The position numbers were made by a program, and so were the translations under genes. Shown here in pieces: positions 1 to 64,000 of a stretch of 64,000 nt of DNA (the stretch's first letter is position 1; each line of letters begins with the position of its first letter). The notes under the pieces are model-generated. The model was not told the origin of the DNA. It ran no database searches and saw only the letters and a program-made list of their open reading frames with translations. The DNA is taken from IMG/VR virus record IMGVR_UViG_3300042923_000569, positions 186,001 through 250,000 of that record; one strand, given 5' to 3'.

Positions 1-258
1 ATAAGAATAAACGTACTTGTTACCAGCGACTACGGTATTAGTACTCGCATGAATATTAGTATTTCCTTGTGAAATACGATCAAAGAAACGTTCACGCTTC
101 ATAGGTTTGAAAAAACCAGTATGGTTTTTACAATAATTTCGATAGTAACGTTCAAGTATATCATAAGCTTCTACGTGAATTAGTCGGATGATTTCACGAT
201 AAGAGCCAAAGTGTTTTAGAATATCTTGAGATTGTTCTTCTGTTAGTTTGAATTCCAT
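1..258 (-). CDS. hypothetical protein, runs off the window edge
   Basis: ATG at 258 (MEFKLTEEQSQ...), frame open to base 1, overlaps end of upstream gene. Confidence 0.55.
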   Translation of the reverse strand, partial: MEFKLTEEQSQDILKHFGSYREIIRLIHVEAYDILERYYRNYCKNHTGFFKPMKRERFFDRISQGNTNIHASTNTVVAGNKYVYSY

Positions 259-791
259 TTAATAGCCCTGTTATATAAAAGATCTATTTGTTCTAACCAT
301 TTAATATCAGATTCATCAAACTCAAATGGCTTTGATGCATAGTTAATCAAAGTACTGTACTTGGTATGAAGTTCATAATTAAAAATGAAATAATCTGTAA
401 GTATTGCAGCTTCTTCAAGCATATCCAGTTCACTTTCAGTGAATCCGGGAACACCATAACTGGTAAAGATAGTATCAAATATCTTAGAATGAAATGTATG
501 TCTGAAAACTTTAAATGGTTTATTGAAAAAAGTTTTATCAAATAATGATGGATAGTTATGATTAAAATCTGTAAATCTTACACCCGACCAAGATAAATGT
601 TTACAGAATTTTTCAAAATCACAGGGTTTCCAAGTAAATAAACTAATTTTAAAATTATCAATATAATCATAGTACTTTGATAAAATTAGAAGATGTACTT
701 TTTCACTAATAGCGTACTGATAATCTGCAATAAGTGAGAACTTACTTATCAGTTCATTAGTTTCTGCTGGTGTATACGGACGTAGTTTCAT
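243..791 (-). CDS. hypothetical protein
   Basis: 182-aa ORF with AAGGA RBS. Confidence 0.75.
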   Translation of the reverse strand: MKLRPYTPAETNELISKFSLIADYQYAISEKVHLLILSKYYDYIDNFKISLFTWKPCDFEKFCKHLSWSGVRFTDFNHNYPSLFDKTFFNKPFKVFRHTFHSKIFDTIFTSYGVPGFTESELDMLEEAAILTDYFIFNYELHTKYSTLINYASKPFEFDESDIKWLEQIDLLYNRAIKWNSN

Positions 792-806
792 ATTTTCCTT
801 AAAAAT

Positions 807-828
807 AAAGCCGCAATTAAGCGGCTTT
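807..828. terminator. intrinsic terminator
   Basis: AAAGCCGC-AATTAA-GCGGCTTT hairpin after the 834..1280 stop. Confidence 0.7.
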
Positions 829-833
829 AATAA

Positions 834-1280
834 TTACTTCGCAATGTAGTTGTATTTGCTTAGATCGTTACTGTCAAGGATGCCGCAATCATATCCGTAC
901 TGTAAAATAATATCAAAACCTTCATCAACTTTACGCACAACATCTGCATAACGTTTGATATCAGAAGAATTGTCTTCTACTGATTTGATTAGCATATTAA
1001 GTACTGGTGCCATATGAGGTGCATGTAACTTCTGAAAGCGAGGTCGGCGTGTCGCTGCAAGAATATCATTCCATGAAGGAACAAAAGTCTCACCGCGAGT
1101 AGGAATATTCGCAAGAGTTATAGGAAAACTGCGATTATTACGCTTCATGAAATCTTCTTGTGCCGTGCGATAACCTCGACGGAACAATGGATGCATCTGC
1201 TTTAGTTGTTCATTTGAAAGTACTTCATTCTTCTTTTCCTGGAAGAATTCATATCCAAGATTATAATGGTTGGTGCTCAT
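834..1280 (-). CDS. hypothetical protein
   Basis: 148-aa ORF in packed operon. Confidence 0.75.
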   Translation of the reverse strand: MSTNHYNLGYEFFQEKKNEVLSNEQLKQMHPLFRRGYRTAQEDFMKRNNRSFPITLANIPTRGETFVPSWNDILAATRRPRFQKLHAPHMAPVLNMLIKSVEDNSSDIKRYADVVRKVDEGFDIILQYGYDCGILDSNDLSKYNYIAK

Positions 1281-1285
1281 CTATC

Positions 1286-1573
1286 TCAATCCTTTAGTAC
1301 TGCAACTTTCGTATTGAAAGCTCCTTTAGTATTACGTAATTCTATTGCATGTTCGAAAAGATAATCAGAATCAATATTCTTCGCCACAAGAAACTGACAA
1401 ACTAAATCTAGAATATCAGCCATTGCGTCTAGTACTGGTTCTGCTTCATCTGCATCTTTAATGCTAAGTGCAGTACTGGAAATTTGTTCCAATGCAACAC
1501 TCATAAACTCTGAAGTACTTATTGACTCGGAGTTGTTGGGAACATCATTTCCCCGAACTAAAGTTTTATTCAT
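1286..1573 (-). CDS. MazG-like / phosphoribosyl-ATP pyrophosphohydrolase-like protein, divergent
   Basis: NKTLVR start, DAMADILDLV and R..KGAF end resemble the small all-alpha NTP pyrophosphohydrolases; acidic EE motif looks degenerate. Confidence 0.45.
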   Translation of the reverse strand: MNKTLVRGNDVPNNSESISTSEFMSVALEQISSTALSIKDADEAEPVLDAMADILDLVCQFLVAKNIDSDYLFEHAIELRNTKGAFNTKVAVLKD

Positions 1574-1583
1574 AATTTATATT

Positions 1584-2267
1584 TTAAACCCAATCGAAAG
1601 AACCATCACGGCGTTTAACTTTGTACTGACCTAGTTCATTACGTTCACCCACAAGAATTCCATCAACGAAACCTTTAGTACCGTAGTTTAGAGATTCTTC
1701 TGCGTTCAACCACAAATCACGGTCAACATCTACTAAGAACTGTTTGTATGGTACACCAACAGCTTCAGCGATTTGTGAAGTTAAAAGTTCATTCAAACGG
1801 TCAGAGTGTGCTAGTGCAATTTTCTGATCAGTAATTAGACCTTTAGTACCTGATGATACTTGGTGTGCCATAATGAATGAATCTGCACCCATCAAACGCA
1901 TACCTGGAGTACCCATTACTGATTGAGTATAGCAACCCATACTTGCAGCATAACCCATTACAATAGTTTTAATAGGTGAACGACAGTTTTTAACTACATC
2001 TTTAATTCCAAGACCAGCATGAACTGAACCACCTGGGGAACTAATGAAAAGTGTAATTGGTTTGTCATTACGTGAATCAAGATACTGAAGTTGCATTTTG
2101 ATTACGTGAGCCATCTGATCATTAAAATCAGAATCGATAAAAATAAGGCGGTCTTGCATCATACGTGATGCTAGATCATAAGAACGTTCACTATCACCGG
2201 AACGCTCAAGTACGTATGGAATGGTTAGAGAAGTAGGGGTCATATCTTGAGTAGTTTTATCAAACAT
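1584..2267 (-). CDS. clpP: ATP-dependent Clp protease proteolytic subunit
   Basis: ISSPGGSV, YAASMG (catalytic Ser), MAHQ (His), DRDLWL (Asp). Confidence 0.92.
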   Translation of the reverse strand: MFDKTTQDMTPTSLTIPYVLERSGDSERSYDLASRMMQDRLIFIDSDFNDQMAHVIKMQLQYLDSRNDKPITLFISSPGGSVHAGLGIKDVVKNCRSPIKTIVMGYAASMGCYTQSVMGTPGMRLMGADSFIMAHQVSSGTKGLITDQKIALAHSDRLNELLTSQIAEAVGVPYKQFLVDVDRDLWLNAEESLNYGTKGFVDGILVGERNELGQYKVKRRDGSFDWV

Positions 2268-2276
2268 CTTAAATCC

Positions 2277-2708
2277 TTATTTTGAAATATCGCCAGAAAT
2301 GGTGCTACAATTGCCACCAATAATTTTAGATTGTACATCACCTGATACTGTAGTTACGTTTCCGGCTACATCATCACACTTCACATCTCCTGATGTTGTG
2401 GAAATATTACCATGAACATTTTCACATGCTACGTCACCGGAGATTGTTTTAATTCCATTCGTTACGTTGGCACAAGTAATTGTACCTGCACCCAACTCAA
2501 TTGATTCAACGTCACCATTGATTTCAATATTAATGTTTACGTCATCACCAAATGCTGGCACACCATCAACCATTACAACAGTACCGCCAGATGAGCTTTT
2601 CTTGATAACAAGATCCTGTCCAGTGATGTTTTTACCATTAACAATGATTTGTGTGTTTTGTTTTGTCACCATTTGCATAAGACGCATCATTGAATCATTA
2701 CTTGCCAT
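2277..2708 (-). CDS. beta-helix repeat protein (DUF4097-like)
   Basis: repeated T(I/T/V)SGD(V/I) units in the C-terminal half. Confidence 0.55.
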   Translation of the reverse strand: MASNDSMMRLMQMVTKQNTQIIVNGKNITGQDLVIKKSSSGGTVVMVDGVPAFGDDVNINIEINGDVESIELGAGTITCANVTNGIKTISGDVACENVHGNISTTSGDVKCDDVAGNVTTVSGDVQSKIIGGNCSTISGDISK

Positions 2709-2709
2709 G

Positions 2710-3504
2710 TTACACCTCTACGGTCAAAGTACTGTTAAAGTTTTTATTCTCAGGAGTCCCATTACTAAGCATATATCCATGTGGATTACATAGTACTTGT
2801 GTATTACCAATCATGTAATCATGAGAGGAATGAACATGTCCATGAATCCAAAGGTCTACGCCTAAACTTTCAATGAAACCTTCCATGTTAGAACAATAAC
2901 AGCCGTTCAGATTATCGTCCTTAAAATACGGGTCAACACTACCAAAGCTTGGAGCGTGGTGCGTCATTACCACCGTTTTTAAATTATCGCATACTTCTCG
3001 TTGATTGTCAAGACATTTCTGCAAAAATGTTTTAGTTTTATAATGCAGAAATTCAAGATCATCAGGGCTGACTTTACGCTGCCAGTACTGTTCTGGTGGT
3101 CCCGTCCTGATGTACTTGTAATCATTCATACAAAGTTGTGCTTGTAACTTCGTAATAGGATTAGAATTATCGTAGTCTGTCCAGAGCGTTCCCCCTAATA
3201 CAAGAACATCACCAAATATACGAAATTCATCATTTAGAAAATGAAAATTACCGAACTCATGTTCGAATGCTTTAAGTACTCGGTGAGTTTTGTTGAAATT
3301 TGAACCATAATATTCATGATTGCCAGTAATCATTACAACTTCATCAAACTTAGAAGTAAGTGCTGAAAGTATTTCTCTGTACTGACCTGTGCGGCGAGTT
3401 TCGTGAATATCACCAGGAATCAAAAGAATCGTATCTTTCTGATTAGGCAAATCATTAATAAAATCAGACTGGCCATGTAAGTCCGACATTACTGTAAATT
3501 TCAT
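2710..3504 (-). CDS. calcineurin-like metallophosphoesterase
   Basis: SDLH, PGDI, GNHEYY, THHAP, HGHVH motifs. Confidence 0.9.
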   Translation of the reverse strand: MKFTVMSDLHGQSDFINDLPNQKDTILLIPGDIHETRRTGQYREILSALTSKFDEVVMITGNHEYYGSNFNKTHRVLKAFEHEFGNFHFLNDEFRIFGDVLVLGGTLWTDYDNSNPITKLQAQLCMNDYKYIRTGPPEQYWQRKVSPDDLEFLHYKTKTFLQKCLDNQREVCDNLKTVVMTHHAPSFGSVDPYFKDDNLNGCYCSNMEGFIESLGVDLWIHGHVHSSHDYMIGNTQVLCNPHGYMLSNGTPENKNFNSTLTVEV

Positions 3505-3871
3505 CCATACACCTTAAGTATTCTTCAATGTCTTCACATGAATTTGCGGGTATTTTTAAACTTTTGAGATTTTTTAAAATACCAACTCCATGTAAACTAA
3601 TTCCATTATGAAATGTACATAATGAAAACTCAGTATCACCTATATTGTCGAGTATTGTACCACGCTGCCAAGTGTTGTCAACACGTTCGTATCGATTTTT
3701 TACAAAATAATAAGAATCATATCTTAAATCAACCAACGCAATCTGCGAACTATACAACATTATCTCGCGAGGAAGACGGTACGTTGATAAAAAATTCTGT
3801 GCAGTAACATTTTCAATATATGGAAGTACTAATATCGTTTTGGTATCTATGTTATTGATGTAAATTAACAT
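3464..3871 (-). CDS. hypothetical protein
   Basis: 135-aa ORF overlapping both neighbours. Confidence 0.65.
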   Translation of the reverse strand: MLIYINNIDTKTILVLPYIENVTAQNFLSTYRLPREIMLYSSQIALVDLRYDSYYFVKNRYERVDNTWQRGTILDNIGDTEFSLCTFHNGISLHGVGILKNLKSLKIPANSCEDIEEYLRCMDEIYSNVGLTWPV

Positions 3872-5283
3872 TCCAACTTCGCTAATTTTTCACGCAACAC
3901 ATGTACCGCAGATTCTTTAATCTCAAGAATTCGTTCGTATGTATCAGCAGTATTTTTATCAAAACGGAATTCAACAAATACGGGTAAGAAGATACTCATT
4001 TGACCAGTACGTTTATCTTTAGTCAATGAAGTACTTTCAACAGTGGCAATAGCACCATCAATTTCACTCCATCGTTCCATCATTGTCATTGGGGTCCATT
4101 CTACATCTTTTTCTTTAAATCCAGTACCGCATCCTACAACAATAATACCATCAGCAGATTCAAGAATTAACGATCCAATTCCACCAGCACGCTTACCTTC
4201 ACCTTCGTTATAACCAATAATACGAAGATCGAACTGCATTTTTAATTTTAGTTTTAACTGCTTAGGAGAAGTGTGTGATTTCCAAATACCAGATTCACAT
4301 TTAAGAATAGATCCTTCTTCACCTTGTTCAATCATTTCAGTGTTAAAATCAAACGCCTGACCAATATCAACACATTTGCGATATTCAACCATTCGAACGA
4401 ATTCAGACTCTAAAGTACTGATTGCTGCTTCTAGAATTTCCCGGCGTTCTTTACGTTCAACTTCCCATAAACCATTCTGGAATGCATCAAATGGTAGAAC
4501 ATCCCACAAAACAAAAACTACACGCATTGCTTCCTGTGTACTAATACTATCTTTTCCTGCTTTCTGAATAATACCGTTACCAGTTTCGCGATTTAGAATT
4601 TTACCATCATTGTCGATAACAAGACATTCGCCGTTGAATACAACACCACTGGAAAAACGATCATCATTTGCCTGGACATTCTTAGCAAGCTGAACCATAT
4701 CAGCATCTTTCATTCCTAAGAAGTCGTAAACTTTACCATTCCTTGAAGTACAAAGTAATGAATCATTCACTACTGCACTGTTTAAGTACTGTCCATCCAT
4801 TTTAACTTCAGCTACTGCGTAACCATGAGTTTTGAATGAAGTAATATTTTGGACGGTTTTTTCATTTACCAAAGAACAACGCATATAAGGCTCGTCTTTA
4901 ATAAACCCTTTACCATATACGTCATTTGCATTCTTTTCCTGAACACCACAATCGAGATTCTTTAAAACAACTTTACGAAGTACTTCAGCATCTTCTTCTG
5001 ATACAGAACCTAATAGTTCAGCAAGATATTGACGACCCGCATTACCCGTTAATTTACGAGTATATAAAACGTCAAGTGCATCAAGACCTTCTGTAAGAGT
5101 TAGTGACTTATCAGTTTCGATTGCTTCTGGTAATTTTTTAATACCACTTACAATAGAAGGCTCAAGTGCTAACTGAATTGCACGCTTAAGATCGATGTTA
5201 TTAATATTTTCGGTGAGAATATCTTTCTTTGCGTTAGTACTTGCAGTGTTTTTAATCTTTAAAATAATATCTAAAACTGACAT
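3865..5283 (-). CDS. ATP-dependent DNA ligase (T4 gp30-like)
   Basis: EVKMDG adenylation motif, NGECL, EEGSILK, C-terminal FLPVFVEFRFDK. Confidence 0.92.
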   Translation of the reverse strand: MSVLDIILKIKNTASTNAKKDILTENINNIDLKRAIQLALEPSIVSGIKKLPEAIETDKSLTLTEGLDALDVLYTRKLTGNAGRQYLAELLGSVSEEDAEVLRKVVLKNLDCGVQEKNANDVYGKGFIKDEPYMRCSLVNEKTVQNITSFKTHGYAVAEVKMDGQYLNSAVVNDSLLCTSRNGKVYDFLGMKDADMVQLAKNVQANDDRFSSGVVFNGECLVIDNDGKILNRETGNGIIQKAGKDSISTQEAMRVVFVLWDVLPFDAFQNGLWEVERKERREILEAAISTLESEFVRMVEYRKCVDIGQAFDFNTEMIEQGEEGSILKCESGIWKSHTSPKQLKLKLKMQFDLRIIGYNEGEGKRAGGIGSLILESADGIIVVGCGTGFKEKDVEWTPMTMMERWSEIDGAIATVESTSLTKDKRTGQMSIFLPVFVEFRFDKNTADTYERILEIKESAVHVLREKLAKLEC

Positions 5284-5306
5284 TCAAATTCCTTTAAAAC
5301 GGGTCA

Positions 5307-6545
5307 TCAGCCCCGTAGAGTATAATATCCAACTTCAATTGTTTCAGGTAACGCCATTGTACTTAGACGAGATTTGCCACGACTGTACCCGTAGCTGTAG
5401 GTGTCAAATGGGCTGTTATAACCAATTAATGTTCTACAACCATCGTAATCAACATGCGTAACTGGCACATTTGTAACAGCATCATACCCTAAAATAGGGT
5501 AAATTGCAAGTGCTTCTGGTTCATAATCGCTGCTGTAATTTCGTACAGAAAAATATTCTTTTTGAGAATTACGAGCAGTTGTATGAGTACATAAGTATCC
5601 AAATATTTGATTGTCACCAATTTTATAAACTTTATTAATATTAACACAATTAACATCATCTAATGGAACTTCAATATATTCCATCTTTAAATCTTCTGCC
5701 TTGAAAGGCTTTAGATTAACACAAAAAGCACTTACATAGTGAGGAACATAATTGTCGTAGTACGTTTCATTAGAAACAGTTTCATGAATAGTTTTAATTT
5801 GTTCATTCATTTCATGAACTACTTTATCACGATCAATTCCATCTACATGACCAGTTACCGTGAATCCGTCAAACAATTTAGAAACTGCATAGTACCGTCC
5901 ATCTTTCATATCTTTGAGAATGAAACGTAAAGTACTTTTCTCATTAAGTTCACATACATTATTTTTATTATTACTAATAACGTGCATCTTACCACAGAAT
6001 ACATAATTCCATGTTAGAGTTGGGCGGTAGTTATTCGAGAACTCATAAACCATTTGAACAGTATCACCAACTTCAAGCTCTTTAGTTTTCTCTGCTTCAG
6101 CTTTCTTATGTTCTTCTTGTTCAATTAGACCAGAAAAAAGTTTAGTTTTCTGATTTACCAATTTCTTATTATGTGTGAAGAATAGTGGATCTTGGAACTC
6201 ACCTTCAACAATAGTGTTTGTTTCTAACAAATCACAAAGGTTGTCTGAAGTAATTTCAAACTCAAAACCATCGGGATGCATGATTCGCCATACCACGTTA
6301 GACGTACTGTAACGGCTCACATTCGTTACCATTCGGAATCCAGTACGTGGCTCATTACTTACGTAAATCGGCTCCATAACGGGAACTGTGCTGGTTCTAT
6401 AGGGGGTAGCCCATTGATCAGCTTTCTTCTTTGAGTTCTCAAATGCTTTAGTATGTTCTTTGTCAGCAACTACCATCCATCCTAAAACTTCTTCAGATGA
6501 ACGGTATACACGTGCTACATAAAACTTTCCCGGTACTGCTACCAT
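5307..6545 (-). CDS. conserved phage hypothetical protein
   Basis: 412-aa ORF with RBS; NEPRTGF...HPDGFEFEIT segment. Confidence 0.75.
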   Translation of the reverse strand: MVAVPGKFYVARVYRSSEEVLGWMVVADKEHTKAFENSKKKADQWATPYRTSTVPVMEPIYVSNEPRTGFRMVTNVSRYSTSNVVWRIMHPDGFEFEITSDNLCDLLETNTIVEGEFQDPLFFTHNKKLVNQKTKLFSGLIEQEEHKKAEAEKTKELEVGDTVQMVYEFSNNYRPTLTWNYVFCGKMHVISNNKNNVCELNEKSTLRFILKDMKDGRYYAVSKLFDGFTVTGHVDGIDRDKVVHEMNEQIKTIHETVSNETYYDNYVPHYVSAFCVNLKPFKAEDLKMEYIEVPLDDVNCVNINKVYKIGDNQIFGYLCTHTTARNSQKEYFSVRNYSSDYEPEALAIYPILGYDAVTNVPVTHVDYDGCRTLIGYNSPFDTYSYGYSRGKSRLSTMALPETIEVGYYTLRG

Positions 6546-6555
6546 GAAATTATCC

Positions 6556-7026
6556 TTATTTTGCTAGTGGTAGATATGCAATTGCTTCAAATACACCGAA
6601 TGCAAACTTGCCATAAATGTCATAAATTTCTAACATTAGTGCTTCACGTTCTGGAGTATCAGGCTTTATGGAACGAATTAGACCCATATACTCAATCGCA
6701 TCTTCTGGCATAATAATGCTGATACTAGTTAGTGCATTGTTAATACCAGGTTCAAAGAATGGAGCAAATGGAAGATAAACGTCAGGGTTATGTTTAGCCC
6801 ACACTTCCATATTTTCTAGTAATGTTACTAGATTATCATGCATACCACCTTGTAGAACAATTGTGGTTTTATGATACTTAGCCCAATCAAAAATTACACA
6901 CGCCTTATCTGAGGTTGCGGAATTTGTCATTGGATATTTTACAAATAGTTCAGCAGTACTGTGTTGTGTTTGAATTCCTGCATGAATTCCAGCAGTGTAC
7001 ATATTAGTGATACTATAAAGACGCAT
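6556..7026 (-). CDS. peptidyl-tRNA hydrolase 2-like protein
   Basis: GIQTQH...W...KTTIVL...FFEPGIN.ALTSI pattern resembles the Pth2 fold. Confidence 0.5.
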   Translation of the reverse strand: MRLYSITNMYTAGIHAGIQTQHSTAELFVKYPMTNSATSDKACVIFDWAKYHKTTIVLQGGMHDNLVTLLENMEVWAKHNPDVYLPFAPFFEPGINNALTSISIIMPEDAIEYMGLIRSIKPDTPEREALMLEIYDIYGKFAFGVFEAIAYLPLAK

Positions 7027-7805
7027 TATGATTCCTTGATTGTATATCCATACTCACTACCCCATTCATCTGGAACAATAGTATAGAACTTCATTAAATG
7101 TGTTTCATCATTCATGGTAGCTATCGTGAACTGACCACTTCTGAATTGGGTATCTAGCCAAACCCTATTACCAAATACTAACGGTTCTGTTACGCCAGTA
7201 TGACCATGTATTACATAATCAACATTACTTACAACCGCCTCTAACTTTTCTTTTTGTGGAACTTGGTTATCATATACTGCATATTGAATCGCATCTCGAT
7301 CCCAAATAAGTTGATAACGATATTCGGCACTATCTTCAGCCCATTGCTTGATTATTTCCCAATCACTAACATTAGAATAATGTGGAATTCCTGCATGTGC
7401 AATTCCTAGTTTATAACCCCTGTGATTCACTTCAATTAGATAAGGTACGTCATCTAGTAGTTTACAGAAATGAGTAATACCGGGCTGGCCGATTTCATCA
7501 AGAGTTTCTTGACCACCATTATGTAACCAATTCAAATTCCACTCACGACTAGTTTGTGCACGAATCATCATATTTTCATGATTACCTAAAACCATATAAC
7601 GATTTTCTTTGGTAAGGAATTCGAATAACATCTTTGCATTATTCTTCCCACGATCAACCAAATCACCAACGCTGATTAATACATCATCATCAGTGATTCC
7701 TAGTTCTTTTAGTGTTTTTTCAAATAGTTCATAGTTTCCGTGAACATCACCAATTACAAATACACGTTTGTCATCTGGAACATCAATAATTTTTACGAAA
7801 CTCAT
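7026..7805 (-). CDS. Ser/Thr protein phosphatase (lambda-phosphatase/PrpA family)
   Basis: GDVHG, GDLVDRG, GNHE, HAG, HGHT. Confidence 0.92.
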   Translation of the reverse strand: MSFVKIIDVPDDKRVFVIGDVHGNYELFEKTLKELGITDDDVLISVGDLVDRGKNNAKMLFEFLTKENRYMVLGNHENMMIRAQTSREWNLNWLHNGGQETLDEIGQPGITHFCKLLDDVPYLIEVNHRGYKLGIAHAGIPHYSNVSDWEIIKQWAEDSAEYRYQLIWDRDAIQYAVYDNQVPQKEKLEAVVSNVDYVIHGHTGVTEPLVFGNRVWLDTQFRSGQFTIATMNDETHLMKFYTIVPDEWGSEYGYTIKES

Positions 7806-7828
7806 TTCTTACATTCTCCAGATTAATC

Positions 7829-8146
7829 TTATTCTATGAATTCTTCTTCTATTTCTTTATCTTTAACCAGTTCATCTTCTTCTTTCTTATAACCGATAGG
7901 TAACAGATTCTTAGTCCTGAAGAATGCAAATTCATTATAATTAGGTAATGCACAACCCCACCAATCATCATATGGAGTGTTCATATCTCCATAGCTAAAG
8001 ATACAGATCCTATTTTTAATTGGATCATAGTACTCGGTAGCACCAGTTTCAAGTTTATAAACAACTTCAACAGTAGTGCCATTAAATTCAGGCAATTCTA
8101 CTAAATTGATTAGTACAGAAAGTACTCCAGGAGCTATTTCACCCAT
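7829..8146 (-). CDS. hypothetical protein
   Basis: 105-aa ORF. Confidence 0.7.
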   Translation of the reverse strand: MGEIAPGVLSVLINLVELPEFNGTTVEVVYKLETGATEYYDPIKNRICIFSYGDMNTPYDDWWGCALPNYNEFAFFRTKNLLPIGYKKEEDELVKDKEIEEEFIE

Positions 8147-9059
8147 GTTCCACCTCGTGTGCTTTCAATAAATGTTGATTAGCTTTAAATCGTTTAATAT
8201 AATCGTCTTCACCAAATTTACGATACATTGAAACTACAGTATTGAAGTTTTCCCATGCATATTCACGAAACCATCCAGAAGTAATACTACTACAAACTTT
8301 TACTAGTGCAGTTATAAAACTCTGACGTGGATCAATCTCAAAGTTATTAGGAATCTGTGAACGCTCAAGAGCTAATACACAGGTTTCTTCGTAAACACCT
8401 AATAGCTTAATATAATCACTCTGTGCAAAGAATTTTTCTTTGCTTGTCATTACATCAGCACCTTCTACAATATAATTCATATATGCAGGTTTATCGGTGA
8501 TTTTAATTGCTTCGTGAATAGTATCATGATCGTAGACATAATCCACGCCATCACCACTAAAGAAGCTTGCTTTGTTCTGGTCAAGTACTGGATGCTTGTA
8601 GTTATACGTTTCTTTTTCACGCAATTTGAAGATTTCGTATAGTACTGGATCATCCATATTCGCACCTAATTTACGCATTTGCATAATATCACGAAGTGTC
8701 TTTAAGAAATGTGGAGAATTACGCAAGTAACGATGAGACATTTTAATTGCATAAAGTACATTTAAACCAGCAGTAACTACTTTATTATCAGAATTACAGT
8801 AGTTAATTAACTGCTCAGTACTGTTGTTATCATGACCTAGATAAATCTCAACATTATCGTAACCATATGCATTTTTAACATGCACATAATCTGACGTATC
8901 TTTGATAATTTCCATATCTGGAAATTGTACCGACCATGTATTAAGAACAATGGTGTCATATTCGTCATAGGTCATCATAACATCTAAATCAGATTCATGA
9001 TTAACAGGTCTTGCTGGTTTAGCATATTCTTTATATGCAGTACTACCAATAATTAACAT
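8139..9059 (-). CDS. putative nucleotidyltransferase-fold protein
   Basis: N-terminal IIGS...SDLDV (GS, DxD); YDHDTIH. Confidence 0.5.
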   Translation of the reverse strand: MLIIGSTAYKEYAKPARPVNHESDLDVMMTYDEYDTIVLNTWSVQFPDMEIIKDTSDYVHVKNAYGYDNVEIYLGHDNNSTEQLINYCNSDNKVVTAGLNVLYAIKMSHRYLRNSPHFLKTLRDIMQMRKLGANMDDPVLYEIFKLREKETYNYKHPVLDQNKASFFSGDGVDYVYDHDTIHEAIKITDKPAYMNYIVEGADVMTSKEKFFAQSDYIKLLGVYEETCVLALERSQIPNNFEIDPRQSFITALVKVCSSITSGWFREYAWENFNTVVSMYRKFGEDDYIKRFKANQHLLKAHEVEHG

Positions 9060-9712
9060 TAGTAATCCTCGTCGTAATCATTACCATCATATGAGTGGTT
9101 GATTGAAATATAATTAATAACATCTTCTAGAGATTTAGTTACATATACATCACGACGGCGGTGCCACGAAATAATAGAAACAATCCATTCTTCACGATCA
9201 GTATCGAAGAACAATGAATACGAACCATATTCAGATAGAGTATATTCAAATATTCCAAATACTTTAATATTAGGGCGTGTATCATCGATACCTTCAATAG
9301 TCTTCATATGTGGAAGTACTTTATTAATAATATCGATAGTCTGTTGGTTAGTACGTTTATCGGTATACAACATTACCTTTAATCCTTGCTGCTGGATAGA
9401 TGGGTAATATCCACTAGGCCATAGACCTTGATCCTGCCAAAACTTCTCTTTAGCTTTAAAGTGTTCCATACCTTTAGTGTCGCCATCATTTTCTAGATAA
9501 AAGGCGATACGCTGGTCATCAGTCATTTCTGGAGATTCGATTTCTTCCCGTTCAATACATGAAAGTTTATTTTGTAGTGCTTTGATTTCATTGTAGAGAA
9601 AACTAACCTTCTCTTTCAATGGTTCCATTTGATCAAAAACTGCTTCACGTTCTTTCGTTAGTTCTTCAATTTTCATCTTTAATGCTTCTTTAAACATAAT
9701 ATACCCTCTCAA
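9059..9712 (-). CDS. hypothetical protein, N-terminal coiled coil
   Basis: ORF with AATTGAGAG leader; true start probably 9697. Confidence 0.7.
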   Translation of the reverse strand: MRGYIMFKEALKMKIEELTKEREAVFDQMEPLKEKVSFLYNEIKALQNKLSCIEREEIESPEMTDDQRIAFYLENDGDTKGMEHFKAKEKFWQDQGLWPSGYYPSIQQQGLKVMLYTDKRTNQQTIDIINKVLPHMKTIEGIDDTRPNIKVFGIFEYTLSEYGSYSLFFDTDREEWIVSIISWHRRRDVYVTKSLEDVINYISINHSYDGNDYDEDY

Positions 9713-9741
9713 TTAAAATGGGGAATATAATTCCCCTTCTA

Positions 9742-9987
9742 TTAACAAAAATCAGAACTACTCATCCACTTGCCACTTTTTCCGTAACAATCTGCGTAAT
9801 AATCATCTAGATAAAGATAATTTTCTTCATCATCTGGATTACACATTTTGATGATTTCAGAACCCGGATAGAAAGTTTGATCTAGTACTTCAAAGGGTTT
9901 TCCAGTTTCATTGGAAAGTGCTTTACCTTCTTGAATTAGAGCTTCAATTTCTTTTTCAATCTGTTTAATGGTACGTACTTTAGACAT
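9742..9987 (-). CDS. hypothetical protein (WxSSSxxC family)
   Basis: start moved to MSKVRT after AAGGAG RBS; ends GKWMSSSDFC. Confidence 0.7.
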   Translation of the reverse strand: MSKVRTIKQIEKEIEALIQEGKALSNETGKPFEVLDQTFYPGSEIIKMCNPDDEENYLYLDDYYADCYGKSGKWMSSSDFC

Positions 9988-9997
9988 TTTATTTTCC

Positions 9998-10243
9998 TTA
10001 ACAAGTCTGACTTGACGAAACCCAGCCGCCTTGTTCAGCATCTAGATAATATTCATCAACTAACCATTCACCATCTTCACTCTGAAGGTACTGTGGTGGG
10101 TAATAGGTACAACCTGCACCATAAGCAATATCAAGTGAAAATTCCAAACCATGTTCATCTGCAATTTGTACTGCATCCGCAACTGCTTGATCGATTTTTG
10201 CAACTGCTGCATCTAACAGTTGTTTTGCTTCTTGTTCAGTCAT
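9998..10243 (-). CDS. hypothetical protein (WxSSSxxC family)
   Basis: ends GGWVSSSQTC; paralogue of neighbour. Confidence 0.75.
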   Translation of the reverse strand: MTEQEAKQLLDAAVAKIDQAVADAVQIADEHGLEFSLDIAYGAGCTYYPPQYLQSEDGEWLVDEYYLDAEQGGWVSSSQTC

Positions 10244-10244
10244 A

Positions 10245-10478
10245 TTAATAATCCTCGCGTTTCCAAGAGTCGTCGTACCAGGTAGACAACATTTCTTTTA
10301 CTTGTTCAATTTCTTCGTCAGTTGTATCATCACTGAAAGCAGTCTGGTATTCACATACTGGACAGTACCATTCCATTCCTTCATACAACTTAGATTTCAC
10401 TACTTCAATTGTGTCATTGACGAATAGCTCAACGTAGCTATCACCAGATTCACTTTTAATATGCATTGCAATAATCAC
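10245..10478 (-). CDS. hypothetical protein
   Basis: 77-aa acidic ORF in packed array. Confidence 0.65.
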   Translation of the reverse strand: MIIAMHIKSESGDSYVELFVNDTIEVVKSKLYEGMEWYCPVCEYQTAFSDDTTDEEIEQVKEMLSTWYDDSWKREDY

Positions 10479-10741
10479 ACAATCACCAATTTTAGCTTTT
10501 TAGTTAGTACTGCTTCTTCTTCACCATCAACAAAAACTTCAATAGTAGAAGTACTTAGCCATAGACCTAAGTCAATATTTTTACCTTCGTACTGCTTAAT
10601 AAAATCTTCACCAAATACATCAGCACGAAGTTTTACGTTATAGAAATAAAGGTCAGACACACCATGTTCGTCCCAATTTTCCCAAGATTCGATTAGTGAA
10701 AATTCAACACCAGAATCATCTTTTTCTGTTTTAATAGTCAT
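10475..10741 (-). CDS. hypothetical protein
   Basis: 88-aa ORF in packed array. Confidence 0.7.
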   Translation of the reverse strand: MTIKTEKDDSGVEFSLIESWENWDEHGVSDLYFYNVKLRADVFGEDFIKQYEGKNIDLGLWLSTSTIEVFVDGEEEAVLTKKLKLVIV

Positions 10742-10742
10742 A

Positions 10743-11114
10743 TTAATATTTCCTAATTACCTCAATCTTTGGATCATCATAACGACGACCACGATATTGA
10801 GAAGTTTCTTGATCTTCGTTCCATCGTTTTTCACAACATTTACATTCAATCACAAACCAGTAAGAATCCTGAGAACGATCATAGTTACCAGTATCAGACT
10901 TAGATTCAATGGTAATGTATTCATGAGTGCATTCTTCTTGAAAACTTAATTGTGCATCTAATGCTTTGGCTAGATTTTCTTGGAGCTTAAGAAACTCCTT
11001 TCGCTTCTCTGCAAATTCTGCACCAAGCTTATCAGCAGCCGTTTGATATTCCATAACGGCTTTTTTGGAACTGAATTCTGTACCGTCAGCAGCTACATAA
11101 ATTTTTTGTGTCAT
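10743..11114 (-). CDS. hypothetical protein, possible Zn-binding
   Basis: CTH...ECKCCEK. Confidence 0.7.
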   Translation of the reverse strand: MTQKIYVAADGTEFSSKKAVMEYQTAADKLGAEFAEKRKEFLKLQENLAKALDAQLSFQEECTHEYITIESKSDTGNYDRSQDSYWFVIECKCCEKRWNEDQETSQYRGRRYDDPKIEVIRKY

Positions 11115-11377
11115 TTCCTTTTCCTTTTTAAGAATTCTTCTTTAATTAACATAGGAATTGTTATAGGCCAAAATAAACCCAAAATAGCCATTATAGCCAT
11201 TCCAAAAACATTGCCCCAATCACGCCAGATGGTAATTCCAATAATGAATGTTAGAAAAATTCCTGCCAAATATATCATTGATATAGTACCTAGAATTTCC
11301 ATCATAATGAAAAGACTTCCATGATTAAAACTATAGGCCAGCATATTCCAGCCATAAGAGAAATAAGAGTTCCACAA
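11111..11377 (-). CDS. small membrane protein
   Basis: two hydrophobic helices, FWP motif; start probably further downstream. Confidence 0.6.
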   Translation of the reverse strand: MWNSYFSYGWNMLAYSFNHGSLFIMMEILGTISMIYLAGIFLTFIIGITIWRDWGNVFGMAIMAILGLFWPITIPMLIKEEFLKRKRK

Positions 11378-11487
11378 ATCATATTGGATATACCCACTGA
11401 ATCTAAAGTAAGTTCAACAAATGTATATGAAAATGCAATGATTCCACACAAAATATAAATGAATATAAAAATTGTTAGTACTGTCAT
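11302..11487 (-). CDS. small membrane protein
   Basis: hydrophobic, CWP motif. Confidence 0.55.
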   Translation of the reverse strand: MTVLTIFIFIYILCGIIAFSYTFVELTLDSVGISNMICGTLISLMAGICWPIVLIMEVFSL

Positions 11488-11720
11488 TTGTTTTCGCCTG
11501 TAATTTTTTCTTTAATTTTTACAAACCAGTATACAGGCCATAGAGCTGCAATCATAAATGCAAAACCCATCATTAATAATCCAAATACAAGTACTAGTGG
11601 ATGATCATCGTCACCGTTAATTCCCATTTCAGTAATAATATCACCGAATGTAACTACTGCCATTATTACATAGAAAATACAGAAAATTCCAATCCAAGAT
11701 AAAATTTCCATTATTCCCAT
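11484..11720 (-). CDS. small membrane protein
   Basis: two helices, LWP motif. Confidence 0.65.
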   Translation of the reverse strand: MGIMEILSWIGIFCIFYVIMAVVTFGDIITEMGINGDDDHPLVLVFGLLMMGFAFMIAALWPVYWFVKIKEKITGENK

Positions 11721-12058
11721 CCTAAATGATAACGCCAGCCTTGTGAACCGAAAGAGTCATCAAGGTCACCAGCATTAAGAACATCGATCATAAATTCGAT
11801 TTCACCAGATACCATATCACCATCAACTGGAGTTCCAGCGGCAATAGCGTCTAGTACTTCAGGCGTTAACGAAGAATAGTTTACAAATAGGTCTTCTTCT
11901 TCTGCACCTTCATAATCGTGATAATCATTATCGTACTGTACTGTTAAATCATAAATGGTTCGCAAATCACGAATAAAAGAATCACGGTCTTCTACATTTC
12001 TGAAGACGCCATTAATTTCAATTTCGTGTTGAAGACTACCGAAGTTACGTTCACTCAT
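11711..12058 (-). CDS. hypothetical acidic protein
   Basis: 115-aa ORF. Confidence 0.7.
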   Translation of the reverse strand: MSERNFGSLQHEIEINGVFRNVEDRDSFIRDLRTIYDLTVQYDNDYHDYEGAEEEDLFVNYSSLTPEVLDAIAAGTPVDGDMVSGEIEFMIDVLNAGDLDDSFGSQGWRYHLGWE

Positions 12059-12318
12059 AGATATTTGTCCATCAAAAAGTCGAATAATTCTTTACTATTT
12101 TTACCAACATACCAGTCAACTAGTTCGTTTTCTTCGTCTTCATCTTCTGGGTGTTCGAAAATTTCAACATGGAAATGTCCCTTAAAATCAACACCAATAC
12201 CGAAGATAAGTTCACCACAAGTATTTTCTTCAATATCCTCTATCATAGAACAGATATAGTCGAATTGTTCTGATTCATTGGCATTAGTTGGAAATTTATA
12301 TTCAGTTGTGTTTTTCAT
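12055..12318 (-). CDS. hypothetical acidic protein
   Basis: 87-aa ORF. Confidence 0.7.
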   Translation of the reverse strand: MKNTTEYKFPTNANESEQFDYICSMIEDIEENTCGELIFGIGVDFKGHFHVEIFEHPEDEDEENELVDWYVGKNSKELFDFLMDKYL

Positions 12319-12477
12319 TACTCTTTCCTAATACTAGTAAAATGATAATAACAAGAAATGGAGAAATGATAAAACTGATAATAGCCCATAGTAAAAATGA
12401 ACGATTATTCTTTTCTGTAATACAGAACATCACGTAGTAAGTGATTAGTAGGATAATTACGTAAATTGCAGTTGCCA

Positions 12478-12741
12478 TTATTCTTTACCTACTGAAACAT
12501 GATGTAGTACTGCTACAGTTTTAAATTCTTCTTCAGAATTGCCATTCAGATCAACAATCTTAACTTTAAGACCGTCAAGTGAATTATTTGCGTGGTACTT
12601 TTCCATTAGTGCTACATCATGGGTATCCGAAACAATATCAACTGCTTCACCAGTACGTTCAGCAATGAACTTAGCAACTTCAACTGCTAGGGTTGTTTTA
12701 CCTGAATGTACTGTATCTGACGTAATATTAACTGTAATCAT
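12478..12741 (-). CDS. small protein with P-loop-like motif
   Basis: HSGKTT near the N terminus. Confidence 0.6.
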   Translation of the reverse strand: MITVNITSDTVHSGKTTLAVEVAKFIAERTGEAVDIVSDTHDVALMEKYHANNSLDGLKVKIVDLNGNSEEEFKTVAVLHHVSVGKE

Positions 12742-12944
12742 TAATTATCCTCTAAATCTTGAATTTTTATACCTTCGCTTAAAATTTGTTTGCGTGGGTA
12801 TTTGTGTTGATAATACTTTAGACCATCATCGTGATCACGAAATGCACCTAGATTAGTACGACACATTTCATAAACTGCACCATCTGAATCGTGGTCTACG
12901 ATATCAGATTGTTCATAATAAAAAAGATAAACTAGCATATACAC
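12741..12944 (-). CDS. hypothetical protein
   Basis: AATTGAGAGG leader. Confidence 0.6.
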   Translation of the reverse strand: MYMLVYLFYYEQSDIVDHDSDGAVYEMCRTNLGAFRDHDDGLKYYQHKYPRKQILSEGIKIQDLEDN

Positions 12945-12980
12945 CTCTCAATTAAAATGGGGTACTTAGTACCCCTAGTA

Positions 12981-13196
12981 TTACTCAGCAGGATTTCCAG
13001 CCGAAGTAATATAACTTACTTTAATAACATACTCTGGTGATGGATATTCACGCTCTAAATCAGCACGAATACCACCAGAAACAGACGTCTTACCTACCCA
13101 ATGAGAATCAGTATGGGTAACAATATCATGAAGACTGTAAGAACGGTTTTCTTCATTGTTACTTTTATAAATGCTATATACTACATGAATTGCCAT
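12981..13196 (-). CDS. hypothetical protein
   Basis: 71-aa ORF with AAGGA RBS. Confidence 0.65.
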   Translation of the reverse strand: MAIHVVYSIYKSNNEENRSYSLHDIVTHTDSHWVGKTSVSGGIRADLEREYPSPEYVIKVSYITSAGNPAE

Positions 13197-13205
13197 TTTG
13201 TTTCC

Positions 13206-14144
13206 TTAGAAATCGCCCGGATTGACTTGATAGACTTTTAGACCCAATAGCTTACGCCACATGTCAACAACTTTGGTGCGATCATCAAATACTTTAACTA
13301 CTTTATATTCAGTACTTACATGATTCATAAACAACTCATACTTAACAATATCATCAGGGCGGTTATCATCCGCAGCACGCATGTAGATATGGTCATAAGG
13401 AACACCGTATTTCTGCAACCACTTCTCAGTATCTTCTTTGCAAGTTTCATGGCGACCACTCATGATGATTACCTTACGACCAAGATAGTTCTTTTCTGCC
13501 ATAACAGAAAAGATAACTTCAGGATCTGGATCATCAAGTAGTACTTTGTTTTCTTCATATGGACCACGTTTACCTTCCATATGAGCAAGAGTACCGTCAA
13601 TATCTACAATGATTGCTTCTTCCAAGCCAGAATCATAAGTGAATTTTGGTAAGACACTGTACAAGTACTTTTCTGCCATACCATCAATAACTTCTTCAGG
13701 TACGGACTTTTCCCGCATTAAGTTACGTTCTTTACACTGCTTAACATAATCTTTAATAGCGAAGAATTCATGTACGAAAGTTTTATCCTTCTTAAATTCA
13801 GTAAAGAAGTTTTGTTCTTTATAAGTGTAATTGTGTTCGCGTGCAAATTCTTTCCACTTATTACGTACTGCCGGATTTAAGTTGGTATCACCAACGATAA
13901 TGTTCCAGTTATTCAAAGCTGCATGTTTAGCTGCACTGTACTGAGCGTCTTGCACGTACTGTTCATTGTCTTTGCGGAACTTATAGTTTTGGTGTGATCC
14001 AGCCATAGTCTGGCGAATGTCGTCTAAGTTTACGATTACCGTTTTAGAACGAGCACTTTTTACATGTTCTTTCGCCCAGGTCGTTTTACCGCAACCTGGT
14101 GGTCCTACTGTTACTGTCAATACTGGCATGTTTTCCAATTCCAA
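13206..14144 (-). CDS. pseT: polynucleotide 5'-kinase / 3'-phosphatase (T4 PseT-like)
   Basis: GPPGCGKTT Walker A; HAD motifs DIDGT, SGR, FDDR. Confidence 0.92.
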   Translation of the reverse strand: MELENMPVLTVTVGPPGCGKTTWAKEHVKSARSKTVIVNLDDIRQTMAGSHQNYKFRKDNEQYVQDAQYSAAKHAALNNWNIIVGDTNLNPAVRNKWKEFAREHNYTYKEQNFFTEFKKDKTFVHEFFAIKDYVKQCKERNLMREKSVPEEVIDGMAEKYLYSVLPKFTYDSGLEEAIIVDIDGTLAHMEGKRGPYEENKVLLDDPDPEVIFSVMAEKNYLGRKVIIMSGRHETCKEDTEKWLQKYGVPYDHIYMRAADDNRPDDIVKYELFMNHVSTEYKVVKVFDDRTKVVDMWRKLLGLKVYQVNPGDF

Positions 14145-14340
14145 ATTTGTCAGAGAAATTTCTTAGTACTCGTTCTGATACACGAATACTCGCAGTGTCA
14201 TTCCTGGAGCTATATTTTAAAGGTGTCCATGATAGACCATTTGCATCTAAAAACTTTAATGCACGAAAATAATCTTTAAGTGTATTAAATTTAATTACAG
14301 TCATGTCCTGTTCAATGCTATGGCTTATTTCAACTTTCAT
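14086..14340 (-). CDS. hypothetical protein
   Basis: 84-aa ORF with GGAG RBS. Confidence 0.6.
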   Translation of the reverse strand: MKVEISHSIEQDMTVIKFNTLKDYFRALKFLDANGLSWTPLKYSSRNDTASIRVSERVLRNFSDKFGIGKHASIDSNSRTTRLR

Positions 14341-14349
14341 GGAATTCTC

Positions 14350-14580
14350 CTAAATGATTATGTACTTGTCACAGTATTTCATCGTTAGATTGAAGAATGC
14401 TCCTTCATCGAAATAAAATTCTTCATCAACGATAAAAGCTATGTCACCAATATTTTTTACGTATCCAAGCATCTCATTTTTTTCAACGATGCTTAAAGTT
14501 TTAGCTGGAATAACAGAAAATTCATGTTCTTTATATAAGACTTTGACTGTTTGTATTGTTTCCAATTTACTCACGTGCAA
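14350..14580 (-). CDS. hypothetical protein
   Basis: 76-aa ORF. Confidence 0.55.
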   Translation of the reverse strand: MHVSKLETIQTVKVLYKEHEFSVIPAKTLSIVEKNEMLGYVKNIGDIAFIVDEEFYFDEGAFFNLTMKYCDKYIII

Positions 14581-14806
14581 ATCTTCCTATATCATAAATT
14601 TTAGGTTTTTTGTTTTTGGGCTTACGTTCCTTCTTATACATAGTACTGCTAACACCAAAAGTATTTTTAAGACGCTTTGCAGACTTAACCACACCATTCC
14701 TTGAGCGGTCACTTTGCACAGCGTCTATCTCTTGTAGTATTCTTCTATGTTCTTCAGGAGTTCTTACGTCGCCCTTTTTTACTTTGTACTTAGGTTTAGC
14801 CATCAC
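14567..14806 (-). CDS. small basic protein
   Basis: Lys/Arg-rich, AAGGAG RBS. Confidence 0.65.
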   Translation of the reverse strand: MMAKPKYKVKKGDVRTPEEHRRILQEIDAVQSDRSRNGVVKSAKRLKNTFGVSSTMYKKERKPKNKKPKIYDIGRFARE

Positions 14807-14833
14807 TACTCCTTGTTAGGCTATGTTACGAAC

Positions 14834-15994
14834 TTAAACTTCAAACTCCTTAAGAACGTCTTTCATGTACTTTAACATGATAGCTTTATAATCTACGGGC
14901 TTAGAATTATAAAGTGAGAACGCAATACCAGGCATTCCAAGTTCGTTAGGTAATACCTTCTGTACTTGAATTGCATAATCTTTTCGTTCTAAATTTTTAT
15001 TTTCATTGTAAAATGATTCAGATTCACTTACTAGCTTATTATAGCAGGAAAATACAAGCTGTTCCATTTTTTCGATCTTTTTCATTGCGTACAAATCTGT
15101 ACTAAACATCTGCTTAAGATCATCTGATGCACCGGTAATCACTGCACCATATAAACGAGAATCAACATTAATGCTGTCCTTTGTAAAGTGTAGAGCACTA
15201 TACCAATCAGTCTTAACCTTACAAATACGACCATCTTTTAGAATGATAATATAACCTTCAATGTCATGCATTTCACGTACTGCATCAATGCTTTCAATTA
15301 AAGTCTCTTTCATTGGGAAAGTACTATCAATATCACCGTGTTTAGCCGACACAGAACGCTTGTACAAGCCCGGAAATGCATCTTTAAGGCGTTCACCCAC
15401 TAACATTTCACCGGTCTGACGATGGCGTACATTAAGCACAGTAAGGCCATCTTCCTGATACGGAAGAACAATACGGTACTCAGGTGAGGTATATTCTAAA
15501 TTTACAGTGAATCCTAGAATTTCTGCCTGATAGATTTCTTCGTAGAATTCTTTATCCTTGTGTAGCATTGCAGTACTGTTAATAGCATGGTCAGAATATA
15601 ATGATGCCTGGGACTTAGTACGTACTTTATAATCTGCATCCATGAAGGTACTGATAATAGAGCCGTCAAGTTTATCCATTACTACTGCAATCTCAGAACT
15701 TAAAGTACTTTTATCAAACATAGTGAATGGGTTTTCATATGCATTGAAAAACTTCATTGGTGGTCTAGAAACCAAACGAATAAAAGAACCTTTATCATTA
15801 CCTTGAGGATCTACTTCAAACATTGAACCACGGCATTCTAAAGCATTAGGCTCTAGAAAGTCAGTATAGCTTGCAAGACGATATGAGAAAATACGGAATG
15901 TGCCACCGCCAGCAGAAGTGAAGTCTTTCCATGAGAAAGCATCGTTCTTTGCGGTTAAAGCCATCAGATCGTTAAAAATAGTTTCAGTGCTCAT
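14834..15994 (-). CDS. rnlA: RNA ligase 1 (T4 gp63-like)
   Basis: ALECRG, PMKFFN, KLDGS adenylation motif, EGY, KVKTDWY. Confidence 0.9.
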   Translation of the reverse strand: MSTETIFNDLMALTAKNDAFSWKDFTSAGGGTFRIFSYRLASYTDFLEPNALECRGSMFEVDPQGNDKGSFIRLVSRPPMKFFNAYENPFTMFDKSTLSSEIAVVMDKLDGSIISTFMDADYKVRTKSQASLYSDHAINSTAMLHKDKEFYEEIYQAEILGFTVNLEYTSPEYRIVLPYQEDGLTVLNVRHRQTGEMLVGERLKDAFPGLYKRSVSAKHGDIDSTFPMKETLIESIDAVREMHDIEGYIIILKDGRICKVKTDWYSALHFTKDSINVDSRLYGAVITGASDDLKQMFSTDLYAMKKIEKMEQLVFSCYNKLVSESESFYNENKNLERKDYAIQVQKVLPNELGMPGIAFSLYNSKPVDYKAIMLKYMKDVLKEFEV

Positions 15995-16003
15995 TTTAAA
16001 CCC

Positions 16004-16318
16004 TTATTTGGTTTCGTAATCATCATTTACAAATGAATCTAAATCATAATATAAATTATCTGCACTAATTTGTGCCAGTAGTTCAGTACTTTCTTTGATT
16101 TGATTAATATTACCGTCAGAATCTACAAGAAAAATATTATCAGCATCACACTTAATTTCTTGGCGATTTTCACCATAAATCTTAATGCTGCGTCTAAGTG
16201 TATATTCTTTCTGTCCAGTTTTCTTCGTAACAATTGTTCCATCTTCTAAATCAGAAGCCTGGATAATAACCTTAAAGACACTTGGCATTGTTTTAAAATG
16301 TATCATTCTTATATCCAA
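16004..16318 (-). CDS. hypothetical protein
   Basis: ~100-aa ORF. Confidence 0.65.
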   Translation of the reverse strand: MDIRMIHFKTMPSVFKVIIQASDLEDGTIVTKKTGQKEYTLRRSIKIYGENRQEIKCDADNIFLVDSDGNINQIKESTELLAQISADNLYYDLDSFVNDDYETK

Positions 16319-16341
16319 AAAAAGCCCCGATTAGACGGGGC
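16317..16341 (-). terminator. intrinsic terminator
   Basis: GCCCCG-loop-CGGGGC followed by a T run on the minus strand. Confidence 0.65.
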
Positions 16342-16348
16342 ATAATAA

Positions 16349-17089
16349 TTAATACAATTCAACCATTCCCATCAAGACAGAATCATCTGGACGTGAATAT
16401 TGTTGTTTCGCAATTTTGAAATAAAATGAATCGGCGTTTTCTAAACAGTATCGCTTCTTCAAACATCTCGTATATGTTTGGTTATTAGGATGAACCCATT
16501 CGTAAATCTGAATTCCTTCATCATTATAACCAATTATTGATGTACGGTTTCCTTCATGACGGTTAAAGTTTTTACTCCTTTCAGTAAAGTACTTTACCTC
16601 GACGACTTCTGGCTCGTCATAAACATAAGGCATTTCAGTTAAACGAAAATAATAATAAGTCTCATCTTCAGAATATCCTAATAGAACTGTTTCAGTACTG
16701 CTAATACCATAGTGCTGTAAGCTCTTTGACTCATTATCTTTTATATCTGCAAGTACCTCTCTTAGTACTTGTACCGGTTCTCCATTAGGATCAGAAACTC
16801 CAGCAACCCTACGTTCAATAATAGGGTCAGTATATCTACGTTCTTCCTGAACTACACCGTTCATATATAGACCAACGAAATCATCCTTATATGTTTTTAC
16901 TGAGTACTGAGTACTGTTTAAAGTACTATATACATCAGCCAACATATTAGCCTGTCCACACTGTACACCATCAACAGCTCCAGCAGTTGCGTATTCTGCC
17001 ATTACTGATGTTAAGGTTTGAAAGTTGGACATGTTTAGTTCGTTAGCCATTTCTGTTGCAAATTTAATACGATCAATCATCGCACACAC
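16349..17089 (-). CDS. hypothetical protein
   Basis: 246-aa ORF with AAGGAG RBS. Confidence 0.75.
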   Translation of the reverse strand: MCAMIDRIKFATEMANELNMSNFQTLTSVMAEYATAGAVDGVQCGQANMLADVYSTLNSTQYSVKTYKDDFVGLYMNGVVQEERRYTDPIIERRVAGVSDPNGEPVQVLREVLADIKDNESKSLQHYGISSTETVLLGYSEDETYYYFRLTEMPYVYDEPEVVEVKYFTERSKNFNRHEGNRTSIIGYNDEGIQIYEWVHPNNQTYTRCLKKRYCLENADSFYFKIAKQQYSRPDDSVLMGMVELY

Positions 17090-17152
17090 TCCTTGTGTTT
17101 AAAATCTGCTGTCTCTCCCTTAAAAAAATCCCCGAATTAACGGGGAAAGATA

Positions 17153-18247
17153 TTAATCTAATTCTTTAATAGCAAGTAGTTTAATATTACCTGAAATTGT
17201 AAGTCCTTGATGAGTCATATCAAATTTACAATCATCTTCAACTTCAATAACTGCTGCATAATAGGCATTACTAGTTCTATAGTAGTAAGCTGATGGAACG
17301 TCATCAATACTTGGATAAACAGTAACATCTTTTCTGAAGTAACTAGATTGATCTAACGTAAATGTTTGTTCGTGATTATTGTTATCAACATATACACCAT
17401 TAATCTTACGAATGTACTTAAAGAAAATACGCTGATTAGCATATGGATTTCCTAGTACTGTAAAGAATAACATTTCAATCGTTGGGTTGGTAGCAGTTGG
17501 CTTATCCAGATATTCATGTACTGTTTCGATCATAGAAAAAGCATCTTCCATTGTAAAAGGTACTGAATGGTCGAAGAATTCTGATACATCAATACCATAG
17601 AAACCACTTAGCTGATCTTCCAATTCTTCCCATGAAGTAATGTTCAGATCACTAATAGCCATTCCGATCTTGAACATTTCTTTCTTAGAAATCTTATAAC
17701 CACGCTCTAAGTATTTTGAAACACGTAGGGAACTCATGATAGGATAACGAGTACCTTTATTAAAAGTTAGTCTACGTTCTGCAATGTCAGTTACAAACTT
17801 ATCGTGCAAAACGAATTGCGAAGTACTGAAATCATATGCAGCCATATTGATATGGAAATCATAACTTTTAAATATATCAGTCACATCTTGAAAGAAATCA
17901 AAATGGATTAATTGAAGTACTAAATCGTTATGAGTGAAGGTTATACTTCTGGAAGTGTGATTTTGACAGGTAAATTCAAAAGTACTCATATCCAAAAAAT
18001 CTTCTTCAGACAATGGGAAAGGATCTTCCCCGTCTTCCAAATCACCCTCACTGTTATAAGCATTACGAATGAAGGTGATAATATCTTTTTTGGATCTGAA
18101 ATAAATGTCATAGTCATTTACTTCTGCACCAGAAAAGATTGATGTAATTGCACCACCAGCAATAATTGCGTTTGTAGTGGTAAGCATACTAATTGCATCT
18201 TCTCCTAGATTGCGAAGAAGTGTGTTTTTGTGTCGTCCTAGATTCAT
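17153..18247 (-). CDS. Pol-beta superfamily nucleotidyltransferase (CCA/poly(A)-polymerase head-like)
   Basis: IAGGAITS...NDYDIYF, YDFHIN, RVSKYLERGY. Confidence 0.7.
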   Translation of the reverse strand: MNLGRHKNTLLRNLGEDAISMLTTTNAIIAGGAITSIFSGAEVNDYDIYFRSKKDIITFIRNAYNSEGDLEDGEDPFPLSEEDFLDMSTFEFTCQNHTSRSITFTHNDLVLQLIHFDFFQDVTDIFKSYDFHINMAAYDFSTSQFVLHDKFVTDIAERRLTFNKGTRYPIMSSLRVSKYLERGYKISKKEMFKIGMAISDLNITSWEELEDQLSGFYGIDVSEFFDHSVPFTMEDAFSMIETVHEYLDKPTATNPTIEMLFFTVLGNPYANQRIFFKYIRKINGVYVDNNNHEQTFTLDQSSYFRKDVTVYPSIDDVPSAYYYRTSNAYYAAVIEVEDDCKFDMTHQGLTISGNIKLLAIKELD

Positions 18248-18435
18248 TTACTAAGTTCTTTCCATTGTTTAATTATGTCATATATAAAAAATCCTGTTCC
18301 TAGTGAACTAATACTAATAGATACACCAGCAAGTATATGAGCTATTTCTAGCTCACCAGTACTTGTATATAGAAACCACGTACAAGCCCATAACAAGATT
18401 AAAGATAGGGCTTGTACAACTAAAACCGTCTTCAT
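18244..18435 (-). CDS. small membrane protein
   Basis: two hydrophobic segments. Confidence 0.6.
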   Translation of the reverse strand: MKTVLVVQALSLILLWACTWFLYTSTGELEIAHILAGVSISISSLGTGFFIYDIIKQWKELSK

Positions 18436-19295
18436 TATTGAGCCACAGCCTTACCATAATCAGGTGCATATTCTTGAACAATCTGCACAAATTTACGGAT
18501 GGTACGGACTTCAGTTAGAAGCATGAATTTTAGTACTTCGTATACTTCACGTTGATTGAAGTTGTTTTTGGCATCCTTCATCATATCTAGGAAGTACATT
18601 TCAACTTCATCACAATACTCAACAAGCTTAGCTGGTTTAAATACACCAACAGCAGTACTGAGATTATGAATACGGTCAATTAGTTTTACAACTGAACAGA
18701 CTTCACAATTAGAAACCTGTTGGAAATATCCATAATATTGTTCACTACCCTGATCCTTAAATTTAGATAGAATACGGCTGTACTTAACAACATCAGGGAA
18801 CATTTCGTGCAATTCATTTTCCCATTCAGGATAATCTTCAATGGTATCATGAATGATAATACCCATATACACATCGTAAGGCTTAAGAAGAGAGCTATGT
18901 AAACTAAGTGCCAAGCTCAACATTTCAAGTTGATGTGAAAATTCTGGATTACCATCTTTACGTTCATTGCAATGTACTTGCTCTGCAAAAGTGATTGCAC
19001 GACGAACATCAAAGTACTTTGGTTCTGCCAAAGTAAGACCTTCGATAATACCAAGTACTTTAGTGCGTAGTTTGTTATATTCTGTCTTTTCCATACGATC
19101 TACCTCTTCGTCGGTTTGATTCAACATATAAGCTGGCATTGGTTTTCCGTTATAAATCACATACTCACCAGTTTCTAGCTTACGTTGTGCAATGTTCGCA
19201 GATGCCTTTTTAAGACGACGATGAAGCCGGTCGCTTAACTCATCTGCTGTTAGAATTTTATCGTCCACGTTTACCTTTGATACGTTCTTCGCCAC
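18435..19295 (-). CDS. HD-domain (p)ppGpp hydrolase, RelA/SpoT/Mesh1-like
   Basis: H...RKDGNP...H, IIHDTIED, VKLIDRIHNL. Confidence 0.8.
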   Translation of the reverse strand: MAKNVSKVNVDDKILTADELSDRLHRRLKKASANIAQRKLETGEYVIYNGKPMPAYMLNQTDEEVDRMEKTEYNKLRTKVLGIIEGLTLAEPKYFDVRRAITFAEQVHCNERKDGNPEFSHQLEMLSLALSLHSSLLKPYDVYMGIIIHDTIEDYPEWENELHEMFPDVVKYSRILSKFKDQGSEQYYGYFQQVSNCEVCSVVKLIDRIHNLSTAVGVFKPAKLVEYCDEVEMYFLDMMKDAKNNFNQREVYEVLKFMLLTEVRTIRKFVQIVQEYAPDYGKAVAQ

Positions 19296-19464
19296 GTTTA
19301 ACCAAATCAGTAATGAGTACTTTTAACTCATTAGCAGCTTCGGTAATACTTGATAGATGATCTTTAAAGGTCATTTGTTCAAGTTCTTTTCGTGTTTTCT
19401 TACGCGAATTAGTTTTTTTCTTTTTCATAAGCTCACAACATGTCATTAACATTAAGTACTTCAA
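19258..19464 (-). CDS. small basic protein
   Basis: ORF filling the gap; start probably MKKKK. Confidence 0.5.
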   Translation of the reverse strand: MKYLMLMTCCELMKKKKTNSRKKTRKELEQMTFKDHLSSITEAANELKVLITDLVKRGEERIKGKRGR

Positions 19465-20023
19465 CTAGTGGATTGCTGAAGTCTTTAAATACGTCCATTT
19501 CACATTCTTCCACTACTAATGCAAACTTCATCATTGCATCAAAATCAGGTGGAACGTCACCCCATTCAACACCTAGCAGATTGCGAATTTTCTCAATAGC
19601 TTCAGTGAATTGTTCTGGATCGATAAAGTCCATGATCAATGAACAAATGGCTCCACGCGAATCACCAAAAGTACAATTCAACTGCCGTCCACCTTCAACC
19701 CGAACCCAAATATCAGTACTAAGTTTAGTTTTAATGTGGTCGTAAATGTCACGAACTAAAGTGTGGTTACGTTCGATAATCAACCGGCGTGATTCTAAAC
19801 ATTCAAGAATATATGATACATCCGCATCGATTTCATAGTCGCCCATGTCGTCAATAGCATATTGCACACCATCATGATAGATGCTGTACATATAATCCCC
19901 ATCCTTCCAGTTACCACGTACTGTCCGTGGGACGATTCCCATACGTAAGTACTTTGTATACGTATTAGTCATGACACTCGTCATTCTTCTTTTCCTTTTT
20001 AAATTTAGTCTAGATGCTATCAA
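19433..20023 (-). CDS. hypothetical protein
   Basis: ~185-aa ORF. Confidence 0.7.
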   Translation of the reverse strand: MIASRLNLKRKRRMTSVMTNTYTKYLRMGIVPRTVRGNWKDGDYMYSIYHDGVQYAIDDMGDYEIDADVSYILECLESRRLIIERNHTLVRDIYDHIKTKLSTDIWVRVEGGRQLNCTFGDSRGAICSLIMDFIDPEQFTEAIEKIRNLLGVEWGDVPPDFDAMMKFALVVEECEMDVFKDFSNPLVEVLNVNDML

Positions 20024-20318
20024 CCTTCTCTTGTATTGTCAAGAGAAATAGCTGAATTTCTTCGATTTTTATTTCGTTTGTGCATAAAAACGCCATTAAT
20101 TCAGGAAGTACATAAAACAACTTAGCGAACGAACTAATTTCAGATTGATTAAACGAGAATCCCATTGGTATAACACTGGAATTCCATACACCTTCGATTC
20201 TGTGCGATACTACTGCCATTATCACCCGATCACCGTACTCAACCGAAACATGCCGATAACCTGTCTGCTCATTCTCTTCCCAAAACATGTGGCTCGTTTT
20301 AAAAACCATACTTCTCAC
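20010..20318 (-). CDS. hypothetical protein
   Basis: ~100-aa ORF. Confidence 0.65.
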   Translation of the reverse strand: MRSMVFKTSHMFWEENEQTGYRHVSVEYGDRVIMAVVSHRIEGVWNSSVIPMGFSFNQSEISSFAKLFYVLPELMAFLCTNEIKIEEIQLFLLTIQEKVDSI

Positions 20319-20844
20319 CTAGTAGTTGTTTTAAGAGTTCAAAGTACGTCCTGTTCTTTGCGTGAGAACCCGGTGGCATCAAGCTACTGAATTCAGCAAA
20401 GTCATTACGTAAGATAGTATCACGAACGTTAGTACTTGAATAGGGATTATTTTCTCTAGGACCGGCACTAACTGTTTGAACTGTATCGAAATTGTACAAT
20501 TCTCCGTTATATTTGTGAAGCAGATCACCAAATTTACCAGACCTGTCGGACCCGCATAGCATGACAATATTACTATAAAGTGGATCTAATTCTTCCAAAA
20601 CACCAAATAACGTACTCGCATGATGTGGTTGAAAATACTTCATAATCCAGGGATAGTACTCTTCAATCATATCAATTTTAAAGTCATACGGTAATTGCTC
20701 TGAGTTAGTTACGTACAACTTAATTTCAGAATTTGGAATCGTTTGTTGTAGTATAAGTGCTTGTTGAAACATTTTTCCATGTCCCATATGAACCGGACTA
20801 AACTTACCATACATCATAATACATGTCTTTGGTGCAATGTTCAT
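20299..20844 (-). CDS. cytidylyltransferase-like (HIGH-motif) nucleotidyltransferase
   Basis: GKFSPVHMGH, CGSDR, SSTNVR. Confidence 0.75.
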   Translation of the reverse strand: MNIAPKTCIMMYGKFSPVHMGHGKMFQQALILQQTIPNSEIKLYVTNSEQLPYDFKIDMIEEYYPWIMKYFQPHHASTLFGVLEELDPLYSNIVMLCGSDRSGKFGDLLHKYNGELYNFDTVQTVSAGPRENNPYSSTNVRDTILRNDFAEFSSLMPPGSHAKNRTYFELLKQLLGEKYGF

Positions 20845-20849
20845 TGTTA

Positions 20850-21398
20850 TTACTCTAAGTCAATCCAAGGTTGCACTACAAAACCTATACTATGTAGTAC
20901 TTCTAGTTTCTCTTTAGTAATATTGTTATCATAGATAACTAACATACTTGGAAATGGTGCACCTGATTTTTTATGAGAACCATCTTCTCTCCATGAAGGA
21001 AGACTACGGTTATCAAACTTCAGACGACCTTTAACAAAACAAATAGCTTCCGCTGAACCTTGAATATAATTGTGAAAGTATCTTGTATCGGTTCTTGCTG
21101 GTGGCAATGCAACAATAGTAGTTCCATTTACACGGTGTTCTTCATCAAACTTTTTAAACCATTTACTGATTTCTCTTCCGTAAGGAGGATTACACCAGAC
21201 AGTTTCACCTTCCCATGAATGTGCAAGACCATCCGTTTCAGGTGTATAGTACTTCTCACATTTAGCAGTTTCATCCATTGCAGCAGGATCTAAAGTAAAG
21301 TTCCATACTGCGTTCAACCTCTGATAAAAATCATCAGGAGTATCCCACGTATTTGATGCTGAACTAAAATGAACTGATTTATTATTTTCTTCTTCCAT
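20850..21398 (-). CDS. phage DNA N6-adenine methyltransferase (T1/HP1 Dam-like family)
   Basis: WDTP, FTLDPAA, DGL..SW, WCNPPY, PARTDT, GRLKF, APFPS. Confidence 0.9.
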   Translation of the reverse strand: MEEENNKSVHFSSASNTWDTPDDFYQRLNAVWNFTLDPAAMDETAKCEKYYTPETDGLAHSWEGETVWCNPPYGREISKWFKKFDEEHRVNGTTIVALPPARTDTRYFHNYIQGSAEAICFVKGRLKFDNRSLPSWREDGSHKKSGAPFPSMLVIYDNNITKEKLEVLHSIGFVVQPWIDLE

Positions 21399-21410
21399 GA
21401 AGTTTCCTTT

Positions 21411-21935
21411 TTAAATTAATTGACAGTACTTCGTAATCTCGTCAAATTCAGAACTATATCGATCTGATTCAAAACAGAACCTGAAGTAATGACCGTACCT
21501 AGCCATTAAGTTAAACATTTCATCTTCCTGAAAGACGTAAAACTTAAATTCACTAGGTTCTTCTTTATAGCCAATAAAATTGATAATTTCATTTGTCACA
21601 TCTTTTCCATCGTAGTAGTACGTTCTGGATTCAAGATTTCCATTGATATCATATCTTTTATATTCACCATAGAGTTTGTTATTATGTTCAAAGTACTGAG
21701 AGCTGACTCGATTATTATTGTACCGGTTTTCTACATGTCCATAGTATTCAACTTTCTGAATGAGAGGTATTTTGGTGGGGCGATATGTTATAGTTGCAAG
21801 TACATTGTTCTGTTTGAACTCCGTAACTTTGCTTATTTTATTGTGGTCTATCTGAACACGATAGCCGATGAACTCATTCAAATCTACGGAATCTTTTACG
21901 ATTCCTGTTTTCTTACACTTGTACACGATTTTCAT
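21411..21935 (-). CDS. hypothetical protein with MORN-like segment
   Basis: GEYKRYDINGNLESRTYYYDG. Confidence 0.65.
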   Translation of the reverse strand: MKIVYKCKKTGIVKDSVDLNEFIGYRVQIDHNKISKVTEFKQNNVLATITYRPTKIPLIQKVEYYGHVENRYNNNRVSSQYFEHNNKLYGEYKRYDINGNLESRTYYYDGKDVTNEIINFIGYKEEPSEFKFYVFQEDEMFNLMARYGHYFRFCFESDRYSSEFDEITKYCQLI

Positions 21936-21944
21936 TTACATCTC

Positions 21945-22615
21945 ACGAATAGGAATCAGGATTATTTCTGATTCATTGATACAAGGAACATCCTACGGAC
22001 GTTCCAGTAAATCTCTTAACAGACTTCACTTACGTTACGTTCTGTAGAGATTTACATTTCTAACTTAAAAGGATTAATACGTTTAGTACTTTATACTGAC
22101 GAGATTTGTTGATGCAATTTCATCCCCCCAAAAGGAGGGAAGAATAAAGGTCTGACGATGATAGTCTTAGCTTTTCATGTCACGAATTTCAAATTGAGCG
22201 GAAGCGGGTTGTCCTGTTTCTCCCTATCGCGGTTCTATACAACGGTCGTAGTCTTACTACACTGATTCTAATAGCTACATGAACAGCTTTAGAATTGTCA
22301 AATTCAAGACGGATCTATATTGTACAAATCCAATCGCCAAATTTAACTCCCTTATACATTAGGTAGGTGCGATCCTATATGTCTATCTAGGCATGAACTT
22401 ATGTAGTACTGTCATGCTTTATACAGCCGCATTGCCGTGAGTGGTACAAACTATGCCAACATCTAACGGGTTTCTTTTGCTGTTCGTACTGAATGAACTA
22501 CTCATCTGGTGTTTACTTTTCAACATCATCAGGTCTTCAACTATCCTTGTTGTACAAGGTCATTCAGAGTTTTTCTCAATTAAAAAAGGACAACACCCAA
22601 AGTGCTGTCCTAGTA
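21945..22615. other. long hairpin-rich non-coding region (structured RNA or origin candidate)
   Basis: ~680 bp with no credible ORF in an otherwise packed genome; at least 8 inverted repeats. Confidence 0.5.
22582..22611 (-). terminator. intrinsic terminator
   Basis: AGGACAGCAC-TTTGG-GTGTTGTCCT then T run on the minus strand. Confidence 0.6.
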
Positions 22616-22633
22616 CTATTATACCACAAAAAA

Positions 22634-23455
22634 TTAAAACGTTTCATTTGTTAGCTGCATGATTTTAACACACAACTGCCGCATAAATTCAAAATTATTG
22701 TAGTTATATTCTTTCGTTGCATATACATCTTCATCATCATAACGGTAGAAATCAAAACACTTTTTAATATGGTCAACCGATACAGCAGTTTTGTGTATAA
22801 AATTTCGAGAATTATGTGGCACAAAATAAGTACTGAGATATGACATGATAGATGATTCATTCGAACTCAATTCAAACTCACACAATTTAAAAACAGATTC
22901 ATTGAACATAAAAGCTTTTTCATACTTTATATAAGGAATTAGTTCGTCGATAATATCCTGACGAAAAGCTTCTGGTACTTTAAACTCAAATACATCACTA
23001 TCATTTGTTGGGTGAGAAAAATCGAAAAACTCTTGACTTGATGGATTATTAGGTGCGTAATAAAATCCATTAGTACTCCAACCGCTGCTGGCATCACCGG
23101 TCATTGATGCATTAGATGCTCTCTGTGCCGTATTACCAAACCCAACTTCTTTAGATTCTAGATTATAAGTACAATAATTGTACTCAGTAACTCCTAATAA
23201 TTCCAACTGAAAAGTTATTTCATCTGGAATATTAACTGGGATTATTCTAGTACAATCATTAGTATTGGAGATGAATACATTGTTGCAACCAAACTTTGAA
23301 CTTAAGTTATGAACTATTGAGTAAAAAGATGTACTTATCTCTAATGGCTTTCGGAACGTACTGTGTGGGTTTGCTGGTGTCCCCATTCCACTTGCAGAAC
23401 CTATACTACCAGAACGATTGACATCGTGAAAAGTTATAAAAAAATTAACAAACAT
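22634..23455 (-). CDS. hypothetical protein
   Basis: 273-aa ORF; PDEITFQL resembles the FQ-family motif. Confidence 0.7.
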   Translation of the reverse strand: MFVNFFITFHDVNRSGSIGSASGMGTPANPHSTFRKPLEISTSFYSIVHNLSSKFGCNNVFISNTNDCTRIIPVNIPDEITFQLELLGVTEYNYCTYNLESKEVGFGNTAQRASNASMTGDASSGWSTNGFYYAPNNPSSQEFFDFSHPTNDSDVFEFKVPEAFRQDIIDELIPYIKYEKAFMFNESVFKLCEFELSSNESSIMSYLSTYFVPHNSRNFIHKTAVSVDHIKKCFDFYRYDDEDVYATKEYNYNNFEFMRQLCVKIMQLTNETF

Positions 23456-24229
23456 TTAATATATCCTATTATTTCTATCTCGCAAACTTACATTACCATC
23501 CATATCTAAACTAGATACAAAACTTGAAGAATCTACAAGAACACCTTCAGTTTCCATTACCTTTTTAAGAATAGCATGTCGTCTAACAGCAGTTTCATAT
23601 GAGTCTGGAATACGGGTGTCTTCGAATTTGCTTAGTGCAGGAATAATAATTGGATAGTCGAACGAATCTTTAATCTTTACTGCACGTTCCATTTTTTGGA
23701 TATTAGTTTCTCCAAATGACCTTTTGAATTTATTTCGATTGGCATTAATAAAACCACTAGGAGTAGAATCAGCTACAACTTGGATTGATTCATTATTACC
23801 GAAAAGTACATAACTATGTTTGGTCCAGAATGGTTGTACTTGTACATCGTATATCATTGAAGTCACTGCTTCATAGATAGGTTCAATTTCTACACACGGA
23901 ATATAATCACTATCAATTGCATACTTAAAATCATATGTCAATTCTCCGGTGCTGGATAAGTAACCAGTACTAGGAAGTATTAATGACATATCATTGATAA
24001 AGTTTATGATGTATTCAACCTCAGCCAGTTTAAATTCCTGACTGTACTGAACAAATAATGGATGTATTTTATCCAAGTATAATTGCTTGAATTTATCGTT
24101 ACAGTAATGATCGTTAAAGATATCCTCATAAAATAGCAGTCCTATAAGTTTAGGATCTATTTCATTTGCAGTACTGACAATATTGTCTTCCCAATCTTTT
24201 TGTAGTTTTTTAAGACTTTGTATTGACAT
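23456..24229 (-). CDS. hypothetical protein
   Basis: 257-aa ORF. Confidence 0.75.
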   Translation of the reverse strand: MSIQSLKKLQKDWEDNIVSTANEIDPKLIGLLFYEDIFNDHYCNDKFKQLYLDKIHPLFVQYSQEFKLAEVEYIINFINDMSLILPSTGYLSSTGELTYDFKYAIDSDYIPCVEIEPIYEAVTSMIYDVQVQPFWTKHSYVLFGNNESIQVVADSTPSGFINANRNKFKRSFGETNIQKMERAVKIKDSFDYPIIIPALSKFEDTRIPDSYETAVRRHAILKKVMETEGVLVDSSSFVSSLDMDGNVSLRDRNNRIY

Positions 24230-24579
24230 TAACTATCCTTTTCAATCCTTGCACGTGCTTTTACAATACTTGTATTAAGGAAAAATAATGATACAAAAGG
24301 CCAGAATACTAATGTACCTAATGAATATGCAAAAGTTCTTATAGAACTGAAGAATAAAATTTCGTACCAGTCATCATAATCACTCCATTCATAAAAATCA
24401 AGACCTAAGTACGTTTTTATTTTAGTTGGGGTTACATATTTTGCAGTATAAAGTTGTCGGAAATACGTGAAACATGACTTTAGGTGCATTAGTACTATGT
24501 ACATAAAGCCTAAAAGTCCAAAAGAAAAATAACCAATTATTAATATGGTGCTCATATTTTTGTCCAAAAAAAAGGGCAA
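24229..24579 (-). CDS. membrane protein
   Basis: two TM segments, FWP motif; start probably 24555. Confidence 0.65.
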   Translation of the reverse strand: MPFFLDKNMSTILIIGYFSFGLLGFMYIVLMHLKSCFTYFRQLYTAKYVTPTKIKTYLGLDFYEWSDYDDWYEILFFSSIRTFAYSLGTLVFWPFVSLFFLNTSIVKARARIEKDS

Positions 24580-24595
24580 TTAAGCCCTTTATAGT

Positions 24596-24835
24596 TTAGT
24601 GATAACGTGAACCGGTATAAACCTGCTCAGTAATATCAAAGTCTAGATAATGAAATGATTGTTCAAATCCTTCAATCATAATAAATGCTGAACCGCCTTT
24701 AATGCACGTCAATGGAATACCAGGTTCAATGATATTTTTATAAACCGAACTTTCTTTTAAAGTGATTACATCACCAGTGAATGCACCACGCCAATATTTT
24801 TCACTTCTTAGTTCATGACTTACTGCGTCAGACAT
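24596..24835 (-). CDS. hypothetical protein
   Basis: 79-aa ORF with RBS. Confidence 0.65.
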   Translation of the reverse strand: MSDAVSHELRSEKYWRGAFTGDVITLKESSVYKNIIEPGIPLTCIKGGSAFIMIEGFEQSFHYLDFDITEQVYTGSRYH

Positions 24836-24847
24836 ATAAATTCCTTA

Positions 24848-25195
24848 TTAGTGATTAGTACTGTAAGCGTAAGCTGGACGTAATAGTTCCTGTGGGTTAA
24901 TCTCCGGTACAAGTACGGTAACTTTTACCTGATAATCTTCTCCAGAAACTGGATGTGTAAGTGTTTCGTAGTGAATGGATTCAATGAAGGTTTCATAGTC
25001 TTCCTGAGAACGGGTCACTACTGAAGCAGCAAATTTCTTACGACTTTCAGTTTTCATTGTTATGCTGATGATTTCAACTTCTTCGTTATATTCATCAACA
25101 CTGTTTTCGTCATATGAATCTTCATGAAGTACTTTCTGTACTACTGGTTCATCATGACCATCGAACATATTAAATTTGTCATTTCCTTTTGACAT
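24848..25195 (-). CDS. hypothetical acidic protein
   Basis: 115-aa ORF with RBS. Confidence 0.7.
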   Translation of the reverse strand: MSKGNDKFNMFDGHDEPVVQKVLHEDSYDENSVDEYNEEVEIISITMKTESRKKFAASVVTRSQEDYETFIESIHYETLTHPVSGEDYQVKVTVLVPEINPQELLRPAYAYSTNH

Positions 25196-25218
25196 AATTT
25201 CTTCCTTAGTATAAAAAT

Positions 25219-25620
25219 TTATTGTTGAGACGCAACAAACTCAGTAATGGTTTGTTTAAAAAGCTCAATTTGTTTTTCGACGGTTTTACGTTCTACGATT
25301 TCTGGAACTTCTTCTTTAAGTTGTTCACATGCAGCGATCAAGAATTCATAATCAGAATCACAATTTTGATATGCAGAAGTTAACGCTTCCCAATCTTTGG
25401 AAATCGAATCATCAGAACTTACACGGTACTTAGGCCATAGCGAACCATAATCTTTAACGGACTTACCATTCAATACACGAATTGCATTGAAAATCTGCCC
25501 GATAGTAAAATGTTTAGTATTTTGTAAATCTTCAATGCAGCACAACATGTCAGTACCATCTTTACTGATTAGTAGTACTCCTGTAATTGCTTTTAGATAA
25601 CCAGAATGTGTATTACTCAT
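25219..25620 (-). CDS. hypothetical protein
   Basis: 133-aa ORF with GAGAGG RBS. Confidence 0.7.
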   Translation of the reverse strand: MSNTHSGYLKAITGVLLISKDGTDMLCCIEDLQNTKHFTIGQIFNAIRVLNGKSVKDYGSLWPKYRVSSDDSISKDWEALTSAYQNCDSDYEFLIAACEQLKEEVPEIVERKTVEKQIELFKQTITEFVASQQ

Positions 25621-25666
25621 TGTTTTTAAACCCTCTCTTTAGGTGCGTATATTATACCACAAAGTT

Positions 25667-25987
25667 CTATAGTGTTTCATTTTCTTCTGGAACTTCTAGG
25701 ACTTTATGCCATTCATTAAAGTCCATAAGCATAAGAAAGAAATTGTCTTCATCTTCATCATCCATGTACTGTACTAATGCATACAGAAACTTATCAGCTT
25801 CTTCTTTAACAAAAAATTTTGAAGCAGTTTTAATCCTGTCCAATGCCATTTTGTATGGGACATTTCTCTCTACATGAATAATAGAATCATCAAAAAACTG
25901 AACTTTATCCGCAGACCAAGGCCAGCCACGTTTCCCTAGCCAAATAAAAACTGGTACGTCATCTTTAAACTTCAACTTCCGTTTCAT
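25667..25987 (-). CDS. hypothetical protein
   Basis: 106-aa ORF. Confidence 0.7.
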   Translation of the reverse strand: MKRKLKFKDDVPVFIWLGKRGWPWSADKVQFFDDSIIHVERNVPYKMALDRIKTASKFFVKEEADKFLYALVQYMDDEDEDNFFLMLMDFNEWHKVLEVPEENETL

Positions 25988-26855
25988 TCTCTTTCATCTC
26001 TATCTGTGCTAACATGTCTCTGAACATACTTTTATTACCGACTTCTGTTTCTGAACAGTACTGTACGCTTTTCTTTAGAACATATAAACCTTGTTGATAG
26101 CATTGGAATAGTTCATTAGTTGGAAGCATCAAATCAATATGAAAACAATTTATTTCGTTGTAAAGATTTATTATCGATGCATCTTTTAAGTTAGGAAGTA
26201 CTATCGGATTTCGAAGATAACCATTTCTTTTGCTATCACCAGTAGAACACCAGAAAGTAACTCTCTTATGTTTATAATTTAATTGCACAGTACTACCGTC
26301 ACCAAAAAATAATAGACTGCAAGTACAAACACCTTTTGAGTTATAGTACTCTCTTATATTGACGCCATTAGGCATTAACATGAAAAATTCAGTAGTGCCA
26401 TTTCGATTAATCTTTTTAGTGTATCTATGATTTTCAAAGTACATAGTATATTCCTGACGCTGAATATCCATCCGTAATTTTCTAGTATCACTGAATTCAT
26501 ATCTCTTAGTACTTAATGTTTTAGTACCATCTTTCTTTATCTTGTAGCTGAATCCAACATTATCAAGATCTATTCTTTCTAAAAAACGCTCACTTATATA
26601 GTGTAATCTGTAAATTCCATCAACCTCTTTAATTGAAAATTCATAATTTTCATTTGGTTCTAACTTTCTAGAGCTATGACAATAAGATTGGGCTTTATAA
26701 TGGATATCATTAATTCGATAGTGCTGCTGAGAACCAGTTCTTCCAACAAAAAAATGTACTCGGTTTTCATCAGTTCCGATTACAAGTGGACTGTTATATC
26801 TGTACTTTGCATATTCTATCGCTTCATGTACTGAGTACTGTTTTAAATCAAACAT
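25965..26855 (-). CDS. hypothetical protein
   Basis: 296-aa ORF. Confidence 0.75.
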   Translation of the reverse strand: MFDLKQYSVHEAIEYAKYRYNSPLVIGTDENRVHFFVGRTGSQQHYRINDIHYKAQSYCHSSRKLEPNENYEFSIKEVDGIYRLHYISERFLERIDLDNVGFSYKIKKDGTKTLSTKRYEFSDTRKLRMDIQRQEYTMYFENHRYTKKINRNGTTEFFMLMPNGVNIREYYNSKGVCTCSLLFFGDGSTVQLNYKHKRVTFWCSTGDSKRNGYLRNPIVLPNLKDASIINLYNEINCFHIDLMLPTNELFQCYQQGLYVLKKSVQYCSETEVGNKSMFRDMLAQIEMKENETEVEV

Positions 26856-27037
26856 TATTTCTTTCCATAAACGTCAAAGGACGCATCATAGCGTCCTTTG
26901 TATTTCCCATTACCTTTTTTCATTTCTTTCTTTTGATCAACAAACGTTTTTGGTTTGTTAAAAGTCTCCATATGCTTTGCAACAGGATTCTCAACAATTG
27001 GTGTAAGTTTTTTTACACCCTTTTTAGACTTTGCCAT
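26855..27037 (-). CDS. small basic protein
   Basis: NPVAKH...NKPK.F.D.KK, a common small phage protein pattern. Confidence 0.65.
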   Translation of the reverse strand: MAKSKKGVKKLTPIVENPVAKHMETFNKPKTFVDQKKEMKKGNGKYKGRYDASFDVYGKK

Positions 27038-27040
27038 CTG

Positions 27041-27517
27041 TTACTCCAGTTGAGGGTTTTTTAATGTTAAACTTTCTATATCGTCGGAGGTTATCATAAC
27101 ATGCGGTTCACCTTCTGTAAAGAGAAAATCATGATAACTTTCACTTACAGTAAAATGATCCATAACAAAACCTTTGGACAGAAACATTAAAATATGTTTG
27201 TCATCTGGCTTGGTGTAGGTATTACGTAACTTCTCTACTTCGGATTGTGGGGTACTTCCTGGGTTGTTTCTCATGACACACTGATTGAAAGTAGTGTTCA
27301 TTGTCATTGGCGTAGCCATAATCCATTTCTCAGTACTGTTAACAGTTACTGCAAAACAATTACAATTAGGATTATTGAAAAATTCGTACATAGTTGTACT
27401 ACAAAGGAATAGACATTGTACAATATCCTTGATAGAAAACATTAACCCATGTACCTCAAATGCATCTTTAGTGATCACATCTTCAATCGGCCCATTATCT
27501 TTATGAATAATATTCAT
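27041..27517 (-). CDS. hypothetical protein
   Basis: 158-aa ORF with AAGGAG RBS. Confidence 0.7.
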   Translation of the reverse strand: MNIIHKDNGPIEDVITKDAFEVHGLMFSIKDIVQCLFLCSTTMYEFFNNPNCNCFAVTVNSTEKWIMATPMTMNTTFNQCVMRNNPGSTPQSEVEKLRNTYTKPDDKHILMFLSKGFVMDHFTVSESYHDFLFTEGEPHVMITSDDIESLTLKNPQLE

Positions 27518-27592
27518 GTGTTCACTCCTTGAACTCTTTTAATGCACGTTCCAGTGCTCTAAAAGTATTTATACTCATCCTTGAGTACATGT

Positions 27593-28036
27593 TTAGGCCG
27601 CAGCAATTTTCCGCAAGAATTCACTATGAACTCTACGGCACATTTCTATAGTACTTTGCATTGTACTGTAATCAAATTCAACCGGTAATCCAAACACGGA
27701 ACCGTTGTTGTCAAACACTTCAGGAAGTTCTTCTAACGTAAAAGTACCTTCAAATAGGTTAGTACTCAGTTCAGAACCAGCTTGAACAAAAAAGAACTCA
27801 GGACTATATCGTATTACAAGATTCTTCTTGTCAATAGCAATATTACATAAATCCTGTAAGTTCTGTGTTCGTACTTTTAACTTGAATACATTCTTTCGTA
27901 CTTCCTGTACATCAAGTGAGTATCCGTCACCGATGTAGTAGTTATTTCTTGGGGCTAAGTCTAACCCGTTAATGTTACTTAAAATATCCTGAATAATAAA
28001 ATTTATAGGATCAATATTATCAATTATACTAAGCAT
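27593..28036 (-). CDS. hypothetical protein
   Basis: 147-aa ORF. Confidence 0.7.
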   Translation of the reverse strand: MLSIIDNIDPINFIIQDILSNINGLDLAPRNNYYIGDGYSLDVQEVRKNVFKLKVRTQNLQDLCNIAIDKKNLVIRYSPEFFFVQAGSELSTNLFEGTFTLEELPEVFDNNGSVFGLPVEFDYSTMQSTIEMCRRVHSEFLRKIAAA

Positions 28037-28583
28037 TACTCAAACCCATTTCATCTAGTAATTTATCAATTGCTTTGATATGATGTTCCTCCAAATCTCC
28101 CATAGAAACTTGCAAAGAAACAATTTCTAAATCTTTTATTTCATTTAGTAACTTACATGATTCCTCGTAAAAGAATTCTTCAGGTAAATCGTATCGTGTT
28201 AAGTTCTGAAAATACATAGCTTCATCGTGAACAAAAGGATACTCAATCCTTAACTCATCAAAGTATGCTACTTGGCACGTCTTATTTAATGGACTATAAT
28301 TTATCCATCTTGGATTAACTGAGTTACCGGAATTAATTTCCTGATAGTGCAACATACCAGCACAGTTAGTACTTTTAAAACTTTCCGACCTGTCCGTGCA
28401 AATCCTGACAGAAACATTGTGATCTTTTACAATTACAATTTCTACATCATCGCATTTAGATACAATCTTGTGACTATGATTATTCTCTTGAAAGTACTTG
28501 TCAAGCTTAATAAGAGAATCAATAATAAACTTACCTGAATCTAGGAGTTCTTTATATTCTTCACGCGTTAAATTAATTTTCAT
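28029..28583 (-). CDS. FQ-motif paralogue family protein
   Basis: YPFVHDEAMYFQNLT. Confidence 0.7.
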   Translation of the reverse strand: MKINLTREEYKELLDSGKFIIDSLIKLDKYFQENNHSHKIVSKCDDVEIVIVKDHNVSVRICTDRSESFKSTNCAGMLHYQEINSGNSVNPRWINYSPLNKTCQVAYFDELRIEYPFVHDEAMYFQNLTRYDLPEEFFYEESCKLLNEIKDLEIVSLQVSMGDLEEHHIKAIDKLLDEMGLSNA

Positions 28584-29026
28584 TCTAATATTTCCAAATC
28601 ATAACGGTACTGGTCAGCATGAATACCACGTAAGTAATCTTCTGCTACATCCATATGCATTTTAGTACAATCCAAAATCTTAATCTTTGATGTTTCAAAG
28701 AAACAGTACGAAGGTACTACATCTGGTTCATACTCATTGATGTAACGTATGTAATCATAATCAACTTCATCGTTGAGTAGTTGGTAATATAATTTCTTCC
28801 AGCCAGAATCAGAACCCTGATCTTTTGCTTCATATTCTTCGCCTAATTCAATTAAGCAACGATGAATATAGATACTATCTAATGTTAAATCTCGAAGATG
28901 CCTTCGATCTTGTTTGAGTTTAAGTAAAGCACAATCAACGGCACTCATCATTCCACCCAAGTGTAATCCACCAAATGGAACATAAAACTCTTCAATTTTA
29001 ACAGTACTGGCATGAAATACAATCAT
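28580..29026 (-). CDS. hypothetical protein
   Basis: VFHAS...GLHLG...RYINEYE; weak resemblance to ADP-ribosyltransferase-fold phage proteins. Confidence 0.65.
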   Translation of the reverse strand: MIVFHASTVKIEEFYVPFGGLHLGGMMSAVDCALLKLKQDRRHLRDLTLDSIYIHRCLIELGEEYEAKDQGSDSGWKKLYYQLLNDEVDYDYIRYINEYEPDVVPSYCFFETSKIKILDCTKMHMDVAEDYLRGIHADQYRYDLEILE

Positions 29027-29610
29027 ATGATAATGAACCCGTCTAGTACATCTAAGTTAAATGTGGATAAATCGGAAACTTCAATAATAATTTCATTATC
29101 ATTTATTCGTTTGTAAAATTCAAAACAGAAATCAATCTCTTTTTGGAACTGTTCATATTCTACAATATTCTGTACAGTCATTTGCTGGAAAAACCATTCT
29201 TCAGGTCGTTCTAATAAAATATCTTCAACATCAGCATATAAATCAACTAATACCCGATTAGTTTTATAATCAATACTATCACCAACAACAATAGAAAACT
29301 CCCACCCGCCTTTGTAACAAAAATAATCATTGCACACAATGCTGTCATAAAATTCAATATTGTAGTCTTCGGTTCTACGTATGGAAAACATTGCTCCCTC
29401 GTCAGGTGCTGCATCTGATTCATATACATAAAACCCGTCACCCCTCATACAAACATCTAAACCTAAACCTTTGTAATTGTAAAACATGAAGTTATAGTAC
29501 TGTCCATTTTCAATGGATTCTTTGTACTTTTCTTCCATCATCTTATAAAGATTATAAACGTACATCAATTTATTAATTGTATTAGTATTATAGAAATCAT
29601 ATCTGTTCAT
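29023..29610 (-). CDS. FQ-motif paralogue family protein
   Basis: PEEWFFQQMTVQN. Confidence 0.7.
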   Translation of the reverse strand: MNRYDFYNTNTINKLMYVYNLYKMMEEKYKESIENGQYYNFMFYNYKGLGLDVCMRGDGFYVYESDAAPDEGAMFSIRRTEDYNIEFYDSIVCNDYFCYKGGWEFSIVVGDSIDYKTNRVLVDLYADVEDILLERPEEWFFQQMTVQNIVEYEQFQKEIDFCFEFYKRINDNEIIIEVSDLSTFNLDVLDGFIII

Positions 29611-30116
29611 TACAAAGAACCTAAGTGTGTCTCTTTAAGACGGTTAATGTGTGTACGTATTGCATTCAGAGTAAGTGGACTTATCATTCTATGAATATAC
29701 CCATTGAAACCTTTGGTATAAAGAATACAACAAATATAGTACTCATACAGTTCTTTATCTGTCATAACAGTACTTAACTGAAAGTCCAAGTCTTCTTTAA
29801 ACTCTGATACATTAATAAGTTCTCTGCTAACGTATCGATTACACTTTTTATCAATACCATTAAAAAACCAAAACGTATCATACAAATCTGTTAAACCTGG
29901 ATTAAACATTAAAAAAGTTTCAAAAATATCGGTTCTTGAATCTCTTATCCTGATAGTACTTTTATTAAAAAAATATTTGTTCTTTAGTGTATTATAATTA
30001 TTTGTATAAAGTCCAGAAGACTTGGTAAGTACATCAAGTAATTCGGTATGAATATCTTTTATATCCATAATCTTCTGAACGTAGAACTCAGCACGTTCGA
30101 ATATTCTTAAACTCAT
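29610..30116 (-). CDS. FQ-motif paralogue family protein
   Basis: EDLDFQLSTVMT. Confidence 0.7.
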   Translation of the reverse strand: MSLRIFERAEFYVQKIMDIKDIHTELLDVLTKSSGLYTNNYNTLKNKYFFNKSTIRIRDSRTDIFETFLMFNPGLTDLYDTFWFFNGIDKKCNRYVSRELINVSEFKEDLDFQLSTVMTDKELYEYYICCILYTKGFNGYIHRMISPLTLNAIRTHINRLKETHLGSL

Positions 30117-30724
30117 AATTTCTTCAAACTCCGAAAAGTACCAATTACTAATTTCATACCATCAGTTATTGATTTAACAAGCTTAGGATCTGAGATAAGA
30201 TTTTGTATAGGTTCTTCACACTCAGATTCTTTAGCACTGTTTAAATGAATCCCCGTCAGATAATCAGTACTGTAATAGCTCATTACCTTATCATAGAATG
30301 TTTCTGGTGCTAAATCCAGAACAGACAAATACTGAAAGTACTGTTCTTCCTGGATAGGATAGTTCATCTGATGATCATATTTTTCAGCACCAGCAGAACC
30401 CACCAAACTAATAACTGACGAAGATGCTCTCCGACCACATTCAATCTGAATGTTCAAATCATCAGTATAAACAATCGTATTTTCAGTAATGTAATCGTAA
30501 TATAAGTAAATCATATACACAAATGAATCATTAATCAGTTTGAATGAGACTGAATCAGGAAACACGCTAAACCGAAATTCTACTCCACTCTTGGTTCCAC
30601 CAAAGTTATAAGGTTTATCTGGAATGAAATTTTTATCGTTAATTGCAATACGAAGACCTTCCAACTCAGTAATTACTTCCGAAAAACTTTCGGTAATATC
30701 CTGTACTAACTCTAACCGTAACAT
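30113..30724 (-). CDS. FQ-motif paralogue family protein
   Basis: YPIQEEQYFQYLS. Confidence 0.7.
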   Translation of the reverse strand: MLRLELVQDITESFSEVITELEGLRIAINDKNFIPDKPYNFGGTKSGVEFRFSVFPDSVSFKLINDSFVYMIYLYYDYITENTIVYTDDLNIQIECGRRASSSVISLVGSAGAEKYDHQMNYPIQEEQYFQYLSVLDLAPETFYDKVMSYYSTDYLTGIHLNSAKESECEEPIQNLISDPKLVKSITDGMKLVIGTFRSLKKL

Positions 30725-30857
30725 CTTCGCCCCGTCGCCGCGTGCCGCCCATTATATCTTGATAACTATAATGAGAAGCGGAAATTTTTTTTGGTCATTT
30801 TTTAACCTGCCTTTTTTAAGGCAACACTTATTTATGCAAACCAAAAGAGGCCATTTT

Positions 30858-31478
30858 TCAATAGCCTTGTGTCTTAAAGCGTTTAATCTCTTCTGTCATT
30901 AAACCTTTTGTCGCATCCATAACGTATTGTACCACATTATCTAAACTTGTTTCATTTAATAGCGGATTCGATAAATGCATCTGCGTATGAAACGCCTGAA
31001 ACATTGGACAACTTTCAATAACGTACTGACTCGTGTACATAAACCTATCAATCAAATCCTCTGAAGGTAATTCCATTTGTGTTAAACGCTGAAAGTACTC
31101 AGCCTCGTCTAAAGGATATTTTAACGTAACATTTTCACGTTTCCACAAACTCACTATTTTCACTAAATTTATTTCATCGGTCAAACCACCCGTAACACTC
31201 AAAATACCTGGTTCGAAAAACCTAATCTCTGATGACTTCTCAGTACTACCATGATACAACCAAACTGAATGAAATAATGGTAACTTCTCTCCGTCTTCCC
31301 GAATGCTATGAACGTCAAATGTCATTCTGTCATGCACGAATCGTACCAACCTTATATATACATGGTCAGTACTATATTCCAAATCATCCTGTACACCTGG
31401 AGTAAAAGTACCAACAAGCTTCTGTACTTCAGCTAAAGCCTGATAGAACTCTAAAAACTTTATCCTGTTGTCTGACAT
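30858..31478 (-). CDS. FQ-motif paralogue family protein
   Basis: YPLDEAEYFQRLT. Confidence 0.7.
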   Translation of the reverse strand: MSDNRIKFLEFYQALAEVQKLVGTFTPGVQDDLEYSTDHVYIRLVRFVHDRMTFDVHSIREDGEKLPLFHSVWLYHGSTEKSSEIRFFEPGILSVTGGLTDEINLVKIVSLWKRENVTLKYPLDEAEYFQRLTQMELPSEDLIDRFMYTSQYVIESCPMFQAFHTQMHLSNPLLNETSLDNVVQYVMDATKGLMTEEIKRFKTQGY

Positions 31479-32023
31479 AATAATTCCTTTAGTACGTGTA
31501 TTAGGTGCCGTAAATCGTCTTCACTGAGAATATCGTATACATTGAAATTAATCTGTACTCTAGGATGCTCAGGACTGTAGTTACGGTACAAGTGTTCAAG
31601 TATCATAGCATTGACTTCATTCTGTGTGTACTTTGTTAGTAGCTGGAACTCCATCGATTCTAATTCATCGTGACTTAATCGTTCATCAGGAGAGTAAGGT
31701 AAAGATGGAAAACTATTCCTTGCCATATATAATTGTGCTGAACTTTCTCTTACTATATCCCTAAAGGTATTGTATCGTGTCTGTATCGTAAAATTATAGT
31801 CATCCCTCAAAGTACTATTAAGCGGTGCACTAAAGTCCTGTAAAGAAATAAACTCAGTGTAAGTAATCACATACAATGCAGTACTTGCACTATAACTGAA
31901 AAGCCTATAAGTCTTGTCAGACTTGTCAGATGGGAGTATCCTTATCTCATCATTAACTACTTTCTCATGGAAATGTAAGTCTTTAAGTAAACATACCAAT
32001 TCCGCTAGGAGTACAATTTTCAT
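31460..32023 (-). CDS. FQ-motif paralogue family protein
   Basis: ESMEFQLLTKYT. Confidence 0.7.
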   Translation of the reverse strand: MKIVLLAELVCLLKDLHFHEKVVNDEIRILPSDKSDKTYRLFSYSASTALYVITYTEFISLQDFSAPLNSTLRDDYNFTIQTRYNTFRDIVRESSAQLYMARNSFPSLPYSPDERLSHDELESMEFQLLTKYTQNEVNAMILEHLYRNYSPEHPRVQINFNVYDILSEDDLRHLIHVLKELLCQTTG

Positions 32024-32595
32024 TTCATCGAACTCTTAAGATAAGGAACCAGAATATTAACTACTTCATGAGGTTCTAACATATCATGATATAGTACCAC
32101 CCCAACGCTAAGTGCATCGTAGTTGGACAGTAGCTGTTGCATAACCCTAACCTCATCATCCAAGATTTTATACTGTTCTTCAGTAAGTAAGTTCTGGACA
32201 GTCATCAACTGAAAGTACTGTTCTTCACTGAAAGGATATGGCATAAAAGTATAAGGACTTTTAGAATCTTTGGAGTTATCCTTATCGTACAGTGCGTAAT
32301 ATCTTGGGAAGTCAGGTTTCCAGTGTGCTAGACGAATACTGTTCTCTGTTATAGTACTGAAGTACTGGTCTTTGCTATTATAACTAATCTCGTAGATAGT
32401 AGTTCTACCAGTAGGTAATTCACGGTGTAATCTTAGAATCCTGTCTAAACTTACAAAAGGGTTCTCTATAAATTCTATTACATAACCGTGTTCTATTATT
32501 GTAGTATCACACTTTCTTGGGTTAGCGTTGTACATTAAAGGTACTAAAGCCGCCCACGTACCAATGAACATATCCTGTAGTTTATCGTAATCCAT
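32020..32595 (-). CDS. FQ-motif paralogue family protein
   Basis: YPFSEEQYFQLMTVQN. Confidence 0.7.
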   Translation of the reverse strand: MDYDKLQDMFIGTWAALVPLMYNANPRKCDTTIIEHGYVIEFIENPFVSLDRILRLHRELPTGRTTIYEISYNSKDQYFSTITENSIRLAHWKPDFPRYYALYDKDNSKDSKSPYTFMPYPFSEEQYFQLMTVQNLLTEEQYKILDDEVRVMQQLLSNYDALSVGVVLYHDMLEPHEVVNILVPYLKSSMK

Positions 32596-32604
32596 ATCGT
32601 GCCT

Positions 32605-33120
32605 TTATAGTAGTTCTGTTAAGTTTAAAAATCGTATAGTGCAACGTTTAAGTCGTTCAGTCTTTTGCTCTATACTGTTGTCATCTTCGTTGGTTATCGT
32701 GATGCAATCGTAGGGAAGTTTTGCTTCGGTATAGAAAGTACTGCACAGGTTGCTTAACATCGTAGGTTCATCGTGTAGTGACATTTGCTGAAATATGAAC
32801 TCATCAGTGAGTGCTATCGTGCTGTACTTATCGTACTCATAATCTACTGGTGCGATTTGACCTGGACATTTCAGTACAGTACTTCGGTTGTTAGTTTTCC
32901 ATCCTGGTTCTTGATCTCGACCAATGATAGTATAAAGATTGTTGATATTAAAAATCATATTGTTTTTCTGTTTATAAGTAAGATTTAATCCTTCAACTGG
33001 TGAAATCGACCCTTCTAATTTAAAGTGCTTAAAGTATTGCTCTAATTTAAAGAACAGTATGTTGCCCGAAACGGACATATCAATGTATGCCCGAACGTAT
33101 TCCTGTATATCACCAAACAT
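32605..33120 (-). CDS. FQ-motif paralogue family protein
   Basis: TDEFIFQQMS. Confidence 0.7.
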   Translation of the reverse strand: MFGDIQEYVRAYIDMSVSGNILFFKLEQYFKHFKLEGSISPVEGLNLTYKQKNNMIFNINNLYTIIGRDQEPGWKTNNRSTVLKCPGQIAPVDYEYDKYSTIALTDEFIFQQMSLHDEPTMLSNLCSTFYTEAKLPYDCITITNEDDNSIEQKTERLKRCTIRFLNLTELL

Positions 33121-33324
33121 GTAAAACCTTTATCCTTATACCCCATTTATGTGTCGCTAAGCGTTACTGGCCTTTAGTACTAAAAAAATAAAACCATAGT
33201 CCAATGGTTTTTATTTTAGAAATGTCAAGGGATTACCTGTGCATTTTAAAAGTCAAGAAGTTTTATTTTGAGGTAACTATTTTTTGCACCTATATAAAAG
33301 TACGCTAATCCTTCGCAGGACACG

Positions 33325-33525
33325 TTATACGCGGCGTACAGTACAGCCTGACGTACCATACTCCACCTGGTACTCTGAGCCAGTAGGTAGTCGCTCAAGG
33401 GCGTTGCGTAGCGTGGTAGTCTTCTTCACGCTGATAGGTAGCTGACGTAGTACTACATGCACTGCTTCATCAGTACTATTAACCTGAGCCACGATGGAAC
33501 CGAGGCAACCGATAACTGTAAACAT
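33325..33525 (-). CDS. small early protein
   Basis: start moved to MFTV after AAGGA RBS. Confidence 0.6.
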   Translation of the reverse strand: MFTVIGCLGSIVAQVNSTDEAVHVVLRQLPISVKKTTTLRNALERLPTGSEYQVEYGTSGCTVRRV

Positions 33526-33605
33526 AATCTTATTGTCCTTATGAATAGGGAAAGCCACCAGCATTGTGCCAGTGGCTTAGGGATTTGTCAAGTACTATTG
33601 TACTT

Positions 33606-33902
33606 TTAATTATTGTCCTGCTGCAATTCATATTTGAATGATACGAGATCATCATTCAGATAGAATGTACTGTGACCAGGTTTAACATCAGCGTGACCAT
33701 CAACTGACTGTTTGTAGTTTGACTCCAGCCATTCCATCTGGTCTTGCTGGTCTTCAGGGTCGGTAATCCCGCACGCCATCAGCACCATCATTACCGCCAG
33801 TTGTCTAGGGTTTTCAGTACCAACCAGGTTGATTCTAATGTCCAGTACGTTGAAGCCAAAACGGTTTACAGAAACATTAACGAACGGGGTAGATGTAGCC
33901 AT
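33606..33902 (-). CDS. small early protein
   Basis: start moved to MATS after GGAG RBS; C-terminal NDDLVSFKY resembles 34004 protein. Confidence 0.65.
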   Translation of the reverse strand: MATSTPFVNVSVNRFGFNVLDIRINLVGTENPRQLAVMMVLMACGITDPEDQQDQMEWLESNYKQSVDGHADVKPGHSTFYLNDDLVSFKYELQQDNN

Positions 33903-34003
33903 GATGTAAATCTCCGGGGTAATGTGAAAAGCACTATTGCCTTCCGATGAATATATAATACTACTACCTATCCGAGTACGCAAGTACTTTCTTAAAGATT
34001 ATT

Positions 34004-34249
34004 CTAAGAAATGTATTCAATACTTACTACCATATCATTGCTAATATATCCTCTGCCGTTACCTGATACGCAGGCACGATAGTTAATCTCTGCTATTGCC
34101 TGATGGTCTTCGCGTTTAGTACTGTTAGTTGCAGCCATTGTAAGATCCACCAGCACTCTCATATGCCCAGGGGTCTTATCGCGGTTCAATGTGAATTCAG
34201 TAATATCAGTGTTGCCTAATGATACAGTTACTTTAATCTGATTTGACAT
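34004..34249 (-). CDS. small early protein
   Basis: 81-aa ORF; ends NDMVVSIEY. Confidence 0.65.
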   Translation of the reverse strand: MSNQIKVTVSLGNTDITEFTLNRDKTPGHMRVLVDLTMAATNSTKREDHQAIAEINYRACVSGNGRGYISNDMVVSIEYIS

Positions 34250-34305
34250 ATCCGTGCCCCTAGAGAAAGTGGGAAGTAGTCTTACTTCCCGATGTGATTA
34301 ATATA

Positions 34306-34575
34306 CTACTTAGCGATCTTTGCTGCAAGTACTTTCAAGAATGTTTTCAATTCTTTTTCGTTAGAAGTTTCTAACAGTACATTGCCATTAATTTCATTTA
34401 CTTTGAATGAACCGTTGGCATACACTCTTACAAAGTACATTGGTTCTGCTGCATCTTCTTCATCATCGATAGACCAGAACTCTACTTCAGTAGCTTCTTC
34501 ATCATCGATTGTTTCCATGAAGTCTGCAACCTGGTTAGCACCAAACAGTTTATTCAGCAGGGTGATAATTTTCAT
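34306..34575 (-). CDS. small acidic early protein
   Basis: own promoter TTGCGT-17-TATTAT and GGAG RBS. Confidence 0.7.
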   Translation of the reverse strand: MKIITLLNKLFGANQVADFMETIDDEEATEVEFWSIDDEEDAAEPMYFVRVYANGSFKVNEINGNVLLETSNEKELKTFLKVLAAKIAK

Positions 34576-34681
34576 TTCGTTTACTCCGTTGCGTTTCCGA
34601 TGTAGTAATAATAGTACTTCTGAATGTTTAACGCAAGCCTTTTTTAAATTAAAAGTATAATTTTTTATTTGCTGTAGGGTA

Positions 34682-34758
34682 TTGACAGGCCACCAGCACT
34701 AAGGCATAATTAACACACAGACGGCGAAACGTCTTTGACCCATAGGGTGCGGAGCTAT
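34682..34758 (+). ncRNA. promoter-hairpin-CCCATAGGGTGC unit 1 (Chi in promoter spacer)
   Basis: TTGACA-17-CATAAT; AGACG-GCGAAA-CGTCT; motif at 34739-34750; no ORF downstream. Confidence 0.55.
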
Positions 34759-34795
34759 ATAAAAAATAAAAGTACTATCCAATAGATAGATCTAT

Positions 34796-34865
34796 GCACC
34801 CTATGGGCTTAGTGGCTGTATCTGCCAATGAGATAAGTATAGCAAAAAGGGCTGACCGAAGTCAA
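34796..34865 (-). ncRNA. promoter-hairpin-CCCATAGGGTGC unit 2
   Basis: TTGACT-18-TATACT; TGGC-AGATACA-GCCA; motif at 34796-34807. Confidence 0.55.
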
Positions 34866-34873
34866 CCCCTTTT
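34844..34873 (-). terminator. UUCG terminator with an embedded -35 box
   Basis: GGGGTTGAC-TTCG-GTCAGCCC-TTTTT. Confidence 0.7.
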
Positions 34874-34889
34874 ATGTAATTCTTTTTGG

Positions 34890-35060
34890 TTATGCTGGCT
34901 GGTGATCGTGACGGCCTTTAGTGTAGGCGTCCTCTAATTCTTTACGTTGCCAGGTATCGAGTGAGTTAAACAAAAGGCGGTTATCATTATCAACCGGGCG
35001 GTTGTTGGTTCCTAATTCGTACCAACGTACTTTCAACATTTCTAAATCTACTTGAACCAT
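34890..35060 (-). CDS. 56-aa protein, paralogue of 35156..35365
   Basis: MVQVDLEMLKVRWY...LFNSL...ELEDAYTKG; below the ORF-track cutoff; AAGGA RBS. Confidence 0.65.
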   Translation of the reverse strand: MVQVDLEMLKVRWYELGTNNRPVDNDNRLLFNSLDTWQRKELEDAYTKGRHDHQPA

Positions 35061-35155
35061 TTTGTACTATCCTTATGGACTCATTGTAACGATTATATAA
35101 TGTGGGTTATACTAAGTCAACCCTATTGATATTATTTTTTATTATGACTGGAATT

Positions 35156-35365
35156 TTAGAATGTCTTTACTGTTGGTAGTACTGTTGATTGCATCCACGT
35201 TTCTGATTCATCGTTGACGCCGTACAGATAGGCTTTCTTTAGTTCAGCCTGGATGTGGGATGGAAGGGAATCGAATAGTTCTTTGTCTTTCCCAATGATT
35301 GGATTTCCTGCAACTGCCTGCTTGTACCAACGGATTTTTAAAGCTTCGACTTGACTGTTTTGCAT
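35156..35365 (-). CDS. small early protein
   Basis: LKIRWY...LFDSL...ELKKAYLYG. Confidence 0.7.
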   Translation of the reverse strand: MQNSQVEALKIRWYKQAVAGNPIIGKDKELFDSLPSHIQAELKKAYLYGVNDESETWMQSTVLPTVKTF

Positions 35366-35533
35366 TGTTGGCCTACACCTTTCTTTGTTTTGTTAAGAAC
35401 ATCTTATCGGATTCCTCTTAATCTGTCAACTACCTTGACGAATTTTATTTTATGGTCTACCGTCAGGCTTAGTTGAGATATAAAAAAAGAGGTTGACAAT
35501 TGCCAACCTCTGTGAATCTAAACGTGTAATAGG

Positions 35534-35878
35534 TTAAACGCTGTATGTTTCGATCTGATGCTGCTTGATCGCATTGCGTTGTACTGCATCCAATTTATTA
35601 AACGCTGGCGATCCGTATGCAGGTTCGATCTGAGTCCAGTTTTCCAGGTTGATAGGTTGCCCGTATGCGATAGCCTGAAGCATACGCATAATGCGACGGT
35701 TCTGGATATCACGGATTTCCCGATCCGTTTTATCTTCATCTGACAACAGAGAAGATTCCAGCTTGAAGCGGCGACCATTGTAATCTTGTCCAGCGATTAC
35801 ATATTCAGTACTGTTATTTTTACCCGGCGACGTCATTACAAACAAGTTCATCTTCATGTAATTATCCTCCATAAACAA
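35534..35878 (-). CDS. hypothetical early protein
   Basis: GGAGG RBS; consensus promoter upstream. Confidence 0.7.
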   Translation of the reverse strand: MFMEDNYMKMNLFVMTSPGKNNSTEYVIAGQDYNGRRFKLESSLLSDEDKTDREIRDIQNRRIMRMLQAIAYGQPINLENWTQIEPAYGSPAFNKLDAVQRNAIKQHQIETYSV

Positions 35879-35887
35879 TATAATATG

Positions 35888-35921
35888 ATTATAGGCTAAG
35901 GGCTGACGGTTGTCAACCCTT
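35888..35921 (-). promoter_or_regulatory. consensus sigma70 promoter fused to a hairpin
   Basis: TTGACA (35911-16)-17-TATAAT (35888-93); -35 lies in the stem AGGGTTGAC/GTCAGCCCT. Confidence 0.8.
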
Positions 35922-35937
35922 TTTTTATATTTTAAAC

Positions 35938-36840
35938 TTAAAAATCGAGAAGTTCTTCAGGTTCGGCGTTTTTCAGTGCCAGCCTCTGATCTACCAGGTT
36001 CATCGCCATTTGCCAGAGTGAGCTATTCAACACGATGTTTTTATCAATGTTGGTGATAGCACGGCTGGTGCGTTTGCGTCCTGTTTCTGGATTGAAGCCT
36101 GACTGCCCGCCTTGCATCAAATGCTGTTGAACCGTATTAAAAGTACTATACAGGGAATTATCGTATTTGTCAGTACTATTTAAGCCTTTATGTGATAAAA
36201 GTGAACGCGGCTGGAATACGGCGTTTGTGAAATCACCGTTAAGCGGCATACCTTCTTTTAACACATACGCGGCAATGGCGAATGAATCACGTTCTGAAAT
36301 GTTCAGATCAATCTGTTTCATTTCTTCTTTATAACGTTCAATATCATCAAAGTCTTTTACTACAGTGTAAACACCTTCGATAACATCATCCATAACGCCT
36401 TTGCCTTTCGTGCCATTACCTTTGTGATAGATTTTAGTATTGTGTGACATATCACCCATTACTAAACCATTAGCACAAACAAAGCGAAATTGTCCCGCCA
36501 TTAACTGGTAAGCACTTGTACCATCATTGGCATTCACCAAAATGATTTCGTTTGCTTCACCTTCAACCTTACCAGGCTGACGGAAACGGATCATATGTTT
36601 AGTATAATCACGTTTGGTAGTATCGCGTACTTTTGCCTGTATCGCGTACATAGGAAAATAGTTTTCTTGTGCCAGGCGATCAACAATGTCAATCGTTGCC
36701 ACTGGTGCAAATCTTGATGACCGGCTTTCGTGCCCTTCAACTGCGAAGATTGAAGGAACCACTTCTAACAGTTCAGTACGGTTCAATGGACGGTTATCTT
36801 TAAGGGCAAAGCCGTTGATTCCTTGATACATTTTGTTCAT
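35938..36840 (-). CDS. DUF932/DUF945 family protein
   Basis: PSIFA.E.HESRS.RF, KHMIRFR, EIILVNANDGTSAYQLMAG.FRFVCANGLV. Confidence 0.85.
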   Translation of the reverse strand: MNKMYQGINGFALKDNRPLNRTELLEVVPSIFAVEGHESRSSRFAPVATIDIVDRLAQENYFPMYAIQAKVRDTTKRDYTKHMIRFRQPGKVEGEANEIILVNANDGTSAYQLMAGQFRFVCANGLVMGDMSHNTKIYHKGNGTKGKGVMDDVIEGVYTVVKDFDDIERYKEEMKQIDLNISERDSFAIAAYVLKEGMPLNGDFTNAVFQPRSLLSHKGLNSTDKYDNSLYSTFNTVQQHLMQGGQSGFNPETGRKRTSRAITNIDKNIVLNSSLWQMAMNLVDQRLALKNAEPEELLDF

Positions 36841-36910
36841 GGGATAGCCTCTAAGCATTAAGTTTTTAAATTATAATATGCTAAACTTTAATTGTCTAGC
36901 ACATTTGAGA

Positions 36911-37108
36911 TTATTTTTTATTCAGTTCAATTGATAAAGCATCAAACTCTTTCTGTTGAGTACTGGTAAGATCCACCAGCCAACTTACAGAAACCTCTAC
37001 ACGATAGCCATAATCAATCGCATAGATTGTGTTATCCAGAATCAGAGGCTGAATCGAGGGAAACTTTTCAGCTACCGCTGTATTGATGTTCAGTACTTTG
37101 CACCCCAT
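36911..37108 (-). CDS. small early protein
   Basis: own promoter cassette upstream. Confidence 0.6.
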   Translation of the reverse strand: MGCKVLNINTAVAEKFPSIQPLILDNTIYAIDYGYRVEVSVSWLVDLTSTQQKEFDALSIELNKK

Positions 37109-37230
37109 TTCTTCAACCCCTGTTCTGTTTCGATGTAGTAATAATAGTACTTTTATAAGTTAAACGCAAGTACTTTTTAAATTAAAAGTATAATTATTTG
37201 AAATTATTTTATTAGTACTGCTACAATACA

Positions 37231-37300
37231 GCACCCCAATGGGTTAGTAGCTGTATCTGCCAATGAGATAAGTATAGCAAAAAGGGCTGACCGAAGTCAA
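37231..37300 (-). ncRNA. promoter-hairpin-motif unit 3 (variant CCCATTGGGGTGC)
   Basis: TTGACT-18-TATACT; near-copy of unit 2. Confidence 0.5.
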
Positions 37301-37323
37301 CCCCTTTATTAAGAATTTTGGAT

Positions 37324-37902
37324 TTAAATGTAAGTTACTGAATGGTCAGTTTCTTCGAAATCAATATCATTTGCAATGATTGATTCCTTGACATTTTCGT
37401 CAGAAATCAGGTCATAATAACATTTGTCCAGGTCGAAGTAGTACGCATCGCCAGCGGCTTTAATGTACGCGTCAATCTCTAATTGCAATTTGTCATAAAG
37501 AGATTGCTGTTTTGGTGAAAGGTCATTTTGCCAATCACCATCCATTTCCGCTGAAGTAGTATTTGAATGGTAGTAGCGACTTGAACCACGAACCACTTTA
37601 CAAGAAATATCGTTGCCCTTGATCAGTTCATGCAACAGGCGATAATGTGACCAGTGTTTTGCTGCACGTAAAAACTTTTCAATGTCAACGTTATCAGCGG
37701 TAAAACTTGCACCATCGCCCTGGCTGCAAAAGCCGGAGTACTGAGATTCTACATCTTCAAAGCCAACGGCTTTCAGTTTATCATGATGTTCAGCGGTTAC
37801 GTGTTCGCACCAACCATCATAATCAACGTTAATATCTCTGTGCTTGTCAAGTGCTTTGGCCTGTTGCTGTGCGTTCAGTTCGTTGAATTTCATGATGTTC
37901 AT
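37324..37902 (-). CDS. conserved phage/plasmid hypothetical protein
   Basis: YSGFCSQGDGASF and YYHSNT motifs. Confidence 0.75.
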   Translation of the reverse strand: MNIMKFNELNAQQQAKALDKHRDINVDYDGWCEHVTAEHHDKLKAVGFEDVESQYSGFCSQGDGASFTADNVDIEKFLRAAKHWSHYRLLHELIKGNDISCKVVRGSSRYYHSNTTSAEMDGDWQNDLSPKQQSLYDKLQLEIDAYIKAAGDAYYFDLDKCYYDLISDENVKESIIANDIDFEETDHSVTYI

Positions 37903-38100
37903 CTCAATTAAAATGGTTAGGAACTATTCCTTAACCTTGAATACATTATACATTACTACGTTAAACTTGCAAGTACTTTCTAGTAGATAATCAGGTAAAT
38001 TATGAAGATAATTACTATCAGTACTTTTACCATTTTTTCCATCTGCATGGCTACTATATGTGCTAGGCTCTTAGTACTGTATAGTACTACATAACGTTTC

Positions 38101-38325
38101 TTAGTGGACATACCTCATTGCCCCAAATGTAAGAGGGGTATTAACAACACTAACTTTTGTGATAATAAGGTTAGGTTCAATCCCGTTAAAGTAGCGAAGT
38201 GCGAACACTGTATCGCCCATTGAATAGTCTTCACGTAAACAAATAGGTTGCAGTACTTCAGACATTTGTCTATCTTCATCTGAAGGTTCTTCAAAAATAA
38301 TCTTCTTTAAAAAGTCTTCAATCAT
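38101..38325 (-). CDS. small early protein
   Basis: AAGGA RBS. Confidence 0.6.
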   Translation of the reverse strand: MIEDFLKKIIFEEPSDEDRQMSEVLQPICLREDYSMGDTVFALRYFNGIEPNLIITKVSVVNTPLTFGAMRYVH

Positions 38326-38435
38326 TACCGTATTCCTTTATGTTGTGGTATGAAACTAATCTTAGTACAACTTATTAGTACTTGCAAGAATTATTTTAGT
38401 ACAATATATAACCTATAACTAACAAATATATCTAT

Positions 38436-38504
38436 GCACCCTATGGGTTAGTAGCGGTATCTGCCAATGAGATAAGTATAGCAAAAGGGGCTAACCTAAG
38501 TCAA
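38436..38504 (-). ncRNA. promoter-hairpin-CCCATAGGGTGC unit 4
   Basis: TTGACT-18-TATACT; motif at 38436-38447. Confidence 0.5.
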
Positions 38505-38518
38505 CCCCTTGTTTAAAA

Positions 38519-38860
38519 TTATTTGCAAGTATAGATAACTTTAGCGGGAACATACTTACCAGTACTTTCATCCGGGATCGCAGTTTCCATAGTATATTTG
38601 TTATGGATGCGGTCTGAAATGATCCGGCCTGTATCGTTTCGGTAATCGTTACCGTCTTTCCAGAATTCCAGGGCATGACCGTGACTAGTCAAAGTAACTT
38701 TTGGTTGAGTAAGTTCAATCGTTGAACCTACAGACATAGGAACATTACTTGCGACTGTGTTCCCATTAACGATCAGTGTTTGAGTACTACAGGTTAGTAC
38801 TTCAGCTTGAACGGACAGTGACAGTACTGATAAGATACCAAAGGCGATTAACTTTTTCAT
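38519..38860 (-). CDS. secreted/periplasmic protein
   Basis: MKKLIAFGILSVLSLSVQA signal peptide; one Cys pair. Confidence 0.7.
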   Translation of the reverse strand: MKKLIAFGILSVLSLSVQAEVLTCSTQTLIVNGNTVASNVPMSVGSTIELTQPKVTLTSHGHALEFWKDGNDYRNDTGRIISDRIHNKYTMETAIPDESTGKYVPAKVIYTCK

Positions 38861-38929
38861 TTTATAATCCTGTTCAGTTGATATAGTTATTATAATAAAA
38901 AAGGCTGACAAACGTCAACCTCTTTTTGA

Positions 38930-39454
38930 TTATTCTATAGTACTATTTAAAATTGCGTTCTGTATGTATTCCATAATTTCATATTGGTCTACATTGTCTT
39001 TTGATGTAATTTCTTGCATTGCACGATATGCCGCGAAGACGCCAGCTTTAAATTTAGCTGGTGGCACTGCTTTGAGAGAATTCACTATACTAGATAAGTA
39101 ACCTGGATTATTAGCAAAGATTCTCGCTAAGTCCTGGGTTAGAGCTTGTACTTTTGTTCTACTGTTATGTACTGGATCTTTCGGAGCTTCTTCTGGTTCA
39201 GCGGTAGGAGTTGAACCCGGCATAAGCCCTAATGATTTAAAGTACTTTAACTTTTCTTCAGGCTTCATTTTTGACGTATCGATACCCTGAGAAGGCATTG
39301 TGTTTAATTTGCCTTGCATTCCTGTACCCTGATTACGTTTACCTTTGCTACCTTGTCCGGCGTCGTGACTGTTTGCACTGCGTTCACTGTTCGACCACTT
39401 ATCAGAGTGTCCTGAAAGTGTTGCACCGTTTTTACTTCTGAATGTTCCAGGCAT
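38930..39454 (-). CDS. hypothetical protein
   Basis: start moved to MPGTFRS. Confidence 0.65.
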   Translation of the reverse strand: MPGTFRSKNGATLSGHSDKWSNSERSANSHDAGQGSKGKRNQGTGMQGKLNTMPSQGIDTSKMKPEEKLKYFKSLGLMPGSTPTAEPEEAPKDPVHNSRTKVQALTQDLARIFANNPGYLSSIVNSLKAVPPAKFKAGVFAAYRAMQEITSKDNVDQYEIMEYIQNAILNSTIE

Positions 39455-39511
39455 AATAAAAAATCCCCAATATGTTATAAAGTTTATTATAATCATATTT
39501 AGGGATTATGT

Positions 39512-39754
39512 CTACCGCCGTTCAACGAATTTGTTATACTGTTCATGCGTCATTAGGTTTAGTACTTCATCCCGGATCACAATGCGTTCATTGTGTGATA
39601 CGTCAAGTACTTTAAACAATCCACAACCTAACTTCCTGGCATGAATAGATCCGCTTTTGTATCCGGTCACAACCTTGATCGCTTTGTCAAGTATCTTTGT
39701 TTGTACTTTAAAGTGCAATCGAAGTTGTATATCTTGAATCATTATCCGCTTCAT
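39512..39754 (-). CDS. ParE/RelE-fold-like small protein
   Basis: ARKL...LDV....RI......LMTHEQYNK resembles stand-alone ParE-like phage proteins. Confidence 0.4.
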   Translation of the reverse strand: MKRIMIQDIQLRLHFKVQTKILDKAIKVVTGYKSGSIHARKLGCGLFKVLDVSHNERIVIRDEVLNLMTHEQYNKFVERR

Positions 39755-39798
39755 AGATACACCTTCTAAGGGGCTTGTCAAGCCCCCTACGATTGATT

Positions 39799-40263
39799 TT
39801 AAGCACTTTTCGCAATGGACTGAGCCAGACGGATAGGCACAAGTGAGCGGCGATACATGACGCGTACACGCTTATCATTAGGGGTAGTTAGTACTTGTTC
39901 ACCGATGATCCCTGCGATAATCTTACGTACTTCTTTCACTGCAACGTGAGCAACTTCTACAACTTTCTTTTCAAAGTTGTTTGCATTCAGGAAGGAAATA
40001 CGATCCTTAATTGCTGGTGCTGGTTTAGCAACATCAACAGCTTTAAGAGCGGCAGCCAGGCTTGCAGTAGTTTCTGAATGAATCTCTACTGAATGCTCTT
40101 TCGCTGGAATTGCTGGTGCAACTTCAACCGCTGCAACTACTTCAGACAGTACAGCCCAACGTTCACCGGCTGCTGCATCTTTACCAAAATCTTTGACTTT
40201 GCCGCCGTTCTCTGAAGCGAAGTTACGAGCCAGGGTGCGTGATGCGAAGAATTCAGTTCTCAT
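39799..40263 (-). CDS. hypothetical early protein
   Basis: FASRTLAR...GKVKDFG...GERW. Confidence 0.75.
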   Translation of the reverse strand: MRTEFFASRTLARNFASENGGKVKDFGKDAAAGERWAVLSEVVAAVEVAPAIPAKEHSVEIHSETTASLAAALKAVDVAKPAPAIKDRISFLNANNFEKKVVEVAHVAVKEVRKIIAGIIGEQVLTTPNDKRVRVMYRRSLVPIRLAQSIAKSA

Positions 40264-40338
40264 TTTTTCAATCTCTCTTGTGTGGTTGATGTGATAATTA
40301 TAAGTTCTTTCGGGTTTTAGTGCAAGTACTTTTTAAAT

Positions 40339-40671
40339 TTAATTTTTAATACATTCTACACTGTAATCGATTGTTGTATCATCAGTTGGTTTTACATAAA
40401 ACATCTTTTCTTCTTCCGTCTGGTATCCAGTAAGTGTCACTTTCATACCATCAAAATAAGAATCAGTTTTGATACGGTTTACTACTTCAGGCGATACTGT
40501 CAAGTTATAATTAACAGGATAGTAATCCTCTCTGGCACCACTTACTTTACAAACATAATTAGGATTAGTAAATGATTTAAATTTATTATATCCTTCTTTA
40601 AGTACTGGATGAATAACAAAACCACATACTGAGCTTACTAATACAATTGCAATCAAAGACGAAGTTTTCAT
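40339..40671 (-). CDS. membrane-anchored/secreted protein
   Basis: N-terminal hydrophobic segment. Confidence 0.65.
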   Translation of the reverse strand: MKTSSLIAIVLVSSVCGFVIHPVLKEGYNKFKSFTNPNYVCKVSGAREDYYPVNYNLTVSPEVVNRIKTDSYFDGMKVTLTGYQTEEEKMFYVKPTDDTTIDYSVECIKN

Positions 40672-40743
40672 TATTATATTCCAGTTCAGTTTATATTATA
40701 AAGTACTCTGATTATATAAAGTACTTTGACTAATATCCACTAA

Positions 40744-41190
40744 TTAAACGTAATTATATTTGCTAATATATGTTTTAACATTAGAAGATAATTCTTCCAA
40801 CATTACGCCAGCATCCTCACCTTTATAATTACAAAGTTGAACAAAGCGAATACCATTATCTAATAGATCTTCTGCGATTGAATACATAGCCTCAATTGCT
40901 GATCTATCTTCCATGTAATTACTTTCCATCATTTCCCGGCGTTCTTCTGGCGTCAGTGGGATATAAGTACCGGCAGCAATTGCCAATGATTCTGCAACAA
41001 CATCGCGGTACTCTCTGCGAATTTCCATTGTCATATGAGGATCATTCACTGACAGAGTATCACCCAAGGTAAAAGATTCTGCTGATTTGTAAACTGAAGA
41101 ATATACAGCTTCAGCTTCAGCCAGACAAGTTTCAATCCCGTAAGTACTTTCGATTGCTTGCAATGCTTCAGCCAGTTTCTTGAGTTGCAT
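40744..41190 (-). CDS. hypothetical acidic protein
   Basis: own promoter cassette upstream. Confidence 0.7.
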   Translation of the reverse strand: MQLKKLAEALQAIESTYGIETCLAEAEAVYSSVYKSAESFTLGDTLSVNDPHMTMEIRREYRDVVAESLAIAAGTYIPLTPEERREMMESNYMEDRSAIEAMYSIAEDLLDNGIRFVQLCNYKGEDAGVMLEELSSNVKTYISKYNYV

Positions 41191-41335
41191 TTTCTTATCC
41201 CCTGTACGATTCGCCGTGAACCGTTTCGATGTAGTAATAATAGTACTTCTGAATGTTTAATGCAAGTACTTTTTAAATCGAAAGTATAATTTTTGATGTA
41301 AAAAAAAAGCCTCGACAATGCGAGGCTTTTGTGGG

Positions 41336-42190
41336 TTACTTGAGACTTACAAACGGTACTGACGAACCTGGTACAAACTGAGTAGGTAACACACCGTTCC
41401 ATTTGTCAACCGCTGCAAGCTGTACAAGTTGCGGATTGTTGTTTAGTGCGTCTGCTTTCGCCTTAATCGCTGCTGCATCAGCTTCACCTTGTAGGCGAGT
41501 TGCCTGTGCGTCTGCTTTAGCTTGTGCAACTTTTGCATCGGCGGTGGCTTGTGCGTTAGTTACCTGGATCTGTGCGGTAACTTTCGATTCTTCCCACTGC
41601 TGCTGGCGTTTCGTTACGGCAATCTCTGCCTGCATACGTTCTTCAATCGACTTTTCATACGCTGGACTGAATGACAAGTTTTCGATCTGGACGCTTTCAA
41701 TTAGTACCGGATAGTTTTGCATAGCACCTTTAACCGCTAGGTTAAGATTGGTAACTAGCTTTTGACGATCCTGTACTGCTGTAATAGCATTGAATTGTCC
41801 GAAAACGTTTTCAAGTGCTTGCGGTACTTGACGATCAATAACACGTGCAACAAAGTTATCGATACTACCAAATTGGCTATACAGTTCACCAACTTTGCCC
41901 GGTGGAATAGAATACGAAACTGAAATATTCATATCTGCCGGTTGCTGGTCACGCGAATATGCCTGAGTTTTTGGATAAGATTTACTCTGACCAGAAACTT
42001 TAACTTCTACTACTGAATCAACAAATGGCTTTTTCCAGTGGAAGCCAGGATCGGCAATGCCAGTTAATTTACCATTAGTAAGAATAACGCCGCGATCTTG
42101 CTGGTCAACAGTATAGAACGAACCACCAGCAATCATCGCACCTACTAGTAGTACGAATACTACAAGACCAATACCAAAGTACTTACCCAT
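41336..42190 (-). CDS. SPFH/band 7/prohibitin family membrane protein
   Basis: N-terminal TM, YTVDQ..RGV, PGFHWK.PF, SRDQQ, coiled coil, KWNGVLP. Confidence 0.9.
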   Translation of the reverse strand: MGKYFGIGLVVFVLLVGAMIAGGSFYTVDQQDRGVILTNGKLTGIADPGFHWKKPFVDSVVEVKVSGQSKSYPKTQAYSRDQQPADMNISVSYSIPPGKVGELYSQFGSIDNFVARVIDRQVPQALENVFGQFNAITAVQDRQKLVTNLNLAVKGAMQNYPVLIESVQIENLSFSPAYEKSIEERMQAEIAVTKRQQQWEESKVTAQIQVTNAQATADAKVAQAKADAQATRLQGEADAAAIKAKADALNNNPQLVQLAAVDKWNGVLPTQFVPGSSVPFVSLK

Positions 42191-42200
42191 TGAAAACCTC

Positions 42201-42449
42201 TTAAGTTAATTTACCATTTTGATTATAAAGAAATAAAGGAATATCCTTCGAATTTAAATCTACTTTAAAACTACTATCACAATCACGTGCAAATGCAATT
42301 GCCCGATCATGAGTTAATGATTCTGCATCAGGAGTATTTGCCGCTTTATCAGCCTGAATAGTACAGCGAACATTTCCACCACAACGATCAAATAAATCGT
42401 TCTGTGTACTTCTGAATTTTTCAATTGCAGTAATTGGCTGTACTTTCAT
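42201..42449 (-). CDS. hypothetical protein
   Basis: 82-aa ORF. Confidence 0.6.
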   Translation of the reverse strand: MKVQPITAIEKFRSTQNDLFDRCGGNVRCTIQADKAANTPDAESLTHDRAIAFARDCDSSFKVDLNSKDIPLFLYNQNGKLT

Positions 42450-42451
42450 TT

Positions 42452-42688
42452 TTAATTATCCTTATACATAAGATAGATTAACAAACAAGTAAAACATTCC
42501 GCACACATGAAAATTAGAAATGTTCCAAAACCTTTTCCAAAAGTCATATATGTCATGAAATCTGAATTATGATTATACGCGATTGATTCGATTTGCCAAG
42601 TATAATCTACTGTAAAATTAGAATAGGTTAGCCCAAGTGCTAACAACAATAATGTTGCCAGTACCGCAATCCCCTTTACATATTGCAT
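42452..42688 (-). CDS. small membrane protein
   Basis: two TM segments. Confidence 0.6.
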   Translation of the reverse strand: MQYVKGIAVLATLLLLALGLTYSNFTVDYTWQIESIAYNHNSDFMTYMTFGKGFGTFLIFMCAECFTCLLIYLMYKDN

Positions 42689-42719
42689 ATTCTACCTGCT
42701 TTTGTCAGTGTGTCAACAG

Positions 42720-42998
42720 TTATTTTACTACTGCTTTCTTTGCCTGGTAACTGCGATAGACAGTTTCAGAAAGATCAACTAATATCAGGAACCCGGCAGG
42801 GAATAACCCCATAAAGGCAGTACTGAAAGAAGCAGGTAACACGAAATGAATAAACGCCTTCCAGCGATCACCACCTTCAATGTAATTGAACATTTCGTGA
42901 TTGCAGATCATCAGTACTAAACAAACGGTAATACTGAATACTACACCAAACAGATAAGAGTATCCAATCCACTTCAGGTATTTTGGTAATCGTTTCAT
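42720..42998 (-). CDS. small membrane protein
   Basis: two TM segments, basic tail. Confidence 0.65.
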   Translation of the reverse strand: MKRLPKYLKWIGYSYLFGVVFSITVCLVLMICNHEMFNYIEGGDRWKAFIHFVLPASFSTAFMGLFPAGFLILVDLSETVYRSYQAKKAVVK

Positions 42999-43110
42999 TT
43001 AAAAGTTCTCTACAAAAGTTGCCCTTTCAATGAGTGCATTCTACCAGAAATATCCTTATATGCAAGCACAATTTTAAATTAAAAATATAATGTTTATTTG
43101 CTCAACGGCA

Positions 43111-43190
43111 TTGACAGACCACCAGCAATAGGGCATAATTATCACATAGACAGCGAAATGTCTTATCCCATAGGGTGCGGAGTTGTACCT
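43111..43190 (+). ncRNA. promoter-hairpin-CCCATAGGGTGC unit 5 (Chi in spacer)
   Basis: TTGACA-17-CATAAT; AGACA-GCGAAA-TGTCT; motif at 43167-43178. Confidence 0.55.
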
Positions 43191-43249
43191 GTAATATATA
43201 AATTTAAAACAAAAATAAGTACTGGCTATTATACCAGTACTATGATATA

Positions 43250-43549
43250 CTATTTCCAGATATACTTGGTTACGCCGTAATATCCGCGATGCAGTACTAC
43301 CACATCATTACTTGTCATAACATGGCTTAGGGTAATGTCTACCAGTGTTTCGCCATTAAACAACGCCATCCAGCCATAACCAGTATCAACATATACATGA
43401 TGATCGCCATCGCTTTCAACTAATTGCCATTCAAACGGTTTACCGTTCTTATTCCACAATGCCAGATCTTCGCACGGTTCTGTTACCAGGCGATGCGGAA
43501 GATCGGACATATAATCAAAACGTTTTTCCAACTGTTCGATGATTGACAT
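43250..43549 (-). CDS. small early protein
   Basis: start moved to MSIIEQ after the AATTGAGAG leader. Confidence 0.65.
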   Translation of the reverse strand: MSIIEQLEKRFDYMSDLPHRLVTEPCEDLALWNKNGKPFEWQLVESDGDHHVYVDTGYGWMALFNGETLVDITLSHVMTSNDVVVLHRGYYGVTKYIWK

Positions 43550-43625
43550 ATGAATTCTCTCAATTAAAGTAACTACATTATAAAGTACTATCATAATAAT
43601 TACAATAGTACTTTTGATAATGTTT

Positions 43626-43832
43626 TTACGCGGCGTGATACTGCTTGCCTTTTTCTGGATGTTCGCCTGATTGTTTCCAACGACAGACTTCCTGCTCTGC
43701 TTCGTGACGTGTCGCCCAATCATTCACATAGTTGTCACAGAATCGAACAACAAAACGTTTTTTGCCTGAAATATCACCAGTGAATTCAGGAGTAATTGTA
43801 TAGCGGCGATCTTTAAAAGCCATGATAGTCAT
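43626..43832 (-). CDS. small early protein
   Basis: YTITPEFTG...RFVVRFC. Confidence 0.6.
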   Translation of the reverse strand: MTIMAFKDRRYTITPEFTGDISGKKRFVVRFCDNYVNDWATRHEAEQEVCRWKQSGEHPEKGKQYHAA

Positions 43833-43970
43833 CTCACTTAATAAGGTTAGTTAAGTATTCGAGTACATGCAACAATACAGGCTGTACTGAATCCCAATTA
43901 TAAAACATCAAAGCACAAACTACAATACCTAATAAGAATTGCATTTCGCTTTCTCCTACTCAGTAACTAC

Positions 43971-44003
43971 ATTATAAAGTACTCGCAGAATTAAGCAAGT
44001 ACT
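43971..44003 (-). promoter_or_regulatory. AGTACT-bracketed early promoter cassette (representative copy)
   Basis: TTGCTT-16-TATAAT with AGTACT at 43978 and 43998; near-copies at 45215, 46056, 46488, 46966, 47310, 48460, 48999. Confidence 0.75.
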
Positions 44004-44016
44004 TTTGATAATGTTT

Positions 44017-44256
44017 TTACTTAGAATATTCTAACAGTGCATCAGCGTCAATAAACCCGGTAACGCCATATTCAGAGAAATCAACAACAGGCGTTTGAAA
44101 CTGTGCCAGGTATGCAATCGACGTGTATTTGCCATAAGTCGCAGTGATATACTCCTGCAATTTGGCGTGAACATCAGTAGAGTTTTCGTCTTTGATAACT
44201 ACTGCGTACACATCAGGAAGGCCAACAGTCGGGGAAACTTTAACAATCTTCAACAT
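44017..44256 (-). CDS. small early protein
   Basis: AATTGAGAG leader. Confidence 0.65.
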   Translation of the reverse strand: MLKIVKVSPTVGLPDVYAVVIKDENSTDVHAKLQEYITATYGKYTSIAYLAQFQTPVVDFSEYGVTGFIDADALLEYSK

Positions 44257-44310
44257 AATGTTTTACTCTCTCAATTAAAATGATAACTTAATTATACAGT
44301 ACTATCTAAA

Positions 44311-44577
44311 TTATGCAAGCGATTTGCTATATTTTAAATGTACTTCTAATGCTTGGGACATACGATTACGCATTGCCTTTACAACCATTCGACGGCAAGA
44401 TAATTCTGTTTTATCATCCAGCTTAGATAATCCAGGCCGTTTCATTGAATACTTTTGCAGTACTCGCCAGTTGGCCCCGGTCTTGCTGTATATGCTGCAA
44501 GTGATACGATCATTCAAACAATCGAACAAAACAACTAACGTCCTGGTACTATACAACATAGAATAATTCTCAGACAT
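44311..44577 (-). CDS. small early protein
   Basis: AGGAGG RBS. Confidence 0.65.
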   Translation of the reverse strand: MSENYSMLYSTRTLVVLFDCLNDRITCSIYSKTGANWRVLQKYSMKRPGLSKLDDKTELSCRRMVVKAMRNRMSQALEVHLKYSKSLA

Positions 44578-44621
44578 TTTATAACCTCCTGTTATGGGGG
44601 ATAGTTAATCCCCCGGTGTGG

Positions 44622-44942
44622 TTAGTCGTCTGGAGTTTCTACATCATATGCGGGTTCAATTTTTTCCCCGGTGTGATCATCATAGAGATCATCATTTTCA
44701 TAATTCACTTCAACCCCGACGATATGCCATTGACTATCATCGGGATCATTAAAGTTAACTTTGTGATACTCATTGATAACAGTATCGATAGCCAGGCAAC
44801 CGCCATCAGCAGTTACAAAGTACTGGTACTTTTCATAACCGCCGGAATTGAAGCCCCAATTGATTGACGGCGTACCGTCATCCAATCTGATAGCCTGGCC
44901 GATGAATTCATTTTCGAAATTGCTTTGAGTATTCGATAACAT
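44622..44942 (-). CDS. small acidic early protein
   Basis: YFVTADGGCL...VNYE...LY pattern. Confidence 0.7.
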   Translation of the reverse strand: MLSNTQSNFENEFIGQAIRLDDGTPSINWGFNSGGYEKYQYFVTADGGCLAIDTVINEYHKVNFNDPDDSQWHIVGVEVNYENDDLYDDHTGEKIEPAYDVETPDD

Positions 44943-45250
44943 GGCTGTATTCCTATCTCGTTTAAAGTAACTACATTATAAAGTACTTGATGACATATTA
45001 CAAGTACTTTTAATGTTTACTGATCCCAATAATTCTGTAAAGATTGATATGTGATTTTATATTGATTAGCCGCTAACATTAACGCATCAGTTTCTGTTTT
45101 CCCTTCCTGTTGCATAAGATGCCAGGCATAATCACTAGCTAATTCATAATCGGATGAATCAAACGCTTCTTCTCTCATATGTTGTTCCTTTCGTTTAAAG
45201 TAACTACATTATAAAGTACTCGCGAATATATGCAAGTACTGTTAATGTTT

Positions 45251-45520
45251 TTACGCTAATAAATCTGCCAGGATGTTATCGCGTTTCATTACTTCTTTTA
45301 CATAATATCGATAATGAGTAACAGCGGCAATGTAAGTTTCAAAATCAAGGTATTCAGTTTTACCGGCGATCTGTGCTGTTACATAATAACCGATTTTAAT
45401 ATGTTCGCCGTGAAAATTAAAAGAATCTTTTTGAGTCAGTACTACAATATCCTTTTGAGTAGACAATCTAGCAACTTCAGTATCTTTTGAATCAAACTCG
45501 CAAGTATCTTTAAATGACAT
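45251..45520 (-). CDS. small early protein
   Basis: own promoter and GGAG RBS. Confidence 0.65.
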   Translation of the reverse strand: MSFKDTCEFDSKDTEVARLSTQKDIVVLTQKDSFNFHGEHIKIGYYVTAQIAGKTEYLDFETYIAAVTHYRYYVKEVMKRDNILADLLA

Positions 45521-45630
45521 TTTTCTTTCTCCGTCTCGTTTCGATATAAGTAAGTATACTCTCTTTTAGTTTATGTACAAGTACTTTTTAAATTAAAAGT
45601 ATAATTATATTTTTTAACGGGCACACTTCA

Positions 45631-45698
45631 GCACCCTAATGGGTTTGACCGTTTCGCCGGATTAAGATAAGTATACTAAAAGGGCTGACTTGCGTCAA
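45631..45698 (-). ncRNA. promoter-hairpin-motif unit 6 (variant CCCATTAGGGTGC)
   Basis: TTGACG-17-TATACT; CCG-GCGAAA-CGG. Confidence 0.5.
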
Positions 45699-45711
45699 CC
45701 CCTTTTTTCAA

Positions 45712-46011
45712 TTATTCTTCCATCTGTTGCTGATCATATACATCACCGCTAGCAATCCATAGCAGTTTAACATACAAATCAGTATCGGATTCATTTTCTA
45801 ATTCGTCATCATCCCATGCACCAGTTTCTAACAGTACTGATACAATCTTTTCGCGAGGTATCGCCTGCAATGTTTCCAGGAAGTAAGGAAGTTCTGCTTT
45901 AACAGATTCTTCACAGTCGCCTGCATGATGCATAGAATAGACCTGATCCAGATCTCTGAATGTAAACTCAATCTTACCACAAGATGACGTGTACCAGATT
46001 TGATCTTGCAT
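45712..46011 (-). CDS. small acidic early protein
   Basis: start moved to MQDQ; HAGDC, ETGAWDDDEL, LLWIA. Confidence 0.7.
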   Translation of the reverse strand: MQDQIWYTSSCGKIEFTFRDLDQVYSMHHAGDCEESVKAELPYFLETLQAIPREKIVSVLLETGAWDDDELENESDTDLYVKLLWIASGDVYDQQQMEE

Positions 46012-46094
46012 TTTGTTTTCTCTCAATTAAAAGTAAGTCAGTAACTACATTATAAAGTACTCGCAGTAATAAGCAAGTACTTTTGATAATGTTT

Positions 46095-46439
46095 TTACGA
46101 TTCGTCTGCCATACTATCCACCAGCTCATAAACCGGCTTAAGTAATGCATCAAACGCCGCATGATCACCGCTAGCAGTATTAGCGATTAAATCAATACCA
46201 TCATTGCCGTTATTATAGATAAGCAGTATAGAACCGATTTGATAAGGATCATCTTTCTTTAATACGCGGAGCCAGTCCAGTCCAGTACTGTTAAGGGCTT
46301 CTTTGATTGTGCTAACATCACTTGAACGGCGTAACACGAACTCCTCACCATCAAAAATGCTAACCTCATAGCCACCAGCAAAAACAGTACTCAAAATACA
46401 ATCAATGATTCTGTTTTCGTTTTCCAGGAGTGCAGCCAT
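46095..46439 (-). CDS. small early protein
   Basis: GYEVSIFDGEE...STGLD pattern. Confidence 0.7.
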   Translation of the reverse strand: MAALLENENRIIDCILSTVFAGGYEVSIFDGEEFVLRRSSDVSTIKEALNSTGLDWLRVLKKDDPYQIGSILLIYNNGNDGIDLIANTASGDHAAFDALLKPVYELVDSMADES

Positions 46440-46526
46440 AATATCCTCTCAATTAAAAGTAATTCGTTTGCAGTAACTACATTATAAAGTACTCGCTAGT
46501 TAATGCAAGTACTTTTGATAATGTTT

Positions 46527-46919
46527 TTACTTATTCAGATAACGATGAAAGTAATACATAGGGGAATGTTGGCGATCTTTCGCTGGCGGTACTTTGTACT
46601 TACAAAGCTCATAAACCTTTTGCATCATCTGGATATCAGACGCTGGCAATGCATAGTACTCAGTCTTTTTAACATCAATCGCGAAGTGTTGAAGTAGTAA
46701 AGCCCTGGCTGATTCAGCACTTAAGCCAGTGTGAAGAATAGCGGCTTTTTCTTCAAATGCTTTAAGCATTTGCTCGTTAGGCAAATTCTTACGTGGTAAC
46801 GCATTGATAGTTGCCTTATGGAATTTCTTACCATTGGCTAACAGCAATTCATGTACTGACATTTCTTTGCCATTGAACAAGAAACAAAAACCGTTTTCAT
46901 AACCTCTGACTTCTAACAT
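46527..46919 (-). CDS. small early protein
   Basis: AATTGAGAGG leader. Confidence 0.7.
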   Translation of the reverse strand: MLEVRGYENGFCFLFNGKEMSVHELLLANGKKFHKATINALPRKNLPNEQMLKAFEEKAAILHTGLSAESARALLLQHFAIDVKKTEYYALPASDIQMMQKVYELCKYKVPPAKDRQHSPMYYFHRYLNK

Positions 46920-46925
46920 AGTAAT

Positions 46926-47348
46926 CCTCTCAATTAAAATTAACTACTCAATAAGTTTATTATATAGTACTCGCTTGTTATTGCAAGTACTATCGAACTA
47001 CTTATTATGATTATCATTGTACAGGCGATCACATAATCGCCCATGATAAACCCGCCCATTCTTTAAACGTTTACCCAAAGGCATAAACCATTTAAGATGG
47101 AAACCAGTAAGAAAGATTATATCTTTCATTCGGAAACTTCTACAGTCCAGCCTTTATAGGCGTCGATGTAATTGATCCAGTCCTGGTCATTCCAACGGGC
47201 AGTAGTTACACCAGGAGCTTTAAACTTGTAATGTCCAGCTTTATATGCTTCCATCTTAGTCATGTATCACCTCTCAATTAAAATTAACTACTCAATAAGT
47301 TTATTATATAGTACTCGCTTGTTATTGCAAGTACTATCGAACTACTTA
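46926..47348. repeat. 79-bp perfect direct repeat of a promoter/RBS cassette (46926-47004 and 47270-47348)
   Basis: identical CCTCTCAATTAAAATT...AGTACTATCGAACTACTTA copies. Confidence 0.85.
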
Positions 47349-47747
47349 CAGATCTTTTTTACGCTTCACATCATTGCAGTTATCATAGTAAGGAATCGAT
47401 AACATATTACACAACGTGTACAGGGTACGCACACGAACATTGTCAAAATCAACAAAGTTCCCCTGTACTGCTTCGCGGAAAATAGTATAACCAGTGTATT
47501 CATACTGATTACCATGCCCAGGCATAAACTCATTGCGAACTACATCGATCCAGACCTGTTCACCTTCAGGCCGGTTATAGTGGTTAGCGTTTAACTCGTT
47601 TGCCTTTTCCACATCAACCAGGCAGGCGACATAAGTACTGTGATACGTTACGCCTAATGAATCAGTCCAGCGATTACCAGTAAGAGTAATGCCCTTGATA
47701 TCTTCCAGGGTTAAACGTGCGATTGTGATTCTAGTATCTTTGTCCAT
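47346..47747 (-). CDS. small early protein
   Basis: RW.D..G.TYHS...G.QYEYT...V.RKKDL pattern. Confidence 0.7.
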   Translation of the reverse strand: MDKDTRITIARLTLEDIKGITLTGNRWTDSLGVTYHSTYVACLVDVEKANELNANHYNRPEGEQVWIDVVRNEFMPGHGNQYEYTGYTIFREAVQGNFVDFDNVRVRTLYTLCNMLSIPYYDNCNDVKRKKDL

Positions 47748-47874
47748 CTGGTAAACCTCTCAGTTAAAATTGTGTATCTCGTTTCGATATAAAAGATTAT
47801 ACGCGATTCTAGTTTATGTGCAAGTACTTTTTAAAATGAATTTATAATTATATTTTTTTAATGGGTATAACTCT

Positions 47875-47942
47875 GTACCCTATGGGCTAAGCCATTTCTC
47901 TGGCGTATGAGTACTATAACAAAAGAGGCTAACTTTCGTCAA
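47875..47942 (-). ncRNA. promoter-hairpin-motif unit 7 (CCCATAGGGTAC)
   Basis: TTGACG-18-TATAGT; GCCA-GAGAAA-TGGC. Confidence 0.5.
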
Positions 47943-47959
47943 CCCCTTTTGATAATTAA

Positions 47960-48415
47960 TTATAGATACTTTTCAGGGATAGAATCTTGCTGAATGATTT
48001 GCTTTTCAGCCGCGAGTTCTGTTACAAACTCTTTCAGCTTTTTAAAGTACTTGTCATAACCCGCGATTACTTTATCAGCATCGCCTTTAATCTTGCGTAC
48101 TGCAATCTTGCGGCTTTCAGCGTACATATGCGGCTTTTCAGTAATGCAAGTTACCCAGGCACCGTCAAATTCAACTTCCAGATCCTGGAGTTCAACTTCT
48201 GAATCATTAAACTTGATTCCTTTGTGAATGTATGACCGGAAAGTTACTGGATCATTCATTCTGATTTTTGCGGAAACATCATTAATGTCGCCAATCAAAC
48301 CGCAGAAGATAGCAATACCGCCACCTAGTGCTAGTGGGCTGATTCGAATACTTCCATTAGGAAAGTACTTCAGAAATGATTCTGTTACTGCTGCCTGGAG
48401 TTCGTTGGCTTTCAT
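47960..48415 (-). CDS. hypothetical early protein
   Basis: start moved to MKANE. Confidence 0.7.
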   Translation of the reverse strand: MKANELQAAVTESFLKYFPNGSIRISPLALGGGIAIFCGLIGDINDVSAKIRMNDPVTFRSYIHKGIKFNDSEVELQDLEVEFDGAWVTCITEKPHMYAESRKIAVRKIKGDADKVIAGYDKYFKKLKEFVTELAAEKQIIQQDSIPEKYL

Positions 48416-48497
48416 GTTCTGTTCTCTCAATTAAAAAGTTACTATATAACTAATTATAAAGTACTCGCTAGTTAATGCAAGTACTTTTGATAATTAA

Positions 48498-48941
48498 TTA
48501 TTCAACAGTTCCCGCCAGGATCTCTCCTACGCGTACCATTTCATAACGATCAACGATTGATAAAGATAGCTTAGTATCTTTTTGGCGTACACTATACCAG
48601 GTATCACCTTCAAACACATAACGGGTAATGTTTTTGTTTGCGATAAGGAACATCAACCATGATTTAGTAGTTAGTGGCTCTGTGCCAGTTTCACCACGAT
48701 CACGCCCATAAGCTACAGTATAGCCAGGAACCTTTTTATTGAAGCTGTGACCTTCTGGACACTCGATAGATTTATCCAGTACTGACAGATCACCCAGGGC
48801 GATTAGTGCCTTTGCACGTTCTGCATCGTTGTAATGCTCAACTAACATTCTACCAGTGTGACCGATATAGCCATCATAGTTTACAGATGACCAGGTAACA
48901 TGTTCGCCGTCTTTGATTGCAATAACTGCTGGAGTACCCAT
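48498..48941 (-). CDS. conserved phage early protein
   Basis: MGT...YDGY..HTG..L..HY...LI.LGDLSVL...YGRDRGE. Confidence 0.75.
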   Translation of the reverse strand: MGTPAVIAIKDGEHVTWSSVNYDGYIGHTGRMLVEHYNDAERAKALIALGDLSVLDKSIECPEGHSFNKKVPGYTVAYGRDRGETGTEPLTTKSWLMFLIANKNITRYVFEGDTWYSVRQKDTKLSLSIVDRYEMVRVGEILAGTVE

Positions 48942-49097
48942 TTTTAAATCCTCTCAATTAAAAGTAACATCGTCTCGTTTCGATATAGGTAATTATATAG
49001 TACTGGTAATCGAAAGCAAGTACTTTTTAAAATAAAAGTATAATTAAGAATCAAAAATAAATTTGCATCTAAAGAAAAATGATGATACGATGTTTAT

Positions 49098-49192
49098 GCG
49101 GCGAAAATGTGAGGTTCGCCGCAAGTCCAACGAATGATAACGCATTGTATTACTTTATAGGATAGCTATGGGTTTGCTATCCTTTTTTTTTT
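49098..49192 (+). ncRNA. candidate ~95-nt small RNA
   Basis: TTGCAT-17-TACGAT (extended -10) promoter; 8-bp 5' hairpin; unpaired core; AGGATAGC/GCTATCCT terminator plus a long T run; no ORF. Confidence 0.6.
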
Positions 49193-49207
49193 ATTTTCGA
49201 AAAGGTA

Positions 49208-49282
49208 TTGACTCCACCAGCCAAATAACCGATAATCACATCAAGACGGCGAAACGTCCTTTCCCATAGGGTGCGGAGCTAT
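49208..49282 (+). ncRNA. promoter-hairpin-CCCATAGGGTGC unit 8 (Chi in spacer)
   Basis: TTGACT-17-GATAAT; GACG-GCGAAA-CGTC; motif at 49263-49274. Confidence 0.55.
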
Positions 49283-49319
49283 GTCTTTAAAGTACTAATT
49301 TTCTTACGGGTATTCCTCT

Positions 49320-49387
49320 GCACCCTATGGGCTACGCCTTTGTCTCGGCTTGTATGTATTATTGCATTTTTCGGGGATTGAAGTCAA
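49320..49387 (-). ncRNA. promoter-hairpin-CCCATAGGGTGC unit 9
   Basis: TTGACT-18-AATAAT; GCC-GAGACAAA-GGC; motif at 49320-49331. Confidence 0.5.
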
Positions 49388-49405
49388 CCCCCGATTTGTA
49401 AAGAT

Positions 49406-49762
49406 TTATTCTTCTTGCGTTACACATTCCAGGCGGTAAGTACTGAAATGTTTACGGAATAAATCGCAAGCCTGATCGCCGTTTTCCGCTTGCATTATAA
49501 TCGAACCTTCTCGATTATTTTTAATATCGAAATATGTTACTATCCAGCCACGCGTTTTGATTTCAGATAGTGGCAAGTGAATTGATCCACCGCTGGTTAA
49601 TTGACCTTCAGGATCTTTGTTGATTGCTTCCTGGTCGATAGTCAGTGAATAGTTTTCACCATCTACAACGTGGAACAATTCAACAATCGGATCGATGTTT
49701 CCACGTTTGTTTGCGATGCGTTCCAGTGTAGAAAGTACTCCGCGAAGTTCTGATAATCTCAT
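49406..49762 (-). CDS. small early protein
   Basis: 118-aa ORF. Confidence 0.7.
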   Translation of the reverse strand: MRLSELRGVLSTLERIANKRGNIDPIVELFHVVDGENYSLTIDQEAINKDPEGQLTSGGSIHLPLSEIKTRGWIVTYFDIKNNREGSIIMQAENGDQACDLFRKHFSTYRLECVTQEE

Positions 49763-49801
49763 TTAAAATTTACTCTCGTTTGTTGGTGTGTGGTAATAGT
49801 A

Positions 49802-50203
49802 CTATACTACTTCAGAAGTAGCAAGAATATTTTCAAAGTATTCGATTAAATCACAAAGTAACTTGTAGCGAAGTTTACCAGGTTCAGAATCCATTACGCA
49901 AAGGTTACGCTGATTCCAATGTAAGTTAACAGCCCGATTAACATCATTATCAGTTAATTGCATTTCAACCGGATAACCGCAGTGTAAACCCATTTCCACA
50001 AATACAGGCTGCAAGTATTCGTGATCGATCCCGGTAACTTCACTGTTAGGAGTGTGGGCGAATACGTGCCAGCAGATACCATGCTGTCTGGTTAGGTTGA
50101 ATGATTCACCGTTGATAGTGGTGTAAGTAACATCACGATCTAAACAGTCTTTCATTGCTGTTAGTACTTTCAGGACTAAAACTGCCTGCTCTGTACGTTT
50201 CAT
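49802..50203 (-). CDS. small early protein
   Basis: start moved to MKRTEQ; GIC...YPV...R..L pattern. Confidence 0.7.
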   Translation of the reverse strand: MKRTEQAVLVLKVLTAMKDCLDRDVTYTTINGESFNLTRQHGICWHVFAHTPNSEVTGIDHEYLQPVFVEMGLHCGYPVEMQLTDNDVNRAVNLHWNQRNLCVMDSEPGKLRYKLLCDLIEYFENILATSEVV

Positions 50204-50337
50204 TGTATTGCCTCTCAATTAAAATTTGTTTTGTTTCGATACAGGGAAGTTTACACTACTCGAAAGTTTATACAAGTACTTTTATAAAATATTTTTAAAC
50301 TCTCTGTAACGCATTCTAAGCGATTTAAAGTACTGCC

Positions 50338-50619
50338 TTACACCTTCAACGATTGAACGTTAAAAGCCCCGCTAATAGGCTTACACGCAAGATCTATAGC
50401 ATAGTTCGCTTTCTTGTGGATTATGTACATACACGAATCAAACTGATGATTATACGGCATATCATAAACCCGGCGTTGTACAAGTTCACCACTAACAACA
50501 AAGGCCAGGTAGCCGCTGAAGGTACAACTACGCGGGCCAGCACTGGTCATCGTTTTAGCAATACGGGTACGGGGATCAATCAGGGACGAAATAGGCTTAA
50601 GGTTAAGATTGTTATTCAT
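50338..50619 (-). CDS. small early protein
   Basis: start moved to MNNNL. Confidence 0.6.
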   Translation of the reverse strand: MNNNLNLKPISSLIDPRTRIAKTMTSAGPRSCTFSGYLAFVVSGELVQRRVYDMPYNHQFDSCMYIIHKKANYAIDLACKPISGAFNVQSLKV

Positions 50620-50766
50620 GGCGTTTAGTCTCAATTAAAAGGTAGAATCTAAAACGCTCTGTAATCAATTCTAAGCGTTTCTAATAGTACTTTAAGCGAA
50701 TGTATCACAGTACTATTAGAAATGCTTAGCGGGGCATATAGCCCCGCCATGCTGTATTACTTTGTA

Positions 50767-51411
50767 TTACGCGGCGGTATCTTCAGAGGCTACGCGGAAA
50801 GTTTCGATGAAAGTTTCGCGGTCCATGTTTTTAGAAGCTACCAGATCTTTGAGTTCCTGGCTCATGTTGCCTTTTTCCGGCATATCGTACTGTTTGCCAT
50901 CGACTTCAACAGTGACGCGGTTGTATGCGTTGTTGCTGCCGGTAAGTGACGCTTTGATCTTCTTACCTACACCAGCAACCGCCGCCTGAGCTACTGCCAG
51001 ATCCACGCCACCAGCTACCAGAAGTTTGAGCATTTTTTCACGTTCTTCTTTCGCTTTCTCTTCCGCTTCAGCGTTCAGACGTTCACGTTCTGCCTGAGCT
51101 TTAACGCGGGCTTCTTCGCGGGCCGCTTCAGCACGTGCGGCTTCTTCTTTCTGGTACTGTACAGCAGCCGGGATTGCTTTAGACGCTGCAACCAGAATTT
51201 TAGAAATCACGTCAGTGTCAGTTGTTTTATCAACAAAGTACTGAGCCAGGTTAGTCGCAACAGTGTTTACGTGATCAGCAATGTCTGCTTTGTGCTGAGC
51301 CAGTACTTCTTTACTGTGTGTCTTACCTTCTTCCGGTGCCGCCAGGGTAGGAGCCTGAGCGAACAGGATTGAATTCAGTGTTACTTTAGGAGCTTTAGAA
51401 GTGTTAGTCAT
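50767..51411 (-). CDS. Ala/Glu/Lys-rich coiled-coil protein with a small C-terminal domain
   Basis: 214 aa; codon use suggests high expression; first gene of the leftward early region. Confidence 0.8.
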   Translation of the reverse strand: MTNTSKAPKVTLNSILFAQAPTLAAPEEGKTHSKEVLAQHKADIADHVNTVATNLAQYFVDKTTDTDVISKILVAASKAIPAAVQYQKEEAARAEAAREEARVKAQAERERLNAEAEEKAKEEREKMLKLLVAGGVDLAVAQAAVAGVGKKIKASLTGSNNAYNRVTVEVDGKQYDMPEKGNMSQELKDLVASKNMDRETFIETFRVASEDTAA

Positions 51412-51670
51412 GATATTACCCTCGAATTTTTTAAGTTAATTTGTTTGGCCTGATTGTTTCGGCTTGATTAAAATTTAAACTACTTGTTTCTTTCAGTCAA
51501 CTACTATTTTCAACTTTCAAGAAACTTTTTTTCTTTCTATCGTCTGGAGCATTTCGCCCTTTCGATAACCAACATCTTACACCATCCTTTCTAACTAGCA
51601 AGTACTTTTTAAAAACTTTTTTTCGTTCTATCCAAAAGAGAGTTTCTATCTTCAGGACTTGCTAGCCAGG

Positions 51671-51683
51671 TTGTTAAAGAGCG
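51671..51683 (-). promoter_or_regulatory. boxA antitermination element
   Basis: CGCTCTTTAACAA on the minus strand, ~20 nt past a TTGCAG-16-TACTAT promoter. Confidence 0.65.
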
Positions 51684-51941
51684 GTGTTCCGTGTTGATGT
51701 GGTAATAGTACACTAACCATAAAACTCTGCAAGCACTTTCTTATAAAAACTTATAACTTTTTTCATTCGTCGTTTTTCTTCCTTTATACGCGTAAAGAAA
51801 CCCACAACACATAGGAAGCATTTACAGCCCTTTAAAGTACTAATCTAAGTGTTTACCAGGCGTAATCCTCCAGCCTCTTATAGTGCGTCCTATGCGTTCC
51901 TATATAGAAGAAACTATTTTCAATCTTTTTAAAGAAAATGC

Positions 51942-52012
51942 TTGCTTCTCTGATTCAGTACTGTATAATCTTTTATATCGAAGCGAAATTCGTTATCCCA
52001 TAGGGTGCGGAG
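51942..52012 (+). ncRNA. promoter-hairpin-CCCATAGGGTGC unit 10
   Basis: TTGCTT-16-TATAAT; CGAA-GCGAAA-TTCG; motif at 51997-52008. Confidence 0.55.
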
Positions 52013-52045
52013 ATCCGTCTATTGCTTTTTTACTTTTTCCTGGGT

Positions 52046-52121
52046 ATAGCTCCGCACCCTATGGGAAAGGCCATTTCGCTGGCTTGTACGTATTATTGCA
52101 TAATTCGATCAGTACTGTCAA
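52046..52121 (-). ncRNA. promoter-hairpin-CCCATAGGGTGC unit 11
   Basis: TTGACA-18-AATAAT; GCCA-GCGAAA-TGGC; motif at 52054-52065. Confidence 0.55.
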
Positions 52122-52267
52122 CAAAAAAGAAAATTAAAATAATGCTTGATCTGGCTGGTGGCTGTGATATTATTACCCCGTCAACACGAAAAGACAGCTA
52201 TTGATTCTGCCTGGTACTAACCAGACGCGGAAGGGGAACTAATGGAAAAACGCAATGAAAAAGCGTT

Positions 52268-52395
52268 TAGCCATCTAAACGTCTAGAGTGCTAGCCACCT
52301 AGATGGATAGCCATTTAGCCGTCTAAACGTCTAGACATATAACCATCCAGAAGTACAGCCATCTTTCCATCTACACTGCCAGAAGTCTATCCGTC
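52268..52395. repeat. 16 x 8-bp degenerate tandem array, consensus TAG(C/A)C(A/G)TC
   Basis: tagccatc taaacgtc tagagtgc tagccacc tagatgga tagccatt tagccgtc taaacgtc tagacata taaccatc ... tatccgtc, in unbroken phase. Confidence 0.8.
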
Positions 52396-53075
52396 TGTTG
52401 ATAGCAGATAGGGATAGTACACCCAAAATTTAAGTAAAGTACAACATCGATCTATCCATAATTCTTTGACTAGGATCATTACATCCTGAAATATACAATA
52501 CAAAAAATAATAGCACTTAGGATAGTTCCTGGTACTGTAAACATCTACAGCAGGAATTATATTAAGTGCTATCAACGTACTTCTAATGTATATTCTCAGT
52601 ACTAAAGATTCCTGAGAAAGCAGGGTGTCCAGTCAAGACAACTTCGTTACAACGTTACGAGGGGAATCTCGTATAGTACTGTTACAGTCGGGATTCACCT
52701 TCCTGGTTACTCTCTTCCGCAACATGGATATATCTTACCATATCTAATTTGCACGTCAAGTACTTTATTTTTAATTTCCCACATTCTAGTATTCCCTGGG
52801 ACTGTTGTTTTGTCCAGTGATATCACGCTTCGGTTATAAAATTTACACAACGTTCGAAGTACTTTAAATTTAAGAATATCCTGAAACTTTTTTGTACTTT
52901 TGATGATCCAGGAAAAATCTGATAGGTACTCCAAATTTTTTAGGATTCGTCTTTTTTCTAACGCACCAACCAAGTTTTTCCCATACCTCATTGTACCTTT
53001 TTTAAAAAAGGTCATTTGTACAAAATGTGCTATTTACATTCGACTTCAGGAAGAGATATAGCGGCAGGGGGTAAC

Positions 53076-53155
53076 AGTACTGTTATGATGTTCTTAGTAC
53101 TGTTACCATACTCTTAGTACTGTTATGATGTTCTTAGTACTATATCATTACTATT
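53076..53155. repeat. 4 x 20-bp tandem repeat, each unit starting with AGTACT
   Basis: AGTACT at 53076, 53096, 53116, 53136; units 1 and 3 identical. Confidence 0.85.
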
Positions 53156-53396
53156 AATTCTCTGCAATATTAAAGTACTTTAAACATAATCATAAACCTT
53201 CGTAAACGCAATATAAGCGTGTTTGAATCCTGTAGATATCGCTGTGCATATCTCCAGCAAGCAAACAGAAGCTCTCAGAGAGCGTCCTATGCGGTTATAG
53301 GGGGTATTTGGAGGGTATATTATGGTATAGTTCTTAGGTACTGAAATGTTGTATATAGGGTAAATACCTATAATATAATAATGGAGAGGGAAGATT

Positions 53397-53906
53397 ATGT
53401 TACCATTTTCAATAATGAATCACTACGGTAATGTAGTTGTACGGGATGATTATAAAAGATTTGTAGATGAGTTAACTAATGACAGTACTAATAAGTTAGT
53501 TACATACACACAGTCATACAGTCAGTTAAATGGTACTACATACAATAGGATTTACATGTACGGTACTAATTCGGTATCTGGAACTATGTGGGGAACACCT
53601 TATGGTTCTAGGATGACATGGGACAGTTCATTCAGTAGGGTAATACAGCATTGTTTTCCTACACAGTCTTTATATAATGATTTTATTGCTAGTACAAATA
53701 ATAGCAGGGTAGTATGTTTAGTACGTTCAGATATTACTACTGGAGAGAGTTATATAAGTTTAGCTAGGAATGGATATACGAGTTCTACATACGGAAGATT
53801 TAGTGGTACGACTATAGATCAGTTCATATACTATGATGAAAGTACTGCTAGGGTGATGATATATAATCCTGGTACGATGAGTACGCCAGTTTTCTATTAC
53901 AATTAA
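53397..53906 (+). CDS. MLPF-leader family protein, probably virion-associated
   Basis: MLPFSIMNHYGNVV start; Ser/Thr/Tyr-rich. Confidence 0.75.
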   Translation: MLPFSIMNHYGNVVVRDDYKRFVDELTNDSTNKLVTYTQSYSQLNGTTYNRIYMYGTNSVSGTMWGTPYGSRMTWDSSFSRVIQHCFPTQSLYNDFIASTNNSRVVCLVRSDITTGESYISLARNGYTSSTYGRFSGTTIDQFIYYDESTARVMIYNPGTMSTPVFYYN

Positions 53907-53919
53907 TGAGGGGAGAGAG

Positions 53920-55941
53920 ATGTTACCATTTCCGGTTTTAAATAATTACGGTAATAATGTTATACCGCCGCAAAAGGGTATAAAGAAGTTTTCAGTTGGT
54001 GGTGGTGGACAGACGGTTATGTTACATTATGCCAATGGTGATTTATATGCAATAGGTAATAATAGCAATGGTAAGTTAGGTACAGGAGACACTACTGCTA
54101 TAAGTGGGGCATGGAGAAGAATAATCACTGATGTTCGTTTATATACATGTTCACATACAGGTACTATAGTAATAAAGAATGATGGTACTGTATGGTACTC
54201 AGGGAATATTACTTCTATATTCACTACTGCATTAGGTTATAATTTTCCTACTACATCTGCATTTACTGAGATGACTTCTGCATTTAGTACATTTAGTATA
54301 GGGACGATTAAGTACATAGAGATGTATCAGGATTCTGGTCAGCGTTTTCATATGGTTGATGGTTCTGATCAGTTATGGGGAATAGGAAGTAATCAGTACA
54401 ATGCATTAGGTAATGGTTCGAATACTGGTAATACGAATTGGGTATCTATAATAAATGGTTCTAGTGCTAAGAGTGTTCATCATTCATTAAACGTAACTTG
54501 GATGGAGAAGACTGACGGGACTTTCTGGAGTTGTGGTACTAATTCATTTGGTACATTGGCGAGTGGTGGTTCTACTACTACTGTATACAATAATTTCACT
54601 CTTATTAATAACTTTTCTATCAAGGCAATAAGTGTAACTCAGTACAACGTAACGTTATTATTAAATGACGGAACACTTAGAATATACGGAGTAAGTTCTT
54701 CTGGACAAGCAGGTAATGGAAGTACTTCAGCGGGTAACTTAATAAATCCATATCAGCCTGCATTAAATAACGTTCGCGGGTTAGGAGACAGTACTGGTTC
54801 TTTATACAGTACACAAATAAAGGGTGTAATAACTCCTATGGGTGCTGGTACGAACACGAACACATTATTAGGTACAGGTATAGCGACTGATCCTACATTA
54901 ACATTTACGAATGCTAATACCGGTGTTATGTCTAACTTAGATTATGCGAATTTAGATTTCTTCACATACGCGAGTAACACTGCTGGATATGCGGTTATAG
55001 GTAATGAGGTATATGCAGTAGGTAATAATGCATATACATTAGGTGGTGCTCTTAGTACTTGGACATTAATGAATACGCCATTGAGTACTTTATGGACGTC
55101 GAATCCTTCTTATAGTAATGTAGTTAACATAAGTACTGCTACACCTCCGTTATCTAGGAATGGACATGCTACATGTAGTTATGGTGCTAACAAGTTCATT
55201 ATGTACGGTGGAACTAACAGTGCTAATGCGTTGTTGAGTGATATATGGATATATGATGCAAGTACTTCAACGTGGAGTCAGGTTCCTGCTGTTGCGAGTG
55301 CTGTTGCTAGGATTGGTGCAGGAATAAGTGTATTTGGTGATAAGTTATATATATTTGGTGGACAGAGTTCTACTGCTACTGGAAGTACTACAAACAGTAT
55401 GTACAGTGTAGATTTAGTTACTGGAGAGTTCACATTACTTACTACTACTAATACACCTTCAGTCAGGGCGTATGCTTCTTTATGTACAGTGGGTTCGAGT
55501 TTATACGTATGGGGTGGAGCGAGTTTAAGTACATTCCATTCATTCAATCCGAGTACTAACGCATTTGTCACATTAACATCTTCACCTATATCTAGTGTAG
55601 TAGATGCGAATATGGAGACGGATGGTATTGATTTATACATTAACACATCGAGTAGTACTGCATTTTACAAGTACGATATAAGTACTGGATTATGGGTATT
55701 ACTTGCTAATAAGCCGGTTAACAACGCATTGAAGTACGTTTATAATTCTGGTTATTTGTATGCTACAGTTGCGAGTACATCTACGATATATGCTTATAGG
55801 GTAGAAACGAACATGTGGAAAATGGTTGGTAGTACTACATTGAATACTACTAAGGGTTGTATGAGTTCTGCTGGTAAGAGTGTATATTACAGTGGTGGAT
55901 TAACTGCGGTAGACAGTAATAACTTTTACAGAATATCATAA
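53920..55941 (+). CDS. MLPF-leader protein with RCC1-like and Kelch beta-propeller repeats
   Basis: GNN..GKLG / GSNQY.ALG / GTNSFG.L repeats, then YGG/FGG/WGG Kelch blades with YD...TW. Confidence 0.8.
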   Translation: MLPFPVLNNYGNNVIPPQKGIKKFSVGGGGQTVMLHYANGDLYAIGNNSNGKLGTGDTTAISGAWRRIITDVRLYTCSHTGTIVIKNDGTVWYSGNITSIFTTALGYNFPTTSAFTEMTSAFSTFSIGTIKYIEMYQDSGQRFHMVDGSDQLWGIGSNQYNALGNGSNTGNTNWVSIINGSSAKSVHHSLNVTWMEKTDGTFWSCGTNSFGTLASGGSTTTVYNNFTLINNFSIKAISVTQYNVTLLLNDGTLRIYGVSSSGQAGNGSTSAGNLINPYQPALNNVRGLGDSTGSLYSTQIKGVITPMGAGTNTNTLLGTGIATDPTLTFTNANTGVMSNLDYANLDFFTYASNTAGYAVIGNEVYAVGNNAYTLGGALSTWTLMNTPLSTLWTSNPSYSNVVNISTATPPLSRNGHATCSYGANKFIMYGGTNSANALLSDIWIYDASTSTWSQVPAVASAVARIGAGISVFGDKLYIFGGQSSTATGSTTNSMYSVDLVTGEFTLLTTTNTPSVRAYASLCTVGSSLYVWGGASLSTFHSFNPSTNAFVTLTSSPISSVVDANMETDGIDLYINTSSSTAFYKYDISTGLWVLLANKPVNNALKYVYNSGYLYATVASTSTIYAYRVETNMWKMVGSTTLNTTKGCMSSAGKSVYYSGGLTAVDSNNFYRIS

Positions 55942-55951
55942 GGAGATTGAA

Positions 55952-57103
55952 ATGTTACCATTTCCAATTATAAGTAATTTAAGACAACAGAGTATCTATA
56001 AGATACAAAAGTTTGTTGCTGGTTCATCGCACGTAGCAATATTAGGAACGAATGGACAGTTATTCACTAGAGGTGATAATACCTATGGACAATTAGGGGA
56101 TACTTCTTATACTACCAACTATCAGGGCTGGCAATTAAGTTTATCAGACGTTGCTGGTGTATATGGTGATCGTTCACAGAATACGGTTGCCATTAAGAAA
56201 GATGGTACTGTGTGGGTATGTGGTAGATTTTGGACTGCTACACAGTTCGGTTTTACATCTACAACAGGTGCACATTCATGGACTGAAATTACTTCGTACT
56301 TACCATTCAGTACTAATACTATTAAGGATATACAGGTTGGTTATCAGATGAGTGCATTTGTGCTTAATGATGGTAGTGTATATTTTTGTGGTACGAATAC
56401 GAATGGACAATTCGGTAATAACAATACTACTAACTTAACGAGTTATACCAAATCCCTAGCAACGGATGTACAGAAGTTATATATACAGCATCCTCTTTGG
56501 CAGGGACAAAACGTTATATCATATATAGACAGTACTGGTAAGCCTTATGCCTGTGGTTATAACGGTACTAAGCAGGTATCTAGTAGTTCAACTATATCAT
56601 CGTACAGTACATTCCAGTTATTATCGAGTGCAGTATATACTAGTGCAGCGATTGCTGGTACTACTAGTTGGTACATAAGAAGTAACGGCTCTGGTGATTA
56701 TTGCGGGTCGGCCTCTGTATTACAGAATACAAACAGTGGTATATTGAATATGTATTCTGCTACAGGTAACGGTGCTACACAATTAGGAGAAATACAGTTA
56801 GCATCATTTGCAATTGTATATGGTTATAAAACTACTAATACGTTTTGGGCTAAGACTTACTATTCTGGTGGTGGGTCAGAACTACCACTAATGAATAATG
56901 TATCGAACAGGGCTAACTGGTTACAGCAAAGTACTATGCCGGTGAGTGCAGGTGTATATAGTGGAATGGCTATGGGTAATTATAATAATGGATTTATATT
57001 ATTCTTAGGTTCAGACCAGCAAGAAATATTTGGTGTTGGATTAATGAGTTCAAATAATGCAAGTACTGCATTTGAGAAGTTAAGTATTCCAGAATTTAAA
57101 TAA
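55952..57103 (+). CDS. MLPF-leader protein with RCC1-like repeats
   Basis: AGSSH...GDNTYGQLG, KKDGTVWVCG, GTNTNGQFG. Confidence 0.8.
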   Translation: MLPFPIISNLRQQSIYKIQKFVAGSSHVAILGTNGQLFTRGDNTYGQLGDTSYTTNYQGWQLSLSDVAGVYGDRSQNTVAIKKDGTVWVCGRFWTATQFGFTSTTGAHSWTEITSYLPFSTNTIKDIQVGYQMSAFVLNDGSVYFCGTNTNGQFGNNNTTNLTSYTKSLATDVQKLYIQHPLWQGQNVISYIDSTGKPYACGYNGTKQVSSSSTISSYSTFQLLSSAVYTSAAIAGTTSWYIRSNGSGDYCGSASVLQNTNSGILNMYSATGNGATQLGEIQLASFAIVYGYKTTNTFWAKTYYSGGGSELPLMNNVSNRANWLQQSTMPVSAGVYSGMAMGNYNNGFILFLGSDQQEIFGVGLMSSNNASTAFEKLSIPEFK

Positions 57104-57104
57104 C

Positions 57105-57133
57105 AAAAAACCCGCCTTGAGCGGGTTTTCTTT
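57105..57133. terminator. bidirectional terminator between convergent genes
   Basis: AAAAAACCCGC-CTTGA-GCGGGTTTT. Confidence 0.8.
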
Positions 57134-57795
57134 TATCCACCATAACTATGAGAGCTTGATGAACTATGGTAAGACGAACTAGAAGCCCTGGCAGCGTTTG
57201 TACTGACAGTACTACCGAAGCCACCCCTTGTTACAGTACTTGTCACTGCGGGCTTAGGAGAGAGTGCAGAGCGTGATACAGAGGTAGTATTCGAGTGAGC
57301 AAAGCTACCGAATGAGTTTCCTTTAGCATCGACGAACTTGTTATACATAGGTGAAGATGAACGAGTACTTGAGTACAATGCCTGGCTTGGATAGTTCGAT
57401 GAGCTTGAACTAAATCCGTGCATCAACGGGAACCACATAAAGGAGCTATGCGATCCTGACGTAGTTTGTACATTACTGGCAGTAGTACTTTGTGAGTTAC
57501 ACTGCCCTGTTCCGAACTCATCTTCACAATCTTCTTTAGACATATACTTAGGAGCGGTACTACTTGATTTAGCGAGTGCATTCTGGTAATCAAGAGCACA
57601 GCGGTTCTTTTGTTCTGGTGATTGAGCACGGTATTCACAGTCTTGTACTGTTTGATAGACTGTTACTTTTTCCTGTTCATCGCATCCTGTCAAGAACAAT
57701 GACCCGCCAGAGATAGCAAGGAACAACGCACTGTATTTCCAGAATGTATGTACTTTACGAAAACGGTTGAGGTTAATGTTCTTAGTACGTTTCAT
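57133..57795 (-). CDS. ygiB: DUF1190 family lipoprotein, YgiB-like
   Basis: MKRTKNIN...FRK, LTGC lipobox, APKY...CE.EFG..QC, WFPLM.G, TRGGFG. Confidence 0.8.
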   Translation of the reverse strand: MKRTKNINLNRFRKVHTFWKYSALFLAISGGSLFLTGCDEQEKVTVYQTVQDCEYRAQSPEQKNRCALDYQNALAKSSSTAPKYMSKEDCEDEFGTGQCNSQSTTASNVQTTSGSHSSFMWFPLMHGFSSSSSNYPSQALYSSTRSSSPMYNKFVDAKGNSFGSFAHSNTTSVSRSALSPKPAVTSTVTRGGFGSTVSTNAARASSSSYHSSSSSHSYGG

Positions 57796-57986
57796 TTCTT
57801 TTTATTCTTCCCGAAGGTTTTGTTTTTCTTTTTGCGTTTAACACTTGGGCGACCGCGATCATTGCTACTGGTATTCCAGATACTTGAACTACCGCCCATA
57901 TCCAGGATCATTTGTTGTTCTAGGGTTAGCATTATAATTGTCCTCTCAATTAAAAATCCTGTACATATTACAGTACAGGAATTATA

Positions 57987-58316
57987 TTACTTACGTTCAG
58001 CAGCGTTGAGTACTTCAGTAGCTTGAGTATATTGACCTTCTTCTTTAACTAAAGGTTCTACTGGTTCAGTACGTTCTACTTCAGCGGCGAACGATGCAGC
58101 TTTAACATCAGTTTCGATTTCGTTGATAAGTTTTTTGTACTCATCATACGCTACCAATGCAATGATTAGAGCTATAGCGATTACTGTTACGTACACATTC
58201 CCCAATAGCAGACCGAGAATAGCAAACGGAATTACTACATTTGGAGTAGATTTGATCTGACGCTTAATTTCGTTGAAAGTGCGTTTTGCTACAGTACTGA
58301 TAAATTCGTCGTTCAT
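57987..58316 (-). CDS. membrane protein
   Basis: central hydrophobic hairpin. Confidence 0.7.
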   Translation of the reverse strand: MNDEFISTVAKRTFNEIKRQIKSTPNVVIPFAILGLLLGNVYVTVIAIALIIALVAYDEYKKLINEIETDVKAASFAAEVERTEPVEPLVKEEGQYTQATEVLNAAERK

Positions 58317-58380
58317 AGTAATTCCTCGGTTAATTATGAAATAATTATAAAGTTTAAATCGGATTAAGTCAATGAATTTT

Positions 58381-58728
58381 TTACTTTTTACGTCTTAAAA
58401 AGAAGTTTCTTACACCTGATAAGATTGTTGCAAGTGCAGTGACTCCATATACAAGTATCAAGATACCGAATGAGAAGATAGAACAAGTCAAATATAAAGC
58501 CCGTATCCACTCTGAACCAGTACAAAGATAAATTACTAATGATAGTACTGCAAATAATAGAAATATTGCAATAGGTGCCATAACTTCATCATCTTTTGAA
58601 CCAAGGAATTGATTAATTTTTGGAGCAATCTTATCAAATCCAAATAACCAATCCACAAATGAAATAAGGCATATTAATAAAAAACCGAATAGATAGAGAT
58701 TAGCCATAACTATTAGTACTTCACGCAT
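58381..58728 (-). CDS. 3-TM membrane paralogue
   Basis: three helices; tail VRNFFLRRKK. Confidence 0.7.
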   Translation of the reverse strand: MREVLIVMANLYLFGFLLICLISFVDWLFGFDKIAPKINQFLGSKDDEVMAPIAIFLLFAVLSLVIYLCTGSEWIRALYLTCSIFSFGILILVYGVTALATILSGVRNFFLRRKK

Positions 58729-59078
58729 TATGATTTACCCCTTCGTTTACGGATAGAATCACGCAGACTGCAAATATAAATGACAAATGCAGGAACTACA
58801 AACAACGCCCAAAGTAAAGTGTTATAGAAGATTGACCATGCGTTGGATGTTCCTAGTATAGCATTGAATAAAGTACCAAGACCAATTAATGAACAAATAA
58901 ACACATGAAAGCCTGATACTTCGTCTAGGTCACTAACAAAAGAATCATAATAATCGGTACTGAAGAACCAGCCGATAACCAGTACTGCATAGAGTACTAC
59001 AATGATGAAGAATGATGCACTATACCAATCAGAGTTTGATTGAATCAGATTATAAACACTAGCAATTGCTTCAATCAT
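58728..59078 (-). CDS. 3-TM membrane paralogue
   Basis: tail SLRDSIRKRRG. Confidence 0.7.
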   Translation of the reverse strand: MIEAIASVYNLIQSNSDWYSASFFIIVVLYAVLVIGWFFSTDYYDSFVSDLDEVSGFHVFICSLIGLGTLFNAILGTSNAWSIFYNTLLWALFVVPAFVIYICSLRDSIRKRRGKS

Positions 59079-59443
59079 GTACGACCTCGTTTATTTGCAA
59101 AATAACTTCTTAGTGAGATTACTGAATTGAATAACCAATTCGTTAGTACTAATAGAGAAACAGCCGCAATTAGTAAGGCATTAGTACTAAGTACACCTAT
59201 GCTCATGGTATCATTATATGAATATGATGAACAGAAAAGCATAAATGAAATAATAATAACAAACATAATGAATATGCCTACTCCGATTTCATCAATATAT
59301 AAACGAACTTTGAAGTAGTAGTTGGCACAAGTTAACCAGCCGACTGAAAGTACTATAGCGGTAATTAAGTTCACGCAGTACGCAGCTATCAGTATATAAT
59401 GTAGCCAATCTGGAACAGATAGATTAGTCATGTATATTTCCAA
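59075..59443 (-). CDS. 3-TM membrane paralogue
   Basis: tail SLRSYFANKR. Confidence 0.7.
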   Translation of the reverse strand: MEIYMTNLSVPDWLHYILIAAYCVNLITAIVLSVGWLTCANYYFKVRLYIDEIGVGIFIMFVIIISFMLFCSSYSYNDTMSIGVLSTNALLIAAVSLLVLTNWLFNSVISLRSYFANKRGRT

Positions 59444-59492
59444 AGATTTGAACTCCAGTTAAGGAGTTCAATTTATAAAGTATAATTTATAG

Positions 59493-60269
59493 TTACACCA
59501 CTTCGCTGTTATTGCGAATCCAGTTCATGTAACCACGAAGTGAATCACGATTTTGAAGTTTAGGACTATTACGAATAGTCATAATTGCTTCATTCCATGT
59601 GATACGTTCTACGCCGAGTTCTTTAAGAATACGGTTACAGTAATTAGTACCGGCATCACAAGCACCAGCACGACGGAGAATATTAGGGTCGATTTTACGG
59701 TTACGTTGGGCATTCTTCCCTGTAAGGCCAAGTTTCTTTGCTTCATCCGTAGTAATAAAAACAAGATTAGTAAGGCTTGAACCTTTATTTGTCAGTACTT
59801 TCATACCTTCTTCAGTGAACATATAATCAACTAATGCAGGAATTGAATTAGTATAAAGTACTTCGTTCAATGATGAAATACTAAGAATTTGGAGAGCATC
59901 TTGTACTGGAAGTGATTGCTGGGTACTTGCAATAGCATGACCATAACGATCTTTAGCATACGTTTGTTCAAGGATATACTTCAATGCACGATATGGAAGT
60001 TGTACCATATCAAAAATATTAGTATCTGATCGGTACATATCTGTCGTGAGATCATACCATTCTTCATTAGTAAGGTTAGATACTTGAACACGATTATTTT
60101 TAACCAATGATTTAATCACTGATGAATTCATTTTGAAAAGGTTCTGTGAAATTAATTCGTCAGAAACACCTTCCAAATCGGAAACTTTAAGACCTTTCCA
60201 TTGTACAAATGGAATGAGTGCTGGATCAAGAGTAGCTAAGGTAGCATCTTCAATACAAAGTTTAATCAT
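59493..60269 (-). CDS. hypothetical protein
   Basis: 258 aa; C-terminal LRRAGAC.AG. Confidence 0.75.
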   Translation of the reverse strand: MIKLCIEDATLATLDPALIPFVQWKGLKVSDLEGVSDELISQNLFKMNSSVIKSLVKNNRVQVSNLTNEEWYDLTTDMYRSDTNIFDMVQLPYRALKYILEQTYAKDRYGHAIASTQQSLPVQDALQILSISSLNEVLYTNSIPALVDYMFTEEGMKVLTNKGSSLTNLVFITTDEAKKLGLTGKNAQRNRKIDPNILRRAGACDAGTNYCNRILKELGVERITWNEAIMTIRNSPKLQNRDSLRGYMNWIRNNSEVV

Positions 60270-60282
60270 GATAAATCAAATC

Positions 60283-60645
60283 CTAAATGTTTAAATTACG
60301 TTTATTAGCGAAGTACTTTCTTGATTTATGAAAGCCCACAAAGAGATAATTAATACAGTGCAGAAAACCAAAGATTAATGTTAATGCTCCAAGCATTGGC
60401 ATTAATAGTAAAAACACTCGTAGCCCTACACCATCGGCTGCTAGTCCGAACATAACTAGTAAAGTTGAAAGCATACCACATACACCCAAGAAAACCGTAT
60501 ATGATGCTTTAAAATTGTTAGAGATTTTTGTGTAGTAATTAGAGCTTACCCAATATCCAACGAAGTAAACTACTAAAAAGATTACAAAAATGCAAAAGGA
60601 AAACATTAAGGTACAATTAATAATATTAAAAGTTAAAGTACTCAT
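60283..60645 (-). CDS. 3-TM membrane paralogue
   Basis: tail KSRKYFANKR. Confidence 0.7.
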   Translation of the reverse strand: MSTLTFNIINCTLMFSFCIFVIFLVVYFVGYWVSSNYYTKISNNFKASYTVFLGVCGMLSTLLVMFGLAADGVGLRVFLLLMPMLGALTLIFGFLHCINYLFVGFHKSRKYFANKRNLNI

Positions 60646-60977
60646 ATCTTATTTCTCTTCTTACCAAAGTACTCTCTGGTTTTAGAAAGTAAATGAAATA
60701 GAAAACAAATACCAATCACAATCAATGCTACAAACGAACAGATACCTAATGTAGATATTCCAGCGTCAATAGCTGCTGAAAAATCTTTGAATATCCATTG
60801 TAATATAGAAAACTCAAGAGTTACTGCAAAACAAATACCCTCGACTATACAGTAAATCATTTTATGATTCGGATTGAGGTTAGTAATGTAATCAGCGTAA
60901 GTCAAGAACCCGACTAATGCTATTACTGCAATAGCTAGGTTAATAACACTGAGTACTGTAAAAATGTCATGCCACAT
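60642..60977 (-). CDS. 3-TM membrane paralogue
   Basis: tail KTREYFGKKR. Confidence 0.7.
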   Translation of the reverse strand: MWHDIFTVLSVINLAIAVIALVGFLTYADYITNLNPNHKMIYCIVEGICFAVTLEFSILQWIFKDFSAAIDAGISTLGICSFVALIVIGICFLFHLLSKTREYFGKKRNKI

Positions 60978-60978
60978 A

Positions 60979-61782
60979 TTACACCTTCTGTGAAGTTACA
61001 AACATTCGTGTAGCGTGCTGTTCCCACTTCTCAGGAAATTGCAGATACAGACCTGCTAACTGTACTGGTAGACGCAGAGAAGGTAAACGCAGATTCGCAC
61101 AATTCTTTAACATGAAGTTCAGAATATTATCTGAACCTTCTTTACTGATACCATGACCTTTCACGATATTAGTAGTACGCATGATGTTCTCAATGTGAAC
61201 CATGATACTTTCGTTGTCGTGGATCTCTAGGTCAATAAATGCACCCCTGGTCATCAGTGCGTTTACGTGTGGAGACAGTGCAGAGTTTGCCTGCGAAATC
61301 TTCACAAGATCTTTGTTAGTGATAAAGATAACCTTACCACTGAATTCAAACTGAGTTGGGATACCATTGTCAGCCAAGACACGTGAAGAACTCATGTAAG
61401 TAATGATGCGTTTATCATCAGACTCAAGAGAGGCTTTCAGCAGGTTCAGCTTGTCTTCGGTATCGAATACATCAACGTCATCCATAAGGAGAACGTCACC
61501 AAGATTACGTGCATTGTAGAGAGCCTGATACAGACCTAAGCCAGTACACTTACCATTCAGATAATGGAAGTTACAGAATCCGGTATCATGGGCTTCTTCC
61601 AGACGTTTAATGAGGTTGTATGATTTACCAATACCACTTGCACCGGTCACTGTTAACGCTTTGATGGGATTGAAGGGGTCCATGATGCACTCAACAGTGT
61701 CCATCATTGCTTCAAAATTCTCAGCGATACGCAGTTTCAGTACTTCACGGCGGCTCATCATAGTAGTTTCCTCGGTACTCAT
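60979..61782 (-). CDS. AAA-type ATPase (T4 NrdC.10-like)
   Basis: GASGIGKS Walker A, LLMDD Walker B, FEFSGKVIFITN. Confidence 0.8.
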   Translation of the reverse strand: MSTEETTMMSRREVLKLRIAENFEAMMDTVECIMDPFNPIKALTVTGASGIGKSYNLIKRLEEAHDTGFCNFHYLNGKCTGLGLYQALYNARNLGDVLLMDDVDVFDTEDKLNLLKASLESDDKRIITYMSSSRVLADNGIPTQFEFSGKVIFITNKDLVKISQANSALSPHVNALMTRGAFIDLEIHDNESIMVHIENIMRTTNIVKGHGISKEGSDNILNFMLKNCANLRLPSLRLPVQLAGLYLQFPEKWEQHATRMFVTSQKV

Positions 61783-61846
61783 CTCAATTAATATACAGAG
61801 ATTATAAGGGAAAAATCTCTGTAGGTCAAGCTTTTTTTAATCTTTA

Positions 61847-62776
61847 TTAAGCAGATACGGATGTATTCTTTGTAAAGATAGTCAGCAAACGAGTCCATAA
61901 TGAACGTTTTTCAGTTACATTAAGTACTTGAATTGTTTCTTTCTCTGGACTTGTTTCGGTACTTTGTTTTTTAAGTTCATCACGATGTTTAGAATACTCA
62001 GCCTTAACAATATGGTTAAGTTTATTACACAGAGTTTCCATATTCTTTTTACTTTTATTATTAATAATCCCATGACCTTTATTAGAAGCAATAACTTCTT
62101 TACAGATTCGGATATTAATTAATTCTTTTGCAAACTCATTAATAAATTCATCCCATGCAGTATTTGATACCTTAATTAAATCTTTGAAATTAAGTGGCAT
62201 CAATGCCGGAATGAACTGATTATGTTTATTATAATGATTAATCAGTGCCAGCTTGTAATGTCCAGGCATAGTACTGAACTGAACAGATGGAATCTTGACA
62301 CTATGTTCTTTCTTAAATCCATTCTTATTCAAGTCCAGATAAGTAAAATTACGTTTTACTTTATTAATTTCAGCATTTGGATTTAAGTTGTTCAACAAGC
62401 ACCGATCATACCAGTACTTGAACTCTGCGTATTCAGCAAAAAGATTACTACGCATAAGGTTACATTTCTCACACAGCAAGTGCAAGTTATGCAACAAATT
62501 AGAACCTTCAAGAGAGTTAAGTAAGTTATGGTCAACTGTCATACGACGACCATTACCAGCGAACATAATCATACCGTACATATCATGAAGTTTGAATACA
62601 CCTTCTGAACCACAGCAATGACATTTTAATCCATCGCGTGTAGCTATATTGATAGCACGGATAGTACACGATTTAAATGGATAGTGTTTACGCATTTGTT
62701 CTAAGTTGTTGAGAACAAACTCACCTTTAAACGTTACATTCTTTACTGATGAAATATTCATTTGATTACCGTGCAA
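61847..62776 (-). CDS. HNH endonuclease-domain protein
   Basis: RDG..CHCCG...TVDH...GSN...NL.LLCEKCN. Confidence 0.75.
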   Translation of the reverse strand: MHGNQMNISSVKNVTFKGEFVLNNLEQMRKHYPFKSCTIRAINIATRDGLKCHCCGSEGVFKLHDMYGMIMFAGNGRRMTVDHNLLNSLEGSNLLHNLHLLCEKCNLMRSNLFAEYAEFKYWYDRCLLNNLNPNAEINKVKRNFTYLDLNKNGFKKEHSVKIPSVQFSTMPGHYKLALINHYNKHNQFIPALMPLNFKDLIKVSNTAWDEFINEFAKELINIRICKEVIASNKGHGIINNKSKKNMETLCNKLNHIVKAEYSKHRDELKKQSTETSPEKETIQVLNVTEKRSLWTRLLTIFTKNTSVSA

Positions 62777-63110
62777 TTAATTCATTTTCGTAAACAACCC
62801 AGCGTGCACCGCTGAACACAATAGCTTCGGCTTTATCGATATCCGCAGTACTATGTGGAGAAGAAAGAATGCGAACACGATCACAAATCAAGCCGTTTGC
62901 ATCGTCAACATAGGTGAATGATTCATCAAAGATTTTGCGGTACTTAGCATAATCTTCGTCACTAACATCATACACGAGATCATAAGACATACTATTAATA
63001 GTTTCAACTACATATGGAATGTCTGAACCTTGCATAAAAACTTTGTCTCCCACTTTAAATTTACTTGGTGGGATGATTGCAGTTTGCAGAAGATTTTTTA
63101 ATTGGCTCAT
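62766..63110 (-). CDS. hypothetical protein
   Basis: KFKVGDKV...VYENEL, YorP-like pattern. Confidence 0.7.
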   Translation of the reverse strand: MSQLKNLLQTAIIPPSKFKVGDKVFMQGSDIPYVVETINSMSYDLVYDVSDEDYAKYRKIFDESFTYVDDANGLICDRVRILSSPHSTADIDKAEAIVFSGARWVVYENELIAR

Positions 63111-63141
63111 TTAAAATGTTCTCTCTTGATTTGATAAGGTT

Positions 63142-63177
63142 ATCATAACAAAAAGGGCTGACCGAAGTCAACCCCTT
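63142..63177 (-). promoter_or_regulatory. terminator-promoter fusion
   Basis: same GGGGTTGAC-TTCG-GTCAGCCC hairpin; TTGACT-18-TATGAT. Confidence 0.7.
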
Positions 63178-63180
63178 ATA

Positions 63181-63510
63181 TTAATAATCTTTAAATTTTG
63201 AACGAATTTTTTTGGTTTTTCCAAAGCCAAACCATACCATGAAACACAGTAATACTACTACGGAGATTCCAACATAGTTAATAATTAGTGTGCCGCATAA
63301 TGTAAATTTGCTTGGGTCATTATCCATAGTAATATCAAGAATAATACACACGATATTAACGAAAGAAAATATATATAATGTTTCTTCTATACCGTCAAAA
63401 TACTTATTAACTAACTTATGACGGTTAAAGATTCTAAGTACTAATGCACATAATGCTACCAGTACTATTAAAGCCAGAACTAATGTTGAGATAAAGTTAT
63501 AGATTAACAT
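63181..63510 (-). CDS. 3-TM membrane paralogue
   Basis: three helices; FN..KLV.K...LY shared with 63517. Confidence 0.7.
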   Translation of the reverse strand: MLIYNFISTLVLALIVLVALCALVLRIFNRHKLVNKYFDGIEETLYIFSFVNIVCIILDITMDNDPSKFTLCGTLIINYVGISVVVLLCFMVWFGFGKTKKIRSKFKDY

Positions 63511-63516
63511 ATAGCC

Positions 63517-63846
63517 TTATGTATCAATAAATGAAGAACGAAATTCTGATAATATCATACATATCAGAGCAATAACAATAATCGAACCAATTAACCCTAT
63601 GGTTGACATTAATATAACTGCTAATGCCGCATATTGATCAATTTTTGGTGGATGGTATATGTCAACTGAAAGACAAATCATAAGAAATAAGTTATATGCA
63701 CTTAAATAATACAATGAATCATCATTACCAGAAAGTTTCGCTACTAACTTTCTTTTATTAAAGAAGCATAGTATCCATAAAGAACATACATAAAATATGT
63801 ACACACCACCTACTACAGAAAAAATTGTGTTAATCCAAAAAATCAT
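63517..63846 (-). CDS. 3-TM membrane paralogue
   Basis: three helices; paralogue of 63181. Confidence 0.7.
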   Translation of the reverse strand: MIFWINTIFSVVGGVYIFYVCSLWILCFFNKRKLVAKLSGNDDSLYYLSAYNLFLMICLSVDIYHPPKIDQYAALAVILMSTIGLIGSIIVIALICMILSEFRSSFIDT

Positions 63847-64000
63847 ATTAGAATCTCTAATGAAAAGGCACAGTTAAGTGCCTTATAGTTTTAGTTAATC
63901 TTGGTACATTTTGGTGATTCACCGGTACTGAGAATATCACCTTCAGAATTTTGGGTAATGATAGTAGCACTGTTACTTTTCTTGTAAACATAAATTACAG

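What the first reader, a model, noticed from the sequence alone, without database searches (positions are those of the whole stretch)
34682..52121. Eleven-copy non-coding unit: sigma70 promoter, covarying hairpin, then CCCATAGGGTGC
Seen: 11 units (plus strand 34682, 43111, 49208, 51942; minus strand 34865, 37300, 38504, 45698, 47942, 49387, 52121). Each has a near-consensus -35/-10, then a short stem whose sequence varies while pairing is kept (AGACG/CGTCT, AGACA/TGTCT, GACG/CGTC, CGAA/TTCG, GCCA/TGGC, CCG/CGG, TGGC/GCCA) around a purine-rich loop (GCGAAA in six copies). The motif CCCATAGGGTGC (exact in 8 of 11) starts 26-28 nt after the -10 box. In several copies GGGTG(C) can pair again with a downstream TACCC/GTGCCC/GTACCT, using G-U pairs that work only on the transcribed strand. 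No ORF follows directly, and four copies point against gene flow. Inference: a multicopy family of ~50-nt structured early RNAs, or promoter-coupled cis sites, that I cannot match to a known family. Possible roles: decoy RNAs against host defence or RNA-binding proteins, HK022 put-like RNA polymerase-modifying RNAs, or transcription-primed R-loop origins. This is the best candidate for an undescribed system here.
Basis: partly seen in the sequence, partly recalled or inferred. Interest (0 to 1): 0.9.

Follow-up and report, generated by a model that had tools for sequence, protein, structure and literature searches.

The report
Conserved promoter-coupled RNA module, jumbo phages
Eleven strong early promoters in this jumbo phage each begin their transcript with the same small folded RNA element instead of a gene; the element recurs in the terminal repeats of the whole Rak2-like phage group, I found no description of it, and its function is still unknown.

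Summary
The window comes from a new Mimasvirus-like jumbo phage (about 77% identity to GAP32).

It carries exactly 11 units between 34.7 and 52.1 kb. Each unit has these parts, in order:
- a sigma70-type promoter;
- a 5'-proximal hairpin (HP1) with a variable stem and a purine-rich loop;
- the near-invariant CCCA-NN-GGGUGC;
- a YRYCY segment that pairs back to GGGUG (HP2), mostly through G-U pairs.

A covariance model finds 78 units in ten phage genomes. BLAST finds 330 places in 61 Rak2-like phage records, with hits under annotated direct terminal repeats. HP1 shows compensatory changes in all four pairs. HP2 is paired in 96% of cells against 25-48% in slid controls. CCC/GGG can form a competing mini-hairpin.

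No Rfam family matches, no conserved ORF follows, and I found no description in the literature. The upstream half of six units is a known kind of composite terminator-promoter (PeSL). The downstream RNA module is not part of that.

Function is unresolved. My best guess (about 0.35) is a multicopy early RNA handle that binds a conserved factor. The rivals are cis antitermination, antisense control at the three convergent pairs, a DNA operator, and R-loop origins.

The parts
34682..34762 (+). Unit 1, antisense to gene flow and the plus arm of convergent pair A. TTGACA-17-CATAAT, HP1 AGACG/GCGAAA/CGTCT, CCCATAGGGTGC at 34739-34750. The HP2 3' strand is degenerate (TATAA).
   Evidence: (61 bits)
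34784..34865 (-). Unit 2, sense and the minus arm of pair A. PeSL-type terminator hairpin containing the -35 (GGGGTTGACTTCGGTCAGCCC, then a T run), TATACT, HP1 TGGC/AGATACA/GCCA, motif at 34807-34796, HP2 GGGTG/TATCT.
   Evidence: the hairpin is followed by a U run on both strands
37219..37300 (-). Unit 3, a sense single. PeSL promoter, HP1 TGGC/AGATACA/GCTA, variant motif CCCATTGGGGTGC with a 4-nt loop. It is the weakest model match.
   Evidence: 37.9 bits
38424..38504 (-). Unit 4, a sense single. PeSL promoter, HP1 TGGC/AGATACC/GCTA, motif at 38447-38436.
43111..43190 (+). Unit 5, an antisense single. TTGACA-17-CATAAT, HP1 AGACA/GCGAAA/TGTCT, motif at 43167-43178, HP2 GGGTGC/GTACCT. It fires into the 3' end of the minus-strand gene 43250-43552 and stands back to back with a UP-type promoter for gene 42998. 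Antisense units occupy the syntenic place in GAP32, CBB, BF and fHe-Yen9-04.
   Evidence: (78 bits)
45619..45698 (-). Unit 6, a sense single. PeSL promoter, HP1 CCG/GCGAAA/CGG, motif CCCATTAGGGTGC, HP2 GGGTGC/GTGCCC.
47863..47942 (-). Unit 7, a sense single. PeSL promoter, HP1 GCCA/GAGAAA/TGGC, motif CCCATAGGGTAC. The G-to-A change in the motif still pairs with U in HP2 (GGGTA/TACCC).
   Evidence: (z -3.0)
49208..49286 (+). Unit 8, antisense and the plus arm of pair B. TTGACT-17-GATAAT, HP1 GACG/GCGAAA/CGTC, motif at 49263-49274.
49308..49387 (-). Unit 9, sense and the minus arm of pair B. PeSL hairpin with the -35, TGC-AATAAT, HP1 GCC/GAGACAAA/GGC, motif at 49331-49320, HP2 GGGTG/TACCC.
51942..52020 (+). 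Unit 10, antisense and the plus arm of pair C. UP-type promoter (CTTGCT ... TATAAT), HP1 TCGAA/GCGAAA/TTCG, motif at 51997-52008.
52042..52121 (-). Unit 11, sense and the minus arm of pair C, and the first promoter of the leftward early region. TTGACA-18-AATAAT, HP1 GCCA/GCGAAA/TGGC, motif at 52065-52054, HP2 GGGTG/TACCC.
51671..51683 (-). Context, not part of a unit. rrn-type boxA CGCTCTTTAACAA in the leader of the UP-type promoter that follows pair C.

Best explanation
Each unit is a host-sigma70 early promoter whose transcript begins with a structured RNA module of about 45-50 nt rather than a ribosome-binding site.

The module has these parts:
- one to four unpaired bases;
- a 5'-terminal hairpin (HP1), with a free stem sequence and a purine-rich 6-8-nt loop;
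- a 4-6-nt spacer;
- the near-invariant CCCA-NN-GGGUGC;
- an 8-nt loop;
- a YRYCY segment.

The GGG can pair backwards with CCC (a mini-hairpin of about -2.3 kcal/mol) or forwards with YRYCY (HP2, mean about -1 kcal/mol). The conserved core is therefore a weak two-state element.

My reading is that HP1 protects the 5' end, and that the core is a sequence-specific binding handle for a factor conserved across Enterobacterales or across these phages. The units are made in about 10 copies per terminal repeat. By analogy with phage T5, that repeat may be the first DNA to enter the cell. In this reading the RNA titrates or recruits the factor, and does not serve as the 5' UTR of the next gene.

In pairs A and B, the antisense copies would also give discrete antisense RNAs of about 155-160 nt, ending at the partner's bidirectional terminator hairpin.

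Shown: the anatomy, copy number, conservation, strand-specific pairing, confinement to the terminal repeat in CBB, and the absence of ORFs.
Inferred: transcription in vivo, the 3' ends, the existence and identity of the factor, and action in trans.
For: - The model finds 11 of 11 units in the window and none elsewhere. It finds 68 units in seven phages and 10 more in RaK2, Munch and PBECO4. BLAST finds 330 places in 61 Rak2-like records.
- HP1: 4 of 4 pairs show changes on both sides. HP2: 96.4% of cells are paired, with only GU/GC and UA/UG alternation, against 25-48% when the partner is slid. In 65 of 78 units HP2 is fully paired, and 22 of 32 distinct strand combinations pair fully. Three of the five commonest HP2 pairs are G-U, so the complementary strand cannot form the helix.
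- CCC/GGG mini-hairpin: the loop varies in sequence and length (AUA, ACA, AUU, AGA, ACC, UAUA, AUUA, AUUG). There are two double changes of CCU with AGG.
- The motif always sits in the same orientation and at the same distance from a promoter, and it never occurs without one.
- Ordinary early promoters in the same region reach SD+ATG in about 30 nt and lack the module. Sense units are instead followed about 60 nt later by a separate UP-type promoter that serves the gene. The unit therefore looks like a self-contained cassette.
- About one third of units are antisense. Orientation relative to genes therefore seems not to matter much, and copy number is high.
- All 12 CBB units lie inside the 22-kb terminal repeat and none lie in the 18 kb outside it. 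Records that hold both repeat copies have 10-16 places, against 4-6 in records with one copy.
- Precedent: the distant relative PA5oct has two highly expressed ncRNAs in its terminal repeat (PMC7318152).
Against: - No expression data exist for any of these phages.
- Sense units have no terminator, so a discrete small RNA would need processing.
- The two hairpins are thermodynamically marginal, and single-sequence folds are not exceptional (z about -1).
- No candidate binding protein was found among the neighbours or elsewhere in the window.
- The near-invariance of CCCA..GGGTGC could equally reflect a DNA-binding protein.
- GGA, the CsrA-type loop motif, is present in only 58% of HP2 loops, so the obvious known sponge target does not fit.
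Confidence: 0.35

Rival explanations
1. Cis-acting processive antitermination or anti-Rho site, working like lambda nut, rrn boxB-boxA, HK022 put or RfaH ops. The nascent module, or the non-template-strand mini-hairpin CCC-NNN-GGG, modifies the polymerase that has just left the promoter. That polymerase then reads through the many terminator hairpins and long untranslated stretches of the early region.
For: - The module sits at a fixed short distance after the promoter.
- A hairpin with a purine-rich loop followed by a conserved linear element matches the rrn order boxB-boxA.
- The region is full of terminator hairpins.
- The phage does use antitermination signals: a bona fide rrn-type boxA lies after the first pair and is conserved in BF and GAP32.
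- The module occurs only at promoters followed by at least 100 nt of untranslated RNA.
- The motif shares TAGnGTG with ops (recalled from memory).
Against: - One third of the units point against all genes.
- Units recur after almost every terminator, which is redundant if the polymerase is made termination-resistant.
- Each gene has its own promoter after the unit.
- The units contain no boxA.
- No N-like arginine-rich protein was found in the window.
- tblastn finds no RfaH/NusG homologue in any Rak2-like phage.
- The ops core GGTAG is not met.
Confidence: 0.2
2. Antisense or convergent-transcription switch, working like ColE1 RNA I/RNA II, P22 sar or lambda OOP. The antisense units make short RNAs fully complementary to the 5' leader of the facing sense unit (in pairs) or to the 3' end of the upstream mRNA (the single unit 43111). 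This causes interference, RNase III cleavage or early shut-off. The shared module provides kissing loops and stability.
For: - The window has three convergent pairs, and the motif offset is constant at 68 nt in pairs of the window, GAP32 and CBB; model hits abut in the same way in BF and fHe-Yen9-04.
- The start sites are about 115 nt apart, as in ColE1.
- Transcripts that cross a pair fold into a stem of at least 12 bp with z of -4.3 to -5.4.
- The plus units of pairs A and B run into a hairpin followed by a U run.
- The antisense single is syntenic in five phages.
Against: - Most units (about two thirds) are sense singles with no antisense partner, yet they carry the same conserved core.
- The gene downstream of a pair has its own promoter beyond the antisense unit, so it would escape control.
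- The protein that the single antisense unit faces is not conserved between the window and GAP32 (BLASTP E 3.3).
Confidence: 0.15
3. DNA-level operator or roadblock. CCCA-NN-GGGTGC at about +22 to +33 is bound by a phage (or host) DNA-binding protein that blocks or pauses this subset of early promoters, for example to shut them off.
For: - The sequence, not only the pairing, is near-invariant: CC, A, GG, T and C are invariant in 44 units.
- The site is partly palindromic (CCC...GGG).
- It keeps a fixed distance and orientation relative to the promoter.
- In pairs, two sites lie at a fixed spacing.
Against: - The YRYCY segment varies exactly as wobble pairing to GGGUG predicts, which a double-stranded DNA site does not explain.
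- The loop between CCC and GGG varies in length (3-4 nt) and shows double CCU/AGG changes.
- A symmetric protein site would not need this covariation.
- The promoters concerned drive no ORF, so there is no obvious product to regulate.
Confidence: 0.12
4. Transcription-primed R-loop replication origins or recombination hot spots in the terminal repeat. The G-cluster in the RNA followed by an AT-rich stretch would seed a persistent hybrid, as at T4 ori(uvsY)/ori(34) or the T7 primary origin. Alternatively, the repeats serve PeSL-like modular shuffling.
For: - The order is promoter, then GGGUGCGGAG, then 35-40 nt of AT-rich DNA.
- The units are confined to the terminal repeat.
- Different promoter types, HP1 types and partners are combined in a mosaic fashion, which suggests recombination between units.
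- PeSLs were proposed to mediate shuffling (PMC2839356, PMC4122927).
Against: - HP2 conservation implies an RNA that is free of the template.
- Ten or more origins within 18 kb is unusual.
- The AT-rich stretch is explained by the UP element of the next promoter.
- Recombination alone does not explain near-invariance across genera, or the covariation.
Confidence: 0.08

Closest known systems
PeSL (promoter-early stem-loop) cassettes of T4-type phages (Arbiol 2010, PMC2839356; Comeau 2014, PMC4122927)
   Same: - Both are composite intrinsic-terminator hairpin plus near-consensus sigma70 promoter.
- Both are repeated between small ORFs of unknown function in plastic early regions.
- Six of the 11 units start with such a cassette.
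- The same cassette occurs in 121Q directly in front of a gene.
   Different: - The PeSL definition ends at the promoter.
- The conserved part here (5' hairpin, CCCA-NN-GGGUGC, HP2) lies downstream in the transcript.
- That part also follows non-PeSL promoters (34682, 43111, 49208, 51942, 52121).
lambda nut / rrn boxB-boxA antitermination sites
   Same: - Both are promoter-proximal RNA.
- Both have a short hairpin with a purine-rich loop next to a conserved linear element.
- Both sit in a terminator-rich early region.
   Different: - The units have no boxA. The one boxA in the window lies elsewhere (51683-51671).
- HP1 loops are 6-8 nt, not GNRA-like pentaloops.
- No N-like protein was found.
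- One third of the units are antisense.
HK022 put RNA
   Same: Both have two adjacent small stem-loops transcribed immediately after early promoters, and both could act on the transcribing polymerase without an ORF.
   Different: - I could not test sequence or structure similarity, and I did not check whether Rfam holds a put model.
- put occurs at two sites per genome (recalled from memory), not about ten.
- put sites are not antisense.
RfaH ops element (GGCGGTAGnnTG, non-template strand)
   Same: - Both are a 12-nt element in the leader.
- Both can form a mini-hairpin of 9-10 nt in the exposed non-template strand.
- Both share TAGnGTG and end in TG.
   Different: - The core GGTAG is not conserved (CATAG, CACAG, CATTG).
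- No NusG-family gene was detected in these phages.
- The resemblance is recalled from memory and is only a lead.
ColE1 RNA I/RNA II, P22 sar and lambda OOP cis-antisense RNAs
   Same: The convergent promoters are about 115 nt apart and give fully complementary, hairpin-rich 5' RNAs. A short antisense RNA faces the 3' end of a gene (unit 43111).
   Different: This applies only to the antisense third of the family, and the conserved core is not needed for antisense pairing.
Multicopy protein-sponge or decoy RNAs (CsrB/CsrC; phage RNA anti-CRISPRs made of solitary repeat units)
   Same: Both consist of many copies of a short conserved hairpin motif, each strongly transcribed, with no ORF and with orientation irrelevant.
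   Different: - GGA is present in only 58% of HP2 loops.
- From memory, the module does not resemble type I-E or I-F CRISPR repeats.
- The copies are dispersed, each with its own promoter, not tandem in one RNA.
PA5oct terminal-repeat ncRNAs (PMC7318152)
   Same: Both are non-coding transcripts from the long terminal repeat of a related jumbo phage. The PA5oct RNAs are highly expressed from early infection.
   Different: There is no sequence or structure match to model R1. The PA5oct RNAs are 236 and 451 nt, in single copies.

Membership tests
PeSL (composite terminator/promoter cassette) | Stem-loop with flanking A and T runs fused to a near-consensus sigma70 early promoter | tested here: met
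   Met for units 34865, 37300, 38504, 45698, 47942 and 49387. Not met for the five other units.
PeSL (composite terminator/promoter cassette) | Located between small variable ORFs of an early or hyperplastic region | tested here: met
   The region 34-52 kb holds small minus-strand ORFs, nearly all without a Pfam domain.
PeSL (composite terminator/promoter cassette) | The cassette accounts for the repeated conserved sequence | tested here: not met
   The conserved core lies 26-28 nt downstream of the -10 box, in the transcript. It also follows other promoter types.
lambda-type nut / rrn antitermination site | boxA-like element (CGCTCTTTA / TGCTCTTTAACAA) next to the hairpin | tested here: not met
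   The only close boxA match in the window is at 51683-51671, outside any unit.
lambda-type nut / rrn antitermination site | boxB-type hairpin with a purine-rich loop | tested here: inconclusive
   HP1 has a 3-5-bp stem and a 6-8-nt purine-rich loop (GCGAAA, GAGAAA, AGAUACA). Similar hairpins also start ordinary leaders here.
lambda-type nut / rrn antitermination site | Cognate N-like arginine-rich protein | tested here: inconclusive
   None was found among about 100 window ORFs. The rest of the genome was not available.
HK022 put | Two stem-loops in the nascent RNA that make the polymerase termination-resistant in cis | not testable with these tools
   Two hairpins are present. Read-through needs transcription assays.
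RfaH ops | GGCGGTAG core on the non-template strand | tested here: not met
   The motif is CCCA-NN-GGGTGC. Only TAGnGTG is shared, and only in some copies.
RfaH ops | NusG/RfaH paralogue available to read it | tested here: not met
   tblastn of E. coli RfaH against 50,697 phage records found no Rak2-like phage among the 9 matching records. Host RfaH was not excluded experimentally.
Any Rfam family | Covariance-model match | tested here: not met
   There was no match at gathering score over the whole window. There was none over the units at E up to 5.
Cis-antisense RNA pair (ColE1 RNA I/II type) | Convergent promoters giving complementary structured 5' RNAs | tested here: met
   Met in geometry only, for pairs A, B and C. 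Regulation was not tested.
CsrB-type CsrA sponge | GGA in the loop of every repeated hairpin | tested here: not met
   GGA is present in 45 of 78 HP2 loops.
5' UTR of a small ORF | Conserved start codon and reading frame after the motif | tested here: not met
   The longest ORFs have a median of about 16 codons, and start type and position are inconsistent.

The most novel reading that the evidence does not exclude
The module is a new class of phage early RNA, delivered in about ten promoter-driven copies from the terminal repeat. In one version it reprograms the host RNA polymerase that makes it, as a factor-independent, put-like element. In the other it acts as a multicopy decoy that neutralises a conserved host RNA-binding regulator or defence sensor in the first minutes of infection. 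The CCC/GGG versus GGGUG/YRYCY toggle would be the recognition switch.
Probability: 0.25. Interest if true: 0.85.

Novelty: new variant of a known kind. Interest (0 to 1): 0.6.

Why it matters
Rak2-like jumbo phages (GAP32, CBB, 121Q, PBECO4, RaK2 and dozens of therapy candidates) use the host polymerase, and most of their early genes have no known function. None of the papers I read mapped their early transcription.

This element is the most conserved non-coding sequence in their terminal repeats, with about 330 copies in 61 genomes. It is strand-specific, and it is not in Rfam or in the papers I could search.

If it binds a host factor or modifies the polymerase, it would be a compact, easily testable handle on how these phages take over the cell from their terminal repeat. 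At the least it should be annotated, because annotated records here carry short 'hypothetical protein' ORFs over unit matches.

Tried and rejected
- tRNA or tmRNA: none in the window.
- Rfam: none at gathering score, and none over the units at E up to 5.
- IMG/VR pattern scan: 21 loci, but only GAP32 itself carries real units, so the family is rare outside isolated phages.
- PA5oct terminal-repeat ncRNAs: no match to the model.
- Small ORF or SD-ATG reading of GGAG: rejected.
- Pseudoknot between the CCC-loop and the HP2 3' strand: by eye on A2 there is no consistent covariation between the loop's middle base and the partner column.
- Conserved protein target of the single antisense unit: the facing proteins of the window and GAP32 are unrelated.
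- Trans-factor among the neighbours: Pfam and PHROGs gave Band_7, DUF932, a ParE-like domain and RCC1/Kelch, but nothing RNA-binding.
- N-like arginine-rich motif: none found.
- Phage NusG/RfaH: none found.
- CsrA sponge: GGA is not universal.
- sigma70-dependent pause at a -10-like YAGGGT: the key A is replaced by T in several copies (CCCATTGGGT), so I did not pursue it.
- Literature: the motif strings occur only in unrelated primer lists. The CBB and Sharanji genome papers do not mention the element.

Full report
IDENTITY OF THE WINDOW

Megablast places the window in the Rak2-like group of jumbo myoviruses. The closest relatives are Cronobacter phage GAP32 and Pectobacterium phage CBB (genus Mimasvirus), at about 76-78% identity over conserved genes. 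It is therefore a new species.

The stretch 34-52 kb is a run of small minus-strand ORFs. It is syntenic with the first ~18-20 kb of GAP32 and with the 22-kb direct terminal repeat (DTR) of CBB.

THE OBSERVATION

- The 12-mer CCCATAGGGTGC gives 10 matches at up to 2 mismatches. Shuffles give 1.5, and none of 100 reaches 10.
- The eleventh unit has a one-base insertion in the loop.
- Ten promoters score at least 10 of 12 in a generic sigma70 scan.
- The eleventh promoter uses the phage's own CTTGC-type -35 with a perfect TATAAT.
- A covariance model built from 44 units of five phages (A1, R1) finds exactly these 11 in the window and nothing else in 64 kb.

ANATOMY

From 5' to 3':
1. A promoter.
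2. About 7 nt to the likely start.
3. One to four unpaired bases.
4. HP1, with a 3-5-bp stem of free sequence and a 6-8-nt purine-rich loop.
5. A 4-6-nt spacer.
6. CCCA-NN-GGGUGC.
7. An 8-nt loop (CNNAGNUN; GGAG in 36% and GGA in 58% of copies).
8. YRYCY.
9. A/U-rich sequence.

In six units the -35 sits inside a hairpin flanked by an A run and a T run. This is a composite terminator-promoter of the PeSL kind described for T4-type phages (PMC2839356, PMC4122927). The same cassette stands directly before SD-ATG in phage 121Q, without the module.

Ordinary early promoters in this window also reach SD-ATG within about 30 nt. The units do not.

After every sense unit, about 60 nt from the motif start, comes a second promoter with a UP element (AAAAAGTACTTGCA, about 17 nt, TATAAT). 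That promoter serves the gene. Leaders of these second promoters also begin with a short hairpin with a purine-rich loop. HP1 is therefore probably a general 5'-end feature, and the CCCA..GGGUGC/HP2 part is what defines the family.

DISTRIBUTION

The model finds 68 units in the window, GAP32, CBB, Serratia BF, Yersinia fHe-Yen9-04, E. coli EJP2 and Erwinia Hallingskeid. It finds 10 more in RaK2, Salmonella Munch and PBECO4. BLAST with one unit finds 330 places in 61 records of the group.

Several lines tie the family to the terminal repeat:
- In CBB all 12 units lie inside the annotated DTR, and none lie in the 18 kb beyond it.
- Hits in Muenster, vB_Ec-M-J and fENko-Kae01 fall under annotated DTRs.
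- Records that contain both DTR copies have 10-16 places, against 4-6 in single-copy records.
- A convergent pair lies 1.0-1.1 kb from the record start in CBB, BF, Munch, fENko-Kae01 and BF17.

In the window a fourfold 20-bp tandem repeat lies 1 kb beyond the last pair. This may mark the terminus.

STRUCTURE EVIDENCE

These counts were made on the MAFFT alignment, which was not fitted to any structure.
- HP1 shows changes on both sides in all four pairs.
- HP2 is paired in 96.4% of cells, with only GU/GC and UA/UG alternation.
- Sliding the 3' partner by 1-3 columns drops pairing to 25-48%. The same holds on 68 units.
- HP2 is fully paired in 65 of 78 units.
- Of 32 distinct 5'/3' strand combinations, 22 pair fully, where chance gives about 3% each.
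- In most copies three of the five HP2 pairs are G-U. The helix can therefore exist only on the transcribed strand, as RNA.

RNAalifold on its own prefers HP1 plus a CCC/GGG mini-hairpin. Its loop varies in sequence and in length (3-4 nt), and two units carry the double change CCU/AGG.

The two structures share the GGG, so they exclude each other. Both are weak: about -2.3 kcal/mol for the mini-hairpin and a mean of about -1.0 kcal/mol for HP2. Single-sequence folding energies are unremarkable. The near-invariance of C, C, A, G, G, U and C, without swaps, argues for sequence-specific recognition and not only for a fold.

ORIENTATION AND PAIRS

About two thirds of units point with the genes and one third against them.

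The window has three convergent pairs. The motif-to-motif offset is 68 nt in the window, in three GAP32 pairs and in three CBB pairs. Model hits abut in the same way in BF and fHe-Yen9-04.

Transcripts that cross a pair fold into a stem of at least 12 bp, with z of -4.3 to -5.4. The plus-strand units of pairs A and B then meet the partner's PeSL hairpin, which is followed by a U run on that strand too. That would give RNAs of about 155-160 nt.

The single antisense unit (43111) faces the 3' end of a gene and stands back to back with the next gene's promoter. Antisense units occupy the syntenic place in four relatives, but the protein it faces is not conserved.

WHAT IT IS NOT

- Not a tRNA.
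- Not an Rfam family.
- Not a 5' UTR of a conserved small ORF.
- Not related to the PA5oct DTR ncRNAs.
- Not a boxA-type nut site. A genuine rrn-type boxA does exist in this phage, but elsewhere.
- Not an ops site by sequence.

No RfaH/NusG homologue is detectable in any Rak2-like phage. No N-like protein or RNA-binding domain was found in the window. I found no description of the motif in the searchable literature or in the CBB and Sharanji genome papers.

MECHANISM

The data show a strand-specific, promoter-coupled RNA module that is conserved across several genera. They do not show what it does.

I favour (0.35) a self-contained early RNA handle that binds a conserved factor and works through copy number. 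This reading accounts for:
- the strong private promoter;
- the absence of an ORF;
- the separate promoter for the next gene;
- the indifference to orientation;
- the roughly ten copies;
- the DTR location;
- the sequence invariance.

Its weaknesses are that sense units lack a terminator and that no partner was found.

The rivals, with their confidences, are:
- Cis antitermination (0.2). The fixed promoter-proximal position, the terminator-rich context and the phage's own boxA favour it. The antisense copies, the redundancy and the lack of a reader argue against it.
- Antisense control (0.15). It explains the pairs but not the majority of units.
- A DNA operator (0.12). It explains the invariance but not the wobble pattern.
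- R-loop origins or recombination sites (0.08).

VERDICT

Part of each unit belongs to a known kind (PeSL). The conserved module is new, and its function is open.

I score interest at 0.6. A phage RNA specialist would want to test it, but nothing yet shows an unprecedented mechanism.

Noticed in passing
window 51671-51683 (minus strand); BF L003 about 1400; GAP32 L001, downstream of the pair at 14853/14921: An rrn-type boxA (CGCTCTTTAACAA, one mismatch to E. coli TGCTCTTTAACAA) lies about 20 nt after a UP-type promoter, just inside the first convergent pair. It is conserved in position in BF and GAP32. This suggests the phage recruits the host Nus antitermination complex for its first early transcript.
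   Followed up: partly
whole window: AGTACT occurs 257 times against 21.5 expected (12-fold), and GTAC 603 times against 211. The sites are spread evenly, and part of the excess comes from early promoters that contain two GTACT. GCGC occurs 0 times against 67 expected, which is complete avoidance.
   Followed up: partly
window 33.5-52.8 kb, minus strand: More than 20 copies of a second early promoter type were found (AAAAGTACTTGCA, about 17 nt, TATAAT, often with an AATTATACTTTTAATTTAAAAA UP element). Their leaders start with a short hairpin such as AUCGAAACGA. These are probably the 'RpoD-like promoters with UP element' of the CBB paper.
   Followed up: partly
window 53076-53155, and 52255-52350: A fourfold 20-bp tandem repeat (AGTACTGTTAYSATRYTCTT) lies 1 kb beyond the last pair, and there is a 48-bp direct repeat with TAGCC/CTAAACGTCTAGA motifs. 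In relatives the first pair lies about 1 kb from the physical genome end, so this may be the terminus or DTR boundary region. Genes switch strand here.
   Followed up: no
window 51412-51940 and 52130-52700: These are long stretches without convincing ORFs around the first pair. They contain several promoters and conserved blocks shared with BF and GAP32, for example ACGTATAAAGGAA. They could hold further non-coding RNAs.
   Followed up: no
window about 32 kb: GC content steps from 0.31-0.35 to about 0.39 at 32 kb and stays higher to about 52 kb. This stretch roughly coincides with the unit-bearing region, which is syntenic with the CBB DTR.
   Followed up: no
window 33.3-51.4 kb ORFs: One early protein carries a ParE-like toxin domain (E 7.6e-11). 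Others match Band_7/SPFH and DUF932. The plus-strand genes at 53.4-57.1 kb are RCC1/Kelch repeat proteins. I did not identify which ORF carries the ParE-like domain.
   Followed up: no
window 49150-49200 (plus strand): A strong plus-strand intrinsic terminator (GGATAGC...GCTATCC followed by 11 T) stands directly upstream of the antisense promoter at 49208. This implies that appreciable antisense transcription arrives from the left.
   Followed up: no

What the first reader, a model, noticed from the sequence alone, without database searches (positions are those of the whole stretch)
34739..52065. Convergent unit pairs keep their motifs exactly 45 bp apart
Seen: in all three head-to-head pairs the inverted 12-mers flank exactly 45 bp of otherwise divergent, AT-rich DNA (34751-34795, 49275-49319, 52009-52053); two spacers carry a central AGTACT. 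Fixed length with free sequence implies a geometric constraint. Inference: a symmetric nucleoprotein site, such as a bidirectional origin primed by two convergent transcripts over an unwinding element, a recombination or end-processing site, or a read-through RNA with a 12-bp stem presenting a 45-nt variable loop.
Basis: partly seen in the sequence, partly recalled or inferred. Interest (0 to 1): 0.85.

Follow-up and report, generated by a model that had tools for sequence, protein, structure and literature searches.

The report
Face-to-face phage small-RNA promoter pairs
The 12-letter motif is the core of a small structured RNA made from strong host-type promoters in the terminal repeat of a Rak2-like jumbo phage. 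Where two such units face each other, their distance is held at exactly 45 bp (56 or 63 bp in some relatives) for a reason not yet known.

Summary
CCCATAGGGTGC occurs 8 times exactly, and the three head-to-head pairs each enclose 45 bp. In about 12 related jumbo phages from at least 5 genera, every convergent pair found has a spacer of 45, 56 or 63 bp and no other length. Spacer sequences diverge, and indels in them are compensated, so length is under selection.

The motif is not a free-standing DNA site. It lies about 20 nt downstream of a sigma-70-type promoter, between a 5' hairpin with two-sided covariation and a second G.U-tolerant helix. Stand-alone antisense copies run straight into intrinsic terminators, so they look like genes for RNAs of about 95 nt. 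All units lie inside the predicted 19.9-kb direct terminal repeat, which is the early region.

A pair is one gene-sense unit facing one antisense unit. Their transcripts would overlap by about 106-110 nt, and each would fold a 12-17 bp stem around the spacer. I read the pairs as antisense or convergent-transcription control modules of early operons.

The cause of the exact spacing is unresolved. An end-processing role is refuted by position. An origin role has no support but was not tested. No Rfam family or published description matches the unit.

The parts
34739..34807 (.). Convergent pair 1: 12-mer (+) 34739-34750, 45-bp spacer 34751-34795, 12-mer (-) 34796-34807
34682..34764 (+). Antisense unit of pair 1: promoter TTGACA-17-CATAAT at 34682-34710, RNA module (5' hairpin, 12-mer, helix 2) at 34717-34764
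34782..34865 (-). Gene-sense unit of pair 1: promoter TTGACT-18-TATACT at 34865-34836, RNA module at 34829-34782
34849..34873 (.). Terminator-like hairpin GGGCTGAC-CGAA-GTCAACCCC with T-runs on both sides. It contains the -35 of the sense promoter and is the likely 3' end of the antisense RNA of pair 1.
   Evidence: Sequence. The orthologous hairpins are annotated as ARNold terminators in GAP32 and G17.
49263..49331 (.). Convergent pair 2: 12-mers 49263-49274 (+) and 49320-49331 (-), 45-bp spacer 49275-49319
49208..49288 (+). Antisense unit of pair 2: promoter 49208-49236, RNA module 49241-49288
49306..49387 (-). Gene-sense unit of pair 2: promoter 49387-49358, RNA module 49353-49306. The hairpin at 49372-49393 overlaps its -35.
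51997..52065 (.). Convergent pair 3: 12-mers 51997-52008 (+) and 52054-52065 (-), 45-bp spacer 52009-52053. It lies 993-1061 bp from the predicted left genome end.
51942..52022 (+). Antisense unit of pair 3: AGTACT-type promoter (TTGCTT 51942-51947, TATAAT 51964-51969), RNA module 51975-52022
52040..52121 (-). Gene-sense unit of pair 3: promoter 52121-52092, RNA module 52087-52040
43111..43241 (+). Stand-alone antisense unit, a candidate gene for an RNA of about 100 nt: promoter 43111-43139, module 43145-43192, two-way terminator hairpin AGTACTGG..CCAGTACT at 43218-43241
   Evidence: Orthologues are GAP32 24502+ and CBB 25031+.
38422..38504 (-). Single gene-sense unit: promoter 38504-38475, module 38469-38422
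45617..45698 (-). Single gene-sense unit with a 2-mismatch motif: promoter 45698-45670, module 45665-45617
47861..47942 (-). Single gene-sense unit with a 1-mismatch motif: promoter 47942-47913, module 47908-47861
37223..37300 (-). Variant gene-sense unit (CCCATTGGGGTGC, one extra G): promoter 37300-37271. The module coordinates are approximate, and the covariance model did not detect it at E<0.1.
   Evidence: (repeat family D9)
33160..53058 (.). Predicted direct terminal repeat (19,899 bp) that contains all the units
   Evidence: Boundaries inferred from homology to the record starts of CBB, BF and fENko-Kae01, and to the annotated inner repeat boundaries of CBB and fENko-Kae01

Best explanation
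The 12-mer is the invariant core of an RNA module about 50 nt long. Host RNA polymerase would make it from strong sigma-70-type promoters in the terminal repeat of a Rak2-like jumbo phage, which is the early region. The module begins 2-5 nt after the predicted start site. It has a 3-5 bp hairpin with an A-rich loop (GCGAAA, GAGAAA, AGAACAA or AGAUAA), a linker of about 4 nt, CCCAYAGGGUGC, and then a helix GGGUG:YRYCY. Gene-sense copies lie upstream of early genes. Antisense copies are small-RNA genes. A head-to-head pair is one sense unit facing one antisense unit. Each transcript reads through the other unit, so the two RNAs are complementary over about 106-110 nt, and each holds both the motif and its complement as a 12-17 bp stem around the spacer. 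In pairs 1 and 2 the antisense RNA would end at the terminator hairpin that holds the sense promoter's -35. The pair would therefore act as a cis-antisense or convergent-transcription control module on three specific early operons. Selection holds the distance between the two motifs, but what measures that distance is not established. What is shown: the anatomy, the covariation, the conservation, the length constraint and the position in the repeat. What is inferred: that the promoters fire, the RNA ends, the antisense regulation, and the reason for the spacing.
For: Every motif copy follows a consensus promoter at a near-fixed distance, and these promoters are among the best sigma-70 matches in the region. 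On 118 distinct units, all 4 pairs of helix 1 change on both sides, in 149 cells. The covariation score is 0.439 against 0.259 for shuffles, 0 of 500 shuffles reached it, and slid registers score 0.11 or less. Helix 2 is 96% paired and varies only as G-C to G.U and U-A to U.G. Stand-alone antisense cassettes run promoter, unit, then a strong intrinsic terminator within 40-60 nt and have no ORF. This is seen in RaK2, fENko-Kae01, G17, GAP32, CBB and at window 43111-43241. In every pair one unit is gene-sense and the other antisense, because all flanking genes share one strand. Predicted folds of the pair transcripts have z-scores of -3.7 to -5.8. The length constraint rests on three results. 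Only 45, 56 and 63 bp occur in the 33 pairs counted. The central 21 nt often cannot be aligned, and compensating indels are seen between the window and L001 and between the window and BF or Yen9-04. In contrast, an orthologous single unit shows an uncompensated 1-nt indel, the distance from the -10 box to the motif varies from 26 to 28 nt, and model hits range from 37 to 52 nt in length. A distant relative, PA5oct, has two abundant non-coding RNAs in its terminal repeat by RNA-seq (PMC7318152).
Against: No transcript data exist for this phage or a close relative. The runs found were uninformative. Helix 2 has no two-sided covariation. Its purine/pyrimidine pattern could instead reflect protein contacts with DNA, and neighbouring unpaired positions 13 and 16 are also restricted to purines. 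Antisense control does not by itself require an exact spacer length, so the central observation is not explained by the proposed function. Pair 3 has no visible terminator for its antisense transcript. An attempt to show strand asymmetry from G.U against A.C pairs in helix 1 gave no support (the method was noisy).
Confidence: 0.5

Rival explanations
1. The 12-mer is a DNA operator for a phage or host protein. It sits just beyond the downstream edge of the open promoter complex, at about +21 to +32. In a pair, two bound proteins, or two polymerases stalled at them, must fit head to head, and this fixes the spacing. The RNA would be incidental.
For: CCCA and GGGTGC are 93-100% invariant in 83 units, which is more typical of protein recognition than of a helix. 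Exact spacing with free central sequence is the classic signature of protein-DNA geometry. The motif starts at a near-constant distance from the -10 box. The 56- and 63-bp classes add a second palindromic, operator-like site (AATGAKWMTCATT, Fur-box-like) at a fixed 21 nt from the antisense motif. A 45-bp gap is roughly twice the 20-22 bp that an elongating polymerase covers ahead of its active site (from my own knowledge, not tested).
Against: Centre-to-centre distances of 57, 68 and 75 bp equal 5.4, 6.5 and 7.1 helical turns, so there is no common phase. The adjacent helix 1 shows true RNA-type covariation. Stand-alone units are organised as terminated small-RNA genes. No binding protein has been identified.
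Confidence: 0.25
2. The pairs are replication origins. Convergent transcripts would form R-loops over the AT-rich centre and prime bidirectional synthesis, as at phage T4 oriF/oriG or the ColE1 RNA II primer with its antisense RNA I.
For: Strong promoters flank a centre that is about 80% AT. The phage belongs to a T4-related clade according to the CBB paper (PMC5259590). The overlap of about 108 nt, with the antisense RNA ending near the sense start, resembles the ColE1 RNA I/RNA II layout (from my own knowledge).
Against: The same motif occurs singly 5 times in this window, in units that have no partner. The whole region is AT-rich (about 35% GC), so the centre is not distinctive. Nothing in the sequence marks an initiation site, and no replication data exist. 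The quantised classes of 45, 56 and 63 bp are not predicted by an unwinding element.
Confidence: 0.08
3. The constant spacing is inheritance only. The pairs descend from one duplicated palindromic module and have simply not yet drifted.
For: The pairs sit at syntenic positions in related genomes: about 1.0 and 3.7-3.8 kb from the left end, and about 1.6 kb from the inner repeat boundary.
Against: Central sequences of paralogues and of distant orthologues cannot be aligned, yet the lengths are identical. Alignments need compensating gaps. Flanking segments of similar size do show indels between the same genomes. No intermediate lengths were found anywhere.
Confidence: 0.07
4. The pair is a recombination or invertible element, or a site for processing the genome ends.
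For: The pair-3 spacer is inverted relative to its flanking promoters between the window/L001 lineage and CBB/GAP32. The alignment score is 48 in flipped orientation against -6 in direct orientation.
Against: A 45-bp segment is too short for synapsis by known invertases (from my own knowledge). One inversion over long evolutionary time fits rare template switching at an inverted repeat. All five close relatives of the window phage carry the window's orientation. The repeat boundaries lie elsewhere (33160 and 53058) and have their own conserved sequences.
Confidence: 0.05

Closest known systems
Cis-antisense RNA control modules (ColE1 RNA I/RNA II, R1 CopA/CopT, hok/sok, lambda OOP/cII)
   Same: Face-to-face promoters about 110 bp apart. 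A short antisense RNA is complementary to the 5' part of a longer sense transcript and ends near the sense promoter. Both RNAs are predicted to fold into several stem-loops.
   Different: Here both partners carry the same conserved RNA module, which also occurs without any partner. The distance between the two modules is fixed to the base pair. The setting is the early region of a lytic jumbo phage, and no target function is known.
Convergent-promoter interference switches (coliphage 186 pR/pL, P2 Pe/Pc)
   Same: Strong promoters face each other at short range in a phage early region.
   Different: Those switches decide between lysis and lysogeny and have no shared transcribed motif. No exact-spacing rule across genera has been described for them, to my knowledge.
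Promoter-proximal RNA elements that act on polymerase (lambda nut boxB, HK022 put)
   Same: Small hairpins with purine-rich loops lie just downstream of early promoters, in an early region full of terminators.
   Different: No boxA was seen. The loops are 6-8 nt rather than a GNRA-like pentaloop. The units also face against the genes and are followed by terminators that they appear designed to stop at.
E. coli BIME/RIP elements (inverted REP pairs with a fixed linker that holds an IHF site)
   Same: Two inverted copies of a short palindromic unit are separated by linkers of discrete fixed lengths, in intergenic DNA.
   Different: I saw no consistent IHF consensus when I inspected some of the spacers by eye. 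The units here carry their own promoters and a covarying RNA hairpin.
PA5oct ncRNA001/002 (abundant non-coding RNAs in the terminal repeat of a related jumbo phage)
   Same: Non-coding RNAs encoded in the long terminal repeat of a phage of the same broad clade, and highly expressed (PMC7318152).
   Different: I saw no CCCAYAGGGTGC motif or other resemblance to the unit in those loci.

Membership tests
Any described RNA family (Rfam 15) | A match to a curated covariance model | tested here: not met
   There were no hits at gathering score in the whole window. At E<=5 in 33000-53500, no hit overlapped a unit.
Cis-antisense RNA control module | Two convergent promoters whose transcripts overlap | tested here: met
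   Consensus promoters lie on both strands, with predicted start sites 106-110 bp apart. This is a sequence-level test only.
Cis-antisense RNA control module | The antisense transcript is short and has a defined terminator | tested here: inconclusive
   Terminator-like hairpins are present for pairs 1 and 2 (34849-34873, 49372-49393). None is seen for pair 3.
Cis-antisense RNA control module | Both RNAs are detected, and the antisense RNA changes sense expression | not testable with these tools
   No usable RNA-seq data were found.
T4-type R-loop origin or ColE1-type primer | A promoter followed by a DNA unwinding element, with mapped initiation | tested here: inconclusive
   A promoter is present. 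The centre is AT-rich but so is its surroundings. Initiation cannot be tested here.
Lambda-type nut site | A boxA consensus plus a boxB hairpin with a GNRA-like pentaloop | tested here: not met
   No boxA-like element is seen next to the hairpin. The loops are 6-8 nt.
Invertible DNA switch | Inverted repeats flank a segment found in both orientations within one population, with an invertase | tested here: inconclusive
   The inverted repeats are present, and one inversion between lineages is seen. All five close relatives carry one orientation. No population reads were examined.
Genome-end (terminal repeat boundary) processing site | Coincidence with the physical ends or the repeat boundaries | tested here: not met
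   The pairs lie 0.99, 3.7 and 18.3 kb from the predicted end. The boundaries are at 33160 and 53058.
CRISPR-like mini-array or guide-presenting element | Direct repeats flank spacers that match foreign or host DNA | tested here: not met
   The repeats are inverted. The two spacers tested (pairs 1 and 2) match nothing meaningful in E. coli genomes or phage records.
BIME/RIP-like element | An IHF consensus (WATCAANNNNTTR) in the linker | tested here: not met
   I inspected some of the spacers by eye. The only near match was in GAP32/CBB pair 1.

The most novel reading that the evidence does not exclude
The quantised 45/56/63-bp spacing may reflect a mechanism not yet described. In it, two host polymerases (or two copies of an unknown motif-binding factor) that start at facing early promoters are positioned against each other by the shared RNA/DNA module. 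This would form a defined head-on complex that gates early transcription, or DNA entry or replication, from the terminal repeat. In some genera it would be tuned by a Fur-box-like operator inserted at a fixed offset.
Probability: 0.12. Interest if true: 0.85.

Novelty: new variant of a known kind. Interest (0 to 1): 0.6.

Why it matters
Rak2-like jumbo phages are common in enterobacteria and are candidates for phage therapy, yet their early programme is essentially unannotated. This work defines a conserved RNA module that appears undescribed. About 10 copies occur per genome, and about 120 were found across at least 6 genera. It marks the host-polymerase early promoters in the terminal repeat and predicts a set of small antisense RNAs. 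The base-pair-exact, compensated spacing of facing units is a rare kind of constraint and gives a clean experimental handle: spacer-length mutants and promoter knock-outs in GAP32, CBB or G17. It bears on how a 350-kb phage organises its first minutes of transcription.

Tried and rejected
1. Rfam at gathering and at permissive thresholds found no family for the units.
2. tRNA and tmRNA scan found none. A cloverleaf or tRNA-mimic reading of the 69-nt element was dropped, because a 12-bp closing stem and 45 interior nt do not fit.
3. Homology to E. coli genomes was sought for a unit and for a spacer, with no result. A spacer searched against phage records gave only a chance-level hit.
4. RNA-seq evidence was sought. 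No run holds this phage as RNA. Wastewater metatranscriptome contigs laid on a 121Q segment were a mixture of relatives with no transcript boundaries.
5. The PA5oct terminal-repeat ncRNAs showed no resemblance to the unit.
6. A central palindrome was tested as the cause of the spacing. Complementarity across the spacer centre is not consistent.
7. AGTACT as a specific centre mark was rejected, because the hexamer is about 12-fold over-represented throughout the window and its offset from the motif varies from 0 to 17 nt.
8. Helical phasing was rejected, because 57, 68 and 75 bp do not share a phase.
9. A small ORF across the pair was rejected, because 80 bp is not a multiple of 3.
10. A sigma-dependent pause element was rejected, because the A of a -10-like TAnnnT is not conserved.
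11. CsrA or RegB sites (GGA or GGAG in the loop of helix 2) were rejected, because they are present in only about 60% of units.
12. A strand-asymmetry test on helix 1 (G.U against A.C) was noisy and gave no support.
13. Pfam scans of the genes next to the units gave only DUF932.


Full report
**What the window is.** The window comes from a jumbo phage of the Rak2-like group. DNA matches are to Pectobacterium phage CBB (77%). Matches to Cronobacter phage GAP32 and to the 121Q/PBECO4/G17 group are limited to short non-coding pieces. The contig is IMGVR_UViG_3300042923_000569, 357,873 bp. Gene order matches the left ends of GAP32 and CBB in reverse orientation. Nearly all genes between 33 and 53 kb are small and lie on the minus strand.

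**The observation.** The 12-mer CCCATAGGGTGC occurs 8 times exactly and twice with 1-2 mismatches. About 1.5 hits are expected at that stringency, and none of 100 shuffles reached 10. A further copy with one extra G follows the promoter at 37300-37271. Three plus/minus pairs enclose exactly 45 bp each.

**The unit around the motif.**
- Every copy lies downstream of a near-consensus sigma-70-type promoter. The -10 box ends 26-28 nt before the motif.
- Between the predicted start site and the motif lies a hairpin with a 3-5 bp stem and an A-rich loop (GCGAAA, GAGAAA, AGAACAA or AGAUAA), followed by a linker of about 4 nt.
- After the motif, 12 further positions follow a purine/pyrimidine pattern (R K A R N T V Y R Y C Y). 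The last five of these can pair with GGGUG of the motif.
- I built a covariance model from 48 units. It found 123 matches in 350 kb from 14 loci, and 8 more in RaK2.
- On the resulting alignment, all four pairs of helix 1 change on both sides, in 149 cells. The covariation score is 0.439 against 0.259 for shuffles, and 0 of 500 shuffles reached it. Registers slid by 1-3 columns score 0.11 or less.
- Helix 2 is 96% paired, but only its 3' side varies (G-C to G.U, U-A to U.G). It is therefore compatible with an RNA helix but not proof of one.
- No Rfam family matches the unit, and no E. coli sequence resembles it.
- The CBB paper lists RpoD-like promoters in this region. A term search of that paper turned up no mention of a transcribed motif downstream of them (PMC5259590).

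**Sense and antisense units.** All flanking genes share one strand, so each unit is either gene-sense or antisense.
- Antisense units that stand alone run 40-60 nt past the motif into the two-way intrinsic terminator of the converging gene, and they have no ORF. Examples are window 43111-43241, GAP32 24502+, CBB 25031+, fENko-Kae01 3333- and 11026-, and G17 15236+. RaK2 has two especially clean cassettes. These look like genes for small RNAs of about 95 nt.
- Gene-sense units in the window are followed by a second promoter of a different class and only then by the gene.
- Other strong sigma-70 promoters in the region lead straight to a ribosome-binding site without a unit. The unit is therefore an optional RNA module, not part of the promoter.

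**Position in the genome.** CBB and fENko-Kae01 have annotated direct terminal repeats of 22.5 and 19.7 kb. The first bases of the CBB, BF and fENko-Kae01 records (TATC..TTCCTGAAGTCG) have a counterpart ending at window 53058. The conserved sequence at the inner repeat boundary of CBB and fENko-Kae01 (AGCGTTACTGGCC) starts at window 33160. The predicted repeat is therefore 33160-53058, and it holds every unit. The pairs lie 0.99, 3.7 and 18.3 kb from the predicted left end. The end-proximal pair sits at nearly the same distance in CBB (1008-1076), BF (996-1082) and fENko-Kae01 (1002-1088). The pairs are not at the ends, so an end-processing role is not supported.

**The spacing rule in relatives.** I looked for convergent motif pairs within 150 bp in 13 loci. 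The loci cover the window lineage, GAP32, CBB, G17, Serratia phage BF, Yersinia phage Yen9-04, Erwinia phage Hallingskeid, fENko-Kae01 and three Munch/7t3-like metagenomic phages.
- There were 26 pairs. Spacers were 45 bp (15 pairs), 56 bp (4) or 63 bp (7), and nothing else.
- Four metagenome loci add seven more 45-bp pairs. One of these loci, L131, comes from the same contig as L001.
- Pattern scans of all IMG/VR for spacers of 1-90 bp returned only these classes plus one unrelated hit.
- The central 21 nt often cannot be aligned between paralogues or genera.
- Alignments of orthologous spacers need compensating gaps. Between the window and L001, an A6 run against A5 is offset by AGG against GATG. 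Between the window and BF or Yen9-04, a +1 change is offset by a -1 change within 11 nt.
- Other segments do show indels between the same genomes. A single-unit orthologue has an uncompensated 1-nt indel. The distance from the motif to the terminator is 39, 41 and 39 nt in three orthologues. Model hits range from 37 to 52 nt in length.
- Length is therefore selected.
- The 56- and 63-bp classes contain a palindrome, AATGAKWMTCATT, that resembles the core of the E. coli Fur box. The resemblance is from my own knowledge. The palindrome always starts 21 nt after the antisense motif. These classes look like the 45-bp form with an inserted operator-like module.

**What a pair would do.** If both promoters fire, the start sites are 106-110 bp apart, and the two RNAs are complementary over that length. 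Each RNA contains the motif and its complement. Predicted folds give helix 1, a 12-17 bp stem around the spacer, and the complement of the partner's helix 1, with z-scores of -3.7 to -5.8. In pairs 1 and 2 the antisense RNA meets a terminator-like hairpin that contains the sense promoter's -35. The orthologous hairpins are annotated as terminators in GAP32 and G17. Pair 3 has no such hairpin. This layout is that of a cis-antisense or convergent-promoter control module, and I take that as the most likely function. Such control does not require a spacer exact to the base pair, so the key observation remains unexplained.

**Candidate causes of the spacing.** Three candidates remain: geometry of a factor bound to the motif as DNA, head-on positioning of two polymerases, or a structural need of the RNA stem-loop. 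Helical phasing does not unify the three classes (5.4, 6.5 and 7.1 turns). The spacer centre is not consistently palindromic. AGTACT in the spacers is not informative, because the hexamer occurs 257 times in the window against about 21 expected.

**Other readings.**
- An origin primed by the two transcripts cannot be excluded, but nothing specific supports it. The same motif occurs singly 5 times in this window.
- A recombination role has one hint. The pair-3 spacer is inverted relative to its flanking promoters between the window lineage and CBB/GAP32. Five close relatives all share the window's orientation, and 45 bp is too short for known invertases. Rare template switching is the simpler account.
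- A guide-like variable loop has no support.

**Limits.** No transcript data could be obtained. All promoter, terminator and RNA-end statements are sequence-based. The terminal-repeat boundaries in the window are inferred by homology. Counts of pairs include orthologues and are not independent events. The independent evidence for length selection is the lack of alignable centres together with the compensating indels.

Noticed in passing
whole window, densest at 33000-53200: AGTACT occurs 257 times against about 21 expected from dinucleotide composition. In the terminal-repeat part the count is 106 against 6. No other 6-bp palindrome exceeds 2.5-fold. It occurs in coding and non-coding DNA alike.
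   Followed up: partly
e.g. 37945-37972, 43577-43605, 46959-46986, 47303-47330 (minus strand): A second promoter class is repeated upstream of many small early genes. It carries AGTACT twice: AAAAGTAC-TTGCnn, about 10 nt, then AGTACT-n-TATAAT (repeat families D1-D8). It often lies directly downstream of a sense unit.
   Followed up: partly
53076-53155: Four tandem 20-bp repeats each begin with AGTACTGTTA. They lie about 20 bp outside the predicted left genome end (53058), so they could be part of the packaging or cutting region.
   Followed up: no
33148-33180 and 53041-53075: The predicted terminal-repeat boundaries are at 33160 and 53058. The sequences just outside the repeat are inverted copies of each other (..TCGCTA| and |TAGCGG..). 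The first roughly 200 bp inside the left end are conserved at the DNA level with CBB and BF.
   Followed up: partly
L124 1014-1076 and 7290-7345; L125 1008-1070; L129 19360-19415 and 19898-19960: The 56- and 63-bp spacers of relatives hold a palindrome like the Fur-box core (AATGATAATCATT and variants), always starting 21 nt after the antisense motif. The 45-bp spacers lack it.
   Followed up: partly
window 52009-52053 compared with L115 34212-34256: The pair-3 spacer is inverted relative to its flanking promoters between the window/L001 lineage and CBB/GAP32. A block of about 22 nt, identical in both, sits next to the opposite unit.
   Followed up: partly
46926-47004 and 47270-47348: A perfect 79-bp direct repeat (promoter plus leader) lies 344 bp apart, which suggests a recent tandem duplication of a small early gene cassette.
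   Followed up: no
35938-36858 (-): The only gene with a recognisable domain among those tested next to the units is a DUF932 protein (E = 2e-31), orthologous to GAP32_039 and CBB_45.
   Followed up: no

Follow-up and report, generated by a model that had tools for sequence, protein, structure and literature searches.

Related systems

Early promoters of the sigma70 type have been described for phages CBB and GAP32 as 'RpoD-like' promoters with UP-like elements (PMC5259590). They belong to the same phage group as the genome analyzed here, are likewise clustered upstream of short hypothetical early genes partly inside the terminal repeat, and share a canonical TATAAT -10, but AGTACT is not mentioned in promoters in that paper or its supplements. 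In phage T5, a long non-permuted terminal repeat carries a pre-early region with many strong early promoters in front of small host-takeover genes, followed by an A1-dependent shut-off. Mycobacteriophage L5 carries 'stoperators', in which one operator-like word is dispersed through the genome, both in and outside promoters; these are 13-bp, asymmetric, orientation-dependent repressor sites that number about 30 in a temperate phage. Abundant genome-coating viral DNA-binding proteins such as phi29 p6 and SPO1 TF1 bind along the whole genome and also switch early promoters, with p6 reading DNA bendability and TF1 preferring hydroxymethyluracil DNA, and neither is known to use a discrete 6-bp palindrome. 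Chi and DNA uptake sequences are short words kept at high density by selection on density rather than on exact position, and they mark 'own' DNA; Chi is asymmetric and read by RecBCD, while uptake sequences are read by competence machinery. Finally, the binding site of the enterobacterial nucleoid-occlusion factor SlmA, GTGAGTACTCAC, is a 12-bp palindrome with AGTACT as its central 6 bp (PMC3020112).

We examined a 64,000-nucleotide stretch (the window) of a 358-kb jumbo phage genome, here called G000, together with the whole genome and those of its relatives. The palindrome AGTACT is present about 1,000 times in this virulent-type phage and in each of its enterobacterial relatives, and it is built into predicted early promoters at two fixed positions. 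The two positions, and the division of these promoters into an AGTACT-bearing class (class B) and a plain TTGACA class, are described here. The predicted terminal repeat is inferred to be of the T5 type by homology to the relative XbC2, for which PhageTerm called this type, although T5 promoters are not known to contain a genome-wide palindromic word, and the shut-off proposed below is inferred.

AGTACT at two fixed positions in predicted promoters

The original prediction listed pairs of AGTACT bracketing early promoters, mostly 20 bp apart, together with a tandem array of the same period, and every coordinate it gave is correct. Within the window the relevant features are as follows.
43971..44003 (-): class-B promoter core, with AGTACT fused to the -35 (TTGCTT), a 16-bp spacer and a second AGTACT 1 nt before TATAAT; sites at 43978 and 43998.
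44975..45008 (-): class-B promoter with a 17-bp spacer; sites at 44982 and 45003, 21 bp apart.
45208..45240 (-): class-B promoter; sites at 45215 and 45235.
46049..46081 (-): class-B promoter; sites at 46056 and 46076.
46481..46513 (-): class-B promoter; sites at 46488 and 46508.
46959..46991 (-): class-B promoter; sites at 46966 and 46986; core promoter identical to that at 47303-47335.
47303..47335 (-): class-B promoter; sites at 47310 and 47330; duplicate of the preceding core promoter.
48453..48485 (-): class-B promoter; sites at 48460 and 48480.
48992..49024 (-): class-B promoter; sites at 48999 and 49019.
43577..43612 (-): class-B variant; sites 23 bp apart (43584, 43607), with a degenerate -35.
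47796..47828 (-): class-B promoter with only the -35-fused AGTACT (47823).
41237..41270 (-): class-B variant; upstream AGTACT at 41265, the second at 41242 overlapping the -10 (TATTAT); the same design occurs at 37141-37174, where the 23-bp pair starts at 37146.
40297..40330 (-): class-B promoter with the upstream AGTACT only (40325); further single-site members at 37945-37977, 34300-34333 and 45553-45585.
53076..53141 (strand not assigned): tandem array of four AGTACT at a 20-bp period (53076, 53096, 53116 and 53136), with units that otherwise diverge.
53042..53075 (strand not assigned): conserved terminus word; the predicted physical genome end, which is the outer terminal-repeat boundary, falls between 53058 and 53059.
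33160..53058 (strand not assigned): predicted ~19.9-kb direct terminal repeat, holding all 16 class-B promoters and 101 AGTACT (5.1 per kb).
50680..50722 (strand not assigned): inverted repeat with about 21-bp arms and an AGTACT at each inner end, 23 bp apart (50686, 50709).
50338..50619 (-): conserved 93-aa early protein.

Read on the minus strand, where the genes lie, one site of a pair overlaps the -35 hexamer by one base (AGTAC|TTGCNN) and the other ends 1 nt before TATAAT. Sixteen predicted sigma70-like promoters carry AGTACT fused to a weak -35, and ten of them also carry it 1 nt upstream of TATAAT. These promoters fit the sequence criteria for the sigma70 type, as the -10 is TATAAT in 13 of 16, spacers are 16-17 bp, and the distance to the ATG is 29-50 nt. 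The -35 is weak, however, matching the consensus at 3-4 of 6 positions; TTGCAT and TTGCTT match at 3 of 6 and fail the scanner's threshold, and only 4 of the family pass the consensus scanner. In an alignment of the 16 promoters, AGTACTTG is the only invariant block.

A distance of 20 bp is found for 11 pairs, against about 1 expected in the window and 2.7 in the whole genome, and these 11 are the only such pairs in the 358-kb genome. They are not independent events, as eight sit in paralogous promoter cassettes, two of which have identical core promoters, and three sit in one tandem array. A genome-wide examination of AGTACT spacing, which had been proposed as a test of the idea, shows no 20-bp preference outside these.

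The original prediction read the pairs as sites for cooperative, same-face binding about two helical turns apart by a phage protein that could shut off early promoters, with the array as a nucleation site, and this reading is only partly supported. The 20-bp distance follows from the 16-bp promoter spacer and becomes 21 bp with a 17-bp spacer, the spacing is 23 bp in three variants, each site is anchored to its own hexamer, and in 121Q each site mostly occurs alone, so that cooperative two-turn binding is not required. What is supported is that AGTACT is a strongly selected word and that its two promoter positions recur at 1-nt precision in five whole genomes of different genera while the surrounding spacer sequence diverges. 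Promoter-level function is therefore likely, and a binding factor that occludes RNA polymerase is a reasonable model.

It is possible that the pattern is simply a by-product of an abundant word and of recent duplication of one cassette, as six of the paired promoters share long flanks and local AGTACT density is 5 per kb. This is unlikely, and is already largely refuted by the positional peaks across genera. AGTACT offsets relative to the -10 peak sharply at -27/-28 and -7 in five whole genomes and not in MIJ3 or T4, with counts of 7-15 at offset -7 and 5-11 at -27/-28 in four of the five genomes (2 and 5 in Kaldavass), against about 0.3-0.5 expected per offset.

A second alternative is that the AGTACT blocks are cis elements of a special promoter class read directly by RNA polymerase, carrying either host sigma70 or the phage's own sigma70-family factor. 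The upstream block would act as an UP-proximal or extended -35 element that compensates for the weak -35, and the downstream block as a spacer or extended -10 element. Consistent with this, AGTACTTG is invariant and is preceded by an A-tract, as in UP elements, and the genome encodes a sigma70-family protein (G000:261344-262180) that is conserved in all four AGTACT-rich genomes tested and absent from MIJ3 and T4. However, this alternative does not explain about 970 non-promoter copies under synonymous-site selection, the downstream site also occurs with perfect TTGACA boxes in 121Q and RaK2, and sigma70 spacer contacts are not known to read a 6-bp palindrome. We regard it as doubtful. A MotA/AsiA explanation also found no support. 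T4 MotA-dependent middle promoters have a MotA box about 12 bp from the -10; here no AsiA or MotCF Pfam match was found in the genome, although the control genomes could not give a signal for these families, and the TGC core lies 21 nt from the -10 and not 18-20 as in T4.

A genome-wide word shared by related jumbo phages

AGTACT itself occurs 257 times in the window against 20.8 +/- 5 expected, which the original prediction did not report. In the whole genome it is the most over-represented hexamer, with 991 copies, 9 times expectation, and it is specific among NGTACN words. It is not a promoter-specific operator, as only 2-3% of the copies lie in promoters and the rest are scattered through coding DNA; 852 of 991 lie in ORFs, in all three frames. 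Selection acts at synonymous sites, as 428 of 773 Ser-Thr dipeptides are written AGT-ACT against 118 expected, and Tyr TAC use is 84% in the motif context against 27% elsewhere. Orthologous sites are conserved at about twice the background rate (43% vs 19.6% with Kaldavass and 19% vs 10.6% with 121Q), yet most sites turn over while density is kept.

The excess is 9-12 times in seven related jumbo phages, GAP32, XbC2, Kaldavass, pEa_SNUABM_12, 121Q, A4 and RaK2. It is absent from T4 (0.9x), MIJ3 (0.2x), XacN1 (0 copies) and PX29 (0 copies). E. coli K-12 is depleted, with only 400 copies in 4.64 Mb; the phage word (about 2.8 sites per kb) is roughly 30 times denser than in the E. coli chromosome (about 0.09 per kb).

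Candidate readers of the word

No binding protein was identified. The neighboring XRE helix-turn-helix protein is missing from 121Q, RaK2 and pEa_SNUABM_12, and twenty clade-specific proteins encoded in the window show no DNA-binding Pfam domain. The 93-aa early protein at 50338..50619 is gene 2-3 from the left genome end in Eneladusvirus records, and it is present in all four AGTACT-rich genomes tested and absent from MIJ3 and T4. It could not be folded with confidence and is a speculative candidate only.

Host SlmA is very unlikely to be the reader, although all hosts of the AGTACT-rich phages are Enterobacterales apart from one record that names Xanthomonas. SlmA strongly requires G and T at positions 1 and 2 and a purine at position 3, flanking AGTACT on both sides (PMC3020112), whereas relaxed SlmA sites number 0, 0, 0, 1 and 0 in the five genomes, the GTR flank occurs at or below chance (11-23 against 26-33 expected), and G at -1 is 2.5 times depleted. 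Apart from avoidance of G at -1 and C at +1, the flanks carry almost no information, which fits a compact symmetric reading head.

A flank-independent 6-bp palindrome is also typical of restriction-modification specificity, and the genome encodes one C5-cytosine methyltransferase and one PF05869 Dam-family enzyme, raising the possibility that promoter activity depends on modification of AGTACT by a phage enzyme. This too found no support and is very unlikely. Nanopore comparison of native and amplified DNA from the relatives Kaldavass (1,114 AGTACT) and Hallingskeid found modification only at GATC, CCWGG and TGCAT, and reported no nicks (PMC11780129). In G000 the motif is enriched rather than avoided, no single-mismatch neighbor of AGTACT is strongly depleted (lowest 0.55x), giving no sign of repair-driven bias, and no PF01555 or PF02086 enzyme is present.

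The array beside the predicted genome end

Tandem Repeats Finder describes the array at 53076..53141 as period 20, 3.3 copies, 82% matches. It starts 17 bp outside the predicted terminal-repeat boundary, which is the likely terminase cut site, and it is not simply a nucleation site for promoters. The repeat is predicted from its colinearity with the PhageTerm-defined 17,581-bp repeat of XbC2 and from shared record starts, as the PhageTerm-oriented XbC2 record and the pEa_SNUABM_12 record begin at exactly the terminus word; its boundaries are thus inferred by homology, and the contigs of this genome bridge the junction and give no information on ends. The outer flanks of the predicted repeat are inverted TAGCGG / TAGCGA. 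The first AGTACT lies 16-18 nt from the predicted cut in G000, GAP32, XbC2 and Kaldavass, and a ~98.7%-identical strain has a fifth 20-nt unit that keeps AGTACT and the period.

These observations raise the possibility that the array, and possibly the word, serves genome-end recognition or packaging independently of promoter control, with the 20-bp repeats as putative sites for the small terminase subunit or an end-processing factor. We consider this doubtful, as regular 20-bp phasing is absent from XbC2 and Kaldavass and only partial in GAP32, and the inner boundary of XbC2 has no AGTACT.

A model for AGTACT function

We tentatively propose that AGTACT is a clade-specific signature word of enterobacterial RaK2/121Q/GAP32-like jumbo phages, and that it is most likely the recognition hexamer of an unidentified two-fold-symmetric, sequence-specific factor, probably phage-encoded. 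In this view, because the word is built into promoters of the ~20-kb terminal repeat, which is probably the first DNA to enter the cell, factor occupancy would be coupled to RNA polymerase binding, most simply by occlusion, which would shut these early promoters off once the factor accumulates. The array would be a high-occupancy cluster of the same word marking the genome end. Our analysis establishes selection on the word, its distribution across the clade, the two fixed promoter positions, and the location of the array next to a boundary that is itself predicted by homology; that a reader exists, what it is, whether it represses or activates, and the transcription start and sigma dependence of the promoters are inferred from sequence alone. 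No RNA runs hold this DNA, and no expression data exist for any member of the clade. A plain 6-bp site is short for a repressor, and 1,000 sites would titrate any low-abundance regulator. Furthermore, in 121Q the upstream site goes mostly with weak TTGC-type -35 boxes, which fits an activating or polymerase-recognition role as well as repression.

A more speculative and doubtful extension is that AGTACT is a 'self-identity' word, which an unknown phage factor would read to tell phage DNA from host DNA. The same reader would be wired into the terminal-repeat promoters and the genome end, linking early-gene timing, genome marking and end recognition. If true, this would be a new type of genome-wide cis-signal in phages that works without DNA modification.

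Other features of the window and genomes

An iteron-type replication origin has three or more direct repeats at about two helical turns, next to an AT-rich stretch and an initiator gene. Here the four repeats at 20 bp are followed by AT-rich DNA, and no initiator gene was identified. The phasing is not conserved in XbC2 or Kaldavass, and GC skew flips nearby, but transcription direction also flips there. These phages also carry 18-34 Chi sites against about 1 expected. The inverted repeat at 50680..50722 lies upstream of a conserved early gene and is conserved in Kaldavass.

Spacing and placement of the AGTACT pairs

The paired AGTACT sites that prompted this analysis are real, and every coordinate given for them in the original prediction is correct. 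The pairs are as follows.

43978/43998, 45215/45235, 46056/46076, 46488/46508, 46966/46986, 47310/47330, 48460/48480 and 48999/49019: two AGTACT, 20 bp apart
44982: two AGTACT, 21 bp apart
37146, 41242 and 43584: two AGTACT, 23 bp apart
53076, 53096, 53116 and 53136: four AGTACT in a tandem array

Tandem Repeats Finder reports a 20-bp period for the array, with 3.3 copies and 82% matches. A distance of 20 bp is held by 11 pairs, against about 1 expected in the window and 2.7 in the genome, and these are the only such pairs in the whole genome. They amount to two independent events rather than eleven, however, as they comprise one family of paralogous promoters and one tandem array.

The window covers bases 186001-250000 of a 357,873-bp virus record with a G+C content of 35.8%. 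A megablast search of the region against GenBank phages found nothing, and relatives were instead reached through protein searches, which place the genome among the RaK2-like jumbo phages of Enterobacterales. Its DNA ligase is 82% identical to that of Cronobacter phage GAP32, and other relatives are XbC2, Kaldavass, pEa_SNUABM_12, 121Q and A4. Related DNA occurs in soil, phyllosphere, plant, food and insect-gut metagenomes.

AGTACT is over-represented throughout the genome

The window holds 257 copies of AGTACT against 20.8 +/- 5 expected, and the genome holds 991, which is 9 times expectation and makes it the top hexamer. The excess belongs to the hexamer itself, as among NGTACN words AGTACT has 991 copies and the others have 0-237. 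Of these copies, 852 lie in open reading frames, in all three phases, and the coding and non-coding densities are 2.7 and 3.6 per kb. Gaps between sites are close to Poisson, though slightly more even, and because short gaps follow the Poisson expectation we rejected a hairpin or terminator role for close AGTACT pairs. A repair-driven bias was also rejected, as no single-mismatch neighbour of AGTACT is strongly depleted.

Selection acts at the DNA level. Of 773 Ser-Thr dipeptides, 428 are written AGT-ACT against 118 expected, and Ser-Thr itself is 1.5 times over-used while Thr-Ser is not. Additionally, Tyr is encoded by TAC in 84% of xAG-TAY-Txx contexts against 27% elsewhere. The flanks carry almost no information, except that G at -1 and C at +1 are avoided.

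The excess is specific to one clade

AGTACT was counted in eleven other phage genomes, with enrichment expressed relative to expectation or, for three genomes, shown beside the count of the same-composition control word TCATGA.

AGTACT copies in related and other phage genomes
XbC2: 1,105 copies; control word TCATGA, 186
Kaldavass: 1,114 copies; 9.5x
A4: 922 copies; control word, 146
pEa_SNUABM_12: 1,078 copies; 10.9x
121Q: 903 copies; 9.0x
GAP32: 1,011 copies; control word, 169
RaK2: 937 copies; 11.9x
T4: 28 copies; 0.9x
MIJ3: 20 copies; 0.2x
XacN1: 0 copies; absent
PX29: 0 copies; absent

The complete absence of AGTACT from XacN1 (AP018399) and PX29 (GU396103), in which the same-composition control word occurs 127 and 153 times, is the opposite extreme to the RaK2-like clade. 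E. coli K-12 has 400 copies in 4.64 Mb, so the phage is about 30 times denser than its host. In orthologous genes 43% of sites are shared with Kaldavass, against 19.6% for all hexamers, and with 121Q the figures are 19% and 10.6%. Sites are therefore protected, but most turn over while density is kept.

Two classes of sigma70-like promoter

The genome has two kinds of sigma70-like promoter, both recognized from sequence. Class A is plain TTGACA/T-N17-TATAAT without AGTACT, and about 45 of these are spread over 220-350 kb. Class B forms a cluster of 16 on the minus strand between window 34.3 and 49.0 kb, in front of small proteins with no Pfam family. In the alignment of the 16 class-B promoters the only invariant block is AGTACTTG, which is AGTACT sharing its last T with a weak -35 (TTGCAT, TTGCTT or TTGCAA), while the -10 is nearly invariant. 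Ten of the 16 have a second AGTACT that ends 1 nt before TATAAT. A consensus promoter scanner passes only four of the family, because most -35 boxes match 3 of 6. The unexplained TGCAT modification reported for Kaldavass (PMC11780129) overlaps the TTGCAT -35 box used by several of these class-B promoters.

In the leaders of the promoters at 48999, 47823, 45580, 41242 and 37146, a conserved block, TATATCGAAACGAGA, lies between the -10 and the ribosome-binding site, and it resembles the TGAAACG motif that the CBB and GAP32 papers interpret as a divergent -35. A further arrangement recurs several times, as at window 63110 and at 258887 and 260260 of the whole genome (G000), where plain TTGACT promoters are fused to terminator-like hairpins with the -35 inside the stem-loop and a T-run in the spacer.

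The two AGTACT sites are 20 bp apart with a 16-bp spacer and 21 bp apart with a 17-bp spacer, and each site is therefore tied to its own hexamer. In 121Q the two positions are used separately, with seven promoters having only the -35-fused site and twelve to thirteen TTGACA promoters having only the site next to the -10. A profile of AGTACT positions relative to the -10 shows sharp peaks at -27/-28 and -7 in G000, Kaldavass, 121Q, RaK2 and pEa_SNUABM_12, and no peaks in MIJ3 or T4. Spacer sequences differ between genera, so the positions are selected rather than inherited by chance, whereas the 20-bp figure itself is a consequence of promoter geometry. The proposal that the spacing reflects cooperative, same-face binding by a phage protein that could shut off early promoters is thus supported only in part.

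The AGTACT array and the predicted genome end

The XbC2 authors determined genome ends with PhageTerm, found a non-permuted terminal repeat of 17,581 bp of T5 type, and reoriented the record to start with it (PMC11273794). XbC2 position 1 is the reverse complement of window 53042-53058, and the pEa_SNUABM_12 record starts at the same word. XbC2 1-17,610 is colinear with window 53,058 back to 33,132. The features inferred from this homology, together with others nearby, are as follows.

33160-53058: predicted direct terminal repeat of about 19.9 kb, holding all 16 class-B promoters and 101 AGTACT (5.1 per kb)
33159|33160: predicted inner boundary of the repeat
53058|53059: predicted outer boundary of the repeat
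50680-50722: inverted repeat with arms of about 21 bp and an AGTACT at each inner end, conserved in Kaldavass
50338-50619: gene for a conserved 93-aa early protein
52266-52373: 48-bp tandem repeat, 2.2 copies, in the gene-free block
39512-39754 (-): ORF with a ParE-like toxin domain, inside the predicted terminal repeat

The two outer flanks of the predicted repeat are inverted TAGCGG / TAGCGA. The sequencing data consisted of assembled contigs only, with no ends and no RNA, and a two-fold depth step in one run (X4) is compatible with a terminal repeat but is not evidence for one. The array begins 17 bp outside the predicted boundary. In GAP32, XbC2 and Kaldavass the first AGTACT also lies 16-18 nt from the same point, but the copies that follow are irregularly spaced. 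A ~98.7%-identical strain in an insect-gut metagenome has one more 20-nt unit, which keeps AGTACT and the period. A separate role for the array in packaging is a possible but doubtful reading, and it would not exclude the main model described below.

No Rfam family or tRNA match was found in the gene-free block, which argues against a non-coding RNA there. In 121Q and A4 the corresponding region holds few ORFs over about 6 kb and carries 7-9 AGTACT per kb.

Candidate readers of AGTACT

Modification or nicking of AGTACT is unlikely, as a published Nanopore comparison of native and amplified DNA of the relatives Kaldavass and Hallingskeid found only GATC, CCWGG and TGCAT (PMC11780129). The genome itself encodes only one C5-cytosine methyltransferase (G000:313979-314818) and one PF05869 Dam-family methyltransferase (window 20850-21398, minus strand), the latter conserved across the clade. 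The binding site of SlmA has AGTACT at its centre (PMC3020112), but the flanks that SlmA requires are absent from the phage sites. A search of the genome for MotA and AsiA by Pfam match gave no hits.

The phage sigma70-family protein is clade-specific, which keeps direct recognition of the word by polymerase alive as a rival explanation, although we consider it unlikely. An XRE helix-turn-helix protein encoded next to the phage sigma gene was rejected as the reader because it is not clade-wide. A weak TetR_C hit in the 214-aa protein at 50767-51411 was also rejected, as it is below threshold and in the wrong part of the protein, has no PDB match, and the protein is not conserved in 121Q or RaK2. 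A comparative filter for clade-specific proteins leaves 100 candidates, and none of the 20 encoded in the window has a DNA-binding Pfam domain. The conserved 93-aa early protein sits behind the AGTACT-bearing inverted repeat, which lies just after a terminator hairpin and upstream of its gene. However, its AlphaFold model was too poor to be used in a search (pLDDT 55), and the ESM Atlas gave nothing.

We tentatively take AGTACT to be the recognition word of an unidentified symmetric factor that marks phage DNA, and this factor would be wired into terminal-repeat promoters at two occluding positions and into the genome end. The excess of the word, its clade distribution and its two promoter positions are results of the sequence analysis, whereas the existence of the factor, its binding and its effect on these promoters are inferred, and the genome end is predicted by homology to XbC2.

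RaK2, 121Q, GAP32, CBB and their relatives, whose transcription programme is unmapped, are among the best-known jumbo phages of Enterobacterales, and some are considered for biocontrol. A palindrome enriched 9-12 times that shapes codon and even dipeptide usage implies a major DNA-reading activity that has not been recognized, and our literature searches found no paper that links AGTACT to these phages. The excess is absent from sister lineages, and the word sits at two exact promoter positions and beside the predicted genome end. It offers a direct route to a bait sequence for finding the factor, to a definition of the early promoter classes, and to a test of how an unmodified phage genome might be told apart from host DNA.

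Other words with unusual frequency

Chi (GCTGGTGG) occurs 14 + 19 times in G000 against about 0.7 expected per strand. It is similarly enriched in Kaldavass, 121Q, RaK2 and pEa_SNUABM_12 but not in MIJ3 or T4, which suggests selection for protection from RecBCD. Conversely, several words are absent or nearly so from G000, with 0 copies of GGTACC, 0 of CGTACG, 1 of CCCGGG and 2 of TGGCCA, and GATGTC/GACATC and CCCAGT/ACTGGG are 30-100 times depleted, a pattern that looks like restriction avoidance.
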